Part shown: positions 1-64,000 of the stretch, piece after piece | Position numbering within the stretch: the stretch's first letter is position 1 | Layout of the letters: the number at the start of each line of letters is the position of its first letter | Source: a bacterium | GTDB taxonomy: Bacteria > Zhuqueibacterota > Zhuqueibacteria > Residuimicrobiales > Krinioviventaceae | Length of the DNA: 64,000 bases | Direction of reading: 5' to 3' | Assembly (NCBI GenBank): GCA_963675755.2 | Contig: CAXXMD010000003.1 | Span: 800,001 to 864,000, forward strand | Notes under the pieces: generated by a model | Told to the model about the DNA's origin: nothing | What the model saw: the letters and a program-made list of their open reading frames with translations, nothing else | The model's database searches: none | Made by a program: the position numbers and the translations under genes

Positions 1-2124
1 ATCAAAAAAGATGTGACTGCAACAACCCACTTTATCAACAGACAGGAAATCACCCACCTGCCTGTTCAATCCTTTACCGAAGTGGTTGATATTCAACCCG
101 GTGTTGCAGCGGGACACATTCGCGGTGGTCGTCAGGAAGAAGTACTATATCTTGTAGACGGATTCCCAATTCAGGATGTAATTGAAGGCAAAGTTGGCAA
201 CGAACTGCCCATGAATTCAATCATTGACATGACCGTTCAAACAGGCGGATTCAATGCAGAATATGGTAATGCCATGTCTGGTGTTGTAAATATCCTGACT
301 CAGGATGGTGGTGAAGATATTAATTCTGTTCTGGAATTCTCTGGCCTCAATTACGCATCTTTTAGTAATCCCTATATTGATAAAAGTCCGGATATGGATT
401 ATATCACTGAAATGTTTATGGGTGGCCCCCTTTTCACTCAGAAGCTAAAATTTTACGTGGCAGCAGACTTTAGAACACCCAATACACGCTGGAAACGTGA
501 AGAGTTTGGCCAGAAACTGAGCATTTACAACAGTGAATCCAGTAAAAATATGAACTTTAATGCAAAGCTTTCTTATTATATTTCAAATTCATTTAAAATC
601 AAATTACAGGGGCTCTTGTCTCTTTGGGACTGGAATGAATATGTCCATAACTGGAAAATGAATCTGGAAGGATTGCCAGACCGTTCCAAAAAAAGCTATC
701 GATTCAGTGCAACTGCAGTGCATACTATAAATCCCAAAACATTTTGGGAATTACGTATAAGTCAGTATAATGTTTTAAAGTCAATTTATGGAGCATCATC
801 CATAGAGTTGTATAACCCGGAATTCGACGAAACCGGTCATTGGATTGTTGCCGGTGATTATCCTTGGTGGCTTGACCATCAGGAAGTACATACCACCGGT
901 AAATTTGATTTTACATCTCAGGTTACTCACCATCATCAATTAAAAACCGGTGTTGAATACGTATATTATGATCTGTATAAAAAGAATGTTCAACGTCTCG
1001 AGATTTTGACATATGATCCCGATTTTCCGCAATACATTTCTTATAACACAGATTACAGGTATTTCCCAACCCGAGGTGCCGCGTATATCCAGGACAAAAT
1101 CGATTATGAAGGCATGGTTGTTAATGTGGGCCTTCGTTACGATTTTCTGGATCCCAAAGCTTCTCGTCCCGCGATTGAAGAAAAAATCTATGGCAAACGG
1201 CACGAGTGGATAGTAAATCACGACCAGACAGTTGATGCTGATATTAAACATCAAATCAGCCCCAGAGTAGGACTCGCCATTCCAATGGGTCCCAAACAGG
1301 AATTGCATGTCAACTATGGATGGTTCTTTCAAATGCCGTTGTTCGACTATTTGTATACAAACGCAAACCTGAATCTGTCTGAAGGGTTCTCTCCATTGGG
1401 CGATCCTGACCTGGAACCGGCAAAAACCATCTCTTATGAAATCAGTTATAAAAACCAGATTGGAAACAAAACACTGTTCGACTTTACCGTTTTTAATAAA
1501 GAAATTAGCAACCTCGTAGACAATAACACTTATTTAAACGAATCAGACAATTCATTATCCGGCTCAGGTTACACCCAATATGTGAACCTTGAAAATGTAA
1601 ATGTCTGGGGTAGTGAAGTCTTTTTAAAGCGAGATGTTAGTCAATTCTTGTCCGGTAAAATCAGCTATACATTCATGACAGCCAAAGGAACTGGTTCAGA
1701 AACCACTCAAAAATTCAGCTGGATCACCCGTCAAACGCTGGTTCCCATCAACGAGTACTATCTGAGTTGGGACCAACGCCATACGCTGGTTACAAATATC
1801 GATATTCGAAAACCAAACAATTGGGGTATCAATATCCTTTGGCGCTGGAACAGCCCCTTGCCATATACCAAAAACGAGGGTGCGGCAACAGAACCAAACA
1901 ATTCCCGAATGGATGAAAACATAACCCTCGATTTACGAATGAATAAAGAATTTAATCTGCTGGGCATACCCTGTTCTGCATTTGGAGAATTTTTGAACCT
2001 ATTGGACAGAGAAAATACCCTATGGTACGATTCGAATGGATTGGCTGGTGGTATTTATGGTGATCCGGGTGCATATGATATGCGGTTCAGATACAGAGTC
2101 GGTATAAATATGAATCTATTTTAG
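1..2124 (+). CDS. TonB-dependent receptor (5' end lies outside the window)
   Basis: Frame open from base 1 (IKKDVTATTHF). Plug motifs HIRGGRQEEVLYLVDG and TGGFNAEYGNAMSGVVNI; barrel motifs AYIQDKIDY, GLRYD, SPRVG, WDQRHT; C-terminal Phe. Confidence 0.93.
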   Translation: MKKDVTATTHFINRQEITHLPVQSFTEVVDIQPGVAAGHIRGGRQEEVLYLVDGFPIQDVIEGKVGNELPMNSIIDMTVQTGGFNAEYGNAMSGVVNILTQDGGEDINSVLEFSGLNYASFSNPYIDKSPDMDYITEMFMGGPLFTQKLKFYVAADFRTPNTRWKREEFGQKLSIYNSESSKNMNFNAKLSYYISNSFKIKLQGLLSLWDWNEYVHNWKMNLEGLPDRSKKSYRFSATAVHTINPKTFWELRISQYNVLKSIYGASSIELYNPEFDETGHWIVAGDYPWWLDHQEVHTTGKFDFTSQVTHHHQLKTGVEYVYYDLYKKNVQRLEILTYDPDFPQYISYNTDYRYFPTRGAAYIQDKIDYEGMVVNVGLRYDFLDPKASRPAIEEKIYGKRHEWIVNHDQTVDADIKHQISPRVGLAIPMGPKQELHVNYGWFFQMPLFDYLYTNANLNLSEGFSPLGDPDLEPAKTISYEISYKNQIGNKTLFDFTVFNKEISNLVDNNTYLNESDNSLSGSGYTQYVNLENVNVWGSEVFLKRDVSQFLSGKISYTFMTAKGTGSETTQKFSWITRQTLVPINEYYLSWDQRHTLVTNIDIRKPNNWGINILWRWNSPLPYTKNEGAATEPNNSRMDENITLDLRMNKEFNLLGIPCSAFGEFLNLLDRENTLWYDSNGLAGGIYGDPGAYDMRFRYRVGINMNLF

Positions 2125-2154
2125 ATCTCATAAATTTTTTGGAGCTTGAAAATC

Positions 2155-3213
2155 ATGCTCAAATATTATAAATACATCCTGATCATTGTCCTGTTATTTC
2201 TGACAAACTGTTGGAACAAACAGGACAATGATATTAATGGGCCGAATGTTCCCAAATATACCTTGTCGGGTCAAACCATAGAGTATAACACCAATGATAT
2301 TTTACCCAAGACACAAATCAAGGTCACTGCGGTAGAATTACTTTATGATGCAGAGTTTAATTCTAAAACTGTTGAATCTGACAGTAATGGTATCTTTACA
2401 GTTTCCGGTTTAATTCCCGGCAGCTACCTGTTCTCTGTAAATTCCAATAGTATATGGTTAGAAAGCGAACGCCTAAGTATAGAACATGAAGACAGAGTTA
2501 TGGATATAAGAGTGCCGCATATCATATTTGGCAATGTTCATCCACACGTTATCCATGATGATTTTGACCCGACTGGCAAATATTTAAATTCGTCCCGTTT
2601 TGTCATGGTCAATTCAGAATACCCTGCATTTTACATATCAGGTAATGCAAGTACATTTGCATCCAATAAATTTGAATCATTCGGAGCATCTAGCGTTGGT
2701 TATTATTTTTGCAAAACGTCTCTTGATAATAATACTACAACCTTTTATTCAGCTCAACCGAGTACCGCAAATCTGGATGATATTTACCAATTAACAGTTG
2801 ATAACAATAACATTTATGCATTAAAAAAACCTGATACCTTGCTGGTAATTGACAAATGGCAATTTTATCTAAAGCAAGCAATACCGCTCGAGTATCCTCT
2901 ACAGGATATTATATTTGAGCCCTATAGTAAATCTTTACTCGCATGTAATGATTCAGTACTATTTCAAATTAACACAGAAACATTCGAAATGAACAAATTG
3001 ACTGATATGCCGATTAAAACATGTGGTGCATTAACTTTTCACAAAGAAATGTTTTATGTATATGATAATTCAACCCACCTTTATCATAAAATGCTTCCTA
3101 ATTTTAAAATTCAGGAAACATTTGCTATTGTTCATAAATTAAACAACAATCATATTACGGATGTATATGATATTCATTTCGATTCATATAATAATTTATG
3201 GTTAACTCAATGA
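2155..3213 (+). CDS. Putative lipoprotein: carboxypeptidase-regulatory-like (Cna-B) domain plus beta-propeller-like domain; paralog 1 of 4
   Basis: Signal ending LTN-C-W; SDSNGIFTVSGLIPGSY motif; C-terminus YDIHFDSYNNLW shared with the neighbours. Start moved to ATG 2155 because GGAG lies at 2141. Confidence 0.75.
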   Translation: MLKYYKYILIIVLLFLTNCWNKQDNDINGPNVPKYTLSGQTIEYNTNDILPKTQIKVTAVELLYDAEFNSKTVESDSNGIFTVSGLIPGSYLFSVNSNSIWLESERLSIEHEDRVMDIRVPHIIFGNVHPHVIHDDFDPTGKYLNSSRFVMVNSEYPAFYISGNASTFASNKFESFGASSVGYYFCKTSLDNNTTTFYSAQPSTANLDDIYQLTVDNNNIYALKKPDTLLVIDKWQFYLKQAIPLEYPLQDIIFEPYSKSLLACNDSVLFQINTETFEMNKLTDMPIKTCGALTFHKEMFYVYDNSTHLYHKMLPNFKIQETFAIVHKLNNNHITDVYDIHFDSYNNLWLTQ

Positions 3214-4208
3214 AGTCAAAAGTTGTAATTCTCATTCTTGTATCATTATTTTTTCTATTAAACTGCTGGAGTCCTCAGGACAACGAAATTACAAAACCGG
3301 TGATTCCATTCTATACTTTTAATGGCCAGGTTGTAGACATGGATACCTATGAAATATTACCAGGTACTCAGGTTAAACTGGTAGAAAATGAAATGCTTTA
3401 TGAGGTTGAATTTGGAACACAGATCGTCACAGCAGATAGTACGGGTATGTTTCAGTTCGATTCGGTTTATCCCGGTAAATATTTATTAAGCGTTGAAAGA
3501 GATGGTTTTTTCATCAATGAAACCAAATTTCAGGTAGAACACGCCGATACCAGCACAGCACTCGAAGTCCCCCAACTCTATTTTGTTCAGGAATTTTTGC
3601 ATAGTTATTCTAAAAGTCCGGCGTTTTCCTGTAGCGGCTCAACCGCGTTAGTAAACATTTATTGGCGCGCTGGTAATACCGCTCCGTTTATCAATTCAGA
3701 CATGTTTGCAGAATATAAATATGAAAACAGAAGTTGGTTTAACGAAAGTAAATTCGTTTCACCCTATAATCCTCGCTTGCTATCGTCAATGACCTACATT
3801 CGGGATGGATTAATAATATGCATGAACACGGATACATTATATCAGATGAATCGCTGGGACGGCACAAAAGCGGGGCAATTTCATATCGATCATATTGCAC
3901 GGGGTGTCGCATTTCATATTATTAATCAATGTATTTATACCTGTTCAGGTGGCAAGCTGTACAAGCACAATTCAGATGATTTTACAATCACAGATGCGGT
4001 TTATTCACCCGGTCAAAATAATTATATTGCACTGGCATATTACAAAAACCTTTACGCTTTTGATAATGACAAGGCAATTCTTGAAAAATTTGACTCTGAT
4101 ACAAACATAACAAACCATTATGCCATGATGACAGATTCCGGCGTACAAATCACAGACCTGTTTGACATGAGTTTTGATGGTTATGGGAATTTACTGTTTA
4201 CGAGATAA
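3210..4208 (+). CDS. Putative lipoprotein, Cna-B-like plus beta-propeller-like; paralog 2 of 4
   Basis: ATGA overlap with the previous stop; LLN-C-W; TADSTGMFQFDSVYPGKY; FDMSFDGYGNL terminus. Confidence 0.78.
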   Translation: MKSKVVILILVSLFFLLNCWSPQDNEITKPVIPFYTFNGQVVDMDTYEILPGTQVKLVENEMLYEVEFGTQIVTADSTGMFQFDSVYPGKYLLSVERDGFFINETKFQVEHADTSTALEVPQLYFVQEFLHSYSKSPAFSCSGSTALVNIYWRAGNTAPFINSDMFAEYKYENRSWFNESKFVSPYNPRLLSSMTYIRDGLIICMNTDTLYQMNRWDGTKAGQFHIDHIARGVAFHIINQCIYTCSGGKLYKHNSDDFTITDAVYSPGQNNYIALAYYKNLYAFDNDKAILEKFDSDTNITNHYAMMTDSGVQITDLFDMSFDGYGNLLFTR

Positions 4209-4267
4209 GGTCTTTATATGATTTAGTAATTTTCAAAATTGTGGGGTACTAATAAAGGGGTGGCTGA

Positions 4268-5281
4268 ATGTACAAACAACGGATTTTCCTATTGATTCTC
4301 TCGTGTTTTCTGCTTGTTCACTGCTGGAACAAGCAGAAGCATGATATCACACGCCCATTAATTCCTACGTATATTTTAGACGGTCATGCTGTCGACATGG
4401 ATACATTTGAACCCATGCCAAATGCTCAAATCAAACTCGATGAAATAGATTTGCTGTATGAAGTCAAATTTGGTACGCAAATAATTACAGCAGATAGTAC
4501 GGGGTATTTCAAATTTGATTCAGTGTACCCCGGTGATTACTATTTAAGCATGGAGCGGGACGGTTACTTTATTAAAAAAAGCAAAATTTCTTATCCTCAT
4601 AGCGATACTACGCTAACGTTAGAAATACCCCATGTGTTTATTGCCAAGAATTTTCCTCAATCTAGTGCTACCAATCAAGCCATTGCAATTGTGGGTACCG
4701 AATGTTGGAATACCAGTTGGGGATTTAGAGAATTTCTAATGGATGGAACAAAAATTTTTCAAGATTATTTTAGAATTACAATGCTGGCAATGAAAAGTAA
4801 ATGGGTGTCTGATCATATTTTTTACACCTCTCTTACGCAACAAAAATTAACAGGGATGGCATTTTCCCGTGATGGCATTTACGCTTGCGTCAACCAGGAT
4901 TCTTTATTTATGATAGACCGTGAAGATGGAAATTTCAGTAAAAAAATAAAAGTTGATGTCAATGTTAAAGGTGTTGCAATGCATATTGGGAGAAAAACAT
5001 TGTTCACCTGTTTTGAAAATCAGTTACATGAGCATGATTTAACAGACCCTACACAAATTTTAAATGAATTTAATACAGATTTTACCAATCTCAGGTCACT
5101 TGCATATTACAAAAAGTTGTATTCTTTTGATAACGAGTCTTATATATTAAGAGAGTATGATGAAAACATCAACCCTGTCAAAAGCTACAACATTGTTTTG
5201 GAACATACTCAAGACAATATTGAAAAAATATATGACATGTCATTTGACGGCTATGGCAGCTTGTGGGTTATTGTTCAATAA
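4268..5281 (+). CDS. Putative lipoprotein, Cna-B-like plus beta-propeller-like; paralog 3 of 4
   Basis: LVH-C-WNKQ; TADSTGYFKFDSVYPGDY; YDMSFDGYGSLW terminus. Confidence 0.78.
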   Translation: MYKQRIFLLILSCFLLVHCWNKQKHDITRPLIPTYILDGHAVDMDTFEPMPNAQIKLDEIDLLYEVKFGTQIITADSTGYFKFDSVYPGDYYLSMERDGYFIKKSKISYPHSDTTLTLEIPHVFIAKNFPQSSATNQAIAIVGTECWNTSWGFREFLMDGTKIFQDYFRITMLAMKSKWVSDHIFYTSLTQQKLTGMAFSRDGIYACVNQDSLFMIDREDGNFSKKIKVDVNVKGVAMHIGRKTLFTCFENQLHEHDLTDPTQILNEFNTDFTNLRSLAYYKKLYSFDNESYILREYDENINPVKSYNIVLEHTQDNIEKIYDMSFDGYGSLWVIVQ

Positions 5282-5311
5282 CATAAACTCTTTATAAAAA
5301 ATGGATAGATC

Positions 5312-6319
5312 ATGCGTAGGATATTATTGATCATTTTATCAGTCTTTCTACTTGTTCACTGCTGGAACAAGCAGAAACATGATATCACACGGCCGTTAAT
5401 TCCATCATATGTTTTCGATGGTCATGCAGTGGATATGGATACATTTGAACCTATGCCAAACGCGCAAATCAAGCTTGATGAAATTCACATGTTGTATGAG
5501 GTGAAATTTGGCACGCAAATAATTACAGCGGACAGTACGGGGTATTTCAAATTTGATTCAGTGTACCCCGGTGATTACTATTTAAGCATGGAGCGTGACG
5601 GGTATTTTATCAAAAAAAGTAAAATTTCATATCCACATAGTGATACTACGCTTACGTTAGAAATACCCCATGTGTTTATTGCCAAGAGTTTTCCGCAATT
5701 CAGGGCAACAAATCAAGCAATTGCAATCATTGGTACTGAATGCTGGTCTATTAATTGGGGTTTAAAAGAAACACTTGAAGATGGAACATTGATTTTTCAA
5801 GATTTCTTTCATGTTTTCACACTTGCAATGAAAGAAAAATGGGTTGAAGACGAAATAATTTATCAACCACTAAAACATCTGGTAATTAGTGGAATGGCAT
5901 TCGCTCGAGATGGCATATATGCCTGTGTTAACAGAGATTCATTATACCTTATTAATAGAGGGGATGGAACTTTTTCCAACAAAATTAAAGTGGGTACAAA
6001 CGTAAAAGGAGTATCTCTTCATATTGGAAGAAAAACTTTGTTTACTTGTTTTGAAAATCAATTACATGAGCATGATTTAACTGACCCTACACAGATTTTA
6101 AATGAATATGAAACTGATTTTACCAATCTCAGGTCACTTGCTTATTACAGAAACTTGTATTCTTTTGATAACGAGTCTTATATTTTACGAGAGTATGATG
6201 AAAACATTAATCCTGTCAAAAGCTACAACATCGTTTTGGAGCATACGCAAAATAATATTGAAAAAATATATGACATGTCATTTGACGGCTATGGGAGCTT
6301 GTGGGTGATTGTTCAATAA
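5312..6319 (+). CDS. Putative lipoprotein, Cna-B-like plus beta-propeller-like; paralog 4 of 4
   Basis: Nearly identical to paralog 3 in the N- and C-terminal thirds, divergent in the middle. Confidence 0.78.
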   Translation: MRRILLIILSVFLLVHCWNKQKHDITRPLIPSYVFDGHAVDMDTFEPMPNAQIKLDEIHMLYEVKFGTQIITADSTGYFKFDSVYPGDYYLSMERDGYFIKKSKISYPHSDTTLTLEIPHVFIAKSFPQFRATNQAIAIIGTECWSINWGLKETLEDGTLIFQDFFHVFTLAMKEKWVEDEIIYQPLKHLVISGMAFARDGIYACVNRDSLYLINRGDGTFSNKIKVGTNVKGVSLHIGRKTLFTCFENQLHEHDLTDPTQILNEYETDFTNLRSLAYYRNLYSFDNESYILREYDENINPVKSYNIVLEHTQNNIEKIYDMSFDGYGSLWVIVQ

Positions 6320-6336
6320 TACAAACTGTATAAAAC

Positions 6337-6377
6337 AAAAAAAGGGCGCTGGTTTAAAACCGGCGCCCTTTTTTTTT
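6337..6377. terminator. Bidirectional intrinsic terminator between convergent operons
   Basis: A7-GGGCGCTGGTTT-A-AAACCGGCGCCC-T9: GC-rich inverted repeat with A and T tracts on either side, between convergent stops at 6319 and 6394. Confidence 0.9.
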
Positions 6378-6393
6378 ATAATCAAATCAGTGA

Positions 6394-9300
6394 TTATTTC
6401 ATCAAGGTCATCTTTTTAACGCTTGTGAAATCACCGGTTTCGAGGCGATAGAAATAGATACCACTGGCTACTTTCATGCCGCGTGCATCCATTGCATCCC
6501 ACTGTACATTATGATTACCAGCAGAAACTGTACCGTTAACCAAAGTTCTGATCTTTTGACCATTTGTTCCAAATACTTCCAATTTAACATGGGTAGTATT
6601 GGGCAATTGGTAAGAAATAGAAGTTGTCGGGTTGAACGGGTTAGGATAGTTCTGGTTCAGAGCAAATGAAGTAGGAATTGTTTCTTCTTCAACAGCATTT
6701 GGATTGAAATTGTCCCATGAAGGAGCATAAGCCATTCCAATAACTTCAGAAACATTACCATTCCAGTCAATTGCAACGATACCAAAAGTCTGGCCGTAAT
6801 CAGTATAAACAAATTCTACAGCGGTATAATACTCTGTTTCACCAGGAGCTGAAGGAGTGGGAAGACCAGTCAATATTTGAGCAGATTCCCAATCAGTAAA
6901 CTCGTCGCCCAAAGAATCATAAGCAACGCGGATCTGATAACCCCAAACAGGACCACCAGCGATAACACCGTCATCACCAGGAGCTGTCCATGACAGAGTA
7001 ACATTTTCTTCAGTAACATCAACTACTGTAAGGTCAACAACGTCACCAGGAAGAATGTCATCAGCATGTGCTGGATTAGACATTTCAGAAACATTACCAA
7101 CTTCGTCAGTAGTTTTAATTGCAAAGTATACGTCAAAATAGTAATCTTGCAAACGATCTACAGGTACAGTCAAAGACTGTTCTGTGCCGGCAGCAGCAAC
7201 TTCGGGAACTTCATCGAGAGCCATTGCATCATCCCATGTTGCAGGGGTAATAGGCATATAAGCATAACGGATCTCGTAAGATGTTCCTTCTTCAGGAGCA
7301 GTTTCAACCGGTGCAGTCCAGGTCAACAGTTTTGCAGTTTCGCCATCAACGTCAGCAGCATGCAAATCAGTGATCTGAGTAGGAGCAGTAACGTCTGCAG
7401 GGGTTAATTCAACAGATTCTGAAACAGCAGATTCATTGTCATTAAAATCTGTACTGGTAACCCAGAAATACAGGGTTTCACCATTGGTCAAACCATCAAT
7501 AGTAGCCATAGAATCAGATACTTCAGCAACAACCTCAGCTACAGCAACATCATTAGTGTCGGCAGCCAATACAGAGTAATAAGAAGCAGTTTCAAGGCCA
7601 GACCAGGTCAAACCAACTTGCATATCACCAGCAACACCTACAAAATTCACAGGAGTACCAGGATCTGTCATATCTACACCAGTGCTTGAATAAACAGAAA
7701 GATCATCAACGGTGAAATATAAATATCCGCCAGCTGCTGCAAGCTGGGCATTAGTCTTGTATGTAAAACCAACATGTACAGCTGCTTGACCGTCAGCTAA
7801 AGCTGAAATGTCATAAATAAAAGTGCCTCTTCTTTCAGCAACAGGTGTTGCTTCTGTAAAGACCTTAAAGTCCTGGAAAGTAGCACCACCATCAGTGGAT
7901 ATAATAATTTTAGCTTCAAAAGGATCAGCAACACTACCACTAATATGATGTTCCAATTTTAACGCAACATCTGTCATTTCTGAACAGTCCAATACTGGTG
8001 TAACAATCTGTTCATCAAAAGACAGGTCATCATTATATTTGAGGACCCAGAGTTCATTATCACCTCTGCCAAAGGAATCGCCAATATACCATGAATCATC
8101 TTGGCCAAGTACACCTTCATAACCCCAGTTAGCATACAGTTCGTCATCAGTTATGGTGTTAAAATTTTCAGCAATTGCAGGAGCTTCACCATAAACATGG
8201 AAATCAATAACCAATGAATCATCTTCTGCAACATCATCACCACCATAGATATCAGTATAAGCGATCAAAGTATAATCACCCTGATATTCTGGTGTCCAGT
8301 CTGCAAAATTGTAAAAATCCATACCTTCATTGAATTCTTGTTGTCCTGGGTACATTTTAAGGGTATCACCCTGTGCAGGAGCATAAGTATAAAGGTAACG
8401 TTCGTAAACAGTAGAACCAAAATTATTTACGATTTTTACAAAAGTATTGTAAATAGTAATATCACTTAGGCCAAAATTAGAAACAACAACCTGAGGATCA
8501 TAGGTTTCACCAACTGTGATAAATCCATTTTTAGAAAAAGTAGAATCAAGGTCTACAAAACTTACACCAATATCTGTTGCAAAACGGGTGTAAACTTCAA
8601 AAGAAGCATTGTAAACTTCAAAACCCCAGTTAGGATCACCACTGGTACCTTCATCATTGTCATCATAAATTGCGCGGAAACGAATTCCCAAAGAATCTCC
8701 GGGAGCGCCAATAACATTTTCAGTAATATTTAAAGCGGTAGTAATAGATTCAGATCCGTATCCTGACCAACCGGCAATACCTTCCCATGGGCCGGCTTCG
8801 CCTTGACCCAAACGGAGAGCTTCCATATCGCCAGCTTCAGAACCGTCATTGATGAACAAAGAACCGGTTCCATCAGAAACATCAATGTTATCTACAAACC
8901 AACCAAAAGTTTCACCAGTGTTTCCATCTTGAGCACTGTAACCACCATCACTGGCAAATGCCCAGCGAACCTGAACCATTCCACCAACATAAGCTGAAAG
9001 GTCAACAGTTACGGTTTCATAGTCATGAATTTCGCCGGCAAAACCAGCAGGATCTTCAGCAGTAATACCTTGTTGTTCAAAAGCACTAACCATGTCAGGG
9101 TAACCGCCTTCAGGTGTTAAAAGGGTCCATTCTGCATCTTCTGCAGTACGTGCCCAAAGGTTACCACCATCCCAGTTACCACTTTCCATACCATATATTT
9201 GGTCATATGTTAATGTTACTGCACCAGAAGCAGCAGTCAGATCAAGGAAAGGAGTGCGCAAATCTTCACGCCACCAGTTACCATAACCAGGAGCAGCATA

Positions 9301-10005
9301 CTGATTACTGGTCATCTGCCATTCGCCATCAGCCAAATGCCATTTTGGACTTTCTTTAATTTCTATCCAAAATTCATCATCAGCATCAGGTTCAGCAAGA
9401 TACATGTCCAAAACTAAATTACTAACACGGTAAGGATCACCAAGTTCACTTGTAGTTGGAACGCCTACCATAATTTCAATAGCTTCGTCTTTGGCTGCTA
9501 CAGTACCACCAAAATCGCCGCCTGGTTCAGGAGCAATTGCAGAATTGTAATATTCATATTGTGCAGGGTAGCCCATAACATTGATATAATCAAGCCACAT
9601 CCAATCATTACCGGCACCATCTTCACTCAAGTCAACTTTGGTAAATTCTTCAAAATCTTTGAGTGAATCAAAATGCGCAACATAAACAGGATAAATATCA
9701 CCACCACCTGGAACTTCATCTAATAAAGGCATAAATACCGCATTATCAGAATTCAGGCTGTTGCGAATGAGGTTATTTTTAATTATTTCTTGTTTTGACA
9801 ATGTTGCATTCAAGGCTTCTTTTTTAGCCTTCATGATGGCTTCTTTGGAAGAACCATCAATTGTCTTAACACTAAAATAGCCATTTTTTTGACTATTCAC
9901 CTTTACCTTTGTATCGGTGTTGGAAATTTTTGCAAATGACATTGTTGTAAACGTTAACAACAATACCAAAGATAAAAACAGCACAACCAATTTATTTTTT
10001 GTCAT
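6394..10005 (-). CDS. Large acidic secreted protein: InhA/MAM-like jelly-roll domains, CARDB-like, FN3 repeats, FlgD-Ig/T9SS type A-like C-terminal sorting domain
   Basis: Signal peptide; VDLSAYVGGMVQVRWAFASDG...GWFVDNI; FN3 motifs LTWTAP/LSWTAPGDDG; FALNQNYPNPFNPTT...ASGIYFYRL...KKMTLMK. No HExxH seen. Confidence 0.85.
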   Translation of the reverse strand: MTKNKLVVLFLSLVLLLTFTTMSFAKISNTDTKVKVNSQKNGYFSVKTIDGSSKEAIMKAKKEALNATLSKQEIIKNNLIRNSLNSDNAVFMPLLDEVPGGGDIYPVYVAHFDSLKDFEEFTKVDLSEDGAGNDWMWLDYINVMGYPAQYEYYNSAIAPEPGGDFGGTVAAKDEAIEIMVGVPTTSELGDPYRVSNLVLDMYLAEPDADDEFWIEIKESPKWHLADGEWQMTSNQYAAPGYGNWWREDLRTPFLDLTAASGAVTLTYDQIYGMESGNWDGGNLWARTAEDAEWTLLTPEGGYPDMVSAFEQQGITAEDPAGFAGEIHDYETVTVDLSAYVGGMVQVRWAFASDGGYSAQDGNTGETFGWFVDNIDVSDGTGSLFINDGSEAGDMEALRLGQGEAGPWEGIAGWSGYGSESITTALNITENVIGAPGDSLGIRFRAIYDDNDEGTSGDPNWGFEVYNASFEVYTRFATDIGVSFVDLDSTFSKNGFITVGETYDPQVVVSNFGLSDITIYNTFVKIVNNFGSTVYERYLYTYAPAQGDTLKMYPGQQEFNEGMDFYNFADWTPEYQGDYTLIAYTDIYGGDDVAEDDSLVIDFHVYGEAPAIAENFNTITDDELYANWGYEGVLGQDDSWYIGDSFGRGDNELWVLKYNDDLSFDEQIVTPVLDCSEMTDVALKLEHHISGSVADPFEAKIIISTDGGATFQDFKVFTEATPVAERRGTFIYDISALADGQAAVHVGFTYKTNAQLAAAGGYLYFTVDDLSVYSSTGVDMTDPGTPVNFVGVAGDMQVGLTWSGLETASYYSVLAADTNDVAVAEVVAEVSDSMATIDGLTNGETLYFWVTSTDFNDNESAVSESVELTPADVTAPTQITDLHAADVDGETAKLLTWTAPVETAPEEGTSYEIRYAYMPITPATWDDAMALDEVPEVAAAGTEQSLTVPVDRLQDYYFDVYFAIKTTDEVGNVSEMSNPAHADDILPGDVVDLTVVDVTEENVTLSWTAPGDDGVIAGGPVWGYQIRVAYDSLGDEFTDWESAQILTGLPTPSAPGETEYYTAVEFVYTDYGQTFGIVAIDWNGNVSEVIGMAYAPSWDNFNPNAVEEETIPTSFALNQNYPNPFNPTTSISYQLPNTTHVKLEVFGTNGQKIRTLVNGTVSAGNHNVQWDAMDARGMKVASGIYFYRLETGDFTSVKKMTLMK

Positions 10006-10050
10006 ATTGTTCTCCTTGTGAATACAATTTGTTCAGTTTTTTTTAAAGGA

Positions 10051-10084
10051 GAGAAAACAGGGCGATACATGTCTTGTATCGCCC
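10051..10084 (-). terminator. Intra-operon hairpin (leaky terminator or mRNA stabiliser)
   Basis: Perfect 10-bp stem GGGCGATACA/TGTATCGCCC (10060-10069/10075-10084), followed on the - strand by an imperfect U tract, TGTTTTCTC. Confidence 0.6.
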
Positions 10085-10094
10085 CATGAATAAT

Positions 10095-12845
10095 TTATTT
10101 CATCAAAGCCATCTTTTTAACGGATTCAAAATTTTCTGTCTGGAATTTATAGAAATAAACACCAGTAGGCAGATTTTGAGCGTCAAAACGAACGGTATGT
10201 GTACCTTGAGCTACAGTACCATCGATCAATTTAGCAACTTGCTGACCGGTTACGTTGTAAATGGTCAGTTTTGCTTTACCACTAGCCGGCATGGTGAATT
10301 GAATGTCGGTAGTTGGGTTGAATGGATTCGGATAGTTCTGTGACAGTTTGTAACCATCAATAACAGCTACATTATCAACTGCATTACCTAATGGATCGCG
10401 GTCAATAACAGTTACATTATCAACAAACCAGGTTGCAAAGCCACCATCATTGTTGAGGTTTTTCCACCAGAAGCGGAACTGTACTGAAGAAGCGCCAGCA
10501 ACCATATCTGTAATTTCATAAGACATGTATTCAAGGCTGAAAGAAATAGCTTCAGCAGCGCCACCAACAGTTTTTGCCCAATGAACAACTGGCAGCCAGG
10601 TTGTGCCACCGTCTACAGACAGGTCAACCAAAGCATAGATTGGGAAATTGTCATCACCATCGGTTCCACCAATTTTACTGGAGAATTCGAGGTAAACATC
10701 ATTAGTTGTTTCAAGATCATAAACAGGGCTGTACAGCAATTCGTTTTGTGGTTGTGGAATGGTACCAGTAGCCATATCACCATACAAAGTATCATTACGA
10801 ATACCAGCCATATGACGAATGTAAGCACCAATGTTGTTTGGTTCATCTTCATCATTTACAAACCAGGTATTTAACCAGTCAAAATCTTCAGTGTTTGCAC
10901 TATCAACTGTAGTCCAACCGCCAAGATCCAGGTCATCACTATAAGTAGCCTTTTCAGACCAGGTTGGGAATGGGAACCAGTTATGATCACCATCTTCATC
11001 GAGGTTCAGATATTCCTGGAATGTTTCAAAAACAACTACTTCATCCAAAGAAGGATAAGCATAGAAACCAGAACTTACAACATCGTTGTATGCAGCACCG
11101 TCTCCATTGTAAAGAGAAGTCAAATAAATGTTATAGAATTCTTTTTCAGTAGGAACAGTAAATTCACCCAATGTCAACTGACGGCTTTCTGCGCCTGCCA
11201 ACAATGGTGGAGTTTGATCGTTTTTGGTGTACAAAGTGTCACCAGATTCATTGGTAATAACCAATGATACAGGTACAGGACCCAAAGAGCTGGTACCATT
11301 GTTTTTAACCGTACCGGTCATTACAATGGTTTCGCCTTTGTTTATTGGGTTATTTACAGTCAAACCAAAATCAAGTGTTTGTGGTTTTGCATCAATTTCA
11401 GGAATAACTGCTGTACCATCAATGTACTGTGCTTTATTGAAAGGAGCACCTGCAGCTGACCAGAAAATGTCAAGAGTTGATCTTGCAGGATCGTAAACAA
11501 CATCACAACCTTGATCACCCAAAGGAGAGTTACCATCCTGGGTAATCCAACGATGCAATTCCCAATCCATATCAGCAGGTCCAACACCAGCATAACTGGT
11601 AGCGTCAACAAGTTTCAAAGCAACAATGTCGCCACCACCACCAACAAAGTTTTCATACCAGTTGGTATTCATAACAACATAAACAATGTCGTTTTCATCA
11701 TCAACATCTGCGTTTGGCAGATACAGATGATCATCATTAACAACAGGAATGTTGGCATAATTGTCAGAATTAAACTGAACAGCGCCTTCGTAACCTTCGC
11801 CATTGTTCAATGAACCAAAATCGGTTGCACTTGTAGCATCCGTTGGTGGTTCCCAGGTACCAAACCAAACAGTTTCTGCTTCATAACCATCCATGAAATA
11901 GTAACCACGGTTGTTTTGATCAAAGATCATTTCAGGCATACCCCAGCAGTCTTCCAATTCTGCTCTCAAGCGTGTTGGAGGAATGGGGCCCCATGCCTGG
12001 GCTGCTGATTTGTAATAAATGTGATAAGGGGTTTTATCACCAAATGTATCAGAACCACCGTCACCAGAAAAGATGATGTGGGGATCGTTGTTACGGTCAA
12101 GTAAAATAGTTCCCTGGAATACAACACCGCTGGGAACAAAACTGATAGCTTCTGCACCAACAGAACCGTCAGATTTGGTGAACACGAGGTTTTCCAAATC
12201 AGCAGCACCGTCTGCAGCAGACAGATCAGCTTTAGTATAGAACATGTCCTGATTTTGTTTAGCATAGGTAATATGAACAACGCGGTCTGAACCAATTGTC
12301 ATAGTTGCCCAAGATACTTCAGCTGTAGGAACATTGATTTTGTTACCCAAGTCCATAAAAGGAGTCCAGGTTTCACCGCCATCAGTAGAACGGGTCAACT
12401 GAGTACGCCATACACCACCTGTAATCTGAATAGCAGGCAACAGGTAGAGGTCGTCATTGGTTGGATCGATGGATAATTTAGCCATTAAACTACGGCTCCA
12501 TCCGGTATAACCAATGGTTTCAGGGATGTTCATAGGTTCTGTCCATTCCAGGCCCAATTCATCAAGTGAATGTGCATAGTATGGGAAATCGTAACCAGGA
12601 TCTTCCCAAGAAACATGGAGCAGACCATCAGAGGTACGAGCAGAGTGACGACCACCATAGTGGAATGCACGCGGCATAGCATCACCAACATCAATACCAC
12701 CAGGTTTTGTAAAAGCAGTTACGCTAACTTCGGATACAGGATCAGGATCAGCAATTTTTGCCAATTTTAACTGAGCACTTGCTCCGGAAGCCATAATTAA
12801 AGAAAATACAACAAACAGTAACAATAAGGAATTTACCTTTTTCAT
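10095..12845 (-). CDS. Acidic secreted protein: BNR/Asp-box propeller-like N-terminal region, CARDB, MAM-like domain, T9SS type A-like C-terminal domain
   Basis: GGGAGG RBS before MKKVN; Asp-box TRSTDGGETW; TVKNNG (CARDB-like); SVDGGTTW...VQFRF...WFVDNV; YKLSQNYPNPFNPTT...KKMALMK. Confidence 0.85.
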   Translation of the reverse strand: MKKVNSLLLLFVVFSLIMASGASAQLKLAKIADPDPVSEVSVTAFTKPGGIDVGDAMPRAFHYGGRHSARTSDGLLHVSWEDPGYDFPYYAHSLDELGLEWTEPMNIPETIGYTGWSRSLMAKLSIDPTNDDLYLLPAIQITGGVWRTQLTRSTDGGETWTPFMDLGNKINVPTAEVSWATMTIGSDRVVHITYAKQNQDMFYTKADLSAADGAADLENLVFTKSDGSVGAEAISFVPSGVVFQGTILLDRNNDPHIIFSGDGGSDTFGDKTPYHIYYKSAAQAWGPIPPTRLRAELEDCWGMPEMIFDQNNRGYYFMDGYEAETVWFGTWEPPTDATSATDFGSLNNGEGYEGAVQFNSDNYANIPVVNDDHLYLPNADVDDENDIVYVVMNTNWYENFVGGGGDIVALKLVDATSYAGVGPADMDWELHRWITQDGNSPLGDQGCDVVYDPARSTLDIFWSAAGAPFNKAQYIDGTAVIPEIDAKPQTLDFGLTVNNPINKGETIVMTGTVKNNGTSSLGPVPVSLVITNESGDTLYTKNDQTPPLLAGAESRQLTLGEFTVPTEKEFYNIYLTSLYNGDGAAYNDVVSSGFYAYPSLDEVVVFETFQEYLNLDEDGDHNWFPFPTWSEKATYSDDLDLGGWTTVDSANTEDFDWLNTWFVNDEDEPNNIGAYIRHMAGIRNDTLYGDMATGTIPQPQNELLYSPVYDLETTNDVYLEFSSKIGGTDGDDNFPIYALVDLSVDGGTTWLPVVHWAKTVGGAAEAISFSLEYMSYEITDMVAGASSVQFRFWWKNLNNDGGFATWFVDNVTVIDRDPLGNAVDNVAVIDGYKLSQNYPNPFNPTTDIQFTMPASGKAKLTIYNVTGQQVAKLIDGTVAQGTHTVRFDAQNLPTGVYFYKFQTENFESVKKMALMK

Positions 12846-12922
12846 AATTCCTCCCAATTTAAAAAATCAGTGAATTAACTCTTACCAACAAGTTTAAGTA
12901 TTACAATAAAATTTTTGCTCGC

Positions 12923-12934
12923 TCACCTCCTTTT
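12923..12934 (-). promoter_or_regulatory. Orphan extended Shine-Dalgarno AAAAGGAGGTGA with no start codon at normal spacing
   Basis: Perfect anti-SD complement in the 12846-12979 intergenic region, about 70 nt upstream of the RBS of the 10095-12845 gene. Confidence 0.45.
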
Positions 12935-12979
12935 CCTGACTTTTTTTAAATGCTTCATTGAATGCCTGCTAAATTTATA

Positions 12980-14296
12980 TTAAAAAATATCTTTAGGACT
13001 CCAATCCGCTGGAGGTGTATCACTCAGGCCATTAATCAAAGAGATCAAGTTGAATGAAAAATCTGTTCTGGTATTATCAACAACATCTCCCTGACCCAGA
13101 TAAACCTCTAAACATTCTTCAGCACTTAAATAATCATTAATATTATAATAACAAATAGCCATTACTTTGTAAAAATCCCACATATTATAGTCTGTATCAC
13201 CATCAAAAAGGTTACGTTGATATGGATATTTACCACTATCAAGGGCTTTTAAATCCTGGTTGATGTACATCAAAGCCCGGCTGGCTTCAAGTGCAGAAAC
13301 ATAATCACCTTGTGCAAGATAAGCTGCAGACATGCCGGCATAAGCGTCGGCCTGCATATATGTACCACCACTCTGAGGATTATTAGCATCGTATTTATTG
13401 TAGAAATCACCTTTGATATAATAGATATCACCCGGTTGATCTTCGGGAGCATCACTTAGATCTTCAAGTTCCTCATTTAAAACAATAAAACGATTGGTAT
13501 ATCTGTCAATGAGATATCCTTTTTCATGATACGTAAAAATAGCTTCAATTTCTTTAAGGGTTTCAACACGTGGCACAATTGAAAGAACTCCCGTTTGTGT
13601 ATCAATGTAATATTGATCCAGCTCGGTCAACTCGTTTTCAGAAGCAACAGCAGTAGTAAAAGTTGCAGGATTAAAACTTAGAGAATTATCCAATGCATTT
13701 CCCAGTGCTGTTGAAGTTGCGTTACTGAGTTCTGATTTGGGTAAATTAATCACACGGGTTCCAGGATCCAACTCAAAAGCTGGCGAAGCTCCCATTTTTT
13801 GAACAACACGTGCACTATAACTGTCAATATCATCAATGCTGACAATATATTCATCTGTCATAAGTTGCAACTCGCCGTTCACATCTACATATTGAGTGTC
13901 TGGCACAGCATAAGCCTCAACACCTTCTTTAGCAACAACCGGAAACCGGCTGCTGCTAACAGATTCAAGACTAATAACAAAGCTAAAGTTTGTTATAGCC
14001 TGAGCATATTTTTCAAGTCTGCTATAGGTCCAACCTAAACCTCTATATGCATCAATAGAAAGTTCAGGTGAAACGTTTCTTTGCAAAGTAGCTTCAAAGT
14101 TTGCCACAGCAGCTTCATAATCACCATTTTGGTAGGCTGTCCAGCCTTCTACTATTAAACCTTCAACAGACTGTGCGGTTGTAGGTATATTATCTGATTT
14201 GTCAGAACAACCAAACAAGACCATCAAAGTAACGATTGCAATGAGAACAAAAACCGATCTTGCAGCCAGGTCTTTGTTTCGAGTAATCTGAATCAT
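12980..14296 (-). CDS. TPR-containing lipoprotein
   Basis: AAGGAGG RBS; lipobox LFG-C; TPR helices GWTAYQNGDYEAAVANF and AYRGLGWTYSRLEKYAQAITNF, interrupted by a beta-rich insert. Confidence 0.8.
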   Translation of the reverse strand: MIQITRNKDLAARSVFVLIAIVTLMVLFGCSDKSDNIPTTAQSVEGLIVEGWTAYQNGDYEAAVANFEATLQRNVSPELSIDAYRGLGWTYSRLEKYAQAITNFSFVISLESVSSSRFPVVAKEGVEAYAVPDTQYVDVNGELQLMTDEYIVSIDDIDSYSARVVQKMGASPAFELDPGTRVINLPKSELSNATSTALGNALDNSLSFNPATFTTAVASENELTELDQYYIDTQTGVLSIVPRVETLKEIEAIFTYHEKGYLIDRYTNRFIVLNEELEDLSDAPEDQPGDIYYIKGDFYNKYDANNPQSGGTYMQADAYAGMSAAYLAQGDYVSALEASRALMYINQDLKALDSGKYPYQRNLFDGDTDYNMWDFYKVMAICYYNINDYLSAEECLEVYLGQGDVVDNTRTDFSFNLISLINGLSDTPPADWSPKDIF

Positions 14297-14336
14297 CAAT
14301 GCCTCCTTAAATCTATAGCAAATTAAATAATCAACA

Positions 14337-17300
14337 TTATTTTATCAGAACCATTTTCCGTGTTTCTACATAGCTGCCAGCACGCATTTCATAGACGTAA
14401 ACGCCACTACTTACTCTGGCACCTCTTGCATTCAATCCATTCCATTTTGCAGTATAATAACCGGCACTCATATTCTGATCAACCAGGGTATTTACCAATT
14501 GACCATTCATGTTGTAGATTCGGATTACAACACGTTCCTGCTGAGGCACCTGATATTTAATTTCAGTTGAAGGATTAAACGGATTAGGATAGTTCTGATA
14601 AACCGCATAGGTTGTTGGTACTTGTTCTGTTTCAATGCTCTGATTAGCAACATTACCAGAAATAACTGCATATACACCCAGCTCATTTACACTGGCAGAA
14701 ATTGTACCTTGTTTTTCGTTAATCATAGCTGGCACTGATATCCATTCATCATCTTGTAGACGATACAAGCCAATGTCTTCTGACACGGCATCTGTTGAAT
14801 ATTTGATGCTTAAAGCCGCATTATTATTCAAACTTTTATTTACAGGACCGAATTGATAAAGATCGCTTGCAAATTCATAATCATCGGCATCTGATTTTTG
14901 CAATCCAACCATTGTTTCGGGTTTGTTTGTAAACAGTGTCAAATATGTTTCTGACAAAAATGTGTTCGACGGAATAACCATAGAAGCATTTTCATCATCT
15001 GTTACCAGAGTTGTTGAAAATTTGGGCAATGCTTTTGAAACTGACAGAGGAGCTACAATTTCTTCATTATCATTTCCCGCGCAATCCTGAAGTTTACGAA
15101 TAACCAGGTTAACCTGACCTTCTTCAGTCAAATGATAGCGGCCTTTATAAATAAAGTATTCACTTTGTATATCAGCGCCACTTCCACTTGATTTTGGATC
15201 AATGTTGTCAAACAATGAAATATCTACTGCTGTTGTATCAGTAAAATAAACCATTTCTACTGTTGGGTTTTCAAATTCAGTACCAATGTCTGAAAAAGTA
15301 TGTTCATTGGCTGATATTAAAATATCAACAAATTCAGGATACAATGGGTTATGAACAATCTGATAATCAACTTCTGGTGGTGTTACATCTTTGAGCTGTA
15401 AATATTTAACACCACGTCCCAAAGAATCCTGGTTACTTACTACAACATACATTTCGTGGTACTTTAAAGATGTTCTGTCAGCATTGGGTTCGTATTTATC
15501 CAAGACATTAAAAGATAACTCTTTTTCTTCATTAAACAAAGAAGTAATATTTTCTACATCTTTGGAGCCATCTGGTTTAACTTTGATCAGGTGCACCCGC
15601 AGGTTTGCATAATCACTTGCATTGATTTTCATATTAATGGGTTCACCGGTTTTGAGATCTTTGTCCCAATAATTTATTACGGATTGTACAGGATTGTCTG
15701 CAAAGATACTGGGATCAGGGAACAGATAACGAATAGTATATGCCCAGTTATTCAGTCCTTGTCCATATTCCTGTAAAACTCTATATTCTTTGTATTCAGA
15801 CATTGAAGTATTGTGACCAAAAAGGTTTCCATAATTCATACCTAAACCTTTTTCATCCATATAATTATTCAAAACTGCAGAATATAAAGAATCTTGATAA
15901 CCATATTTAGCACCGGAAATGGGATCAGATTGATTAACATCGTTGATACAGTTGGCAATTACCCAAGCTGCATAAACATCGTCGAAATTTTTACCATATT
16001 CGGCTTGCAATACATTTTGAATACCTTCCCATCCATTGTCCTCATCGGCAATGATTTTATTGAAAAGGTCAAAACCGCCAAAGTTTTCAAAAAGATATGT
16101 AAAGAACATGGAAACCTGGGTAAAGCGGTTATTCATGTCACCATCATCAGGACTTACAGCCCATGGGCTAAGTGCAGTTCCTGCAACAAGACTGTAAACA
16201 TTTGCTGCACCTGTCAAAGTCTGAAAATCAGGCATTGATGAAGGCAAAGGAAAGCCACAAAGGCGTTCTGCCATAAAGCCAATTCCTTCGGTAACCCATC
16301 TCTGTTCATCATAATCATTGTTCCAGTGCATCAGGCGAAGCAATTGATGTCCCAAAGCTGCAGCACGCTGAGCATCTGTTGCCTGACGGGAATCAATATA
16401 AAGGAACTCGCCTTTATTGGTATTGCCAATCAGGTTCTGATCTTCAGGACGGAAATAACCGGCAATATTGGTTGTTCCGCTTAAACCGTTAGAAGTCAGG
16501 TTTTCTTCGTAACCTATATCTTCAATGTTATGCAAAAGGATGCTAATTTTGTTGTTATCATCCATGTCCGGGATATTTTCTTCACCAAACTGCTGAGCAA
16601 TAACATCATAAACACCCATTGAAGGATTAGCAGGGGTGGAATTGTCAAAATAATTGATCAAGGTTTGAATATTTTCTTCATTTACATAAGCAGGCATTCC
16701 AAAGTTTGAACCTGTCCATGTTGCGCCATTGTCTGCAGTTTCATAAAAACCATAAGGTGTTCCTGCATACAAGGTGTTATTGATAACATTTACACTAAAT
16801 ACCTCTGTTTCAGCATCAATTGTTCCAAGTGCTTCCCAGGAGGTTCCGCCTGTTGTGCTTTTAAAAACATTATCCATTGTACCGGCATAGAGTGAACCGT
16901 CTGTTAATGCTGTCAAACTTTGAATATCAATATTCTCAAGACCTTCAGTTACAGAACCAACAAGGTCCCAGGAAAGTCCCATATCCGATGTTTTATAAAC
17001 ACCGTTTTCATTACCGGCATAAACAACCTGGTCATTACCGGCATATGCCATTTTATTAAACACCAACCCACTGGAAGTATAAAGTTCCATCTGGGCGATT
17101 ATTTCTGTGGTATTAAAGTCATCATAATTATCAATTTCTTCACCAGAAACCAGGTTATCATTATTTATCAGGATACCCTTTTTCTCATTATTCAAACCGC
17201 GAAGTGAAGTAGATTTGGCAGTCCAAACCCAGGTATTGGTTCCATCAGTGTATTTAACATTGATAAATTTACCACCCACTTCAAAATTGGGATCTGCGGG

Positions 17301-18494
17301 ATAAGAAACAACAATTAATATCTCAGCAAGTGGATCAATTATTGTAGCTTTTGCCGATTCACCATGAAATTTGAAATCATTTACATCAATACCAGGAAAA
17401 GGGCCATAACCAGTGTATGTTGAAAAGTCTTGTGTATAATCATTAATTCTAATATTCCACAAACCTTCATCACCTACAATACCTTCTGTATTTCGTTGAG
17501 TATATAATGGATCTGTGGTTTCAAGATCATTGGGTGGACAAATAAATTTTCTATAGGGTTGTCCCAAGCTGTCATATTCTACTAAAACAACTTTGTCTTC
17601 GCGGCTAATGCCATCTACCGCAAACCAGTTATCGTAAATTTCACCTGTATTGGGGTCCCACAACGCGCGGCCCAATTCAGCAAGTTTGGCTTCATCAAGA
17701 GTAGATTCGAAAACATTTACAACCGTGTTTGCTTTGGTTGCTGTAATTTTGCGTTCAACACCCTGCCAGTAAGCGCCTTGATTTTTTGTTAAAAAGACAC
17801 CGGCTTCTGTAGCGGCCATAACGGAACCATCAACAACAGAAAGCGCGTTTACAGGTAAATATTCGTCATCGCCATCTTTGGGTAAACCATTTGACATACG
17901 GTCCCATGAAGTACCGCCATTGTCACTGGCATAAACACCAGCATCAATATCGATATCACTATCTTCATCGCCATCATCTGCCCAAACGTAACCGCCCAGA
18001 CCGGCATAAACAACGCCATTTGCTTCAGCGAAACAAAAGACAGGAGTACGAACAGTAGCACGTCTCCAGCGAGCGCCTTCAACGTCCCAACGATAAATAC
18101 CATCATCAAGGCCTGCCAAAACAGTTCCATCAGATGTAACAAAAATCGCGTTAACCGGGCTTTTTCCAAAAGTTCTTGAACTGTTTGGATGGCCATCACT
18201 CAGGCTGACCCAGGTTGTTTCGTTCAATCCTTTTGAAAAAACACCAGTTCGTTTGGTACCTGCATAAACAACGCCATTGGTTTCATCAACTGTGATAGCA
18301 GTAATCAGGTTGTTCTCAACCCAAACATCACAATTTTCACCAATTGCGGCCAAAGTGGCACCAATTTTATAATCATACTGGAAAAACTGATAATTATGTA
18401 CCCACAACAATCTGGACTCGCCAACTGTCTGGGCATATAATGCATTTCCCATAAATAAAAGCACAAGGAAAATAACAGATAATTTTTTAAACAT
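14337..18494 (-). CDS. Secreted protein with an M30/hyicolysin-like peptidase domain (degenerate zinc motif), inserted YCF48/BNR-like propeller and FlgD-Ig/T9SS-like C-terminal domain
   Basis: PDMDDNNKISILL...IAGYF...NKGEFLYID...ALGHQLLRLMHWNND.DEQRWVTEG; repeats SDNGGTSW/STTGGTSW/TADNGATW; YQNYPNPFNPST...RKMVLIK. Confidence 0.8.
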   Translation of the reverse strand: MFKKLSVIFLVLLFMGNALYAQTVGESRLLWVHNYQFFQYDYKIGATLAAIGENCDVWVENNLITAITVDETNGVVYAGTKRTGVFSKGLNETTWVSLSDGHPNSSRTFGKSPVNAIFVTSDGTVLAGLDDGIYRWDVEGARWRRATVRTPVFCFAEANGVVYAGLGGYVWADDGDEDSDIDIDAGVYASDNGGTSWDRMSNGLPKDGDDEYLPVNALSVVDGSVMAATEAGVFLTKNQGAYWQGVERKITATKANTVVNVFESTLDEAKLAELGRALWDPNTGEIYDNWFAVDGISREDKVVLVEYDSLGQPYRKFICPPNDLETTDPLYTQRNTEGIVGDEGLWNIRINDYTQDFSTYTGYGPFPGIDVNDFKFHGESAKATIIDPLAEILIVVSYPADPNFEVGGKFINVKYTDGTNTWVWTAKSTSLRGLNNEKKGILINNDNLVSGEEIDNYDDFNTTEIIAQMELYTSSGLVFNKMAYAGNDQVVYAGNENGVYKTSDMGLSWDLVGSVTEGLENIDIQSLTALTDGSLYAGTMDNVFKSTTGGTSWEALGTIDAETEVFSVNVINNTLYAGTPYGFYETADNGATWTGSNFGMPAYVNEENIQTLINYFDNSTPANPSMGVYDVIAQQFGEENIPDMDDNNKISILLHNIEDIGYEENLTSNGLSGTTNIAGYFRPEDQNLIGNTNKGEFLYIDSRQATDAQRAAALGHQLLRLMHWNNDYDEQRWVTEGIGFMAERLCGFPLPSSMPDFQTLTGAANVYSLVAGTALSPWAVSPDDGDMNNRFTQVSMFFTYLFENFGGFDLFNKIIADEDNGWEGIQNVLQAEYGKNFDDVYAAWVIANCINDVNQSDPISGAKYGYQDSLYSAVLNNYMDEKGLGMNYGNLFGHNTSMSEYKEYRVLQEYGQGLNNWAYTIRYLFPDPSIFADNPVQSVINYWDKDLKTGEPINMKINASDYANLRVHLIKVKPDGSKDVENITSLFNEEKELSFNVLDKYEPNADRTSLKYHEMYVVVSNQDSLGRGVKYLQLKDVTPPEVDYQIVHNPLYPEFVDILISANEHTFSDIGTEFENPTVEMVYFTDTTAVDISLFDNIDPKSSGSGADIQSEYFIYKGRYHLTEEGQVNLVIRKLQDCAGNDNEEIVAPLSVSKALPKFSTTLVTDDENASMVIPSNTFLSETYLTLFTNKPETMVGLQKSDADDYEFASDLYQFGPVNKSLNNNAALSIKYSTDAVSEDIGLYRLQDDEWISVPAMINEKQGTISASVNELGVYAVISGNVANQSIETEQVPTTYAVYQNYPNPFNPSTEIKYQVPQQERVVIRIYNMNGQLVNTLVDQNMSAGYYTAKWNGLNARGARVSSGVYVYEMRAGSYVETRKMVLIK

Positions 18495-18550
18495 ATATCC
18501 CTCCGGTAAAGGTCTTTCAAGAGATCAGGAAATAATCATTATCAACTAAA

Positions 18551-19582
18551 TTAGAATTCCAAAGAAAAAGCCATCTGGTGGACCAGATCCAGTATACCAA
18601 AATCGGTATAACTGTAATCGATGCTTGCAGCACCCAGTCCACTCAAACTCAAACGCAAACTACCACCAACAGAAAAGTTGGCAGCATCATGATTTCCGAT
18701 ATAACCGCCACGGAGGGCAATAATATTTTTAAACCAATATTCACCTCCCAGATTTATCTGTTCCACATTATCATTGGGGTGAACCAGGTCACCGGAAACA
18801 GTAAATTTGTTCAGAGGAGAATCAAACAGATCATAAGCAAAACCTGCTCTAAAAATCAAAGGCAGATGATAGGGACGATAATCGTCATACGGTTCAGTAA
18901 TGTACTGCTGAGTATCAGAATCGAAACCAACAATATCAGCATACTGACCAGGGATCTGCATTTCAGGACCAAAGTTCATAATGGCAATACCTAAACGCAA
19001 AGACTTGAAACCTGTTTGATAAATAGCACCCAAGTCAAATGACCATGCGGAAGCAATTTCATCTTCACCGGTATAATCATTTATAGAGCCATAATCTTCA
19101 CGAACATATTTAATGGTACCACCAAAAGAAAATTTATCAGTCAGATATCTTGCATAACTCAAACCAATCATAACATCATTTTTCGAAAATTGTTCGCCGG
19201 TTCCTTCCTGATATTTATAAGTAGTAATATCCATATCTCCTGAACCAAGCACCATGGCGCTCACACCAAAAGAACCCAGAGAAGGAAAAGTTTTTGCAAT
19301 ACCCACTACATTCATTTGAATATCAGCGAACCATTGAACATTAGAAATCAACACATTATAATTCTTAACCATAGCTAAACCGCCAGGATTCCAAAACATG
19401 GAAGACGCATCATCAACAACGGCGACACATGCATTTCCTAGCCCAACATTTCTTGCGCCGGCGCCAATTTTCAGAAACTGAGAACCAGCTGTACCAACTT
19501 TGGCAAATTGTTGGGCAGGTAAAACATGAACCAATCCAAACATTAAGGTGATGCACAATAAAGCAGTAAATTTTTTCTTCAT
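18551..19582 (-). CDS. PorV/PorQ-family outer-membrane beta-barrel (FadL-like; T9SS shuttle homolog)
   Basis: Hallmark KVGTAGSQFLKIGAGARNVGLGNA...DASSMFWNPGGLA; GGEYW..IIALRGGY; IDYSY; C-terminal LEF. GAGGT RBS before MKKKF. Confidence 0.88.
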   Translation of the reverse strand: MKKKFTALLCITLMFGLVHVLPAQQFAKVGTAGSQFLKIGAGARNVGLGNACVAVVDDASSMFWNPGGLAMVKNYNVLISNVQWFADIQMNVVGIAKTFPSLGSFGVSAMVLGSGDMDITTYKYQEGTGEQFSKNDVMIGLSYARYLTDKFSFGGTIKYVREDYGSINDYTGEDEIASAWSFDLGAIYQTGFKSLRLGIAIMNFGPEMQIPGQYADIVGFDSDTQQYITEPYDDYRPYHLPLIFRAGFAYDLFDSPLNKFTVSGDLVHPNDNVEQINLGGEYWFKNIIALRGGYIGNHDAANFSVGGSLRLSLSGLGAASIDYSYTDFGILDLVHQMAFSLEF

Positions 19583-19643
19583 TAGTAATAACCTCTTTAT
19601 TATGATTTGCATTCTACAATAGAAAAACAAAGGCAGCAATACG

Positions 19644-21932
19644 TTACATCATAATTACAAACTTGCCGACAAACTTGTCATTTTCCGTTTCAACCACATA
19701 CACATACAATCCACTTACTACAGACTGAGTGTTCCTGGATATTAAATCCCAGGTTTCTACACTACTGCCATCTGTATGATCAAGGGAAATAACCATATCA
19801 CCAGCAAGAGTAAAAACTGTAATTTTACATACAGGAGGCAAGTTTGTAAAAAGTATTGCGTTTTCGTAAATGTCTTCAAAGACATCGGTTGCCTTGTATG
19901 GATTGGGAACAACTTTAATTTTCTGTAAATCAACTACTTCTTCAGTTTCATACATACGTTTCGGTATTACAGCAAGCGGAGCACCTGACTCGCTCTTACT
20001 GTAATTGGATTTACTGCTTTCAGAAGGCGGTAAATTAATGGTTTCATCACCGGTATCGTAAGCTACAACTGTATAGAAATAAGGAATACCATTAATAGGC
20101 GCTTCTACAGTTGTGCCCCATGGTGTAGTACCACCAACATCAACAAATTCATTTGCAATATCATCCAAATCTACATAACCCAAAGAATCGCGCTCTGTAT
20201 TTACAACTTTGACAGGTCCATCAACATTGTCGAAAGCTGCAATGAGTGTCCAGTTACTTGGAGTATATTGTGCACGATAAATTTTATAACCCACAAAATC
20301 AATTTCTTTGGTTTTTGTGTCGGGTGTAATTTCTGCAATATTATCCCATACCAAATTTACAGAACGGTCATTCGGACTGTAACGCAGGTTTGGTGTAGGA
20401 GGAGGTGCAGGCAACAGCCAGTGTGTATCCTGATGTGGAGGTGTAGGATTATAAGGACTGCTGAACTCACTACCTGTGTAATATGCTTCCAACGCTTTAT
20501 CAGCATTTGCACGCATACCTTCAAGGCCCTGGCCAACTACTTCTGCCCAAACAACACGTACTGTGTCATTTGCTTCCATGTCATACGGACCTACAGTAAT
20601 CAGAAAACGATAGTCAAATGTAGGCGCACCTACGTCCAACGGGTTTGGTAAAAAGTGATAACCTTTACTGAATTCATGCTGACCTTTTTGATAGTCATAT
20701 TGCTCGATATCGGTATCAGGATCACTTTCCCAGTTCCACCATTGGTGTGAAAAAGCGCGGGTTATACGAGAGTGAGAAGAATCTTGCACGTCAAACACAT
20801 AGTCTGGAGATGCTGCATCTGCATACAGTACCCGACCACCCATGAAACCGGAACAATCCGGACTCAAGGTACGTTCACCAAAATCATTCTCTGAAGAACT
20901 TGGGTTATCACCATCATAAATGTAAGACATGTTACGTGATACTTTCCAACCGATCAATGGAGTACCATCTGCTTTTACAAGCGGATCACCAGCAGCGATT
21001 TCATAATCACCAATGGTAACAGCAACGTCAGCAGTAATAGCATCACCACGTTCATCTTCGATGATAGAATATTCATCAAAAACACCATCACCTTCGACTT
21101 GTTCAAGATCATAGTTGTCATTAAATCCACCCATGGGAAGACCATAAGGAATACCATAATCATCATAACCGGAAATTCCATCCTGATCAAGATCAAGGGG
21201 GTCAACAATATCGACCTGGTCGGTATTGGTATCAGAACCATCGTATCCGTCCCAGTCTACAAGGTCATCGATATGTTTATCGGTAACATCAATAGAAGAA
21301 ACATCAACATCATACCACCAGCTTACATATACTTCTTTAAGATAACCGTTTGTACCGGTATTAATAATATCAAATTCATATGCAATAAAGTCATCATATT
21401 CAGGCATGCTCCAGGAGAGCCCACGTTCAACAACTTTGATACCCAAAGGCACATGCTCTGTTTTAGGTTCAAGATCATCAAATACACAATAACTGTCGTT
21501 GATAGATTTTGGAGTTGCTACAGCAACCACTTCTTCATTACCCATCAAAAACTGGGAACCATCAGATGGTTCCCATTCTTCAAATGTATAAAAATAACTT
21601 GAACATAATTTTTCACCATTTAATACTGTTGAAACCCAAATAGCTGCATCGTATAAATAACTGTTATTTGATGCGCCCGGCCATTCAACAGAAGGACGAC
21701 CTGAAGAATCAAAGTTTGGATCACCAAAACTACCATAATTGGTTATAACATTCCACATAGTACCAATAGTATGGGCCTTAAATTCCTGATCAGGACGGTT
21801 GTTTGTTTTGCGCAATTTAAAATCGCGGCGCTGGTCTGTTTTTTCCGGATGCCTTTCAGCATGCGCAACGGAAAAAGAGAAAACCATTAAAAGGACTAGA
21901 ACTATCTCCAGCTTGTATTTTTTTAACAACAA
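19644..21932 (-). CDS. Secreted TonB-receptor-associated protein with FN3 domain and a variant (VVPNPY-type) C-terminal sorting domain
   Basis: Signal peptide; VITNYGSFG..SVEWP; APPPTPNL..VNLVWD..FVGYKIYR..YFYTVVAYD; tail IKVVPNPY..ILFTNLP..WDLISRNTQSVVSGLYVYVVE..GKFVIMM. Probable TTG start after GGAGG. Confidence 0.78.
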   Translation of the reverse strand: MLLKKYKLEIVLVLLMVFSFSVAHAERHPEKTDQRRDFKLRKTNNRPDQEFKAHTIGTMWNVITNYGSFGDPNFDSSGRPSVEWPGASNNSYLYDAAIWVSTVLNGEKLCSSYFYTFEEWEPSDGSQFLMGNEEVVAVATPKSINDSYCVFDDLEPKTEHVPLGIKVVERGLSWSMPEYDDFIAYEFDIINTGTNGYLKEVYVSWWYDVDVSSIDVTDKHIDDLVDWDGYDGSDTNTDQVDIVDPLDLDQDGISGYDDYGIPYGLPMGGFNDNYDLEQVEGDGVFDEYSIIEDERGDAITADVAVTIGDYEIAAGDPLVKADGTPLIGWKVSRNMSYIYDGDNPSSSENDFGERTLSPDCSGFMGGRVLYADAASPDYVFDVQDSSHSRITRAFSHQWWNWESDPDTDIEQYDYQKGQHEFSKGYHFLPNPLDVGAPTFDYRFLITVGPYDMEANDTVRVVWAEVVGQGLEGMRANADKALEAYYTGSEFSSPYNPTPPHQDTHWLLPAPPPTPNLRYSPNDRSVNLVWDNIAEITPDTKTKEIDFVGYKIYRAQYTPSNWTLIAAFDNVDGPVKVVNTERDSLGYVDLDDIANEFVDVGGTTPWGTTVEAPINGIPYFYTVVAYDTGDETINLPPSESSKSNYSKSESGAPLAVIPKRMYETEEVVDLQKIKVVPNPYKATDVFEDIYENAILFTNLPPVCKITVFTLAGDMVISLDHTDGSSVETWDLISRNTQSVVSGLYVYVVETENDKFVGKFVIMM

Positions 21933-21980
21933 AGCCACCTCCAATTAATTTAAAAAGCAATCAATAATCATATGTCAATG

Positions 21981-24900
21981 TTAGAAATCAACCCTGAAAC
22001 CGATACGGGTCAAACGACCTCTGTCATAAACAGTTGGGTTGCCATATTTACCTTCAGGATCACCTTTAGCATAATACCACTCTTCATCATCAATCGCAAT
22101 GATGTTTTGACGATCCAGCAGGTTACGGACATCAACAAAGATTTGAGGTACAAGGCGACCAACATGGAAGCGTTTAGTAATACGCATATCAAGGGTCATG
22201 TTGTACGGCAATGTCTCTGTATTATCCGGAGCAGCTTTGTCCTGGCCTTTTGGAGGTGTCCAGCGGGTTCCGCTGCCATAGTACCACAAAAAGTTTACAC
22301 CCAAATCGTTAAGAATTGGAGTGCCAAACAAATTCTGATCTCTCGGTATTCTAAGATCAAGGTTAGCATTAATAGTATGACGTTGATCCCAATCAGTATA
22401 GGATTCAAATCGTGGTAAAACATTACCAGCCCATTCGGTTGAATAACCCTGACCAACCGTAGAGCTTTTGTTTTTAGCAACTTGATAAGTATAGTTAAAA
22501 CGACCACTCAGGTATAAAAATGCAATACGTTCAGGACGTCTTAAAAATTCAAATTCAAAACCACGAACATTTCCATAATCCGCGTTATAATAGAAACCAT
22601 ACCAGTCACGTACCGTATAATAAATCGGTTTACTGTCTGTCAGGTTTGAAATATCTTTATAAAAACCAGTAACTTTGATTTTCATAGAGTTAGAAATCTG
22701 GTGATTCAAGCCCACTTCATAAGCTGTGGTACTTTCAGGTTCAAGATTCGGGTTACCAATAACCGGGAAACCACCACCCAGATCAAACTCGAGGTTACGG
22801 AACAAATAATTTCCAAGAGGTTCCTGGAAATATTTTCCATAACTAAAGTGCATTACATCACGCTCGGTAATTGGGAATGCAATACCAAAACGGGGGCTCC
22901 AGTAATCTTTGAATTGAATAGATTGCGGATCTTTGATATCATTAACCTGAGGAGCACCTTCGTAATTGTAAATATTCGGGTCCCAAGCCTGATCAAGATA
23001 ACCATTACCATTGGTATCTTCACCTTCATCAAGAGTTCCGTTTGCATTCAAGTCTTCATGACCATCATCATCATAAGTCCAGGTAGGATCATAAAGGTTG
23101 TTGGGATAATCGTTCCAGTTGGCGTCAAAGTAATCGTAACGAACACCAACATTCAAGATCATACCCTGGTATTCCATTTTATCCTGGACATAAAATGCAC
23201 CGCTGTTTGGGAATACGGTAAAGTTTTCACCATATCCGTAACGGTCGGTTGCGTCATAGTTGAAAATTTCACGATATTTGAGATCAACACCCGTACGAAC
23301 GTTATGATTGGCGTTAACCTGGCTTTCAATATCGAATTTCACACCATAACTTGTAGATTTGTTTTCTGACCAATATGTACGGTCCCAGGTCAAACCTGAA
23401 CCATAAGCATAATATCCATCAGTATTTTTCTCACCCTTGAATGGGATATCAGAACAACTCATCCATTTGCTGGGATCGTTTGGATAGGCATCTTGCGAAG
23501 CGTCTACATAGCCATCAGAGTTGTAGTCAGTAAACAGGTCAGTGCCATAAGAATCAAGTTTACCATTACCATTCAAATCTTCAGCAACGTTATCAAAATA
23601 ACCATCACCATCAAAATCTTTCCATTCCCATGAATCAATGGTTCCGTCGCCATTCAAATCAACATTTTCACTAACGGCATCCAGTTTTCCATCGCCATCA
23701 CGGTCTTCATTAATTTGTTCATTCGCATTTTGGAAGAATCGTGTATAATATCTATCAATATGCAACTCGTAAAACGTCTTTGAACTCAATTGGTGAGTCC
23801 AGGTAACTGCAAGCTGATTACTTTCTTCTTTCAAGTCTGCAAGATGATCAAGCATATTGAATACATCAAGCTTGCCATTATAGTTGAGATCTTCACGGTC
23901 AAGAATTTCATTACCGTTCAAATCTTCACCAAGATCAAGATAGTTATTACCATTAATATCTTCTGTATCCAGCATGCCATTGTTGTACCAATCCGGAATG
24001 TAACCGGAATTGTCATCAACACCGTCATTATTCAAATCACCAAACGGCATATATTTTTCACTCAAATCTTCAACAGTTGGAACTTTCCATTCCGCACCGT
24101 ATCCACTGTTTGATGAAAAATAATCCCAATCTTTTTTATGGTAAAGACCTTTAATTCTCAAAGTGTGACTTGGAGAAATTTTATAAGTAACTTTACCCTG
24201 ATAGGTGCCTGCTTCACTTTCCTGATTTATAAAACGGCCATCAGATTTTTCATACCATCCGGTAAGGAAATAACGCAATTCACCGGGAACTCCAATTGCT
24301 TTGGTAAAAGGAACAGGACCACCAATGGAGAACTCGGGATTATGACGATTTTCAACCACTTCATCTTCACGAACGGTTGAGCCCCATCCATCAAGAGCAC
24401 TGGTACTGTAACGAACGGTACCCGAAAGAACCGGACCACCATCTTTGGTAACAACGTTAATGATACCGGATTGTGCATTACCATACTCTGCACTAAAACC
24501 ACCGGTCATAACCGCTGTTTCTTCAATAGCAAGCTCCGGAAGGTCTGTATCAAACTGACCTGAAAGCGGGTCCATAATATTGGTCGAGTTGTCAAGCAAA
24601 TAGGTAACTTCACTCGTTCTACCACCACGAGCGTGCATATTACCATTATCATCAACAACAATACCCGCAGATGTTGCAACTACATCCTCGAAAGAGTCAA
24701 TCGACATATGCTCAACTTCTTCACTGCTGGTAACTGTACGGCTTGAAGTTTGATCCATCTGAATCAGGGGACGCTCAGCAGTGACCGTGACGGTTTCCCC
24801 GGCCTCAAGGATCGTAGGTTCAAGATTAAAAGTTATCTTTGCAGTCAAGTCAGCTTTAACTCTGACATCGGTAATGAGCATTGGCGAATAACCAATCATT

Positions 24901-25130
24901 TCAGCACGTAAAGAATAAGAGCCGGCAGGAACGTTTATGATGAAAAACTCACCATTCAAATTCGTTGCTGCACCCATCTTTGTGCCTTCAATCAGGACAT
25001 TCACTGCCGGTAAAGGATCTTTTGTATCCTTGTCAATAACCTTACCGACAATTTTCCCTGTTGTACCGGCAAATAAAGCCACCGGAAGTAACAACAAGAG
25101 AAACCAAACAATCACTTGTTTTTTTAACAT
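21981..25130 (-). CDS. TonB-dependent receptor with an N-terminal carboxypeptidase-regulatory-like domain and Ca-binding-like loop insertions
   Basis: AAAAGGAG RBS; AGTTGKIVGKVID; HARGGRTSE; TGGFSAEYGNAQSGIINVVTK; SPRFGIAFPI; WDQRHT; C-terminal RVDF; many D.NG(N/D)G motifs. Confidence 0.93.
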   Translation of the reverse strand: MLKKQVIVWFLLLLLPVALFAGTTGKIVGKVIDKDTKDPLPAVNVLIEGTKMGAATNLNGEFFIINVPAGSYSLRAEMIGYSPMLITDVRVKADLTAKITFNLEPTILEAGETVTVTAERPLIQMDQTSSRTVTSSEEVEHMSIDSFEDVVATSAGIVVDDNGNMHARGGRTSEVTYLLDNSTNIMDPLSGQFDTDLPELAIEETAVMTGGFSAEYGNAQSGIINVVTKDGGPVLSGTVRYSTSALDGWGSTVREDEVVENRHNPEFSIGGPVPFTKAIGVPGELRYFLTGWYEKSDGRFINQESEAGTYQGKVTYKISPSHTLRIKGLYHKKDWDYFSSNSGYGAEWKVPTVEDLSEKYMPFGDLNNDGVDDNSGYIPDWYNNGMLDTEDINGNNYLDLGEDLNGNEILDREDLNYNGKLDVFNMLDHLADLKEESNQLAVTWTHQLSSKTFYELHIDRYYTRFFQNANEQINEDRDGDGKLDAVSENVDLNGDGTIDSWEWKDFDGDGYFDNVAEDLNGNGKLDSYGTDLFTDYNSDGYVDASQDAYPNDPSKWMSCSDIPFKGEKNTDGYYAYGSGLTWDRTYWSENKSTSYGVKFDIESQVNANHNVRTGVDLKYREIFNYDATDRYGYGENFTVFPNSGAFYVQDKMEYQGMILNVGVRYDYFDANWNDYPNNLYDPTWTYDDDGHEDLNANGTLDEGEDTNGNGYLDQAWDPNIYNYEGAPQVNDIKDPQSIQFKDYWSPRFGIAFPITERDVMHFSYGKYFQEPLGNYLFRNLEFDLGGGFPVIGNPNLEPESTTAYEVGLNHQISNSMKIKVTGFYKDISNLTDSKPIYYTVRDWYGFYYNADYGNVRGFEFEFLRRPERIAFLYLSGRFNYTYQVAKNKSSTVGQGYSTEWAGNVLPRFESYTDWDQRHTINANLDLRIPRDQNLFGTPILNDLGVNFLWYYGSGTRWTPPKGQDKAAPDNTETLPYNMTLDMRITKRFHVGRLVPQIFVDVRNLLDRQNIIAIDDEEWYYAKGDPEGKYGNPTVYDRGRLTRIGFRVDF

Positions 25131-25148
25131 CACACAACTCCTTTTGAA

Positions 25149-25169
25149 AAAATGAATGCTATTCATTTT
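25149..25169. promoter_or_regulatory. Palindrome AAAATGAAT-N3-ATTCATTTT just upstream of the receptor RBS (candidate operator or RNA hairpin)
   Basis: Perfect 9-bp inverted repeat with a 3-nt spacer. Confidence 0.45.
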
Positions 25170-25175
25170 ATATGG

Positions 25176-25208
25176 AAATAAAAAAGGGCGATTTCAATGC
25201 GCCCTTTT
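25176..25208 (-). terminator. Intrinsic terminator inside the 5' leader of the TonB/PorV operon (candidate attenuator)
   Basis: - strand AAAAGGGCG-CATTGAAAT-CGCCCTTTTTTATTT, downstream of the predicted promoter and about 45 nt before the start codon. Confidence 0.7.
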
Positions 25209-25282
25209 CGAATATATTAACCAAATGTAAAAAATCTGTATTCCATACTGTTTCAAACAAGTCACCAAATTTCTTGTTAAGA

Positions 25283-25311
25283 AATATAATTGTTTTTTGA
25301 AATATTGTCAA
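25283..25311 (-). promoter_or_regulatory. Sigma70-type promoter for the TonB/PorV operon
   Basis: TTGACA-17 nt-TATATT on the - strand. Confidence 0.7.
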
Positions 25312-25719
25312 GATTTTTTTAATTCTATTAAGCAAATAAAAACTAACAATTTGCATAAATTTCACCACACCTCTTTTAAATTGTAGCACGACCAAACGCT
25401 CAAGCCATGACAACAATTATGCCATACAAACTACGGTTTCTTCTTCTTTTTTAAGCCAAGCCAAGGCCAATAAAAACAATGCACTAACACAAACCCAAAT
25501 CACTTCCCAAAACCACTGCAACCCTAATAATACCACAATAATGTCAGCTCAAAAAAGCAAACCTACAAAATTGTATAAAAACAGAACAAAATTTCCAAAG
25601 CACTAACTTTTTGGCTCCAACTTTACTATAATCAAGCAAAATACTGCACTATTATACAAAATTGATCTGCTTCAATTCCAGCTAATGCTCCAAAAATGTC
25701 AGAAAACACCAAAAAACTA

Positions 25720-26319
25720 CTATTTCGTAGCTTTTAAGCGCTCCGAAATCAAAGACCAAAGCTCGTCTTTGCCTTTACCTGTAACTGAAGAAAATGCAAC
25801 AACTGAAGTCTTGCTGCCAAACTCATTGTCCAGCACACGCCGATTTGAATCAACTTGCACTGCCAATTGGTTCCTTGACAACTTGTCAGCTTTTGTTCCA
25901 ACCAAAATGCTGTCAATATCATAATAATTCAACCAGGTTAGAAACTCTTTGTCCATCTGCGTAATAGGGTGCCTCAAATCAAACAGATGCACAACCGCTT
26001 TCAACTGCCCAACAGACGACAAATAACTTTCCATCAACTTTTGCCAATCCCTATACATAGTTTTAGAGACTTTGGCGTATCCATAGCCTGGTAAATCAAC
26101 GAAATAAAACGCCTGATTTATTAAAAAAAAATTGATTGAACGGGTTTTTCCCGGTGTAGAACTCACCTTTACTAACTTTTTCCGGTTTAGCAAAGTGTTC
26201 ATCAAGCTTGATTTGCCAACATTTGACCTGCCGGCAAACGCAATATGAGGAATGTTTTCGTTTGGCAGCTGTTCAAGTGTGTTAATACTCTTGACATATT
26301 CTGCCATGGTTATTTTCAT
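25720..26319 (-). CDS. engB: Ribosome biogenesis GTP-binding protein YihA/YsxC
   Basis: G1 AFAGRSNVGKSSL, PGKT, G3 DLPGYGY, G4 TKADK; downstream of clpX. Confidence 0.96.
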   Translation of the reverse strand: MKITMAEYVKSINTLEQLPNENIPHIAFAGRSNVGKSSLMNTLLNRKKLVKVSSTPGKTRSINFFLINQAFYFVDLPGYGYAKVSKTMYRDWQKLMESYLSSVGQLKAVVHLFDLRHPITQMDKEFLTWLNYYDIDSILVGTKADKLSRNQLAVQVDSNRRVLDNEFGSKTSVVAFSSVTGKGKDELWSLISERLKATK

Positions 26320-26344
26320 AAAACCTCAACTGAAAACAAAGATT

Positions 26345-27619
26345 TCACGCAGCATCGTCTAAATTCGAATGATCTTCAATAAAATCGGTTCTAAAAGTAT
26401 ATTCAGGCTCTGCTTTCTCGACCACAACTTGCTTTGTGATCTTACAGGCTTTAATATTATTTTGCGAAGGCAAATGATACATAATATCCAGCATCACTCC
26501 TTCCATCACTGAGCGCAATCCCCTTGCACCCGTCTTGCGGCTTTTTGCAATTTTTATAATTTCAAATAATGCATCATCATCAACAATCAACTCTACATTA
26601 TCCAGCTTAAACAAATGCTTGAACTGCTTTATCAATGCGTTTTTCGGCTCTGTCAAGATACGGAAAAGCGCTTCATCATCAAGATCAGATAACGTAGTAA
26701 TTACCGGTAAACGTCCTATCAGTTCAGGGATCAAACCATACTGCAACAAGTCTTCGGGTTCAACATGACGCAGAACATACTCTTCTTTAAGCTTGTTCTT
26801 GTCTACATCTGCGCCAAAACCTACTGATTTTTTTCCAATACGCGTTGATACGACTTTATCAAGCCCCTCAAACGCACCGCCACAAATAAATAAAATATTT
26901 TTTGTATTTAGATTGATAAAATCCATTTCTGGGTGTTTCCTTCCACCTTTCGGGGGCACCGCAGCTATTGTACCTTCCAACATCTTTAACAATGCCTGCT
27001 GCACACCCTCACCTGAGACATCTCGGGTAATAGAGGGATTCCCACCCTTTCTGGAAATTTTATCAAGTTCGTCTATATAAACAATACCTCTTTCAGCACG
27101 CTGCACATTATACTCTGCAGCCTGCAAAAGCCTTACAAGTATATTCTCTACATCTTCACCAACGTACCCTGCTTCAGTTAAAGTGGTTGCATCCGCAATG
27201 GTAAACGGTACTTTTAAAAACTTGGCCAAAGTCTGGGCCATCAACGTCTTTCCCGTACCTGTAGGACCAATCAACAGCACATTGCTTTTTTCAAGAACAA
27301 CATCTTCTTCGGAAGCAGATTTTTCTTCAATACGTTTGTAATGATTATAAACGGCAACTGCTATATTTTTCTTTGCGTACTCTTGACCAATAACAAACTT
27401 GTCCAGCTCATTCTTAATCTCTTCGGGGGTCGGTATTTTGCCTTGTAAAGTAAAAGGTTTTTTCGACTTTTCACGAGAGATTACTTTATTGGCAATTGCA
27501 ACGCACTCATTGCAAATACTTACATCCGGACCCGTGACAATGGTTTCCACCTGGTTGGAATTTTTTCCACAAAACGAACAGATGGCAAATCTGTTATCAC
27601 CTTTGTTATTCTGGTCCAT
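26345..27619 (-). CDS. clpX: ATP-dependent Clp protease ATP-binding subunit ClpX
   Basis: CSFCGK..ICNEC zinc finger; GPTGTGKT; [12 protein letters not shown]; [14 protein letters not shown]; GGRKHP; VGF loop. Confidence 0.98.
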
Positions 27620-27640
27620 ATATTTATCCCTTAAACCTAC

Positions 27641-28243
27641 TTATTCTTTTGTTACTTCAGTATTCTTGCGGATCATAATTTCATCAATAATACCATAATC
27701 CTTGGCTTCCTGAGCGCTCATAAAGTAATTACGATCAGTATCTTTTTCAATTTTATCCAAAGGTTGGCCGGTATGATTGGCCAGAACCTGATTTAATTCT
27801 TCACGTAAATGCAGAATCTCTTTAGCCTGAATTTCGATATCACTTGCTTGTCCCTGAGCACCACCCAAAGGCTGATGTATCATAACGCGTGCATGCGGCA
27901 GCGCAGATCGTTTTCCGGGAGTACCAGCTGCCAACAAAAACGCCCCCATACTTGATGCTTGCCCCATACAAATAGTGGCTACATCAGGTTTAATGTATTG
28001 CATGGTATCATATATCGCCAATCCCGCAGAAACATATCCACCGGGAGAGTTTATGTACAGATAAACATCCTTGTCAGGATCATCAGCTTCAAGAAACAAT
28101 AATTGCGCAATTGCCAGACTGGCAACGGTATCATCAATTGCAGTACCTAAAAATATGATTCTTTCCTTCAACAAACGGGAAAAAATATCATAAGCCCGTT
28201 CTCCACGGCCTGTTTGCTCGACTACCATAGGTACAAGTGCCAT
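27641..28243 (-). CDS. clpP: ATP-dependent Clp protease proteolytic subunit
   Basis: [23 protein letters not shown]; YINSPGG; ASSMG; MIHQP. Confidence 0.98.
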
Positions 28244-28304
28244 ATGTAACTCCGTTTAAATTCGTATATTTTTTTCAGTAATAGATAACAAATCTATTAC
28301 TGAA

Positions 28305-29663
28305 TTATTCACTTTTTTTGCCGTCTGCAGATTCTTCAGCAGAATCTTCTTTAGCGGCCTCTTGTTCAGCTTCCTGAGGCTCTTCAACTTCACGCCATCC
28401 TTTTTTCACCTTACTGACTTTGACTTTGCTTTCAAGGAATGCGTAAACTTTTTCTTCTAACAAACGATCTTCAAGATTACGTTTTGCGTTTTCATCATCG
28501 CGGTATTCCTGGGCATGCTGTTTATCATGCTCATTCTCTGATGCTTCCAGCTCTTTAATTTTAGCTTCGATTTCATCTTCAGATACCAAAATGCTTTCCT
28601 GCTCTATGATCTTTTCCCTTAACAGCATCCACTGAATGGTTCTTTCTGCTGTAGGTTTATAATATTCAATCAACTGCTCATCAGTAACTTTTTGATCTTT
28701 ATTGCGCTTTTTAAAATCACCGATCAAGGCACCCAGGTAGTTATTGACCATTGATGGCGGAGCTTCAATTTCAACCTTTTTTACCATTCCATCAACAAGG
28801 TCAGATTCAAATTTTACACGTGCTTCCATTTCTGCCTGAGCAGTAATATTCTTTTTCAAAAGGTCTTTTAATTCTTTTAAATTTTTATATGGGCCTACAT
28901 CCTTGGCAAACTCGTCATCCAAATCCGGAACGCGGCGCTCTTTGATTTCTTTAACAGTCAGCAAGAAATCTTGTTTCTTTTCTTCGCCCTCTTTACCTTC
29001 TTCCTGAGATGGTAATGTCAATGTGATTTTGCGATCCTCTCCTGCCTTGACTCCCAACAACTGTGTAGTGAGCTCAACATTTTCTTTACTCAACCACACT
29101 TGCTGATCAGGGTACTTGCTTCCAACTACCGGAACGCCACCTTCATCAACTTCTTGCAAGTCTGCCAGCAAAAAATTACCCTCTTGAGCTTCACCCTCAA
29201 CAGTATGGACCATTGCCTGCCGTTCGCGAATTTCTTCAAGTGCATTATCAACATCATCTTTTTTGATATCGTAAGTAATTTTCTCAACCTTGACATCGCC
29301 ATACCCTTTTACTTCAAATTCGGGACGGACATCAAATTCAATATTAAAAGTTAAGCCTTTATCGTTGTCAAAGTTCAAATCTGTGATATAAGGCTCATTG
29401 ATTGCATTTTCAAAAGGATTATCTTTAAAGATGGTCTGCCAGGCTTCTGTAATATGAGGACGAAAAGTGTCTTGCTCTATTTCGGCACCAAACATCTTTT
29501 TAACAAGCTGCATAGGCACTTTACCTTTTCGAAACCCACCTATTTTTGCATTAGCCTGATACGCTTTAAAATTCTCATCCAGTTTAGGTTTAATTGAATC
29601 CGGCGGAATTGTAACATCAATAACAGTGTGCCAGTTTTTCCCATTTGTAATATTATAATCCAA
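28305..29663 (-). CDS. tig: Trigger factor
   Basis: GFRKGKVP ribosome-binding motif; FKBP-like middle domain; LDDEFAK; tRNA-Leu-tig-clpP-clpX synteny; TTG start after GAGG. Confidence 0.94.
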   Translation of the reverse strand: MDYNITNGKNWHTVIDVTIPPDSIKPKLDENFKAYQANAKIGGFRKGKVPMQLVKKMFGAEIEQDTFRPHITEAWQTIFKDNPFENAINEPYITDLNFDNDKGLTFNIEFDVRPEFEVKGYGDVKVEKITYDIKKDDVDNALEEIRERQAMVHTVEGEAQEGNFLLADLQEVDEGGVPVVGSKYPDQQVWLSKENVELTTQLLGVKAGEDRKITLTLPSQEEGKEGEEKKQDFLLTVKEIKERRVPDLDDEFAKDVGPYKNLKELKDLLKKNITAQAEMEARVKFESDLVDGMVKKVEIEAPPSMVNNYLGALIGDFKKRNKDQKVTDEQLIEYYKPTAERTIQWMLLREKIIEQESILVSEDEIEAKIKELEASENEHDKQHAQEYRDDENAKRNLEDRLLEEKVYAFLESKVKVSKVKKGWREVEEPQEAEQEAAKEDSAEESADGKKSE

Positions 29664-29695
29664 TTCGTGAACCTCTTGTATTTAATTTTTTCAAT

Positions 29696-29736
29696 AAAAA
29701 AAATCGACGAACGCAGAAAATCTATCTGTTCGCCGA
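29696..29736 (-). terminator. Terminator-like hairpin between tRNA-Leu and tig
   Basis: - strand TCGGCGAAC...GTTCGTCGA followed by T8. Confidence 0.6.
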
Positions 29737-29754
29737 CCGTCTATTCTCTACGCT

Positions 29755-29840
29755 TGGTGCGAGAGGGGGGAGTCGAACCCCCAAGCCCATGGGGCACTAG
29801 ATCCTAAGTCTAGCGCGTCTGCCAGTTTCGCCACTCTCGC
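29755..29840 (-). tRNA. tRNA-Leu (anticodon TAG), CCA encoded
   Basis: Acceptor GCGAGAG/CTCTCGC-ACCA; D-loop TGGC; anticodon arm CTAGA-CTTAGGA-TCTAG; long variable arm; GGTTCGACTCC T-arm. Confidence 0.97.
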
Positions 29841-29852
29841 ATACAGATGTTA

Positions 29853-29881
29853 AATATATAAATATTTACAAGTAAAGTCAA
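29853..29881 (-). promoter_or_regulatory. Sigma70-type promoter for tRNA-Leu/tig
   Basis: TTGACT-17 nt-TATATT ending 12 nt before the tRNA 5' end. Confidence 0.7.
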
Positions 29882-30039
29882 TTCTTTTTTGGTATTCATG
29901 AGGACATACAAGGATTCTTGATTGCAGAAATAGAGTGAAAAATATACAATAAAATTCGGTTTTTGCAGATTTTTTTGAATTTTTTTTTATAATCGTGTGT
30001 TATTATGTTCGTCGATTACAAAAAAAACTACAAGAACCT

Positions 30040-30573
30040 ATGACACAAAAAACACTTATAATCTATAGCAGCGGTTACGGTACAACCAAAGAAGTTGCCG
30101 AGACAATTGGAGAATTAATATCAGAAAACAATTCAGCATCTGTTGATTTGCAATTGATTGACTCGCCGCAAGACATTGATGCCTTTGACACTATAATTAT
30201 TGGTACTTCAATAAGGGCCGATAATTTACTGGCAAACACACGTGATTTCATCTCAGCAAACAAATCTCTATTAAAAAACAAAAAACTTGCCATGTTTATC
30301 CTAAGCCTGACTGCGAACTCGAAAGAAGGTCAGGAAAAGATAATTACTACCTATTCTCAGCAATTAAAAGATCATTACCCTGATTTGGACTTTAAAAGCA
30401 TTGCTGCATTTGGTGGTAAAATTGATTTTCAACGTCTCAACCCTGTTATGCAGAGTTTGATATTGCAGGTTTTCAAAAAAACCGGAGTTAGATCTAATGG
30501 CAGTATTGATACACGTAACTGGGACAAAATAAAAATCTGGGCATCCGAATTACAACAAATACTTTTAAATTGA
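30040..30573 (+). CDS. Flavodoxin-domain protein (HemG-like), paralog 1
   Basis: LIIYSSGYGTTKEVAE FMN loop; IIIGTSIR; AFGGKIDF; DTRNWDKI..W. Confidence 0.85.
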   Translation: MTQKTLIIYSSGYGTTKEVAETIGELISENNSASVDLQLIDSPQDIDAFDTIIIGTSIRADNLLANTRDFISANKSLLKNKKLAMFILSLTANSKEGQEKIITTYSQQLKDHYPDLDFKSIAAFGGKIDFQRLNPVMQSLILQVFKKTGVRSNGSIDTRNWDKIKIWASELQQILLN

Positions 30574-30656
30574 AAAAATGAGTAATTTTTTTCTGGCATT
30601 TTATCTGCAAGATCTATATTTTACTTTTTTCAACTTGTCACTAACAGGAAGAAATA

Positions 30657-31187
30657 ATGGAAATCCTCGTCACTTATAGCAGCGGATACGGGTCAACCAA
30701 AGAGGTTGCAGAAAAAGTAGCTGAAATCTTGTCCCACGAAAACACATTCAAAATCACCACAGATACGATCGATCAAGTTTCAAACATTGATAATTATGAT
30801 GTAATTATTATAGGCAGCTCTGTTAGAGCTGATTTACCTCTGGCAAATGTTAGAGATTTTTTAGCAAGAGAACGTCATGTTTTGCCTCAGAAAAAAGTTG
30901 CTTTTTTTGCTGTTTGCCTTGCAGCCACTTGCATTGACGGAAGAGAAGAAATAAAAAGAGAATTTATCAATCCATTGTTTGAAAAATACCCCGAAATTCA
31001 CTTGATACAATCTGAAGCCTTTGGCGGTAAAATTGATTTTGCCAAGATGAATCCGGTTATGCAGGAAATCACCAAAACCGTCCTTAAACGCAAAGGCTTA
31101 CCTTCAGAGGACAATATTGACACCAGAGATTGGGAATTTATTGAATCCTGGACAAAAATGTTGATTGAGGACCTGAAAGGCAATTAG
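30657..31187 (+). CDS. Flavodoxin-domain protein (HemG-like), paralog 2
   Basis: ILVTYSSGYGSTKEVAE; FFAVCL; AFGGKIDF; DTRDWEFI..W. Confidence 0.85.
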   Translation: MEILVTYSSGYGSTKEVAEKVAEILSHENTFKITTDTIDQVSNIDNYDVIIIGSSVRADLPLANVRDFLARERHVLPQKKVAFFAVCLAATCIDGREEIKREFINPLFEKYPEIHLIQSEAFGGKIDFAKMNPVMQEITKTVLKRKGLPSEDNIDTRDWEFIESWTKMLIEDLKGN

Positions 31188-32446
31188 CCTCTCTGTTCAG
31201 GTACAAACAAGTTGGCCTGAGACAACACAAACCCTTTAACTTTATCATCTGCCAGCAATTCTTTGGCTAAGCGCATTGCCTGTTCCATGGATTTTGCGGG
31301 AACCATACCGGTTTTTCTTACCAATTGATCATCCAGTTCAGATACCAGAATTATTGAAACATCCTCAGCTTTACTTTTCAACGAAAGCGCGGTATGGCCG
31401 TTTATTTTATAATCTGTTAACAGTTTTTGTCCAATTGCAGAAGCATTATCCTGTTCAAAATAAGGCATAAACGTAGCAGAACCTGCTCCCTCGTTGCATG
31501 CTGCCGCGGCAATGATTACGCCTCCGGACTTGACTGCCTGATATGCATGAAAAATAGCTTTATGCGATTGTACCAGATTTACATCAGAGGGAAACCCTCC
31601 CGCACCGGCAACCACAATATCTGCTTTTTCATCATAATACACGGTATACAATTCACGGACCTTGGCGCAAACAACACGCTGCGTTTCAAGCACAGGTCCG
31701 GCTTTTGCCATAACAATTTTACCGTCAGTGTCCAGTGCAAATTGCAGCGATGAAATATTGTCAAAAAAGCCCAGGGCTTGCTTTAAATCAAGATAGACAG
31801 GATTAGTATCTATATTACCTTCAGTACAGTCTTTATGATAGGTGCCTGTCGCAGGGTCAATTGTGCGACTGTGGTTTTGCCGTATAGTCTCATAACCCGC
31901 TACTCCGGGCAGCAGCATTTTGGGACCGCCGCCAAAACCGGCAAAATAATGAAAAAGGATACCACCAATTGTTACGATATGATCAGCTTTTACGACTTTA
32001 GCATTGAGATAGATTTGCGTGCCATTTGTAGTATCACCCACATACGATAAAGCAGAACCATCTTTAGCATCATGTTGAGTGATCCGTATGGAACCATACA
32101 ACGATTCCCCAACCAACTTGCGTATAATAGATTCCGGCTGTAGCACATGACTTCCGTTAGCAACCAGAAACTCGGGTTCTATATCAAGACGGGATTTAAA
32201 GGCGTCAATTAATTCAGGTAAAACAAGGGGCAATCTACACTTTCTGGTGTGATCGGGTATGATACACAAAACCGATTCGCCGGATTTTACATTTTTTTCG
32301 AGCTGAGTCAAAAGTTCTTCAACACCCTGGCGAATCAAATCCATTTCATTTGAAAATGCTGACGTGGCTTTTGGCTCAAGCACCGACCAGTCAACATTTT
32401 CAAATGGAGTAAACTCTATATATTGCTTACCGTATTTTAATTTCAC
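31184..32446 (-). CDS. larA: Nickel-pincer-dependent lactate racemase (LarA) family protein
   Basis: IPDHTR, ANGSH, HYFAGFGGGPKMLLPG, NHS, GGFPSDVNLVQSHK, CNEGAG motifs. Substrate not determined. Confidence 0.88.
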   Translation of the reverse strand: MKLKYGKQYIEFTPFENVDWSVLEPKATSAFSNEMDLIRQGVEELLTQLEKNVKSGESVLCIIPDHTRKCRLPLVLPELIDAFKSRLDIEPEFLVANGSHVLQPESIIRKLVGESLYGSIRITQHDAKDGSALSYVGDTTNGTQIYLNAKVVKADHIVTIGGILFHYFAGFGGGPKMLLPGVAGYETIRQNHSRTIDPATGTYHKDCTEGNIDTNPVYLDLKQALGFFDNISSLQFALDTDGKIVMAKAGPVLETQRVVCAKVRELYTVYYDEKADIVVAGAGGFPSDVNLVQSHKAIFHAYQAVKSGGVIIAAAACNEGAGSATFMPYFEQDNASAIGQKLLTDYKINGHTALSLKSKAEDVSIILVSELDDQLVRKTGMVPAKSMEQAMRLAKELLADDKVKGFVLSQANLFVPEQRG

Positions 32447-32490
32447 AATTTGTCCTTTTTAATCATATAAGACAAATTAGCAAAATCCAA

Positions 32491-32964
32491 TTAATCAAGC
32501 AAGTTTAAAATCTCTTCACCATGTTCGGCAGCTTTGACTTTATGAAATGCCTGCTCAATTTTGCCATCTTTACCTATGACAAATGTTTTTCGAATAATGC
32601 CAAAATAGGTTTTACCATACATCTTTTTTTCGCCCCACGCGCCAAAAGACTCGGCAACTTTATGATCTTCATCTGCTAAAAGCGGAAAATTTAGCTCATG
32701 TTTTTCAATAAATTTATCATGAGATTTTAAACTGTCAGGACTAACACCCAGCACAACAGTATCTTTATCTTCTATTGCCGGCAGATTGTCGCGAAAAGAA
32801 CACGCCTCCTTGGTGCAGCCGGATGTATTGTCTTTGGGATAAAAATACAGAACAACTCGCTTTTTACCCAAATAATCCTGCAAAGAAATGGTTTCACCTG
32901 TACTTGATGGCAAGGAAAAATCAGGTGCCTTGTCTCCTTTTTCCAACAGCTTTACATCACTCAT
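32491..32964 (-). CDS. bcp: Peroxiredoxin Bcp/PrxQ
   Basis: LYFYPKDNTSGCTKEACSFRD. Confidence 0.95.
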   Translation of the reverse strand: MSDVKLLEKGDKAPDFSLPSSTGETISLQDYLGKKRVVLYFYPKDNTSGCTKEACSFRDNLPAIEDKDTVVLGVSPDSLKSHDKFIEKHELNFPLLADEDHKVAESFGAWGEKKMYGKTYFGIIRKTFVIGKDGKIEQAFHKVKAAEHGEEILNLLD

Positions 32965-33859
32965 TATACCTCCAATTCAAATATTCAATTCCATTACTAA
33001 ATTCTGTTAATTCCAGATCCAGGTCAGCTAATATCAAAGAGTTATCGCACACATTATCCCGGATTAACATATTTAACCGATCGCGGTCAATAGGAGAAAA
33101 CGGGAACAATTGCGCAATACCTACCAAAAGTTTTGACAATCCCAGTGGAATATGGATCGGCCTGCAGTGTTTCCGGATGGCTTTTCCCAACAGCTCCAGT
33201 TGTTTGTCAAAAGATAAAGCTTCAGGGCCTCCAATATCATATGATTTTTTAAAACTCTTTTCATTTTCCAGAGATCGAGTTACAGCTCTGGCAATATCAT
33301 TTACGGATACCGGCTGATGCTTGTATTTTCCATTTCCAAATACTGGGTACAATCCCAAAGGGCTTTTACGTATTACCTCTGCAATCATGGAATATACAGC
33401 ATCATTAGGGCCATAAATAAAAGAAGGTCGGAAAACAGTATAATCCAAACCACTTTCCCGAACCGCTTTTTCAGCCAGTCCCTTGCTCTTAAAATAAGGG
33501 GTAATTCCTTCTTCGGCAGCGCCCAATGCGCTCATATGGATAAAACGCTTAATGCCACATTCAGACGCAAGTTTTACCAGCTCCTCGGTTGCCTGTGTGT
33601 TTATCCGTTCAAATGTGATGCCTTTACTGGGTTTTTCCTCAATAATAGCTACAAGATGGATTATAGCGTCAAAATCAGCAAGATACTCACGATAACTTGC
33701 AGGGTCAGAGACATCTGCAATCAATTGTTGAACAGGCAGACCATCGAGGCGGGTGTTGGATTTCCTTACAATGCATCCCACTTTAAATCCATTGTCCAGC
33801 AGTTCATTTAAGACAGCTGAACCGACAAATCCGGTTGCGCCTGTTAACAAAACATTCAT
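32957..33859 (-). CDS. NAD-dependent epimerase/dehydratase, NDUFA9-like atypical SDR
   Basis: LTGATGFVGS; FIHMSALGA; YFKSK; FRPSFIYG; QPVSVNDIA. Confidence 0.88.
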   Translation of the reverse strand: MNVLLTGATGFVGSAVLNELLDNGFKVGCIVRKSNTRLDGLPVQQLIADVSDPASYREYLADFDAIIHLVAIIEEKPSKGITFERINTQATEELVKLASECGIKRFIHMSALGAAEEGITPYFKSKGLAEKAVRESGLDYTVFRPSFIYGPNDAVYSMIAEVIRKSPLGLYPVFGNGKYKHQPVSVNDIARAVTRSLENEKSFKKSYDIGGPEALSFDKQLELLGKAIRKHCRPIHIPLGLSKLLVGIAQLFPFSPIDRDRLNMLIRDNVCDNSLILADLDLELTEFSNGIEYLNWRYNE

Positions 33860-34987
33860 TTATACTTTACCTGCAATTATTTCCTGATAATAGGCTTCAT
33901 ATTGTGGTATTATCTTTTGCGTATCAAACACATCGACTGCCTTTGCTCTTGCTTCTCGCTTAAACTTTAGCAGTTTTACATCGTCGCTTAACAAACCGAT
34001 TATACTGTCGGCCATCGCATCAATATCACCAACGTCATGCAAGTATCCATTTATGCCATGATCTACCACTTCGGGTATACCCCCGACGTTAGACCCGACA
34101 ACCGGTGTTTCGCAGCTCATGGCTTCAAGGGCTGCAAGCCCGAAACTCTCTTCGCTACTGGGCAACAGGAACAGGTCCGCACATCCCAGAAGGTTTTCAA
34201 TATAATCCTGGGTTCCCAGATACAATACATCCTCAATCACGCCCAATTCTTTTGCCAGTTCCTGAGAAGCCTGACGCTCCGGTCCCTCACCTACTAACAG
34301 CAAACGACTCGGAACCTTTGCATGGACTTTGGCAAATGCACGAATAATATCCGGCAATCGCTTAACTTTGCGAAAATTTGATGCATGCAGAATTAGCTTT
34401 TCATTATTGGGTTTGAATGGTTTTGCATCACAATTTTTTATTTCACCGGTAAAACGATTTGTATCTACAAAATTATACAATGTTTTAATATTATTCTGAA
34501 TGGAGAATTCTTTTTTTGTACGCTCGGTTAAATAATTAGACACTGCCGTTACACCATCAGATTGTTCAATACTGAATCGAACAGCTTCAAAAAAAGTGGC
34601 GTCTTTACCTACCAGGGTAATATCCGTACCATGTAATGTTGTAACAATCCGGGGACCGGTGCCGTTCATAATCTGCCGTGCAAGATATGCACTGACAGCA
34701 TGAGGTATTGCGTAATGTGCGTGGACCACATCCAGCAAATACTCGCGGGCTATCTCTATGATCTTTGTCGCTAAACTCAGATCATAAGGCGGATATTTAA
34801 ACAAAGGATACGCTGACACATTGACTTCATGATAAAACACATTTTGTTGAAATCCACGCAAACGAAACGGGGAACTGTAACTTATAAAATGGACTTCGTG
34901 TCCCAATTTCGCTAAATTCAATCCCAGCTCTGTTGCCACAACGCCGCTGCCGCCGTGAGTGGGATAACAAACCATTGCAATTTTCAT
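33860..34987 (-). CDS. bshA: N-acetyl-alpha-D-glucosaminyl L-malate synthase (bacillithiol biosynthesis)
   Basis: [22 protein letters not shown]; HAHYAIPHA; [12 protein letters not shown]; SNFRKVKR; [11 protein letters not shown]. Confidence 0.94.
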
Positions 34988-35081
34988 AATCACTCCATAT
35001 TTATGCAAATGTAAACCCCGTTTAATAGAAATGTTATTCCATTTTTTTTTAAATATCAAGGCAAATGTTCAACACTTGGAC

Positions 35082-35110
35082 TTGATTTCTTGAAAGGAAT
35101 TCCGTAAATT
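35082..35110 (+). promoter_or_regulatory. Possible sigma70-type promoter for lepA
   Basis: TTGATT-17 nt-TAAATT about 40 nt upstream of the ATG. Confidence 0.45.
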
Positions 35111-35151
35111 AAATGTTTTTATAGCATGTTTATTCAATTAAAGAAGAGTAT

Positions 35152-36948
35152 ATGAATCAGGAACATATAAGAAATTTTTGTATAATTGCCCATATTGATC
35201 ATGGCAAATCAACATTGGCTGACCGGTTGTTAGAAGAAACCGGCACGCTCAGTAAAACGGAAATGCAGAACCAGGTGCTTGACAGTATGGACCTGGAACG
35301 TGAACGCGGCATTACCATCAAAATGCATGCAATCACCATGGAGTACAAGAGTAAAGACAATCAAAAATATATTCTCAATTTGATTGATACTCCCGGACAT
35401 GTGGATTTTACCTATGAAGTTTCTCGAAGCCTTGCCGCATGTGAAGGCGCTTTGCTCATTGTAGACGCGGCCCAGGGTGTTGAAGCCCAAACCGTCAGTA
35501 ATTTGTACATGGCAATAGAAAACGATCTGGAAATCATTCCTGTCATTAACAAAATTGACCTGCCTAGTGCACAGATAGATGATGTTAAACAGCAAATCAT
35601 TGACCTTATTGGTTGTAAAGATGAAGAGATTGTACTGACAAGTGCAAAAACCGGCCAAGGCATTAGTGATATTCTGGAAGCCATTGTCAAGACGGTTCCC
35701 GCACCAAGCGGTGATCCCGATGCACCCACCCGTGCGCTGATTTTTGATTCCATGTTCAATTCATATCGTGGTGCCGTTGCATACATTCGTATCAAAGACG
35801 GGTATATCAGCAAAGGCCAGGATATAAAATTCTTTTCCACAGGCAAGGTCTATGAAGCCCAGGAAGTGGGCATTTTCCGTATGCAGCAAATAAAACGGGA
35901 CAAGCTCTCTGCAGGTGAAGTAGGCTATATTATTGCCGGCGCCAAAGAAGTCAAGGATACCAAGGTAGGTGATACAATTACAACCATGGATAATCCTGCT
36001 CCTGAACCGCTTTCCGGATACCGTGAAATTAAACCCATGGTTTTCAGCGGATTATTTCCATCCGATACGGATGATTATGAAGACTTGCGTGCAGCGCTTG
36101 AAAAATTAAAGCTGAACGACTCGGCTCTCTTTTATGAACCGGAAACCTCGGTTGCCCTGGGTTTTGGTTTCAGATGCGGTTTTCTTGGCTTACTTCACAT
36201 GGAAATCATCCAGGAACGCCTTGAACGTGAGTACCTGCTCGATCTGGTAACTACAGTTCCCAACGTAGAGTTTCATTGTTACACAAACAGCGGTGAAAAG
36301 CTGATTGTAGACAATCCCGCCAACCTTCCATCTTCGGGAGATATCAATCGTGTCGAAGAGCCTATTATCCGTTCAAGCATATTGACACCGTCTGAATTTG
36401 TTGGTAACATTATGGCATTGGCGCAGGAGAGACGCGGAACTTATTTAAACACCGAATATATCGACAAAACACGCGCCAACCTGCATTATGAATTTCCCCT
36501 TGCTGAGGTTATTTTTGACTTTTACGATAAACTGAAATCCATAACGCGCGGTTATGCATCTTTTGATTATGAATTCAAAGAATACAAACCCAGCAGAGTA
36601 GTACGTCTCGATATCCTGCTCAATGGCGATAAAGTAGACGCTTTATCCGTAATTGTACATGAAGACAAGGCATATGACTGGGGACGCAGAGTTTGTGAAA
36701 AACTCAAAGAGTTGATTCCCAGACAAATGTTTAAAATTGCTATACAGGCTTCTATTGGCAGCAAGGTAATTTCGCGCGAAACCATAAACGCATTACGTAA
36801 AAACGTAACAGCAAAATGTTACGGCGGTGATATCAGTCGTAAACGTAAACTTTTAGAGAAACAAAAAGAGGGTAAAAAGCGAATGAAGCAACTGGGTACT
36901 GTACAGGTGCCGCAGGAAGCTTTTCTTGCCATACTGAAAACTGACTAA
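35152..36948 (+). CDS. lepA: Elongation factor 4
   Basis: [20 protein letters not shown]; [13 protein letters not shown]; [14 protein letters not shown]. Confidence 0.98.
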
Positions 36949-36952
36949 GCTA

Positions 36953-37711
36953 ATGATTAAACTGTCAAATTTATATAAATCATATGGTAAAGTTGCCGCA
37001 GTAAATAATCTGGACCTGGAAATCAATAATGAATTTTTTGTTTTTTTAGGTCCCAATGGGGCAGGCAAAACCACTACCATAAAAATGATGACAGGTCTCA
37101 TTCAACCTACACAGGGGGCTATAGAGATCGGCGGCATTGATATGCTTCAAGATCCGGAAAACGCCAAGGCAAAGTTTGGATTGGTGCCGGAAGAACCGTT
37201 CCTCTATGAAAAACTCACCGGAATTGAGTATATTCGATTTATTGCCACCCTGCACAAGGTACCCCAATCTCTGACTGAATCCCGTATGCAGCAGTTGTTC
37301 GACATTTTCAACATTCAGGAACGTGTTGGAGACTTTATAGAAGACTATTCGCACGGTATGAAGCAAAAAATTGCCATTGTTGCCGCGCTTATACATGATC
37401 CCCAGGTGCTGATTTTAGACGAGCCCACATCCGGGCTGGACCCCAAAGCTGTCAGAAACCTGAAAGACTTGCTAAAGGGTTGGGTTGAAAAAGGCCGAAC
37501 GGTTTTCATGTCTACACACATTTTAGAGATTGCTGAATCCATGTGCGACAGGATTGGTATTATTAACAAAGGCGAACTTGCAGCCCTGGGCACTCCTGCG
37601 GAATTACGCAGCCAGTACGCTAATAACGGAACGCTTGAAGATCTGTTTCTGAATCTTACAGATTCAGCAGGCAGTGACAGCGTTCATTCTTTTCTGAGCA
37701 GCGAGCAATAA
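36953..37711 (+). CDS. ABC transporter ATP-binding protein (ABC-2 type)
   Basis: GPNGAGKTT; YSHGMKQK; LILDEPTSGLDP; STH. Confidence 0.95.
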   Translation: MIKLSNLYKSYGKVAAVNNLDLEINNEFFVFLGPNGAGKTTTIKMMTGLIQPTQGAIEIGGIDMLQDPENAKAKFGLVPEEPFLYEKLTGIEYIRFIATLHKVPQSLTESRMQQLFDIFNIQERVGDFIEDYSHGMKQKIAIVAALIHDPQVLILDEPTSGLDPKAVRNLKDLLKGWVEKGRTVFMSTHILEIAESMCDRIGIINKGELAALGTPAELRSQYANNGTLEDLFLNLTDSAGSDSVHSFLSSEQ

Positions 37712-37712
37712 A

Positions 37713-39341
37713 ATGCTGTTTGTTTTGATAAAAAACAGATTATTGCTGCTTACCGCTTTTCTTCGTAAAAAAAAACGCTCCCAACTATCGCAGTCGCGTT
37801 CTTCGCTCGCTTTTGCTGCTGTTCATCCCCTGGTGGGTGTATCAATCAACAGTTGAGCTCTTTTCCAGCTGGACGATGCTTCCCGGCTTTAAAATTGATA
37901 TCATCTTCAACTATACGCTTCTCAGTATTACCGGCTTGTTTTTTCTCATGATCTTTAGCGGCATACCGCTTGCGCTGCATTACCACTTTTTGGCCAAAGA
38001 TCTGCCGCTCTTGTTTTCACTGCCCATTAAAAAAAACCACCCTGTTTCAATACAAACTGTTTGAAACAAACACTCGCCAACAGCACTGCCTTTGCCCTAA
38101 TTGGCTTACCCATTCTTTTGGCCTTGTTTTTTGTGTTAAATTATAACCTGGTTTATCTGATTCCTTTTTTGATCTTGATAGCTGTTTTCCTGATTATCCC
38201 TTCCGGAATCTCTTCCCTCTTGTCAGCGTTAATTGCTTTCATGCTGCCGGTAAAAAAAAGCCGCCAGGTATCTTCAATCATACTGGGATTCATAATCATT
38301 GGAATATGGACTCTGATTCAGTTTTATAATTTTGACCGCATTGACCCGTTTTCGGGTGAATTTGATCGCGCTATTTTTGAGCACTATTTAGGCGACAACT
38401 CGATCCAGCACATGAGTTGGATGCCTCCTGTCTGGCTGATTTTGTCGTTAAAAACGCTGTTAACAGGTACAATTACTCATTTCGTCCTTTATGCGGGTTT
38501 GCTAACCGGGATGTGTATTGTACTGGGTTATATATCTTCCTGGTTATTGCAATACGCACACGATAATGAAAAATTTGTTTTTTCAGAGACTGCAATGTTT
38601 CCACATCAAGCAGTAAAAAGAACCAGTAAAGCAACTCAAATTAAAAGCCACAAGGTTTTTACTGCATTGATAGAGCGGGACTGGAAACTCAACATCCGTG
38701 ACAGTCGATTTGTAACACAAATGTTCTTTTTTGTTGCGCTGGTGATTGTGTTTTCCACGGCACTGAACACAACCCTGCCTATTACAAATGAAACTATTAG
38801 TCACTATCAGCCGTTTACATTACTGATACTTGCTGCAACGATTATGGCAGGCGGACTGGCATCCCGTTCCATTGCAATAGAGAAAAAAGCATTTTATAAC
38901 AATCTGCTTTGCCCGTTGCCGTTTTCTTTTCTGCTGCATTCAAAAAAGGTGTTACCCGCAATATTGACATTTTTAGCAGTATTCATCGGGTTGCTTACAA
39001 TTTCTATTATTAGCAGACCCTCACTGATTATTATTGCACAAATGACTGTTTTTCTGTTGTTTCACATTGCTGCCATTACCGGGATAGGATTATTGATAGG
39101 CGTAAAATACTCTCAATTAAAATGGGACAATCCCCGCGCCATGCTGGGCGAAACCGGAGGCGTTTTGTTGAATGTATCCATTTTGTTATATACCGGCATT
39201 TTGGTTTTAACCGGTGCTGCTTTGGCTGCAATAAACACCTGGTTTGCTTTAATAATTATGATTATCTTGTCTATAGTTACATTTTTAGCTACATCTATAA
39301 TTGCAAAAAAACAAATGGTTAAAATAAAAGAATGTTTTTAG
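37713..39341 (+). pseudogene. ABC-2-type permease (~540 aa) interrupted by frameshifts in A runs (real or sequencing artefact)
   Basis: ATG 37713 lies 1 nt after the ATPase stop. Removing one A at 37767-75, one at 38029-36 and one at 38068-70 joins the fragments into ...KKNAPNYRSRVLRSLLLLFIPWW...LFSLPIKKTTLFQYKLFETTLANS... Many TM segments; ALIERDWKLNIRD motif. Confidence 0.75.
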
Positions 39342-39348
39342 AGGAAAG

Positions 39349-40071
39349 ATGAAAAAGAAAAATGTTATTCGAGATTATGTAGAGTCTTTTGCGTTTGCAT
39401 TGATTGTTGCATTACTGATCCGTGCGGTTATCATCCAGTCTTATAGAATACCTACCGGATCCATGAAAGATACACTTTTGGTGGGTGACTTTTTACTGGT
39501 TAACAAGTTTGTTTACGGAGCCAAAACCCCTGACCGTATCATTCTTACCGACATACAGCTCCCCTCTTTTCGATTTCCCGCTGTAAAACAACCCAAACGG
39601 GGTGATATTGTAGTTTTTCAGTATCCACGTGACAAAAAACTGAATTACATCAAACGCTGCGTAGCCCTGGCCGGAGACACCATAGAAGTCAAAAACAATG
39701 TCGTGTTTTTGAATAATAAACCTTACGAAACTGCAGAATTCCAGAAAAAAGAATATGATCCCGAAGACCGTTTTGAAGTCAACTATTACTCGGTCAAGAC
39801 ATCTCTGGGTAAAGAATATACTATTCGCCGCTATGCTAAATACAAATCCAGGCTGGCAGATTTCGGACCGGTAGTCGTGCCTGAAAATCATTTGTTCATG
39901 ATGGGAGACAATCGGGATAACAGCGCAGACAGCCGTGTTTGGGGATTTATGCCCATGGAAAACATTGTGGGCGAAGCGCTGATTATCTACTGGTCATGGG
40001 ACAAGTTCCCACCCTTGTGGAAGATTGTATCCAAGGTCAGATGGGAGCGCATTTTTGACGTAATCCGTTGA
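39349..40071 (+). CDS. lepB: Signal peptidase I, paralog 1
   Basis: IPTGSMKDTL (Ser); YIKRC (Lys); GDNRDNSADSR. Confidence 0.96.
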   Translation: MKKKNVIRDYVESFAFALIVALLIRAVIIQSYRIPTGSMKDTLLVGDFLLVNKFVYGAKTPDRIILTDIQLPSFRFPAVKQPKRGDIVVFQYPRDKKLNYIKRCVALAGDTIEVKNNVVFLNNKPYETAEFQKKEYDPEDRFEVNYYSVKTSLGKEYTIRRYAKYKSRLADFGPVVVPENHLFMMGDNRDNSADSRVWGFMPMENIVGEALIIYWSWDKFPPLWKIVSKVRWERIFDVIR

Positions 40072-40094
40072 TAGCGATCTTTTAACCAACTTTT

Positions 40095-40125
40095 AAGGGC
40101 GGCAAGCAATTGCCGCCCTTTTTTT
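40095..40125 (+). terminator. Intrinsic terminator between the two lepB copies
   Basis: AAGGGCGGCAA-GCAA-TTGCCGCCCTT-TTTTT. Confidence 0.88.
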
Positions 40126-40182
40126 ATCGCTTGTTTTTTAGACAAAATTTGATTTATTTATGTTTTTAGAAAACGAGGTGAA

Positions 40183-40905
40183 ATGAGCAAGAAAAATGTC
40201 ATTCGGGAATATGTTGAAGCTTTTGTGTTTGCCATTGTAGCGGCTCTTGTTCTACGGGCTTTTGTCATTCAGGCATTTCGAATTCCAACCGGGTCTATGA
40301 AAGATACACTCCTTATTGGCGATTTTCTCCTTGTTAACAAATTTGTTTATGGTGCGCAAACGCCAGAACGCATCATGCTAACTGACATCAAGCTCCCTTC
40401 TTTTCGATTTCCCGCCCTGAAAAAGCCTAAACGGGGCGATATTATTGTATTCAAATACCCCAAGGATGAATCCCTCGACTACATCAAACGGTGCGTAGCT
40501 ATTGAAGGAGATACCGTTCAGGTTATGGATGGCATTGTTTTTCTCAATCACAAGCCTTATGAGAAACAGGAATTCACACATAAAGAATTTGATGCCGAAG
40601 AAGGAATTTACATCAATTATTTTAAAATTAAAACTGTGCTGGGCAAAGAATATACCATCCGTAAATACGCCGGCATAACTCCCAGCAGCAGGTACTATGG
40701 CCCCATAGTTGTCCCCGAAGGTCAATACTTTATGATGGGAGACAATCGGGACAATAGCGCAGACAGCCGTATCTGGGGATTTATGCCCAAGGAAAACATT
40801 GTGGGCGAAGCTCTGGTTATCTACTGGTCATGGAATATGCACGAACCGCTTTGGAAGATCACATCAAAAATCCGTTGGAATCGCATTTTTGACGTCATCC
40901 GGTAG
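40183..40905 (+). CDS. lepB: Signal peptidase I, paralog 2
   Basis: Same catalytic motifs; 240 aa like copy 1; GAGGTG RBS. Confidence 0.96.
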   Translation: MSKKNVIREYVEAFVFAIVAALVLRAFVIQAFRIPTGSMKDTLLIGDFLLVNKFVYGAQTPERIMLTDIKLPSFRFPALKKPKRGDIIVFKYPKDESLDYIKRCVAIEGDTVQVMDGIVFLNHKPYEKQEFTHKEFDAEEGIYINYFKIKTVLGKEYTIRKYAGITPSSRYYGPIVVPEGQYFMMGDNRDNSADSRIWGFMPKENIVGEALVIYWSWNMHEPLWKITSKIRWNRIFDVIR

Positions 40906-40909
40906 CCTG

Positions 40910-42088
40910 ATGAACAGTGTTTCTCTATATTTTCACATCCCCTTTTGTAAACACAAATGTATCTATTGTGATTTTTACTCTATTACAAGTCTGGACAATA
41001 CAGCCACATTCATAAAATCTTTAAACATTGAACTGGAACAGATTCTAGACAAAATCAAAGATCGTTCTGTCTCTACCATCTATTTTGGAGGCGGCACGCC
41101 TTCGCTGATTGATCCGTCAATCTATAAATCCATACTTGAACGCATCAATAGCCAGACCAATATGACTCTGGATTGCGAAATCTCTTTCGAGGCCAATCCC
41201 GGGACACTGTTGGATGCAAATCTGGCAGATTTTTTAAATGCCGGATTTAACAGAATAACCATAGGCACACAATCCTTTCAGGATGATGAATTGAAAATCC
41301 TGAGTCGCATACACAACAGTGAACAGGCCGTCTCTGCAATCCAAAAAGCGAGAAACGCGGGATTCAACAACATTGGCATTGACCTGATTTTTGGTATTCC
41401 CGGCCAGAGTCTGGCTAATTGGGAAAACAATATATTCAAGGCAGTGGAGCTCGCACCTGATCATATTTCCATGTATGGCCTGACCATTGAACAGGGCACA
41501 CCGCTGGACAAAGCAATACGAAACCGCACACTGTACAAATGCGATGAAGAACTTGAACGGGATATGTACATTCTGGGAACCGATATTCTGGAAAAACATG
41601 GATACCGTTTGTACGAGATTTCCAACCTGGCAAAACCGGGCTTGGAATCGCAGCATAATCAAAAATACTGGGACGGGTCCACGTATTACGGATTAGGACC
41701 ATCCGCGCATTCCTTTGACGGGAATTCTCGCTGGTGGAACATTGCCAATGTACATAAATACAACGCCAATCTTCAAAACAATGTGTCCGTCATTGAGAGC
41801 ACTGAAACCCTTAACCACGAACAACGTCTTGAAGAAATGATACTGCTGGGTTTGCGTAGAACGACTGGCATATCCCTGGAAGATTGGCAAAATCTTGCCG
41901 GTTATGAATTGCATACCAAAGCTGCGGATGTGATTACCCGCCTTGGAGGGATAGACAGCGAGACAAAACCCTTTGCACAATCGCCCTCTGGTAAATTATT
42001 GACTCTAAATAAAAAATCCCTGGCATTGACCCGCCAGGGACTGTTGTTATACGATTCTGTTTGTGAACAATTGTTTGATATTATTTAA
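40910..42088 (+). CDS. hemW: Radical SAM heme chaperone HemW
   Basis: LYFHIPFCKHKCIYCDF; YFGGGTPS; EANP; YEISN; HNQKYW; lepA/lepB synteny. Confidence 0.9.
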   Translation: MNSVSLYFHIPFCKHKCIYCDFYSITSLDNTATFIKSLNIELEQILDKIKDRSVSTIYFGGGTPSLIDPSIYKSILERINSQTNMTLDCEISFEANPGTLLDANLADFLNAGFNRITIGTQSFQDDELKILSRIHNSEQAVSAIQKARNAGFNNIGIDLIFGIPGQSLANWENNIFKAVELAPDHISMYGLTIEQGTPLDKAIRNRTLYKCDEELERDMYILGTDILEKHGYRLYEISNLAKPGLESQHNQKYWDGSTYYGLGPSAHSFDGNSRWWNIANVHKYNANLQNNVSVIESTETLNHEQRLEEMILLGLRRTTGISLEDWQNLAGYELHTKAADVITRLGGIDSETKPFAQSPSGKLLTLNKKSLALTRQGLLLYDSVCEQLFDII

Positions 42089-42914
42089 AAATTTTCACAT
42101 TCTGCGATGCATCAATAGGCAATGTAAATGCTCCCAGGGGACTGTTCAATTGCGCGCTTCCCACTATTCCACAATCTACAGACTTGCCTGTTAGCAATGA
42201 ATATAATGATGAAAGTCCTGACAGGTTAAGTGACAAGGGGATACTGACTTCACCACTCTGTTTTGCTGGAATTTCTGCAAGCTTGTCTGTCATTCCGGTT
42301 GCTACTGAATTGCCGCCCAGGCTGATGTTATAATCCAGTTTGCCCAGATTAAACGCAAAAGAGTTGATATTTTCAATCCCCAGATTCACAGCAAGATCTA
42401 CCCCTGAAAAACCCATTTTATCAATTTTCACACCTTTGAGACTGATCTTGGGCACACGTACATTGGGCAGAGTTCCTTTTTTGTTAAAAGGAATATTTAC
42501 ACCCGCAAGCAAACCACCGGGTTTAAAATTACCGGTCAGGTGATAAGAGAGTGAATCTAAATCTTTGACCTTGGTCATGAGTGAATACAATTCCTTGAAA
42601 TTGATCTTGATGGGTATATTGACAGTGCTTTTGGATTGCGGGGTAATGCTCAGGGTTTTGTCCTCGGTACCTTTTAAAAACTCGTTATCTTCAATAACAA
42701 ACTGATAATCAAATCCCAACAATTCCACTCCAAAGACATTGGGGTTGTTCACATCCAGTCCAAAATCGAGCGTCACATCCTGGAATGAGAAATCATTCAT
42801 AGCAACATTGCTCACCCGAACAGTAGGTGCCTGGACCATTTCCTGCAATGCGGCACAGCCTGCCAGCAATCCCGCGGCTATAACAACCGTCAGGATCCAG
42901 ATTCTTTTTTTCAT
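42081..42914 (-). CDS. LEA_2/WHy double-domain lipoprotein
   Basis: CAGGAGG RBS; lipobox LAG-C; VNNPN and IENIN WHy-like motifs in two repeats. Confidence 0.82.
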   Translation of the reverse strand: MKKRIWILTVVIAAGLLAGCAALQEMVQAPTVRVSNVAMNDFSFQDVTLDFGLDVNNPNVFGVELLGFDYQFVIEDNEFLKGTEDKTLSITPQSKSTVNIPIKINFKELYSLMTKVKDLDSLSYHLTGNFKPGGLLAGVNIPFNKKGTLPNVRVPKISLKGVKIDKMGFSGVDLAVNLGIENINSFAFNLGKLDYNISLGGNSVATGMTDKLAEIPAKQSGEVSIPLSLNLSGLSSLYSLLTGKSVDCGIVGSAQLNSPLGAFTLPIDASQNVKIFK

Positions 42915-43089
42915 GTAGCCTCCTGAAAATTCGCTTTGCGAAAAAGTATTTTTTTTTGTATTGTAAGTACTGAACACCTTGTAAATACGGAACATTCCAA
43001 CATTTACGTACTAATAGTAGTGAAATATTATCAGAAATGAAACTGTTAAGACAAAAAATCAGATAGAATAAAACTCGGGAGAAGAATAC

Positions 43090-43569
43090 ATGCCATCCAA
43101 AACCACTGCAAAAGAACCTGAAAGCGTTAAAGCTGACCTTGGAAAACGCTTTATTGCAGCAATAATTGACTCGCTTATTGCGTATGCAGCCTGTCTCATT
43201 CCGTTAATTGGCGGATTTCTGGGTGCTGCTTATATGCTGCTAAGAGACGGATTAGATTTTGAATTTATGGATAAACGTTCAATTGGCAAGAAATTGATGA
43301 ATCTCCGTGTTGTTACAACAGATGACACCGAGATGGATTTAAACAAATCCATCAGACGTAACTGGATCTTTGCCGCGGCAATCCTGCTCAGTTCTGTTGT
43401 TACACTACTTTTGATTGTATCCATTGTGGGCATAGCACTTATTCCGCTTGTTATGCTTTTGGTTATTGGAGCGTTTGTTGTAGAAATCGTTTTTATTGTT
43501 ACCCGCCCGGATGGCTCTCGCTGGGGTGACCAGCTTGCCAATACCAAAGTCATTGAAGTAGAAGATTAA
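43090..43569 (+). CDS. RDD family membrane protein
   Basis: KRFIAAIIDS; SIGKKLMNLRVV; RRN; RWGDQLANTKV. Confidence 0.88.
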   Translation: MPSKTTAKEPESVKADLGKRFIAAIIDSLIAYAACLIPLIGGFLGAAYMLLRDGLDFEFMDKRSIGKKLMNLRVVTTDDTEMDLNKSIRRNWIFAAAILLSSVVTLLLIVSIVGIALIPLVMLLVIGAFVVEIVFIVTRPDGSRWGDQLANTKVIEVED

Positions 43570-43651
43570 GGGCCCTTTGGGGGCCTTGCCCCCAACAGGA
43601 TATTGATTACTCATCGGTACTATTCCGCAATCAGAATTTACGGAGCAGAGA

Positions 43652-44491
43652 ATGGAAATTATTGTAAATGGCGAAACCATAGCCAAAGAGATATGCAACC
43701 AGGAAGTACAAAATGTTTGGCGCAGCAATCGTGAACTGCCAGACGATCAAATCAAAGAGATCGCCTCTCAAAATATAATTGACTGGACCATCATCCGGCA
43801 GCAGGCTACAAAAACCATAAAACATGTTCCTCCCGCTGAAATAGACAAGGCGTTTCAGGAGCTCAAAGCCAGTCACGGCGGCGATGAACAATTTTACTCG
43901 AGTTTTAATATTACCCCCAAGGATGACAACAAGGTCAAAACAGATCTCGAGACCAATATCAAAGTAACCCAGTTTTTAACGGACCTGACCAAGGATGTAC
44001 AGGAACCGGATGACAACGCCATTAAAGTCTATTATAAAGAACACACAGAAGAGTTTACAAACCCTGAACAGATCCATGCCGCTCATATCGTTCGGCCTGT
44101 TGATCCCAGAAATGCACAGGAATTGTACAAGGAAATGCTTGAAATCCGTACCAAACTGTTGAACGGCGCTGAATTCTCTGACATTGCAGATCAGCATTCT
44201 TCCTGCGATGATAATGGCGGCGATCTGGGAACCTTTGCTCCCGGTCAGATGGTAGAAGAGTTTGATACCGTTGTCTTTTCCATGAATGCAGGTGAGGTCT
44301 CTCCTGTCTTTTTGACCCAGTTTGGATACCACATAGCCAAGGTTTATGAAAAATTTCCGGCCAGTCAAAAGCCCTTGACAGACTGCCGTGAAGATATACT
44401 TGACAGGCTCGCTACCGATCTCAAAGACGATCATATTGCAGCCTGGGTAGATACAGTCAAAAAAACTGCCGATATTCAAATTAAGGATTAA
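43652..44491 (+). CDS. Parvulin-type peptidyl-prolyl isomerase
   Basis: IHAAHIV; FSDIADQHS; GGDLG.F..GQMVEEFD; TQFGYHI. Confidence 0.9.
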   Translation: MEIIVNGETIAKEICNQEVQNVWRSNRELPDDQIKEIASQNIIDWTIIRQQATKTIKHVPPAEIDKAFQELKASHGGDEQFYSSFNITPKDDNKVKTDLETNIKVTQFLTDLTKDVQEPDDNAIKVYYKEHTEEFTNPEQIHAAHIVRPVDPRNAQELYKEMLEIRTKLLNGAEFSDIADQHSSCDDNGGDLGTFAPGQMVEEFDTVVFSMNAGEVSPVFLTQFGYHIAKVYEKFPASQKPLTDCREDILDRLATDLKDDHIAAWVDTVKKTADIQIKD

Positions 44492-44500
44492 GAGGCAAAG

Positions 44501-45763
44501 ATGGACCCAACCCGTACTCTGATACGCTTTGCAGCCGCACTTGCCATTGGCATTTTAATAGGATTACAGCGGGAATATGCTTTCAGTGACAAACGTGGAG
44601 AATTGGCTGCGGGCGTTCGCACCTTTGCACTTTTTGCCCTGATTGGTGCGACCTCGGCAATGATGACCGATATATTGGACTCTCCTTTGCCATTGGCGAT
44701 CATTCTGGTTATTGTTGGTTTATTATTGGCTGTAAATCACTTTATTCAGGCGTGGCGGGGTGTATCAGGACTCACAACGGAGGCCGCAGCACTGGTTACC
44801 CTCATTGCCGGTGCCCTGTCTTTTTGGGGATATATTGCCATAGCAGTAGCCATTGGTGTAGCAACAACCATTCTGCTGTCCTTTAAACTAGAGCTGCATA
44901 CTTTTGCAAGACACCTGACCCAGGCAGATATCTTTTCTACGCTCAAATTTGCGTTCATTTCTCTGATCATTTTGCCGGTACTGCCCAACTCGTCTTATGG
45001 ACCGGAACCCTTTAATGTGTTTAATCCATACAAAATCTGGCTTTTGGTGGTTTTTATCTCGGGTATCAGCTTTGTGGGTTATATTCTCATCAAAATGATT
45101 GGTCCTCGCAAGGGTATAAGCCTGACCGGACTACTGGGTGGACTTGCGTCCAGCACAGCGGTTACGCTTAGTTTTACACAAAAAAGCAAAGAGAATCTTG
45201 TTCTGGCAAAACCCTTTGCCCTGGCAATTCTGATTGCCTGGACTGTCATGTTTGCCAGATTACTGATAGAAGTTGCCGCGGTAAACAGCGCACTGGTAAC
45301 CCTGCTTTGGATCCCCATTACTGCGTCAATAGCGGCAGGACTATTATATTGTCTGTACCTGTATCGCTCGCAGCATTATGAATCCGAGCAGGAACAGCCC
45401 AGTTTTTCGAATCCCTTTGAACTGGGACCCGCTATTAAATTCGGATTGATCTTTGTTATCATTCTTTTTGTTGCCAAAGCCGCACAGATTTATTTCGGAG
45501 ACACGGGTATTTATCTGGCAAGTCTGGTTTCAGGTATTGCCGATGTTGATGCCATTGCCCTTTCCGTTGCACGGCTGAGCCTGAGTGATGGCGGTCTGGC
45601 GCACGATACCGCTGTACGCGCCATTGTTTTCGCTTCCGTGTCCAATACGTTTACCAAAGGTGTAATTGTACTGGCCGGTGGTAGTAAAGAACTGCGCAAA
45701 GCCATACTACCGGGATTCATCCTGATGATGGTTACCGTATTAACTGTTTCATTTTTAATCTAG
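44501..45763 (+). CDS. MgtC/SapB family plus DUF4010 membrane protein
   Basis: IGILIGLQRE; AGVRTF; GLTTE; LGGLASSTAVT; SGIADVDA. Confidence 0.9.
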   Translation: MDPTRTLIRFAAALAIGILIGLQREYAFSDKRGELAAGVRTFALFALIGATSAMMTDILDSPLPLAIILVIVGLLLAVNHFIQAWRGVSGLTTEAAALVTLIAGALSFWGYIAIAVAIGVATTILLSFKLELHTFARHLTQADIFSTLKFAFISLIILPVLPNSSYGPEPFNVFNPYKIWLLVVFISGISFVGYILIKMIGPRKGISLTGLLGGLASSTAVTLSFTQKSKENLVLAKPFALAILIAWTVMFARLLIEVAAVNSALVTLLWIPITASIAAGLLYCLYLYRSQHYESEQEQPSFSNPFELGPAIKFGLIFVIILFVAKAAQIYFGDTGIYLASLVSGIADVDAIALSVARLSLSDGGLAHDTAVRAIVFASVSNTFTKGVIVLAGGSKELRKAILPGFILMMVTVLTVSFLI

Positions 45764-45771
45764 GTTGTTAT

Positions 45772-46725
45772 ATGCAGGATAAAATTGTATTGGGGATCAG
45801 CACCTGTCTGCTAGGAGAAAAAGTAAGATATGATGGCGGCCACAAACTGGACCGCTATCTGTACGATACACTGGGGCCTTTTGTGAACTGGGTACCGGTA
45901 TGTCCGGAAGCGGATTGCGGTCTGCCCATTCCACGAGAAGCCATGCATCTTGAAGATTCTCCCCAGGGACCGCGACTGATGACCATCAAATCCGGTATTG
46001 ACCATACAGAAAAAATGATGACATGGGCCGAAAAACGCCTGAACGAACTGGAAAAAGAAGACCTTTGCGGCTATATTTTTAAAACCAAATCCCCCAGCTC
46101 GGGCATGAGAGATATAAAACTCTATCATGCAAACGGACATATCAAACACGCCAAAAGCGTTGGACTTTGGGCAAAAGCATTCATGGAGCGTTTTCCTGGT
46201 ATACCGGTAGAAGATGAAGGCCGTTTGAACGATCCCGGTTTGCGAGAAAACTTTATAGAGCGTATTTTTGTGGTGCACCGCTGGAAAGAATTCCTGCGCA
46301 ATGATGGATCTGCCAAGGGATTGGTTGAGTTTCACACCAATCACAAACTACTGATCATGGCACACCATACGGAAAAGCTCTATGAACTGGGACGCATTGT
46401 CTCGAATCCTAAAGCCATGCCGCGTGAAGAGATGCTGGTGCAATATTACGATTTGCTGATGGAAACCCTAAAGCTCAAATCCACGATCAAGAAAAACACC
46501 AATGTGCTGGACCACATTATGGGGTATTTCAAAAAAGAACTTTCAGCGGATGAAAAACAGGAATTAAAACAAATCATCGCCAATTATCACAACGGACTCG
46601 TTCCTCTCATTGTTCCCGTAACCCTGCTGAACCACTTTGTTCGTAAATTTGACGATTCTTATCTCAAACGCCAGCACTATCTCAATCCCCACCCCACCGA
46701 GCTGATGCTAAGGAACCATGTATAA
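45772..46725 (+). CDS. DUF523-DUF1722 (YbgA/RudS-like) protein
   Basis: GISTCLLGEKVRYDGGHK; VCPE; KSPSSG; VEDEGRL; NVLDHIMGYFKK; YLNPHP.EL.LRNHV. Confidence 0.9.
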   Translation: MQDKIVLGISTCLLGEKVRYDGGHKLDRYLYDTLGPFVNWVPVCPEADCGLPIPREAMHLEDSPQGPRLMTIKSGIDHTEKMMTWAEKRLNELEKEDLCGYIFKTKSPSSGMRDIKLYHANGHIKHAKSVGLWAKAFMERFPGIPVEDEGRLNDPGLRENFIERIFVVHRWKEFLRNDGSAKGLVEFHTNHKLLIMAHHTEKLYELGRIVSNPKAMPREEMLVQYYDLLMETLKLKSTIKKNTNVLDHIMGYFKKELSADEKQELKQIIANYHNGLVPLIVPVTLLNHFVRKFDDSYLKRQHYLNPHPTELMLRNHV

Positions 46726-46761
46726 GATATAAATCTCTCAAGAAGGTAATAATTTTTCAAA

Positions 46762-46796
46762 TATTTGCCAGGCACCTTGTTGGTGCCAGGCAAATA
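46762..46796. repeat. REP-like palindrome or terminator between convergent genes
   Basis: TATTTGCCAGGCACC-TTGTT-GGTGCCAGGCAAATA: 15-bp arms, one mismatch. Confidence 0.65.
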
Positions 46797-46827
46797 CATT
46801 TCACTTAAAACTCTAATTAACAAAATT

Positions 46828-48285
46828 CTACATCCCCGTCAACATCTCTTTGGCGGGTTTACGTACATAGGCATAGACATACGCCTGTTCATTAAAATTC
46901 GCGGCCTTTTCACAATATGCTTTTGCCTTTTCCTTGTCGCCCAGGTTTAAATATACTTTGGCCAGGTAATACAACACTCTGGGATTCCTCATATTCGCTT
47001 GTTCAAGCTCGGTTGCCGCATCCTGCCAGTTTTCCTGCTGCATGGCCAGCATCCCCTTTAACAAGTGAGAGGCACGCAATTGCCCCGTGTTGTTTTTGCG
47101 CTTGGCGATTTGTGTGTATTTTAAAATCTTTTCCGCAGCTTGCTCGTACCGTGCTTCTTTGATATCAACACGAATCTGATTAAACAGCAGCCCCTGTTTT
47201 GCCGCTTCTTTTTGGTCCTGATTCACCATTTCAGAGCTTTCAAATAACGCTTGTGACATATCATATTTGGCCAGAGCTCCCTGATAGTCTTTTTGAGCAA
47301 ACAAGACATCACCCATTACATTTACATCGTTAGACATGTCTACATAATTATTATTGGTTTTAGCTTCTTCATACATTGTATTTAAAAGCTCCATCGCCTT
47401 TTCATAATCCTGGTTGTCAATGCGGCAACGCAGCATTCCAAACTGTGCGTTACGTTTGTTGCCATAATCCGGCACCTTGTCATAATAAGTTTGAAATACA
47501 TCCAGTGAATGCAAGTGCTGGTCCATCAACATATAATTGGTCCCAATTCCCAGATAAGAGACATAAAACTCGGGATCCAGATCCAACGCTTTTTTGTAAG
47601 CAGTTATAGATTCATCAAACTTGCCTTGTTTCATCAAGATTTCAGCATAGGAATCCCAGGGATTGGCCTGGTCCGGTATCAATTCCGTATATTTTTTGAT
47701 TGTTTTCTCGGCCTTGTCATATTGATTGCTATATAAATAGATATATGCCAACTGATTATACGCTGGCGCAAATGCAGGTTCTACCTGAATGGATTTTTCC
47801 AAAGAGCCTATAGCATTATTCCAATCCTGTTGTCCTGAATAGAAAATACCCAAATTCATATAAATTCGTTTATCATTGGGGTACATTTCTACCAACTGCA
47901 TCAATTTTTCTATCTGGGTTTGACGATCTCCGGTAAAACCGGCATCAGTGGCTTCAAGAAAGATCTTTTCTCCGTCAGAGACTTTATCTTTTAAAGAAAT
48001 TGCCTTGCTGTAATGATTAAATGCTTTATCGGCATCTCCGCCTCCAAACTCGGCAAAGGCCAATTGTAAATGCGCCATGGCAAATTCTGGATCCAAAGCA
48101 AGTGCCTTTTCATACAGTTCTTTTGCATTTTGCCTTTTCAAATTATCGGCAAATGCCTGTGCCTGATGATAAAGCGCCAATGCATCTTTTGAAGAGGTGG
48201 TAACAGGTAATTCTTTATTGCCCATTGAGCAGGAAATGAACAATACCGCAATAAACAGAATAAAGACTTTCTTTTGAATCTTCAT
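46828..48285 (-). CDS. TPR-repeat lipoprotein (485 aa), paralog A
   Basis: GGAGG RBS; FIS-C lipobox-like; PVTTSSKDAL; repeated TPRs (ALDPEFAMAH, ANPWDSYAE). Confidence 0.85.
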   Translation of the reverse strand: MKIQKKVFILFIAVLFISCSMGNKELPVTTSSKDALALYHQAQAFADNLKRQNAKELYEKALALDPEFAMAHLQLAFAEFGGGDADKAFNHYSKAISLKDKVSDGEKIFLEATDAGFTGDRQTQIEKLMQLVEMYPNDKRIYMNLGIFYSGQQDWNNAIGSLEKSIQVEPAFAPAYNQLAYIYLYSNQYDKAEKTIKKYTELIPDQANPWDSYAEILMKQGKFDESITAYKKALDLDPEFYVSYLGIGTNYMLMDQHLHSLDVFQTYYDKVPDYGNKRNAQFGMLRCRIDNQDYEKAMELLNTMYEEAKTNNNYVDMSNDVNVMGDVLFAQKDYQGALAKYDMSQALFESSEMVNQDQKEAAKQGLLFNQIRVDIKEARYEQAAEKILKYTQIAKRKNNTGQLRASHLLKGMLAMQQENWQDAATELEQANMRNPRVLYYLAKVYLNLGDKEKAKAYCEKAANFNEQAYVYAYVRKPAKEMLTGM

Positions 48286-48580
48286 GAAAACCTCCGAAAA
48301 ATTTATTATATGTCAAGAGAGTTATTTACCGAAAGCAAAAGTGTGAGAGGTAGAAAAGAATGATTGAATGGAATTCACTAGCGATGCTTTAAAAACAAAA
48401 CCCAATACCACAAAATTTCCATCAAGCATTAAATTCAATCATATTTTTTTTTAGTATTGTAATGTGCATTTGTTTATTTAAAATCCTATTATGCGCTATT
48501 ACCGGTACCTGGATTGTACACTCAATGATAAATCGGATTACAATAACAAAATGATGTTCCGGGCTGGGTGTCAGAGCTGA

Positions 48581-48620
48581 AAAATAACGTGACGGAGAAC
48601 GCCCTGCTTATCTCCGTCAC
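48581..48620 (-). terminator. Second terminator-like hairpin downstream of the efflux operon
   Basis: Perfect 10-bp stem GTGACGGAGA/TCTCCGTCAC followed on the - strand by GTTATTTTT. Confidence 0.55.
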
Positions 48621-48680
48621 AATCTAAAAGATACTTTTGTCCCCAACTAATGGCGGACCTGTTAAAAGAATGTTTTGAAC

Positions 48681-48710
48681 AAAAAAAGCCAGACACTAAA
48701 AGTGCCTGGC
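48681..48710 (-). terminator. Intrinsic terminator of the RND/TolC operon
   Basis: - strand GCCAGGCAC-TTTTA-GTGTCTGGC-TTTTTTT. Confidence 0.8.
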
Positions 48711-48796
48711 GAATTATCAATATTCAAAACGAATCAAGAATCAGATCTAATCAAGGTAATCCTACAATCTTTTAATCAAGGTCTTTAATCAGGATC

Positions 48797-50143
48797 TCAG
48801 CGACCCGTAACCTGCAGATACCGGGTTTTGTTAACCAGATACTGCGATTTGGCATCAATCAACTGATCTTCTGTCTGCTGCAACAATGCCTGGGCCTCCA
48901 AAAGGTCCGAAACCGTAATCAATCCGTTATCATAACTATCCTGATTGACCTTTAAATTCTCATCTGCCTGGGCTTTGGCTTCCAAACTCAACTGATACTG
49001 CTTGTAAGCATCTGTAAAGTCCTGCCAGGCTTTTTGAATTTGCAACAGCAACAACTCGGATGTATTGGCCAGATTGTTTTTGGCAATATTTTCTTTAACC
49101 TTGTGTTCCTGCAATTCATGCGTGCCGCCCCACCATCCCGAGATGGGAACAGCAACCGTACCATAAACCATGCTGTTGGTCTGTTTATCAAATTCATCTA
49201 CTTTGACATACAAACCGTTTATGCCCACACCTGCCTGTGGAAGATGCTTACCAACAGACATTCGTGTTTGCAGCTTTTCAGCTTTAACAGATAACTGCAG
49301 CAATTGATACTCGTCCCGATTAACCAGGGCGCTGTTCTTGTCCACATAAAATGTTTCCGGCGTATCCTTGACTACCAGTTCATCTCTCAATACCAGGGTG
49401 GTATCTAAAGAAATGCCCAGGTTCTGACAAAAAGCCATGTTAGCAAGCTTCTTTCCGTTCAACAACTTTGACTGCTGCAAAAGCACCTTGTTGAGTTCCA
49501 GTTTAACTTTGAGAACATCATTCTTCATTACAATACCTGCCTCATAGGCATCATTAACCTGGTCTTGCAAACTGTTCAACATTTCCAAATATTTATCAAT
49601 GGTTTTGGTCTTTTCATCGAGCGATACAATTTGCCAGTATTGCTCCTCGGTTTTCAGTACAATTTCATCTTTTTTCAGATCATGCTTGTATTTAGTAGCA
49701 TCTACACCTACCGATGCAAGCTTGTTTCCGTTATAGATCCGTCCACCTGCAAATACAGGCTGTAAAGCATTCACAAAACCCACCGTTCCTTTTTTCAACA
49801 GTGCCAGATCCATTCCCGGAAAGTAGGCAAACTGTGAAGGGTTCATCAGGGTTGCAGGATTCCCATCCCACACCGGCAGGTTCACTGCATCAATACTGGT
49901 CTCGATCACATTTTTATCCATTTCGAACATCATACCGCCGGCATCAATCTGGGGGAAATAATGTGTAAATGCAGCTTTTTTGACCTGCTTTGCGGCTTTG
50001 ATCTCAAGCGCGCTATTTTGTATTTCAGTATTGTTTTGCAATGCAAGTTCAATGCTTTGATCAAGAGTTAATATACCTTGAGAAAAAACCTGAAATGCAC
50101 AAAAGAGCAAAATCAATGCTATATATAATTTCATATTCTTCAT
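48797..50143 (-). CDS. TolC family outer-membrane efflux protein
   Basis: LTLDQSIELALQNN; QPVFAGG; YDNGLITVSDLLEAQ; last gene of an RND operon. Confidence 0.92.
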   Translation of the reverse strand: MKNMKLYIALILLFCAFQVFSQGILTLDQSIELALQNNTEIQNSALEIKAAKQVKKAAFTHYFPQIDAGGMMFEMDKNVIETSIDAVNLPVWDGNPATLMNPSQFAYFPGMDLALLKKGTVGFVNALQPVFAGGRIYNGNKLASVGVDATKYKHDLKKDEIVLKTEEQYWQIVSLDEKTKTIDKYLEMLNSLQDQVNDAYEAGIVMKNDVLKVKLELNKVLLQQSKLLNGKKLANMAFCQNLGISLDTTLVLRDELVVKDTPETFYVDKNSALVNRDEYQLLQLSVKAEKLQTRMSVGKHLPQAGVGINGLYVKVDEFDKQTNSMVYGTVAVPISGWWGGTHELQEHKVKENIAKNNLANTSELLLLQIQKAWQDFTDAYKQYQLSLEAKAQADENLKVNQDSYDNGLITVSDLLEAQALLQQTEDQLIDAKSQYLVNKTRYLQVTGR

Positions 50144-50148
50144 ACCGA

Positions 50149-53100
50149 TCAATTCTCCATAACTTTTAATTCATTACGGTGTGCAAGAGAATACAACACC
50201 GGAAGCACCAACAGGGACAATACAAGCGCAAATAGTAATCCAAAACTTATTACGGATCCCAATGGGCCCCACAAGGGTGAACGGCTGATGACCATGGGAA
50301 AAACGCCAACAGCAGCTGCTGCAGCGGTTAAAAAGATGGGACGCATACGGCGCTTGGCAGCGGATATAGCGGCCTGCTCTACCTCCATACCGTGCTCAAA
50401 TCTCAGTTCATCCGCATACGAGAGATAAATTATACCATTACGAACCACAATACCGAATAAACCAATTAATCCGATAAATGCTGTTACGCTAAAAGGATAC
50501 CCGTTAACCAGAACACCCAGCGCCGCACCAAACAAGCTCAGGGGCATGGTTACCATAATAAGTACAGATTTTTTGATACTTTTAAACTGAAATAACAGGA
50601 TTAAAAAGATAATGGCAATGCTGATAGCGAGTGAATAATACAACGGTGTCATTTCTTCCACCTGCATCTCAAGTTCACCACCATAATGTACAGATATATC
50701 ATCTGACAGATTAAGCTTTGCAATCATGGGTTCTATTTGAGCCAAAAGATCAGATGCATAATACCCTCTCATGGGATCAACAGACACGGTCAAGGTCCGT
50801 ACACCATTACGATGAACTATCTCTCCTTCGCTCCAGGTTTGTTCTGCATCAGCCAATTGCCGCACCGGTACCGCAGTTGCCATAAACATGGATGTAACAT
50901 ACATATCCATTATATCACTCATATCAGATTTAACTTTTTTATCTATCCGAAGGTTTACATCAACGGGGTAATCATCTTCCCAGATTGTAGATACCGGGAA
51001 ACCCTTGGTGCCAATAAGCAGAGAATAGTCCAAATAGGTTTTGGAATATCCCATTCGGCTGGCCTGGTCTTCTTTTAAATTCAACTGCACGGATTGCAGC
51101 GGTTCTTTATAATTTGTACGCGCCCATTGCACACCATCCAGCGTTTGGATTTGCTCTATCAATGCATTCCCGGCTTTTTTCAGACTTTTGATATCCGGTC
51201 CGGTAAACCGAACTTCAATAGCAGCATCAGATGTAACCATTTCCAGTTGTTTCCACTTTACATGCGCATTGGGAAAATAATTTCTATATTTCACCGAATA
51301 CTCGTTCAGAATATCTTCTGTTGCCTTGTTTGACTCGGTAATGACAAGTAATTGTCCATAATGCTTGGCCGGAAACTGGGGAGCATAAAGTGAGTTAAAA
51401 CGCGGTGAACTGCTGCCCACAAAAGCCGCAATATCTTCAACCCGACTGTCTTTTAACAACAGTGTTTCTACCTGCTGAATAACACGGTCTGTTTGCTGCA
51501 GCGAACTTCCAACTGGTAAATACACCTCTACCGCAAACTGATTACGCTGAAATGCAGGAAACGGTTTTTGTGGTGTTATAAGCAGCATCAACAAACCAAG
51601 CACAAAAGAAAGGATACCGACTAATACAATGACCTTTTTATTCCGAAAGGACTTTTCCAAAAGGTTGTCATAAAAAGCCTGCAATCTGTCAAGAAAGGAT
51701 CGCTTTTCCGATTCACTATTACTTTTTATACCGTGTTTAATAAATGTATAACTCATCAAGGGTACCAGCAAAACAGATACAATCAAAGACAGAAACAATG
51801 CTATGGCTATGGTTACCGGCAACGACCTTACAAAATCCCCGGCAAGACCAGTCATCAACTTTGTCATGGGTAAAAAACATACCACAATAATCAATGTTGC
51901 AAAGAACACGGATCCAAACAGATCCCCCACACTTTTTGATGCCGCATCGTGTGGAGATACTCCCTGGTCCAATTTTTCCACATAATTATCAATAATTACA
52001 ATAGCATTATCTACAACCATACCCAGCACAATAATCAGTCCCGCTAACGATACGGTTTGCAGGCTAATACCAAACATCCACAACATACCAACAGTCATTA
52101 AGACCGATATGGGAATTGCCGATGCCGCAACAAAGGCAACCCGTTTTGGCAACAGTAATACGGTTACCAAAATGACCGCAATAATTGCAAGGGCAAACTC
52201 TTTTAAAAAGTGTAAAATAGATTCAGACACAAAATGCGGCATATCGGATATAAGGCCTACATTCACATCCGATGGCACCTCGCTCTTGAATTTATCAATA
52301 ACTTTATTAACCTTGGCACCATATTGTACAATATTATTACCGGGCTGCATTTCAAGCGAGATGATCAGACATTTCTTGCCATTAAAACGGATAAAGGAAT
52401 CCGGTTCTTTATATTCACGAACAACCTTTGCAATGTCTTTGACACGAACAACCTGACCGGTTGGGTCAGAGTATACGATCTGATTGGCAATATCACTTTC
52501 TGTATTATATCCTGAAGGAATGTGAATAGGTCGAATATATTCTCCGTCATCAATTTCACCCGCGTAATTTACCATACCCTCCGGTCTCAGGGCGGCAATA
52601 ACAGTCAAAGGCTTTACTCCATAATAGGCCAGCTTGGCATCATCAATATAGACATTGATCTCTTCTTCCTGCAGGCCAAAATGCTTAACCCGAGAGGTTG
52701 CCGGTATCGCACGGACATCGTCTTCAAATGTTTCTATATATTTTTCCAGCTCTTTGTATGTTTTGGTTTCAGATTCAACAGCCAGCAAAATGGCAGATGT
52801 ATTTCCAAAATCTTCATTTGCGGATAATGACATAACTCCCGAAGGCAGTTGGCTTTTAAAATCATCCAAACCATTACGGAGTTTTGCCCAGAAAAGCTTG
52901 GGTTGTTTTAATTTTCGCTGAACTTCAACGTATACAACCATAACATTTTCTTTAGAGATGGAAACAGTCTTTTCTTTGTCAATCTCTTCATACTGGAACA
53001 GATAATTCTCAACTTTTTTAGTCAACTGTTCTTCCACCTGGTGAGATGTTGCGCCGGGATAAATACCAATGACCAATCCTTTTCGTACACTGAATTCCGG

Positions 53101-53223
53101 GAACTCGTCCCTTGGCATATTGAACAAGGCAACTGTACCGAAAACCACAAACAACAAGGTTGTAATAATTAACAATTGCTTATAGTCCAGTATAATATCC
53201 ATTAATGTTTTTTTATTTTTCAT
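50149..53223 (-). CDS. RND efflux permease (AcrB family)
   Basis: YPGATSHQVE; GMVVDNAIV; GIVVRNGI; RRMRPIFLT; 1024 aa. Confidence 0.95.
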   Translation of the reverse strand: MKNKKTLMDIILDYKQLLIITTLLFVVFGTVALFNMPRDEFPEFSVRKGLVIGIYPGATSHQVEEQLTKKVENYLFQYEEIDKEKTVSISKENVMVVYVEVQRKLKQPKLFWAKLRNGLDDFKSQLPSGVMSLSANEDFGNTSAILLAVESETKTYKELEKYIETFEDDVRAIPATSRVKHFGLQEEEINVYIDDAKLAYYGVKPLTVIAALRPEGMVNYAGEIDDGEYIRPIHIPSGYNTESDIANQIVYSDPTGQVVRVKDIAKVVREYKEPDSFIRFNGKKCLIISLEMQPGNNIVQYGAKVNKVIDKFKSEVPSDVNVGLISDMPHFVSESILHFLKEFALAIIAVILVTVLLLPKRVAFVAASAIPISVLMTVGMLWMFGISLQTVSLAGLIIVLGMVVDNAIVIIDNYVEKLDQGVSPHDAASKSVGDLFGSVFFATLIIVVCFLPMTKLMTGLAGDFVRSLPVTIAIALFLSLIVSVLLVPLMSYTFIKHGIKSNSESEKRSFLDRLQAFYDNLLEKSFRNKKVIVLVGILSFVLGLLMLLITPQKPFPAFQRNQFAVEVYLPVGSSLQQTDRVIQQVETLLLKDSRVEDIAAFVGSSSPRFNSLYAPQFPAKHYGQLLVITESNKATEDILNEYSVKYRNYFPNAHVKWKQLEMVTSDAAIEVRFTGPDIKSLKKAGNALIEQIQTLDGVQWARTNYKEPLQSVQLNLKEDQASRMGYSKTYLDYSLLIGTKGFPVSTIWEDDYPVDVNLRIDKKVKSDMSDIMDMYVTSMFMATAVPVRQLADAEQTWSEGEIVHRNGVRTLTVSVDPMRGYYASDLLAQIEPMIAKLNLSDDISVHYGGELEMQVEEMTPLYYSLAISIAIIFLILLFQFKSIKKSVLIMVTMPLSLFGAALGVLVNGYPFSVTAFIGLIGLFGIVVRNGIIYLSYADELRFEHGMEVEQAAISAAKRRMRPIFLTAAAAAVGVFPMVISRSPLWGPLGSVISFGLLFALVLSLLVLPVLYSLAHRNELKVMEN

Positions 53224-53242
53224 TTTATCTAATTCCTGTTCA

Positions 53243-54283
53243 TCAGTTAACTATAACTACTCTGGCGCCATCCATCAATTTTTGGTGTCCTGCAACGACC
53301 AATGTTTCACCTGTCGTTAATCCATCGACAATCTCTACACCATTCCGCGCCAATGCACCGGTCGTTACCCATTTACGTTTTGCAATTGTATTATTTTGTT
53401 CAACAGTATATACAAATGTTTTACCCGATTCGTCTACCATTACCGAATAATTGGGAACAACCACACTTGAAGAACTTTCTGATTTTTCAAGCGTAACGTC
53501 ACAAATCATACCCGGTTTTAACACATTATTTTGATTGGCAATTGAAACTTTGACCTTGTAAGCACGTGACAAAGGATTCGCTACCACACCCACCTGCTCT
53601 ACAACGCCATCAAAAATTTGCTTTCCAAGGGCTGCCACGTTAACCTGACAATTCTGATTTCTTGATATATTTACGATTTCATTTTCAGGAACAGAAATGG
53701 AAGCATAAACCTTGTTTATTTTCACAATATTAATAGCAGTGATTCCCGGAACGATGGTCATGCCCGGTTCAATAGAACGGCTGCCAATATAACCATTTGA
53801 AGGGGCATACAATGCACAATCATCCAGATTTTTTTTGGATATTGCACTGGCTGATTTGGCTTGCTGCAGTTTAGTTTCAACATCAATAAACTTGATCTCG
53901 GGTAAATTACCATTTTCATACATGGGTTTTAACCGGGCATAGGCATCCTTGGCCTGATTATAAGTAGCGAGCGCCATTTCATATGCATTGCTCAGGGTTT
54001 CTTTGTCAAGTTCTGCAAGCAATTGGCCTTTTTTTACATAATCTCCTTCAGAGACCAACACCTGCTCAACGCGACCGGTCACCATAAAACTCAGGGGAAC
54101 AGATTCTGACTCTACAATAGAGCCACTGTACGCAATGGATTCTTGAGTATTAAAAGATTCAACTGTTTGAACATTGACATTCACAGCATCTTGTTGCTGT
54201 ATTGCCGCATTGCCATTTTTACAACTGTTCATAAACAAAACCGCAAACAATAATACCAAAAGCGGTATAATTTTTTTCAACAT
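53243..54283 (-). CDS. RND periplasmic adaptor (MFP) lipoprotein
   Basis: MNS-C lipobox; VSEGDYVKKGQLLAELD; LYAPSNG; LKPGM; GLTTGETLVVAG. Confidence 0.93.
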   Translation of the reverse strand: MLKKIIPLLVLLFAVLFMNSCKNGNAAIQQQDAVNVNVQTVESFNTQESIAYSGSIVESESVPLSFMVTGRVEQVLVSEGDYVKKGQLLAELDKETLSNAYEMALATYNQAKDAYARLKPMYENGNLPEIKFIDVETKLQQAKSASAISKKNLDDCALYAPSNGYIGSRSIEPGMTIVPGITAINIVKINKVYASISVPENEIVNISRNQNCQVNVAALGKQIFDGVVEQVGVVANPLSRAYKVKVSIANQNNVLKPGMICDVTLEKSESSSSVVVPNYSVMVDESGKTFVYTVEQNNTIAKRKWVTTGALARNGVEIVDGLTTGETLVVAGHQKLMDGARVVIVN

Positions 54284-54321
54284 TTTAATTCCTTTCAGCA
54301 AAGTACGGATTACCAATTCTA

Positions 54322-54966
54322 TTAAATTTCTATTTTTTCAGCACCCGCAACGCTTTTAGGGTCCTGATCAATTAATTTTTTTACATATAAAAGTCTTTGC
54401 ACAACTGTCACATTTGCCAAAACAGCAAGCATGACAATTACGGATTTTAAAATCAATCCCTGAAAAACCAATCCCAATGACAACAATACCAGTCGTTCAG
54501 CACGCTGCAGTAATCCGGTTTTACAGGACACGCCCAATCCATCAGCACGGGCTTTAACATAACTCACAATAAAAGAACCGGTTAATGCAATGGCCAGCCA
54601 TAAACTCCACACCGACTCTCCTGAACGATAAAAGTATATACCCAAACCAGTCATAATAAAAGCTTCGTTAAACCTGTCCACCGTAGAATCCAGAATAGCT
54701 CCAAAAGAACTGGTTTGATTTGTATATTTCGCTACCTGTCCATCAAAGATATCAAATAATCCCATGAGTATAAAAGAGGTTACAGCTAATCCAAACCAGT
54801 TCATAGACACAAACACACCTGCAAGAAAGCCAAATCCCAAACTGATCAGGGTAATAGTATTTGGCTTGATACCAAGATGTGACAATAAAGTTGAAATATT
54901 CAGCATTCGATCACAAAACCACTGCTCAAACGCATTGGGCAATAAACCATTTGGTGATTCTGACAT
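54322..54966 (-). CDS. CDP-alcohol phosphatidyltransferase, phosphatidylinositol-phosphate-synthase-like
   Basis: PNTIT; signature DIFDGQVAK...GAILDSTVDR; SYVKARADGLG...GLLQRAER as in PIP/AIP synthases. Confidence 0.88.
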   Translation of the reverse strand: MSESPNGLLPNAFEQWFCDRMLNISTLLSHLGIKPNTITLISLGFGFLAGVFVSMNWFGLAVTSFILMGLFDIFDGQVAKYTNQTSSFGAILDSTVDRFNEAFIMTGLGIYFYRSGESVWSLWLAIALTGSFIVSYVKARADGLGVSCKTGLLQRAERLVLLSLGLVFQGLILKSVIVMLAVLANVTVVQRLLYVKKLIDQDPKSVAGAEKIEI

Positions 54967-55000
54967 GTCATACCTCAAAATTCAAGTGAGCTGCCAATCT

Positions 55001-55027
55001 TTCGACCAAAACAGTTTTTTGGTCGAA
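55001..55027. promoter_or_regulatory. Putative TetR operator 1 (TTCGACC-N13-GGTCGAA)
   Basis: Inverted repeat upstream of the phosphatidyltransferase-RND operon, duplicated upstream of tetR. Confidence 0.8.
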
Positions 55028-55081
55028 AATACTGTAAAAAAACATGTCGCCTGGGAAAATCCAGTCGAATGATTTACTCTA

Positions 55082-55657
55082 TTATCTCTTTTCTAAACCT
55101 TTATACAAAATATCCAGCATTGTTTTAATATCACGGCTCAAGGTAACGTCTACATTCTCCACAATAAGTGGATACTCGAAGCCTTTAAGTGCAATCGTCA
55201 TCATACGTGCAACCATTGTAGTATCAATAACTTCAAATATTTTACGTTTAATACCATCATCAAGAATGTCTTTAATGGTCTCCATTTCATTCTCGATAAA
55301 TTCTTTACGGATCTGATTTATAAACTCATAATGGGTAAAAAACTCGTCTTTAATGGTCGTATAATAATTACCCAACTCTCTTAAATGTGTCATACGTGTC
55401 AGGATGTATTTATATAGCTTTTCCTTTGGCGAATCTACAGTAAGTATTGCCTGCCTTGTTTTTTGACGCAGCACCGCGGCTTCTCTTTGTATCACAGCAA
55501 TAAAGATCTCTTCTTTACTTTTAAAATAATAATACAGAGATGCCTTGCCCATTCTGGCTTCTTTAGCTATTTCATCCATTGTGGTTTTTTGAATACCATA
55601 ACGCGCAAACCTTTTTTGTGCAATGGATATTATGTTTTCTTTTTTGTCTTCTGCCAT
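55082..55657 (-). CDS. TetR/AcrR family transcriptional regulator
   Basis: FARYGIQKTTMDEIAKEARMGKASLYYYFKSKEEIF HTH. Confidence 0.95.
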   Translation of the reverse strand: MAEDKKENIISIAQKRFARYGIQKTTMDEIAKEARMGKASLYYYFKSKEEIFIAVIQREAAVLRQKTRQAILTVDSPKEKLYKYILTRMTHLRELGNYYTTIKDEFFTHYEFINQIRKEFIENEMETIKDILDDGIKRKIFEVIDTTMVARMMTIALKGFEYPLIVENVDVTLSRDIKTMLDILYKGLEKR

Positions 55658-55671
55658 CTCAACCTCGATTA

Positions 55672-55698
55672 TTCGACCAAAAACGTTCTACGGTCGAA
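55672..55698. promoter_or_regulatory. Putative TetR operator 2 (TTCGACC-N13-GGTCGAA), autoregulatory
   Basis: Same half-sites and spacing as 55001-55027; abuts the -10 box. Confidence 0.8.
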
Positions 55699-55727
55699 AA
55701 TATACTAAAAAAACACGCTTTGTTCAA
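55699..55727 (-). promoter_or_regulatory. Sigma70-type promoter of tetR
   Basis: TTGAAC-17 nt-TATATT. Confidence 0.65.
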
Positions 55728-55832
55728 GCATAATTTTTAAAACTTTTAATTATACGGCACTTTTCTGAAAATGTTTCACAAACAGATTTAATATCAGCAG
55801 TGCAAATAATAACACTGCTGATATTAAATTCT

Positions 55833-57290
55833 TTACAGGGTTGCAAGCAAATCCGTTGCCTGTTTGCGAACATAGGCCCAGTTGTAATTGTTTTCATTGA
55901 AATTAACAGCTTTACTACAATATTCTTTGGCTTTCTCCGGTTCCCCCTTGGCACGATATACCTGAGCAAGACAGCACAAATTACGTGGATTCCTCAAATT
56001 TGCCTGTTCAAGCTCTGCTATTGCATCTTCCAGTCGGTTTTCCTGCATTGCCAGCAATCCCAATAACTGGTGATGGTTCATGAGCTGATTGTTGTTGTTT
56101 TTCATTTTGGCAGTTTCAGCATACTGAACGATTTTTTCTCTGGCCTGTTCATAATATCCTTTCATAATATCTACACGTATTTCATCAAAAAGATATCCCT
56201 GAACCAGATTCTCCTTTTGGTCCTGGCCTATTAATTCGGAATGCTGTACAAGTTCATTGGCTTCATAATATTTTCCCAATGCATCTGTATACATGGCCTT
56301 TTCAAAATAGAGATCACCCAGAACGTTCAAATCTGCTGCAATATCCAGATCATTGTCACCAGCTTTGGACTTTGTTAATCGTAATTCAGCCAAATTTATT
56401 GCTTTATCCAGGTCCTGATTATCAATACAACACCTGATTTTTGCAAAATCTGCAAGTCGCTTTTGCCCTTCATCCGGGGCTTTTTGATACCAGGTATCAA
56501 AGATCTGCATTGCTTTTTCAGGTTCCTGCATCAGGATATAATTGGTACCCATCCCATTATAAGACATTAAAAACCCGGGATCCATTTTAATAGATTTTTG
56601 ATACGCTTCGACAGACTTTTCAAACTTGCCCTGCTTTAGCAAAATCTCTGCATACGAATCCCAGGGATTTGCTTCATCAGGTATCAAATCTGTGTATTTT
56701 TTAATCATCTCTTCTGCCTGATCAAATTTCTCATTGTAAAGGAATGAATACGCCAGTAAATTATAAGCGGGTGCAAAACGAGGATCAATAACAATGGTCT
56801 TTTGGAGTTCACTTATCGCTACATCCCAATCCTGTTGATTCGCATAAATAGCGCCTCTGTTGAAATGCAACCGTTTATCCTGTGGAAACATACTTACCAA
56901 TTGAGCGGCGAGTTTCTTTTCTTTTTGGGTATCTCCATCGAATCCTGCCTGAATATTATCAAGATAGAGTCGCTCGCCTTCTGTTACTTTATCGCGCAAA
57001 GACATGGCTTTATTGAAATGCTTAAAACCAACCATGGTATTGCCGGTTTGAAAGTAACAAAAGCCCAGATTCAGGTGTGCCAGCGCAAAATTTTTATCGA
57101 TTTCAATTGCCTTTTGATATTCCGGAATCGCTTTTTCAAATTTCAAATTATCGTCCAGTACTTGAGCCACAAAGAAATGAGTCAATGCTTGCTTGGAGGA
57201 TGTAGTTACAGGCATTTCAGTTGGTATTTGCGTACAATACACAAACAGCAAAAAAAACATTGTGAACATCCAAATCATTTTGTTTAACAT
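55833..57290 (-). CDS. TPR-repeat (lipo)protein (485 aa), paralog B
   Basis: GGGAGGAG RBS; FVY-C; PVTTSSKQAL; colinear with 46828-48285. Confidence 0.85.
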   Translation of the reverse strand: MLNKMIWMFTMFFLLFVYCTQIPTEMPVTTSSKQALTHFFVAQVLDDNLKFEKAIPEYQKAIEIDKNFALAHLNLGFCYFQTGNTMVGFKHFNKAMSLRDKVTEGERLYLDNIQAGFDGDTQKEKKLAAQLVSMFPQDKRLHFNRGAIYANQQDWDVAISELQKTIVIDPRFAPAYNLLAYSFLYNEKFDQAEEMIKKYTDLIPDEANPWDSYAEILLKQGKFEKSVEAYQKSIKMDPGFLMSYNGMGTNYILMQEPEKAMQIFDTWYQKAPDEGQKRLADFAKIRCCIDNQDLDKAINLAELRLTKSKAGDNDLDIAADLNVLGDLYFEKAMYTDALGKYYEANELVQHSELIGQDQKENLVQGYLFDEIRVDIMKGYYEQAREKIVQYAETAKMKNNNNQLMNHHQLLGLLAMQENRLEDAIAELEQANLRNPRNLCCLAQVYRAKGEPEKAKEYCSKAVNFNENNYNWAYVRKQATDLLATL

Positions 57291-57509
57291 GGCATTCTCC
57301 TCCCATTTGTTAAACGTTGTTTTGAATTAAAGAACGATTTATTGCGCGAGGAGTACCGAAAGAATAGAAATAATACTTGAGGGGTCAATATCCCATAGAT
57401 GTTTCTGTAACATTTTTATAAAAATAAATATTTCAAATGCATTTTTATTGATATAAAGGACAAAATGCATTATTTTATTGAATATTCATTCATTTACAGG
57501 ACATAATAT

Positions 57510-57944
57510 ATGAATACCAATCCCCGAATCATGCAGGTAGAAATGCCAATAAAAATATATGCATACGATATTGACCTCATGGGCATTGTCAGTAATCTGG
57601 TATATGTAAGATGGTTTGAACATCTTCGTTCCGCGTTTCTTGATACTTATTTCCCGCTTGAAAAAATGCTGAATGAAAACAGCTCGCCCATTTTGGCAAA
57701 AACAGAGATTGAATATAAATATCCCCTAACTATTCAAGAGAATCCCATTGGCACAACCTGGATCATCAATATGAAAAGGTCCCGTTGGGAAATGGGTTTT
57801 GAAATATCAACCGCTGATCGTATCCATTGTAGAGGCAAACAAACCGGATATTATTTCAACATGGAAACACAAAAACCCGCACCCATGCCGGATGTTTTGT
57901 ACAATCAATTCATTAAAGAAAAAACGCTTCTTGAAACAAAATAG
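57510..57944 (+). CDS. Acyl-CoA thioesterase (4HBT/hotdog family)
   Basis: YDIDLMGIVSNLVYVRWFEHLR; EIEYKYPL. Confidence 0.88.
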   Translation: MNTNPRIMQVEMPIKIYAYDIDLMGIVSNLVYVRWFEHLRSAFLDTYFPLEKMLNENSSPILAKTEIEYKYPLTIQENPIGTTWIINMKRSRWEMGFEISTADRIHCRGKQTGYYFNMETQKPAPMPDVLYNQFIKEKTLLETK

Positions 57945-58072
57945 TATATACGTATTCTTTGGCATTTCAAAAAACATCACATGCCGCCTGAAACCTATTA
58001 TTAATCTCAACGTTTAATAAAATAATAAAAAAAGTTGATTTAATTTCAAACCAAAAATAAAACATTGAAGTA

Positions 58073-58101
58073 TTGACAATTATATCTAAATACTTTATAC
58101 T
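58073..58101 (+). promoter_or_regulatory. Sigma70-type promoter
   Basis: TTGACA-17 nt-TATACT upstream of the alpha/beta hydrolase. Confidence 0.7.
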
Positions 58102-58121
58102 TATATGGAGCAGGACAATAA

Positions 58122-59000
58122 TTGTGCAGACATAAAACTGGTACAAGAATGCTTATAAAGAATCTGTTTTTACATCGGGAAACTGTCAGGGTTAACAACA
58201 TTAATCTTTTTTATCGTGATACACTGGGTGATAAAGCCCCCATTCTGTGTCTGCATGGCAGGTGGGGACGTGGTGAGACATGGATTGATCTCATTACCCG
58301 ATATAAAAAAGAGTATAGAATCATTGCGCCTGATCAGCGGGGTCATGGATTGACTGAGAAACCGGATTCCGGTTACTCTGCAAAAGATATGGCCAGAGAT
58401 GCTTACGAACTGCTCAAACAGTTGAATTGCATGCCTGCGGTAATTATTGGACATTCTATGGGTGCCAGAATTGCGGCATATCTAAGTGCACACTTTCCTG
58501 AAGCAGTAAAAGCATTGGTTATTATAGACGAAAATGCGGATGGCAGCGGCAGTAGCTTGAATGATGTTAAACCCAAAAATAAAGATCCATTGGATGACGG
58601 TTTGACTACAAACTGGCCAACACCATACCCAACCTATCAGCATGCTATTGAGCACCTCAACAACCTGTACAGCAGGCAGACCAACATTCAATACTTTTTA
58701 GACAGTCTGTATGAAACATCAGATGGGTATGATTATCTTTTTTCCAGAAAAGCGATGAAATCTATTGAAAATGAATATCAGGATTTCTACTCCCTGCTGC
58801 ACAGCATCGAGTGCCCTGTTTTATTTGTACGCGCCAAAGACAGTTGGTGTCTGACGGAACAGGCAGCCAGCAAAATGTGGTCGCAGATAAAAAACTGTAC
58901 CTATATTGAAATTGATAATTCTGACCACATGGTTTATGCCGATAATGCAGACCAATTTTATTCACATCTGGAATCGTTTCTCGCTACTCTGGATGTGTAA
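58122..59000 (+). CDS. Alpha/beta fold hydrolase
   Basis: LCLHG; DQRGHG; GHSMG nucleophile elbow; SDHMV catalytic His. Confidence 0.92.
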   Translation: MCRHKTGTRMLIKNLFLHRETVRVNNINLFYRDTLGDKAPILCLHGRWGRGETWIDLITRYKKEYRIIAPDQRGHGLTEKPDSGYSAKDMARDAYELLKQLNCMPAVIIGHSMGARIAAYLSAHFPEAVKALVIIDENADGSGSSLNDVKPKNKDPLDDGLTTNWPTPYPTYQHAIEHLNNLYSRQTNIQYFLDSLYETSDGYDYLFSRKAMKSIENEYQDFYSLLHSIECPVLFVRAKDSWCLTEQAASKMWSQIKNCTYIEIDNSDHMVYADNADQFYSHLESFLATLDV

Positions 59001-59002
59001 CG

Positions 59003-60211
59003 TTGAAAATAAACGGTAAAATCACCCGTCGTTCGTTTCTAAAAACCACACCGGTTCTTTTTTCTCCCGTTCTTACCTGCTCATCCAGGGTCACTGTTAA
59101 GACACCCACTTTTAGTTATGGCTGGACGACCTGCCTGACTTATGAAACAGGCAATCGCCAACTGGGATTCGAGTATTTCAGTAATGTATTGGATGAAATG
59201 GCCCGGCACGGTATGGACCATTTACTGGTGATGATGGCCAGTCACGGTTATTATGATCCTTTGAACCATGGGCTGGCGTGGCCGGCTCAAAACCCCAAAC
59301 TTTTGCCACAGATTGATGCAAGTGCGGTAAATGCAAATCCTGAAACCGAATTCTTTTCCCAAATCATTGAAAAGGCCCATAAGCTAAATATAAAGGCATT
59401 CATTGAGATCAAATATCTGGGTATGATCGGCATGGATGATGGCTATCCCGGTTGGGGGACAAAGAAAAAATATAACGGCGAGTATGTTTTTACCATCCGG
59501 CCTGAAGCGAGTGAATACGAACGCAAAGCGATTGAAACATTGCAGATCTGCTGTGATAACGCACAATCACACCAATATATGCGAGACAAGATCACGGATG
59601 TGCTTGTCCGCTATAACAATCTGGATGGTATTGTGCTTGAGCATCCTTCCTATTCCGGAAGCACTTGTTACTGCCAGGATACACGCAATCGCATAAAACA
59701 GGACACCGGAAAAGAAATTGAAGCTTTAACCAAAGATGAATTTCAAGAATGGAAGTGCCTCCGCATTCGGGATACACTGATCGATCTGAAAACCCTTGTT
59801 AAATCCATTAATCCAAAATTCCAGTTTGGTTTTTACACCGGATTTTCACCCAATGATGGAGATGTGAAAGGGTATCAGTTGAACCGGGGACACGGCATTG
59901 AAACGCTGAAACAGGTGGGGCTCGATTTTGTGATGCCCTATTGCGAAGGCCGCCATATTGAAAATGAAACCCGCGAAATCCAAAAAGTGATTGAACACCT
60001 TGATCCCCTGCCCTGCTATGTGCACACAACCATCCGCAGGAACCCGCCGCATAATTACAAACTGCCGCCCAAGGGGCCGGACTATATTCACAATATCATT
60101 GCCTGGGCACAGGCCTACCAGAAACAAAATCCACGTTTCAAAGGTATGTCATTTTTTAACGAAGTTAAGCTGCCGCCGGAAAACCGGCAGGCGGTATATG
60201 ATTCTATCTGA
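59003..60211 (+). CDS. Tat-exported glycosyl-hydrolase-like TIM-barrel protein (GHL10/GHL6-like)
   Basis: ITRRSFLK twin-arginine; IIEKAHKLNIK; YNNLDGIVLE; CYC motif; LDFVMPY. Confidence 0.6.
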   Translation: MKINGKITRRSFLKTTPVLFSPVLTCSSRVTVKTPTFSYGWTTCLTYETGNRQLGFEYFSNVLDEMARHGMDHLLVMMASHGYYDPLNHGLAWPAQNPKLLPQIDASAVNANPETEFFSQIIEKAHKLNIKAFIEIKYLGMIGMDDGYPGWGTKKKYNGEYVFTIRPEASEYERKAIETLQICCDNAQSHQYMRDKITDVLVRYNNLDGIVLEHPSYSGSTCYCQDTRNRIKQDTGKEIEALTKDEFQEWKCLRIRDTLIDLKTLVKSINPKFQFGFYTGFSPNDGDVKGYQLNRGHGIETLKQVGLDFVMPYCEGRHIENETREIQKVIEHLDPLPCYVHTTIRRNPPHNYKLPPKGPDYIHNIIAWAQAYQKQNPRFKGMSFFNEVKLPPENRQAVYDSI

Positions 60212-60255
60212 CCAGATTGTTAATAAGCTATTCACGCATTGCTACGGAGTTATGG

Positions 60256-61671
60256 ATGAAAAAGTTTTCTCAATTGTTATTTATATTTTTTTCATTAACA
60301 ACTATTATTTTTGCTGCTGATCGTATCGTAAATGTCTATTATTATCCCTGGTATGATGTTACACGTCACTGGGGTGAAGGCTATCTCAGAGATCATCTCG
60401 TTCCTCAGCAAATGCCAATGCTTGGCGAATATTCAAATCGTGACAGCGAGATAATAGAACAGCATCTAGACTGGTCGGACAGCTATGGCATAGACAATTG
60501 GGTTTGCAGCTGGTGGGGACCCGACAGCTGGGAAGATGTAACCATTCTGGACCATATTGTCCCCCAAATGGAGAACCATCAAACAACTTATTGTTTACTG
60601 TATGAAGCGGCTGGACTTTTAAACCTCTCTAACGATGCCATTGAATTTGATAACGATAGGGCAGCAGCTTTGCGCAATCATTTCGATTACATGGCCCAAA
60701 ACCATTTCAATAATCCCCATTATCAAAAAATAGATGGCAGACCGGTAGTATATATCTATTTGACCCGCACCTTTACAGGTGATTATAAAAACGCATTGCA
60801 ACAGGTCCGTGACGACATGAACACCCTGGGATACAATGTTTACCTTGTTGGCGATGAAGTCTACTGGGGAGACGCAAATTATGAGCGAATTGCAACCCTG
60901 GATGCTATTACCGCTTACAACATGCACGGTCCGCATGAATACGCAGGCTATCCCCAGGATACCGGTTTTATTGAGGATGTAGCAGAAAAGTATGAATATT
61001 ACAGAAATGCCGCTCAAATATTGGGTGGGGGTGCCAAATTTATCCCCAAGATCATGCCCGGCTTTAATGACAGAGGCGTCCGGTTGGATGCGGACCACTA
61101 TATCATCCCCAACCAAGTCCACCCTGATTCCAGTCAAACCAGTACATTTGAGCATTTTGCAGATGCGGTGGAACACCTGATAGACCCTGATTTGAATATG
61201 GTATGCATTACCTCGTTTAACGAATGGCATGAAGATACACAGATAGAACCGACCATAAACACTGCAACCACCCAAACAGACGACAGTGAAAATAATGATT
61301 ATACTCAAAATTTCAGCTATACAGGTTACGGATTGGATTACCTGGAAATCATTCGGGATAAATACACTGACAATAATACAAGTGTAATGGATTCGGAACA
61401 AATCCCATCATCATTCAAGCTGCTACAAAATTATCCCAACCCCTTTAATCCTTCCACACAAATATCGTATAAACTTTTAACGTCGGGTCACGTCAAACTT
61501 TTAGTATATGATATTCAGGGCCGGGAAATACAACAACTTGTTGATGAATTTCAAAATCCGGGGATTTATCATTACTCGTTCAATGCAAAAACGCTGGCCA
61601 GTGGGATCTATTTTTACCGACTTTTCGGGAGCAATCAATCTATTACAAAAAAAATGGTGCTCCTGCAATGA
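60256..61671 (+). CDS. GH99-like glycoside hydrolase with a T9SS type A-like C-terminal domain
   Basis: YYYPWY; LGEYSN; SWWG; KIDGRPVVYIY; PGFND; ITSFNEWHEDTQIEP; QNYPNPFNPST...KKMVLLQ. Confidence 0.88.
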   Translation: MKKFSQLLFIFFSLTTIIFAADRIVNVYYYPWYDVTRHWGEGYLRDHLVPQQMPMLGEYSNRDSEIIEQHLDWSDSYGIDNWVCSWWGPDSWEDVTILDHIVPQMENHQTTYCLLYEAAGLLNLSNDAIEFDNDRAAALRNHFDYMAQNHFNNPHYQKIDGRPVVYIYLTRTFTGDYKNALQQVRDDMNTLGYNVYLVGDEVYWGDANYERIATLDAITAYNMHGPHEYAGYPQDTGFIEDVAEKYEYYRNAAQILGGGAKFIPKIMPGFNDRGVRLDADHYIIPNQVHPDSSQTSTFEHFADAVEHLIDPDLNMVCITSFNEWHEDTQIEPTINTATTQTDDSENNDYTQNFSYTGYGLDYLEIIRDKYTDNNTSVMDSEQIPSSFKLLQNYPNPFNPSTQISYKLLTSGHVKLLVYDIQGREIQQLVDEFQNPGIYHYSFNAKTLASGIYFYRLFGSNQSITKKMVLLQ

Positions 61672-61681
61672 ATCATAAGCC

Positions 61682-62479
61682 TTATTCCATCCAGCCATAA
61701 AACGTGCGGGTATATTTCCACTCTGTACCCGTTTTTTCATATTCTGCCGTACCTCCCGTACTCCACGAATCACGATAGAACAGAATTGCTTTGGGTTCAT
61801 CCTCATTCATAATCACCATTGAAACATGAGGAAAAGAATAATAATGAAAAGACGGCACCCAGTGATTATGATACAGCGCAAATTTGGATTCAAGAAAACC
61901 AACTTTATCCCACACATACTCCCAACTCTGCCATTCAGAGTTATAAAAACTCTCTAAACCGGAATATTCGGATATATAAAAATTAAGCACCTCTTTATAT
62001 CTGTCTGTTAAATAAAGCACATTTTGACCGGTATCCCGAACCTGTGGCCAGAACGGAGCTATTTCGTTAAAGTCCAATGCAGAATATTCAGACGCCGCAC
62101 CTACCCCGTATCGGCTTGAATCTACAACAATGTATACAATCTCATTCTGCAAAACCAGGTATTCAGACTCTAGATACTCTCTTGAAGGTTTGTAAAAATC
62201 ATAAAACAGTTGGTAAATTTCTTTATCCCAATCTGAATTATAATTTGGTTGATTTGCTTCTTGCGCATAAACTTTGTTCCAGGCATCACAAAAGGAATTC
62301 AACTGGTGTTGAGACTGGCTCGTATAAGCCGATCTCAATAAAACGTCTTCGGATTTTACCACATACATGGAATCTATGGGATGGTTGAACGAGATTACAA
62401 ACTCGTCGGGTTGGAATGGAGATTTTGTGGTTTCACAGAACAATAAAAACAGGAAAAATACGGGCAATAATTTTTTCAT
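61682..62479 (-). CDS. Hypothetical lipoprotein
   Basis: MKKLLPVFFLFLLF-C signal; aromatic-rich; no family recognised. Confidence 0.65.
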   Translation of the reverse strand: MKKLLPVFFLFLLFCETTKSPFQPDEFVISFNHPIDSMYVVKSEDVLLRSAYTSQSQHQLNSFCDAWNKVYAQEANQPNYNSDWDKEIYQLFYDFYKPSREYLESEYLVLQNEIVYIVVDSSRYGVGAASEYSALDFNEIAPFWPQVRDTGQNVLYLTDRYKEVLNFYISEYSGLESFYNSEWQSWEYVWDKVGFLESKFALYHNHWVPSFHYYSFPHVSMVIMNEDEPKAILFYRDSWSTGGTAEYEKTGTEWKYTRTFYGWME

Positions 62480-62596
62480 TTTTCTTCCCCTCATTTAACT
62501 CCTATAGTGTATAGAAAATCTAAATATGATGCAAGAGAAATACAAGATTAATATTAAATTGTGCTGACAAACCTGCTGTTCTCAAAAAACAATACC

Positions 62597-62736
62597 AGAA
62601 CACGAATGACACAAATGATACGAATTTTCACAATTTTTTCAAGGATACTAATTAATGATAATATATCTCTAGGATTAATACTAATACATCAAATACGATT
62701 TATGGAAATCAGTGTCATTCGTTTTTTTCGTGTTCT
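62597..62736. repeat. MITE/REP-like element with terminal inverted repeats
   Basis: AGAACACGAA (62597) / TTCGTGTTCT (62727-62736), plus inverted ACGAATGACAC / GTGTCATTCGT; AT-rich core. Confidence 0.6.
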
Positions 62737-62860
62737 ATCTCTTCCTTTGACTTTACAACCTTTCCTTCGCAGCATCTTTTATTTTACAAAAGATACCCGA
62801 TTTTATTCTTGAAATAAAACTATGCATTTACTATTTTGATCAAACCCAACAAAAGGATGT

Positions 62861-63958
62861 ATGATTATGAAAAACAGACGTGACTTTATAAAAACCGTAA
62901 CTGCCGCGGTCTGTACTGCCCCCTTTGCGGCTTGCAGCAAAAAAGAGGTTGATCCGCAAACCGTCAAAGGCGAATACGACCGGATATCTGATTTCTGCAA
63001 AAGCCTTGTGCCCATGAACCGGATATTAGAGATGGAAGGCTATTATGTCTGGTGCAATACCCCCATATACGGTCCGGACAACAAGGTGCATGTCTATCTA
63101 TCCCGATGGAAAGAAGAATACGGCATGAGCGGCTGGATCCACAAATGCGAGATTGCGCACGCGGTTGCGGATAAACCGGAAGGTCCCTATGAATATGTGA
63201 GTACCGTTCTCGCTCCCCGTCCGGGTTACTGGGATGCCACCACCTGCCATAATCCGCATATCCAGCATATTGATGGCAAATATTGTCTATTCTACATGGG
63301 CAATTCAAACGGCAAGACCAATACCAAACGAATCGGTCTGGCTACAGCAGACAGCCCCTACGGTCCATGGGAACGTCCGGACAAGCCCCTGCTTGAAGCA
63401 GGTAAACCCGGCAGTTGGGATGATCACTGCACCACCAATCCGGCATTCATCAAACATCCTAATGGACAATACTGGCTCTACTATAAATCCTGGAACACTG
63501 CCGATTATGAAGCGGCAAAAGGTAAACGCATACGCGGCAACCGTCAATATGGTCTGGCCATTGCAGACAATATCTACGGCCCCTATATCAAATACGACAA
63601 GAACCCGGTAATCGATTTCTCATACCTGGGCGAAAACCAACAGCTTGAAGACGCTTATGTGTGGGTGGAAGATAAAAAGATCAAACTCATTGCGCGGGAT
63701 ATGGGATTTTTTGATCATTTTGCGGGATTGTATTTTGAATCGGATGATGGTCTGAAATGGCCGGAACCGGAAATCGCTTTTTTTGGTACGGACCACTATT
63801 TTGAGCAGCCACCCAAACCCAAACACCTGAACCGATACGGACGGCTGGAACGCCCGCAATTGCTGCTCAAAGATGGTAAACCCGATTATCTGTTTACCAC
63901 TTCGCAAGGCGGTAAATATATGACGTCAAGCGGGTATGTATTTAAAATAAAATCCTGA
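62861..63958 (+). CDS. Tat lipoprotein, five-bladed beta-propeller glycoside hydrolase (GH43/32/68/117 clan-like)
   Basis: NRRDFIK and FAA-C; HAVADKPEGPY; CHNP; GLATADSPYGPW; TTNPA; LEDAYVW; RLERPQLL. Confidence 0.8.
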   Translation: MIMKNRRDFIKTVTAAVCTAPFAACSKKEVDPQTVKGEYDRISDFCKSLVPMNRILEMEGYYVWCNTPIYGPDNKVHVYLSRWKEEYGMSGWIHKCEIAHAVADKPEGPYEYVSTVLAPRPGYWDATTCHNPHIQHIDGKYCLFYMGNSNGKTNTKRIGLATADSPYGPWERPDKPLLEAGKPGSWDDHCTTNPAFIKHPNGQYWLYYKSWNTADYEAAKGKRIRGNRQYGLAIADNIYGPYIKYDKNPVIDFSYLGENQQLEDAYVWVEDKKIKLIARDMGFFDHFAGLYFESDDGLKWPEPEIAFFGTDHYFEQPPKPKHLNRYGRLERPQLLLKDGKPDYLFTTSQGGKYMTSSGYVFKIKS

Positions 63959-64000
63959 TTCAGTATGAATCTTTGATCGCTCAGTAAACCGCAAGTTGGC

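Follow-up and report, generated by a model that had tools for sequence, protein, structure and literature searches.

The closest described counterparts of the locus reported here are the SusC/SusD (RagA/RagB) nutrient-capture pair and the attachment complex in the type IX secretion machinery (T9SS) of Porphyromonas gingivalis with its PorZ-PorQ and PorU-PorV pairs. In the part of the review PMC10202324 considered here, cargo with an uncleaved C-terminal domain (CTD) stays on a PorV/PorQ-family barrel: PorZ keeps its CTD, which binds PorQ, and it is suggested that cognate PorV-like barrels may shield CTDs from cleavage. We describe a triad of a TonB-dependent receptor, a secreted partner (X) and a PorV-like barrel, which looks like a so far undescribed substitute for the SusC/SusD pair; no paper describing a receptor-X-barrel system was found in the literature.

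Seven co-oriented ORFs (g1-g7) with 4 to 122 bp between neighbours are located on the minus strand of the window, i.e. the whole stretch of 64,000 nucleotides that was analysed; it comes from an uncultured bacterium of KSB1 type. The features are as follows.

25283..25311, minus strand: predicted sigma-70-type promoter, TTGACA-17-TATATT, 11/12 matches
25176..25208, minus strand: terminator-like hairpin in the 5′ leader (GGGCG...CGCCC and U-run), read from the sequence
21981..25166, minus strand: g1, TonB-dependent receptor with CarbopepD_reg, Plug and TonB_dep_Rec_b-barrel domains
23511..24038, minus strand: cluster of D-x-[DN]-x-[DN]-G calcium-type motifs in g1 (aa 377-552), from a motif scan
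19644..21944, minus strand: g2 = X, 766-aa predicted secreted partner with signal peptide (AF2 model and TIGR04183 tail)
19647..19922, minus strand: X-type CTD, aa 675-766 (TIGR04183 23.7 bits, cut-off 23)
18551..19639, minus strand: g3, PorV/PorQ-family 14-strand-type barrel (NF033709 203.7 bits, cut-off 90)
14337..18494, minus strand: g4, 1385-aa T9SS cargo with type A CTD (TIGR04183 36.9 bits) and M30-like profile match
12980..14299, minus strand: g5, 439-aa TPR lipoprotein (TPR_1, TPR_2, TPR_12; lipobox Cys31)
10095..12857, minus strand: g6, 920-aa acidic T9SS cargo with Reelin subrepeat B, weak BNR match and type A CTD (46.1 bits)
10057..10087, minus strand: terminator-like hairpin in the g6/g7 gap, 13 pairs (6 G-C), then a T-rich tail; a consensus match only
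6394..10005, minus strand: g7, 1203-aa acidic T9SS cargo with fn3, weak InhA-like MAM match and type A CTD (37.2 bits)
6337..6377, either strand: bidirectional intrinsic-terminator-type hairpin closing the operon (A-run, GGGCGCTGG...CCGGCGCCC, T-run), read from the sequence

The site at 25311-25283 is the top promoter-like site within the region, and its core (TCTTGACAAT...TTATATT) is unchanged in 4/4 aligned family members. The ORFs and this conserved promoter-like site bear out a co-oriented seven-gene set behind one promoter, as proposed in the initial annotation, and g1-g7 form a candidate outer-membrane operon. The 5′ leader folds with −25.2 kcal/mol (z −2.34), and its hairpin, a possible attenuator, is retained in 3/4 aligned relatives. 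For the hairpin at 6337..6377 Rfam gave sub-threshold matches only. Genes of the tig-clpP-clpX type neighbour the locus here. In several distant loci ORFs of matching size (about 430, 200 and 415 aa) lie upstream of the receptor; only the sizes were compared.

The g1 ORF as called comprises 1061 aa, the true start probably being the ATG at 25130 behind AAGGAG. CarbopepD_reg_2 (67.5 bits), Plug (29.3, cut-off 23.9) and barrel (70.5) domains were detected. An assignment of g1 to SusC/RagA was ruled out, TIGR04056 giving no match at E ≤ 0.01; no protein of the genome exceeds the SusC/RagA cut-off (best 125 of 368 bits). The lack of a SusD-like gene extends to the whole genome (98% complete), in which PF07980 and PF14322 have 0 matches. 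In total g1 carries nine D-x-[DN]-x-[DN]-G motifs; outside the cluster, two lie at aa 705-722. Among the 66 receptor orthologues that reach 900 aa, the number is 1 to 15, mostly 5 to 9, against a background of 0.3 per 1000 aa, while the 12 paralogous receptors of the same genome have 0 or 1 each. The calcium-binding-type loops noted earlier on the receptor are therefore real as motifs, and the DxDxDG-type signature, which is putatively calcium-binding, is specific to the g1 orthogroup.

No Pfam family matches X, and its profile found no match among PDB sequences. The AF2 model (pLDDT 83.6, pTM 0.77) predicts, at about aa 50-490, a galactose-mutarotase-like supersandwich into which an Asp-rich stretch (212-290) is inserted, followed by FN3 (about 515-630) and the variant CTD. 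This agrees with the earlier description as an FN3 protein with a variant C-terminal tail, the tail being marginally of T9SS type A. In VIA-align the model was closest to glucodextranase 1ulv_A (Z 20.4, 243 residues aligned, rmsd 2.8 Å), followed by the N-domains of GH15, GH116, GH94 and GH65, while Foldseek returned FN3 tandems only. According to the model the supersandwich is a carbohydrate-binding-type fold, and X may bind sugars. Nevertheless, the fold is also found where no sugar is bound, e.g. in the YidC periplasmic domain (Z 12.7 to X), and the type A CTD score of X barely exceeds the cut-off. X ends in ...GKFVIMM and its relatives in GKFxIIK/R; the tail is conserved across the genome's 12 X-slot proteins, which score 61 to 1166 bits with the A1 profile, compared to ≤25 bits for ordinary-CTD-only matches.

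The assignment of g3 as PorV/PorQ-like was upheld by NF033709, although it remains under the equivalog cut-offs for PorV (89.9/250), PorQ (83.1/220) and PorV2 (67.4/325). No PorP/SprF family was among its barrel-family matches at E ≤ 0.01, all of which were of PorV/PorQ type. The start of g3 is probably at 19582. The genome contains 21 family members over the cut-off including g3, and the tree allows a single group of all 12 receptor-linked barrels with weak support (79/95), its sub-clades agreeing with X in both length class and tail sequence.

A synteny survey, as suggested in the initial annotation, covered 80 related loci, with X called in 78. The triad proved conserved: in 70/78 loci the receptor lies directly upstream and a PorV-family barrel directly downstream of X, and the order g1-g5 is complete in 49/78, most incomplete loci being situated where a contig or the 7-kb flank ends. 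The related loci come from at least 8 named candidate phylum-level groups; named were KSB1, Neomarinimicrobiota, Calditrichota, LCP-89, Zixiibacteriota, Cloacimonadota, TA06, WOR-3 and Fidelibacterota. Judged by gene order, receptor, variant-CTD partner and PorV-like barrel are a fixed unit. The orthogroup is patchy, an X orthologue (E ≤ 1e-100) occurring in only 13/145 genomes of the same phylum and in 8/105 high-quality ones, which counts against the SusC/SusD-like reading proposed below.

Within the genome 12 receptor/X/barrel modules were found. A PorV-family gene lies at most two genes away from 12/44 TBDR matches, ten of them in the order receptor-X-barrel; two paralogous loci have X at a place other than between receptor and barrel, which likewise counts against that reading. 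Proteins with an X-type tail, a class defined by our own filter (15 proteins pass), adjoin a PorV-family gene in 11/15 cases vs 6/250 for ordinary CTD proteins of this genome. The 12 best-scoring TBDR paralogues of g1 are the 11 other triad receptors and one encoded at the window start that lacks a PorV-family barrel. Seven of the 11 paralogous loci adjoin GH13, GH2, GH5, GH28, GH43, pectate lyase or sulfatase genes and/or LacI/hybrid two-component regulators, for example LacI-GH13-TBDR-X-barrel-CTD-GH13-SSF, GH2-TBDR-X-barrel-GH5, HTCS...TBDR-X-barrel-CTD-pectate lyase and regulator-TBDR-X-barrel-GH43-GH28-GH28. A search for T9SS core genes elsewhere in the genome, likewise suggested earlier, recovered SprA_N, two PorU (884 and 877 bits), PorZ (272.6 bits) and a near-threshold PorV, the canonical PorU and PorZ being encoded away from the g1-g7 locus. 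SprA_N is present in 4/5 distant genomes carrying the locus.

Family searches detected no regulator, CAZyme or inner-membrane transporter at the g1-g7 locus, and family, profile and PDB-sequence searches found no intact catalytic domain, as stated before. In g4, N-terminal propeller-type repeats (with a weak BNR-type match to NF045728) precede an M30 (hyicolysin/lugdulysin)-like domain at about aa 620-900, Ig-like domains and the type A CTD. The M30-like domain is visible only with a profile built from 36 orthologues, which matches lugdulysin 7bb9 with E 1.8e-31. The HExxH helix of lugdulysin aligns to 'ahqltr' in this profile and HExxH is missing from all 36 orthologues, so that the earlier view of g4 as a degenerate peptidase holds and the predicted M30-like domain is inactivated by loss of its active site. 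This pseudo-protease is confined to the g1-g5 orthogroup and does not occur in the paralogous modules. The description of g5 as a TPR lipoprotein is borne out by its TPR families and by Cys31, invariant in 37/37 orthologues; in the AF2 model the TPR helices are confident, while residues 124-299 form an insert of low confidence. Both g6 (pI 4.18) and g7 (pI 4.05) are strongly acidic. Of the domains formerly read in them, fn3 and the type A CTD were retained, fn3 and Reelin subrepeat B exceeding their cut-offs, whereas BNR/Asp-box and InhA-like MAM stayed below theirs and CARDB was undetected (E ≤ 0.01). A search of PDB sequences gave no relative for g6 and only titin FN3 domains for g7. Orthologues of each occur in 5/10 fetched relatives; in place of g6, the remaining five carry a CTD protein of weak similarity.

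We propose, with a probability of roughly 0.6, that the triad is a SusC/SusD-like capture-and-import unit in which the surface partner X leaves the cell through T9SS and is kept there by the cognate barrel, in the manner of PorZ on PorQ and PorU on PorV. X would pass through Sec first and then T9SS and would retain its variant CTD; because this CTD would remain bound to g3, X would be held at the surface and place its carbohydrate-binding-type supersandwich in contact with g1, beside or over this receptor, which would serve as importer. Non-catalytic binders would complete the unit, namely g4 with its pseudo-M30 and propeller parts, the TPR lipoprotein g5 at the surface and, in the family, the acidic g6 and g7; to this unit calcium binding by the receptor motifs may contribute in the g1-g7 orthogroup. 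With such binders at the locus a polymer is therefore probably captured there and not cut. Glycan import by g1-g7 is an analogy with the paralogues, since the locus itself has no CAZyme, regulator or inner-membrane transporter. The initial annotation had placed the locus apart from a classical degradative PUL. This applies to the g1-g7 orthogroup, the only predicted non-catalytic one among the modules of the genome, but not to the triad as such, which is flanked by enzymes and/or regulators in 7/11 paralogues. Thus, the earlier observation was confirmed and its interpretation in part supported. If the proposal is true, a SusC/SusD-like role has been built from type IX secretion parts, by a triad recurrent in many relatives of the Bacteroidota.

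Alternatively, g5 might be the functional SusD-like receptor lid, with X and the barrel as an accessory surface binder comparable to SusE/F. We regard this as unlikely, while it fares best among the alternatives. It is in line with the retention of g5 in the pentad (position +3 in 56/80 loci) and with its invariant lipobox Cys, which is followed within seven residues by at least two acidic residues in 31/37 orthologues. The part of PMC12578637 considered here treats such residues as indicating surface exposure in Bacteroidota, so g5 is probably surface-exposed, and the SusD-like role is not necessarily vacant. The g5 model also aligned over the greatest length to SusD-superfamily chains (187 residues; Z 13.8 for 3hdx, 12.9 for 3jq1). 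Nevertheless, generic TPR proteins scored higher (Z 17.1), Z values around 13 are in the range expected for helical repeats, and Foldseek, among the matches listed, gave generic TPR chains only, none at E ≤ 0.001. Furthermore, g5 matches no SusD Pfam family, and g5-like genes are missing from the 11 paralogous triads (phmmer gave two weak genome matches, both near E 1e-3); the triad would therefore work without g5.

A calcium-dependent adhesion or matrix complex for particle or cell attachment, with the receptor as anchor or sensor and no polymer import, is somewhat less probable again. The calcium-type motifs on the receptor, the non-catalytic, very acidic cargo with binding-type domains (FN3, MAM-like, BNR-like, propeller, pseudo-protease) and the lack of regulator, CAZyme and inner-membrane transporter in the locus would all suit such a complex, but the receptor retains its Plug domain and full barrel, and g1 shares a clade with the receptors of PUL-like loci.

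It is very improbable that the locus encodes accessory machinery for T9SS sorting/attachment or outer membrane biogenesis (a second PorZ/PorQ/PorU-like or a BAM-associated-FadL-like unit) and not a nutrient system. Layout and sizes recall PorZ (CTD protein, about 770 aa), PorQ (barrel) and PorU (CTD protein, >1100 aa), the adjoining tig-clpP-clpX-type genes and the size-matched ORFs before the receptor in several distant loci would fit, and BamG, which is FadL-like, keeps a surface lipoprotein in place within the BAM complex of Bacteroidota, as given in the same part of PMC12578637. However, the genome encodes canonical PorU and PorZ elsewhere, g4 resembles PorU in its CTD only, X has no match to the PorZ body, just 13/145 genomes of the phylum have the orthogroup, and paralogous triads are housed in sugar-utilisation loci. 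A role of g3 as FadL-type channel for some hydrophobic compound, with an incidental linkage to X, is scarcely credible: weak matches to Toluene_X/FadL (20.5 bits, sub-cut-off) and UPF0164 face a nearly one-to-one, specific adjacency of barrels and X-type-CTD proteins, which diversified together.

The capture-and-import unit proposed here can be compared with described systems part by part. In their central domain, g4 and its orthologues are homologous to lugdulysin/hyicolysin (MEROPS M30; PDB 7bb8, 7bb9) for about 290 residues, but the g4 orthologues have lost the HExxH zinc site and the domain is fused to propeller, Ig-like and T9SS CTD parts. BamG-BamH, in which a 14-stranded FadL-family barrel grips a surface protein via extracellular loops (PMC12578637, same part), resembles the predicted X-g3 pair; however, BamG is of another barrel subfamily, has a lipoprotein as partner and is part of BAM and not of a TonB receptor unit. 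PorP/SprF with the type B CTD adhesins SprB and RemA of Flavobacterium likewise have a dedicated barrel gene beside the cargo gene (PMC10202324, part considered), whereas the X tail scores as type A, the g3 families are of PorV/PorQ type and the triad has no motility link.

With SusC/SusD the locus has in common a large TonB receptor with an N-terminal carboxypeptidase-regulatory-like domain, whose gene lies beside that of a putative surface binding partner, and a unit multiplied in the genome with paralogues set among CAZymes and LacI/hybrid two-component regulators. In contrast, the genome has no SusD-family protein, g1 is outside the SusC/RagA family, the g1-g7 locus has no enzymes, and X is not a lipoprotein but a predicted all-beta protein of Sec/T9SS-type secretion with its own barrel. 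In PorZ-PorQ and PorU-PorV, cargo with an unremoved CTD stays bound to a PorV/PorQ-family barrel; here the gene of a variant-CTD protein, X, lies beside such a barrel gene, and X would bind the barrel likewise. Unlike there, X is not PorZ, g4 is not PorU, g3 is under the PorV/PorQ equivalog cut-offs, and the X-g3 pair is coupled to a TonB receptor.

The initial annotation of the locus, taken as a whole, was confirmed with respect to gene content and order. As it had claimed, seven co-oriented open reading frames are present, all on the minus strand and separated by gaps of 4–122 bp. The proteome of the locus is acidic, with pI values of 4.05–5.02 for all seven proteins.

Genes of the locus (window positions; CTD, T9SS C-terminal domain)
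21981–25166, minus strand: g1, TonB-dependent receptor with carboxypeptidase-regulatory-like N-domain, Plug and barrel (Pfam, NCBIfam)
19644–21944, minus strand: g2, the secreted partner protein X; no Pfam family, marginal T9SS type A tail
18551–19639, minus strand: g3, PorV/PorQ-family barrel (NF033709)
14337–18494, minus strand: g4, type A CTD protein (CTD 36.9 bits)
12980–14299, minus strand: g5, TPR protein with lipobox (Pfam, NCBIfam)
10095–12857, minus strand: g6, type A CTD protein (CTD 46.1 bits)
6394–10005, minus strand: g7, type A CTD protein (CTD 37.2 bits)

Of the promoter-like sites in the region, TTGACA-17-TATATT (25311–25283) ranks highest, and an alignment of four family members showed an unchanged promoter core. 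Genes for an EngB-like GTPase, ClpX, ClpP and trigger factor are located upstream of the locus, and a hairpin between an A-run and a T-run lies at the end of the presumed operon (6337–6377). The probable true start of g1 is the ATG at 25130, which is preceded by AAGGAG. Between the conserved promoter and this start the leader contains a terminator-like hairpin with a U-run (25176–25208, minus strand), which is present in three of the four aligned family members and may function as an attenuator. Another strong terminator-like hairpin, of 13 pairs, was found in the g6/g7 gap (10057–10087, minus strand), and g7 may therefore be transcribed separately or at a different level. A search of Rfam over 5800–26000 gave no match in the leader and three sub-threshold matches at the terminator only.

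A pattern search based on the X alignment was applied to contigs of one genome per species. From 147 relatives 80 loci were kept, and their ORFs were labelled by phmmer with the window proteins as queries. X was called in 78 of the 80 loci. A synteny survey of the receptor–partner–barrel triad (g1–g3) had been proposed in the initial annotation, and the triad is indeed conserved: in 70 of these 78 loci the receptor is directly upstream and a PorV-family barrel directly downstream of X. The complete order receptor, X, barrel, g4-like, g5-like was found in 49. Nearly all misses fell on contig ends, on positions beyond the 7-kb flank or on large CTD proteins whose divergence was too great for a search with one sequence. 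The record titles of the loci comprise KSB1, Neomarinimicrobiota, Calditrichota, LCP-89, Zixiibacteriota, Cloacimonadota, TA06, WOR-3 and Fidelibacterota, a few of them probably stemming from mis-binned genomes. Of ten same-phylum relatives that were fetched, five, which belong to the same family, have the complete set of seven genes. In the remaining five, g1–g5 are present and a single CTD protein with weak similarity to g6 comes after them. Within the phylum the distribution is patchy. An orthologue of X (E ≤ 1e-100) was detected in just 13 of 145 genomes, so that a universal housekeeping machine was rejected as an explanation for the orthogroup, i.e. the g1–g5 type loci of the relatives.

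Within the window genome, 32 PorV-family matches were obtained, 21 of them above the cut-off, together with about 250 ordinary CTD proteins. A PorV-family gene lies at most two genes away from 12 of the 44 TonB-dependent receptor matches. The order receptor–X–barrel is realized in ten of these 12 cases; in the other two the receptor adjoins the barrel and X is encoded elsewhere in the operon. The proteins in the X slot share a common tail with the end GKFxIIK/R. All 12 were matched by the X profile with 61–1166 bits, as compared to ≤25 bits for matches via an ordinary CTD alone. A PorV-family neighbour was found for 11 of 15 proteins passing the filter for X-type tails (two of the 15 having been admitted by similarity of the body, not the tail), but for only six of 250 ordinary CTD proteins. 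A maximum-likelihood tree was built from 18 PorV-family proteins. The 12 barrels linked to a receptor can be placed in a single group, with weak support (79/95), and their sub-clades correspond to the classes into which X falls by length and by tail. At C2:2135498–2145235 (C2 and C3 are contigs of the genome) a 1398-aa protein carries the sole X-type tail outside a triad. Some 5 kb separate it from a PorV-family barrel, and the ORFs listed up to about 9 kb away from that barrel include no g1-like TonB receptor. At four further sites (C2:160857/164181, C2:188230/191299, C3:2148602/2151586 and C3:3064205/3067222) a TonB receptor is directly followed by an ordinary-CTD protein without a PorV-family barrel; these pairs constitute a second receptor-plus-T9SS-cargo arrangement.

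The reported absence of SusD was borne out for the locus as well as for the whole genome. The SusD families PF07980 and PF14322 gave 0 matches in the 98%-complete genome, the Bacteroides thetaiotaomicron control being positive, and none of the seven locus proteins matched a SusD family in Pfam. Nothing in the genome exceeded the TIGR04056 (SusC/RagA) cut-off; the best match reached 125 of 368 bits and was confined to the N-terminal part. Neither a CAZyme nor a dedicated regulator was found at the window locus. According to Pfam, glycoside hydrolases, lyases or a sulfatase lie beside the triad in five of the 11 paralogous loci of the genome, LacI, AraC-type or hybrid two-component sugar regulators in five, and enzymes and/or sugar regulators in seven. 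Examples are the orders LacI–GH13–receptor–X–barrel–CTD–GH13(CTD)–SSF symporter and regulator–receptor–X–barrel–GH43–GH28–GH28. From these enzymes and regulators we conclude that the triad takes the place of SusC/SusD in PUL-like loci of this organism.

The tail of X matched TIGR04183 marginally (23.7 bits, cut-off 23), which classifies it as a T9SS CTD. Neither a search of PDB sequences with the X profile (0 matches) nor protein collections assigned a family to the remainder: relatives of X in a large protein collection carry no Pfam domain and are unnamed or named for the T9SS tail only, and no Pfam family is common to the 30 ESM Atlas clusters closest to X. The X family comprises 767 cluster representatives at E ≤ 1e-30 (profile). 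An AlphaFold model was obtained from a 52-sequence alignment (pLDDT 83.6, pTM 0.77). With this model Foldseek matched the FN3-type C-terminal part only, and an exhaustive VIA-align search matched residues ~50–650 to N-terminal supersandwich domains. The best match was glucodextranase 1ulv_A (Z 20.4, rmsd 2.8 Å, 243 residues aligned), followed by N-domains of glucoamylase, GH116, GH94 and GH65 and by galactose mutarotases; many glycoside hydrolase N-domains scored at Z 13–20. X is thus modelled with a galactose-mutarotase-like supersandwich fold of the type seen in GH15, GH65 and GH94 N-domains. No (alpha/alpha)6 catalytic domain follows the supersandwich, which argues for a non-catalytic, carbohydrate-binding-type protein. 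The architecture consists of the supersandwich, an Asp-rich insert (212–290, with many invariant Asp in the 52-sequence alignment), an FN3 domain and the CTD. Just before the window (C3:785665–796623) three large ordinary-CTD proteins are encoded, two of which (1360 and 1342 aa) contain X-body-like domains at profile positions ~46–209 and 392–521. The body fold of X therefore also circulates on ordinary T9SS cargo.

The barrel g3 was assigned to the PorV/PorQ family by NF033709 (203.7 bits, cut-off 90; model positions 2–325 of 326). It stayed below the equivalog cut-offs for PorV (NF033710, 89.9/250 bits), PorQ (NF033711, 83.1/220) and PorV2 (NF052325, 67.4/325). Among the PorV candidates of the genome C2:903673 scores highest, at a near-threshold 240 bits. 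HMM searches for sprA and porU elsewhere in the genome, as suggested by the initial annotation, were successful: the T9SS core is represented by SprA_N (135.9 bits), two PorU (884 and 877) and PorZ (272.6). SprA_N was also found in four of five distant genomes carrying the locus, the fifth being a 1.6-Mb assembly. X as PorZ and g4 as PorU were both rejected since canonical PorZ and PorU are encoded at other sites and the similarity does not extend beyond the CTD. Besides the two canonical PorU, two open frames (1610 and 1636 aa; C3:1892336–1897526 and C2:2179288–2185148) encode PorU-like proteins. Both matches are partial and below the cut-off, and each adjoins a PorV-family barrel; they may represent additional sortase–barrel pairs. 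According to excerpts of a review, the CTDs of PorZ and PorU are kept and bound to PorQ and PorV, respectively, and a shielding of CTDs from cleavage by cognate PorV-like barrels has been proposed (PMC10202324). By analogy, this retention would provide the mechanistic precedent for X being held on g3.

A profile of 36 g4 orthologues matched the M30 metalloprotease lugdulysin (7bb9, E 1.8e-31; profile positions 609–901 versus chain residues 68–354). The window sequence of g4 alone gave no match among PDB sequences, and the ESM Atlas no usable one. The catalytic HExxH helix of 7bb9 aligned to a degenerate 'ahqltr' in the profile; window g4 reads HQLLR at this position, and HExxH is missing in all 36 orthologues. 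The designation of g4 as a degenerate peptidase thus holds, and its inactivation is ancient. In g5 the lipobox Cys is unchanged in 37 of 37 orthologues, with at least two acidic residues after it in 31. Such residues after the lipid-anchor Cys are taken as a sign of surface export in Bacteroidota in a figure legend of PMC12578637. The g5 model is a generic TPR scaffold. It matched the SusD superfamily (3hdx, Z 13.8; 3jq1, Z 12.9; 187 residues each) and generic TPR proteins up to Z 17.1, and Foldseek gave, among the matches listed, generic TPR chains only, none at E ≤ 0.001. No catalytic domain was detected in g6 or g7 by Pfam, NCBIfam and PDB sequence search; in the latter g6 had no match and g7 matched titin FN3 only.

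The receptor g1 contains the domains of a TonB-dependent receptor (PF07715 Plug, 29.3 bits, cut-off 23.9; PF00593 22-strand-type barrel, 70.5 bits, cut-off 27) and has no TIGR04056 match at E ≤ 0.01. Nine D-x-[DN]-x-[DN]-G motifs occur in it. Among the orthologous receptors with a length of 900 aa or more (n = 66) the count ranges from 1 to 15 and is mostly 5–9; each of the 12 paralogous receptors has 0 or 1. By sequence, richness in this motif sets the orthogroup of the window apart from the paralogous receptors. The plus-strand stretch 1–6319 begins with another receptor of the g1 clade, which is truncated by the window start, matches g1 with 376 bits and has no calcium motifs. Downstream of it, four lipoprotein paralogues stand in tandem (355, 336, 337 and 335 aa; lipobox N/H-C-W). 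A CarboxypepD_reg domain is found in three of the four, and the final two share 84% identity; no PorV-family barrel is located beside this receptor. A g1-like receptor after the locus was also seen in two distant relatives (L105, L108).

The triad is best explained as a SusC/SusD-like capture and import unit, the partner of which would be delivered by the T9SS and tethered by the barrel; we assign this reading a probability of roughly 60%. The CTD of X would stay uncleaved and bound to the g3 barrel, as PorZ on PorQ. The window locus would be the enzyme-free, calcium-motif form of that unit, common to several phylum-level groups. The initial annotation had interpreted the locus as a calcium-dependent capture or adhesion complex rather than a classical degradative PUL, and this interpretation stands in part. 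The nine calcium motifs, the Asp-rich insert of X, the pseudo-protease and the lack of enzymes support a calcium-dependent, non-degradative capture complex at the window locus, but the same triad adjoins enzymes in five of the 11 paralogous loci. A more far-reaching joint reading is considered rather unlikely. Here the triad would be a general, ancient and as yet undescribed outer-membrane import architecture of lineages around Bacteroidota, in which the role of the lipid-anchored SusD is filled by a protein that is exported by the T9SS and held non-covalently by a PorV-like barrel of its own. The most widely shared form of this architecture would be the five-gene orthogroup, acting as a calcium-dependent, enzyme-free trap. 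The pseudo-protease and the sugar-binding-type fold would serve as the receptors of this trap, and its catch, either an intact macromolecule or a polymer that is acidic or bound to mineral, would be handed on to the TonB receptor.

SusC/SusD is the textbook account of polymer capture in Bacteroidota and is used for automatic PUL detection. To our knowledge, many abundant environmental polymer-degrading lineages are poor in SusD genes or lack them; those met in this analysis are KSB1, Marinimicrobia, Calditrichota, Zixibacteria and WOR-3. If the capture and import reading is true, a T9SS-delivered, barrel-held partner would explain substrate capture in these SusD-poor lineages, the triad would be a new marker for utilisation loci in metagenomes, and the role of PorV/PorQ-type barrels would widen from secretion to nutrient uptake. 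That the enzyme-free calcium-motif version is kept in at least eight named candidate phylum-level groups points to a widespread substrate. No description of the triad was found in openly accessible full-text literature, nor in excerpts of PMC12578637, PMC10202324, PMC3534657 and PMC5317091.

The SusC/SusD PUL core has a SusD/RagB lipoprotein and a SusC/RagA-family receptor, whereas the window locus possesses neither of them. CAZymes and a regulator stand alongside the PUL core; they are lacking at the window locus, but one or the other accompanies seven of the 11 paralogous triads.
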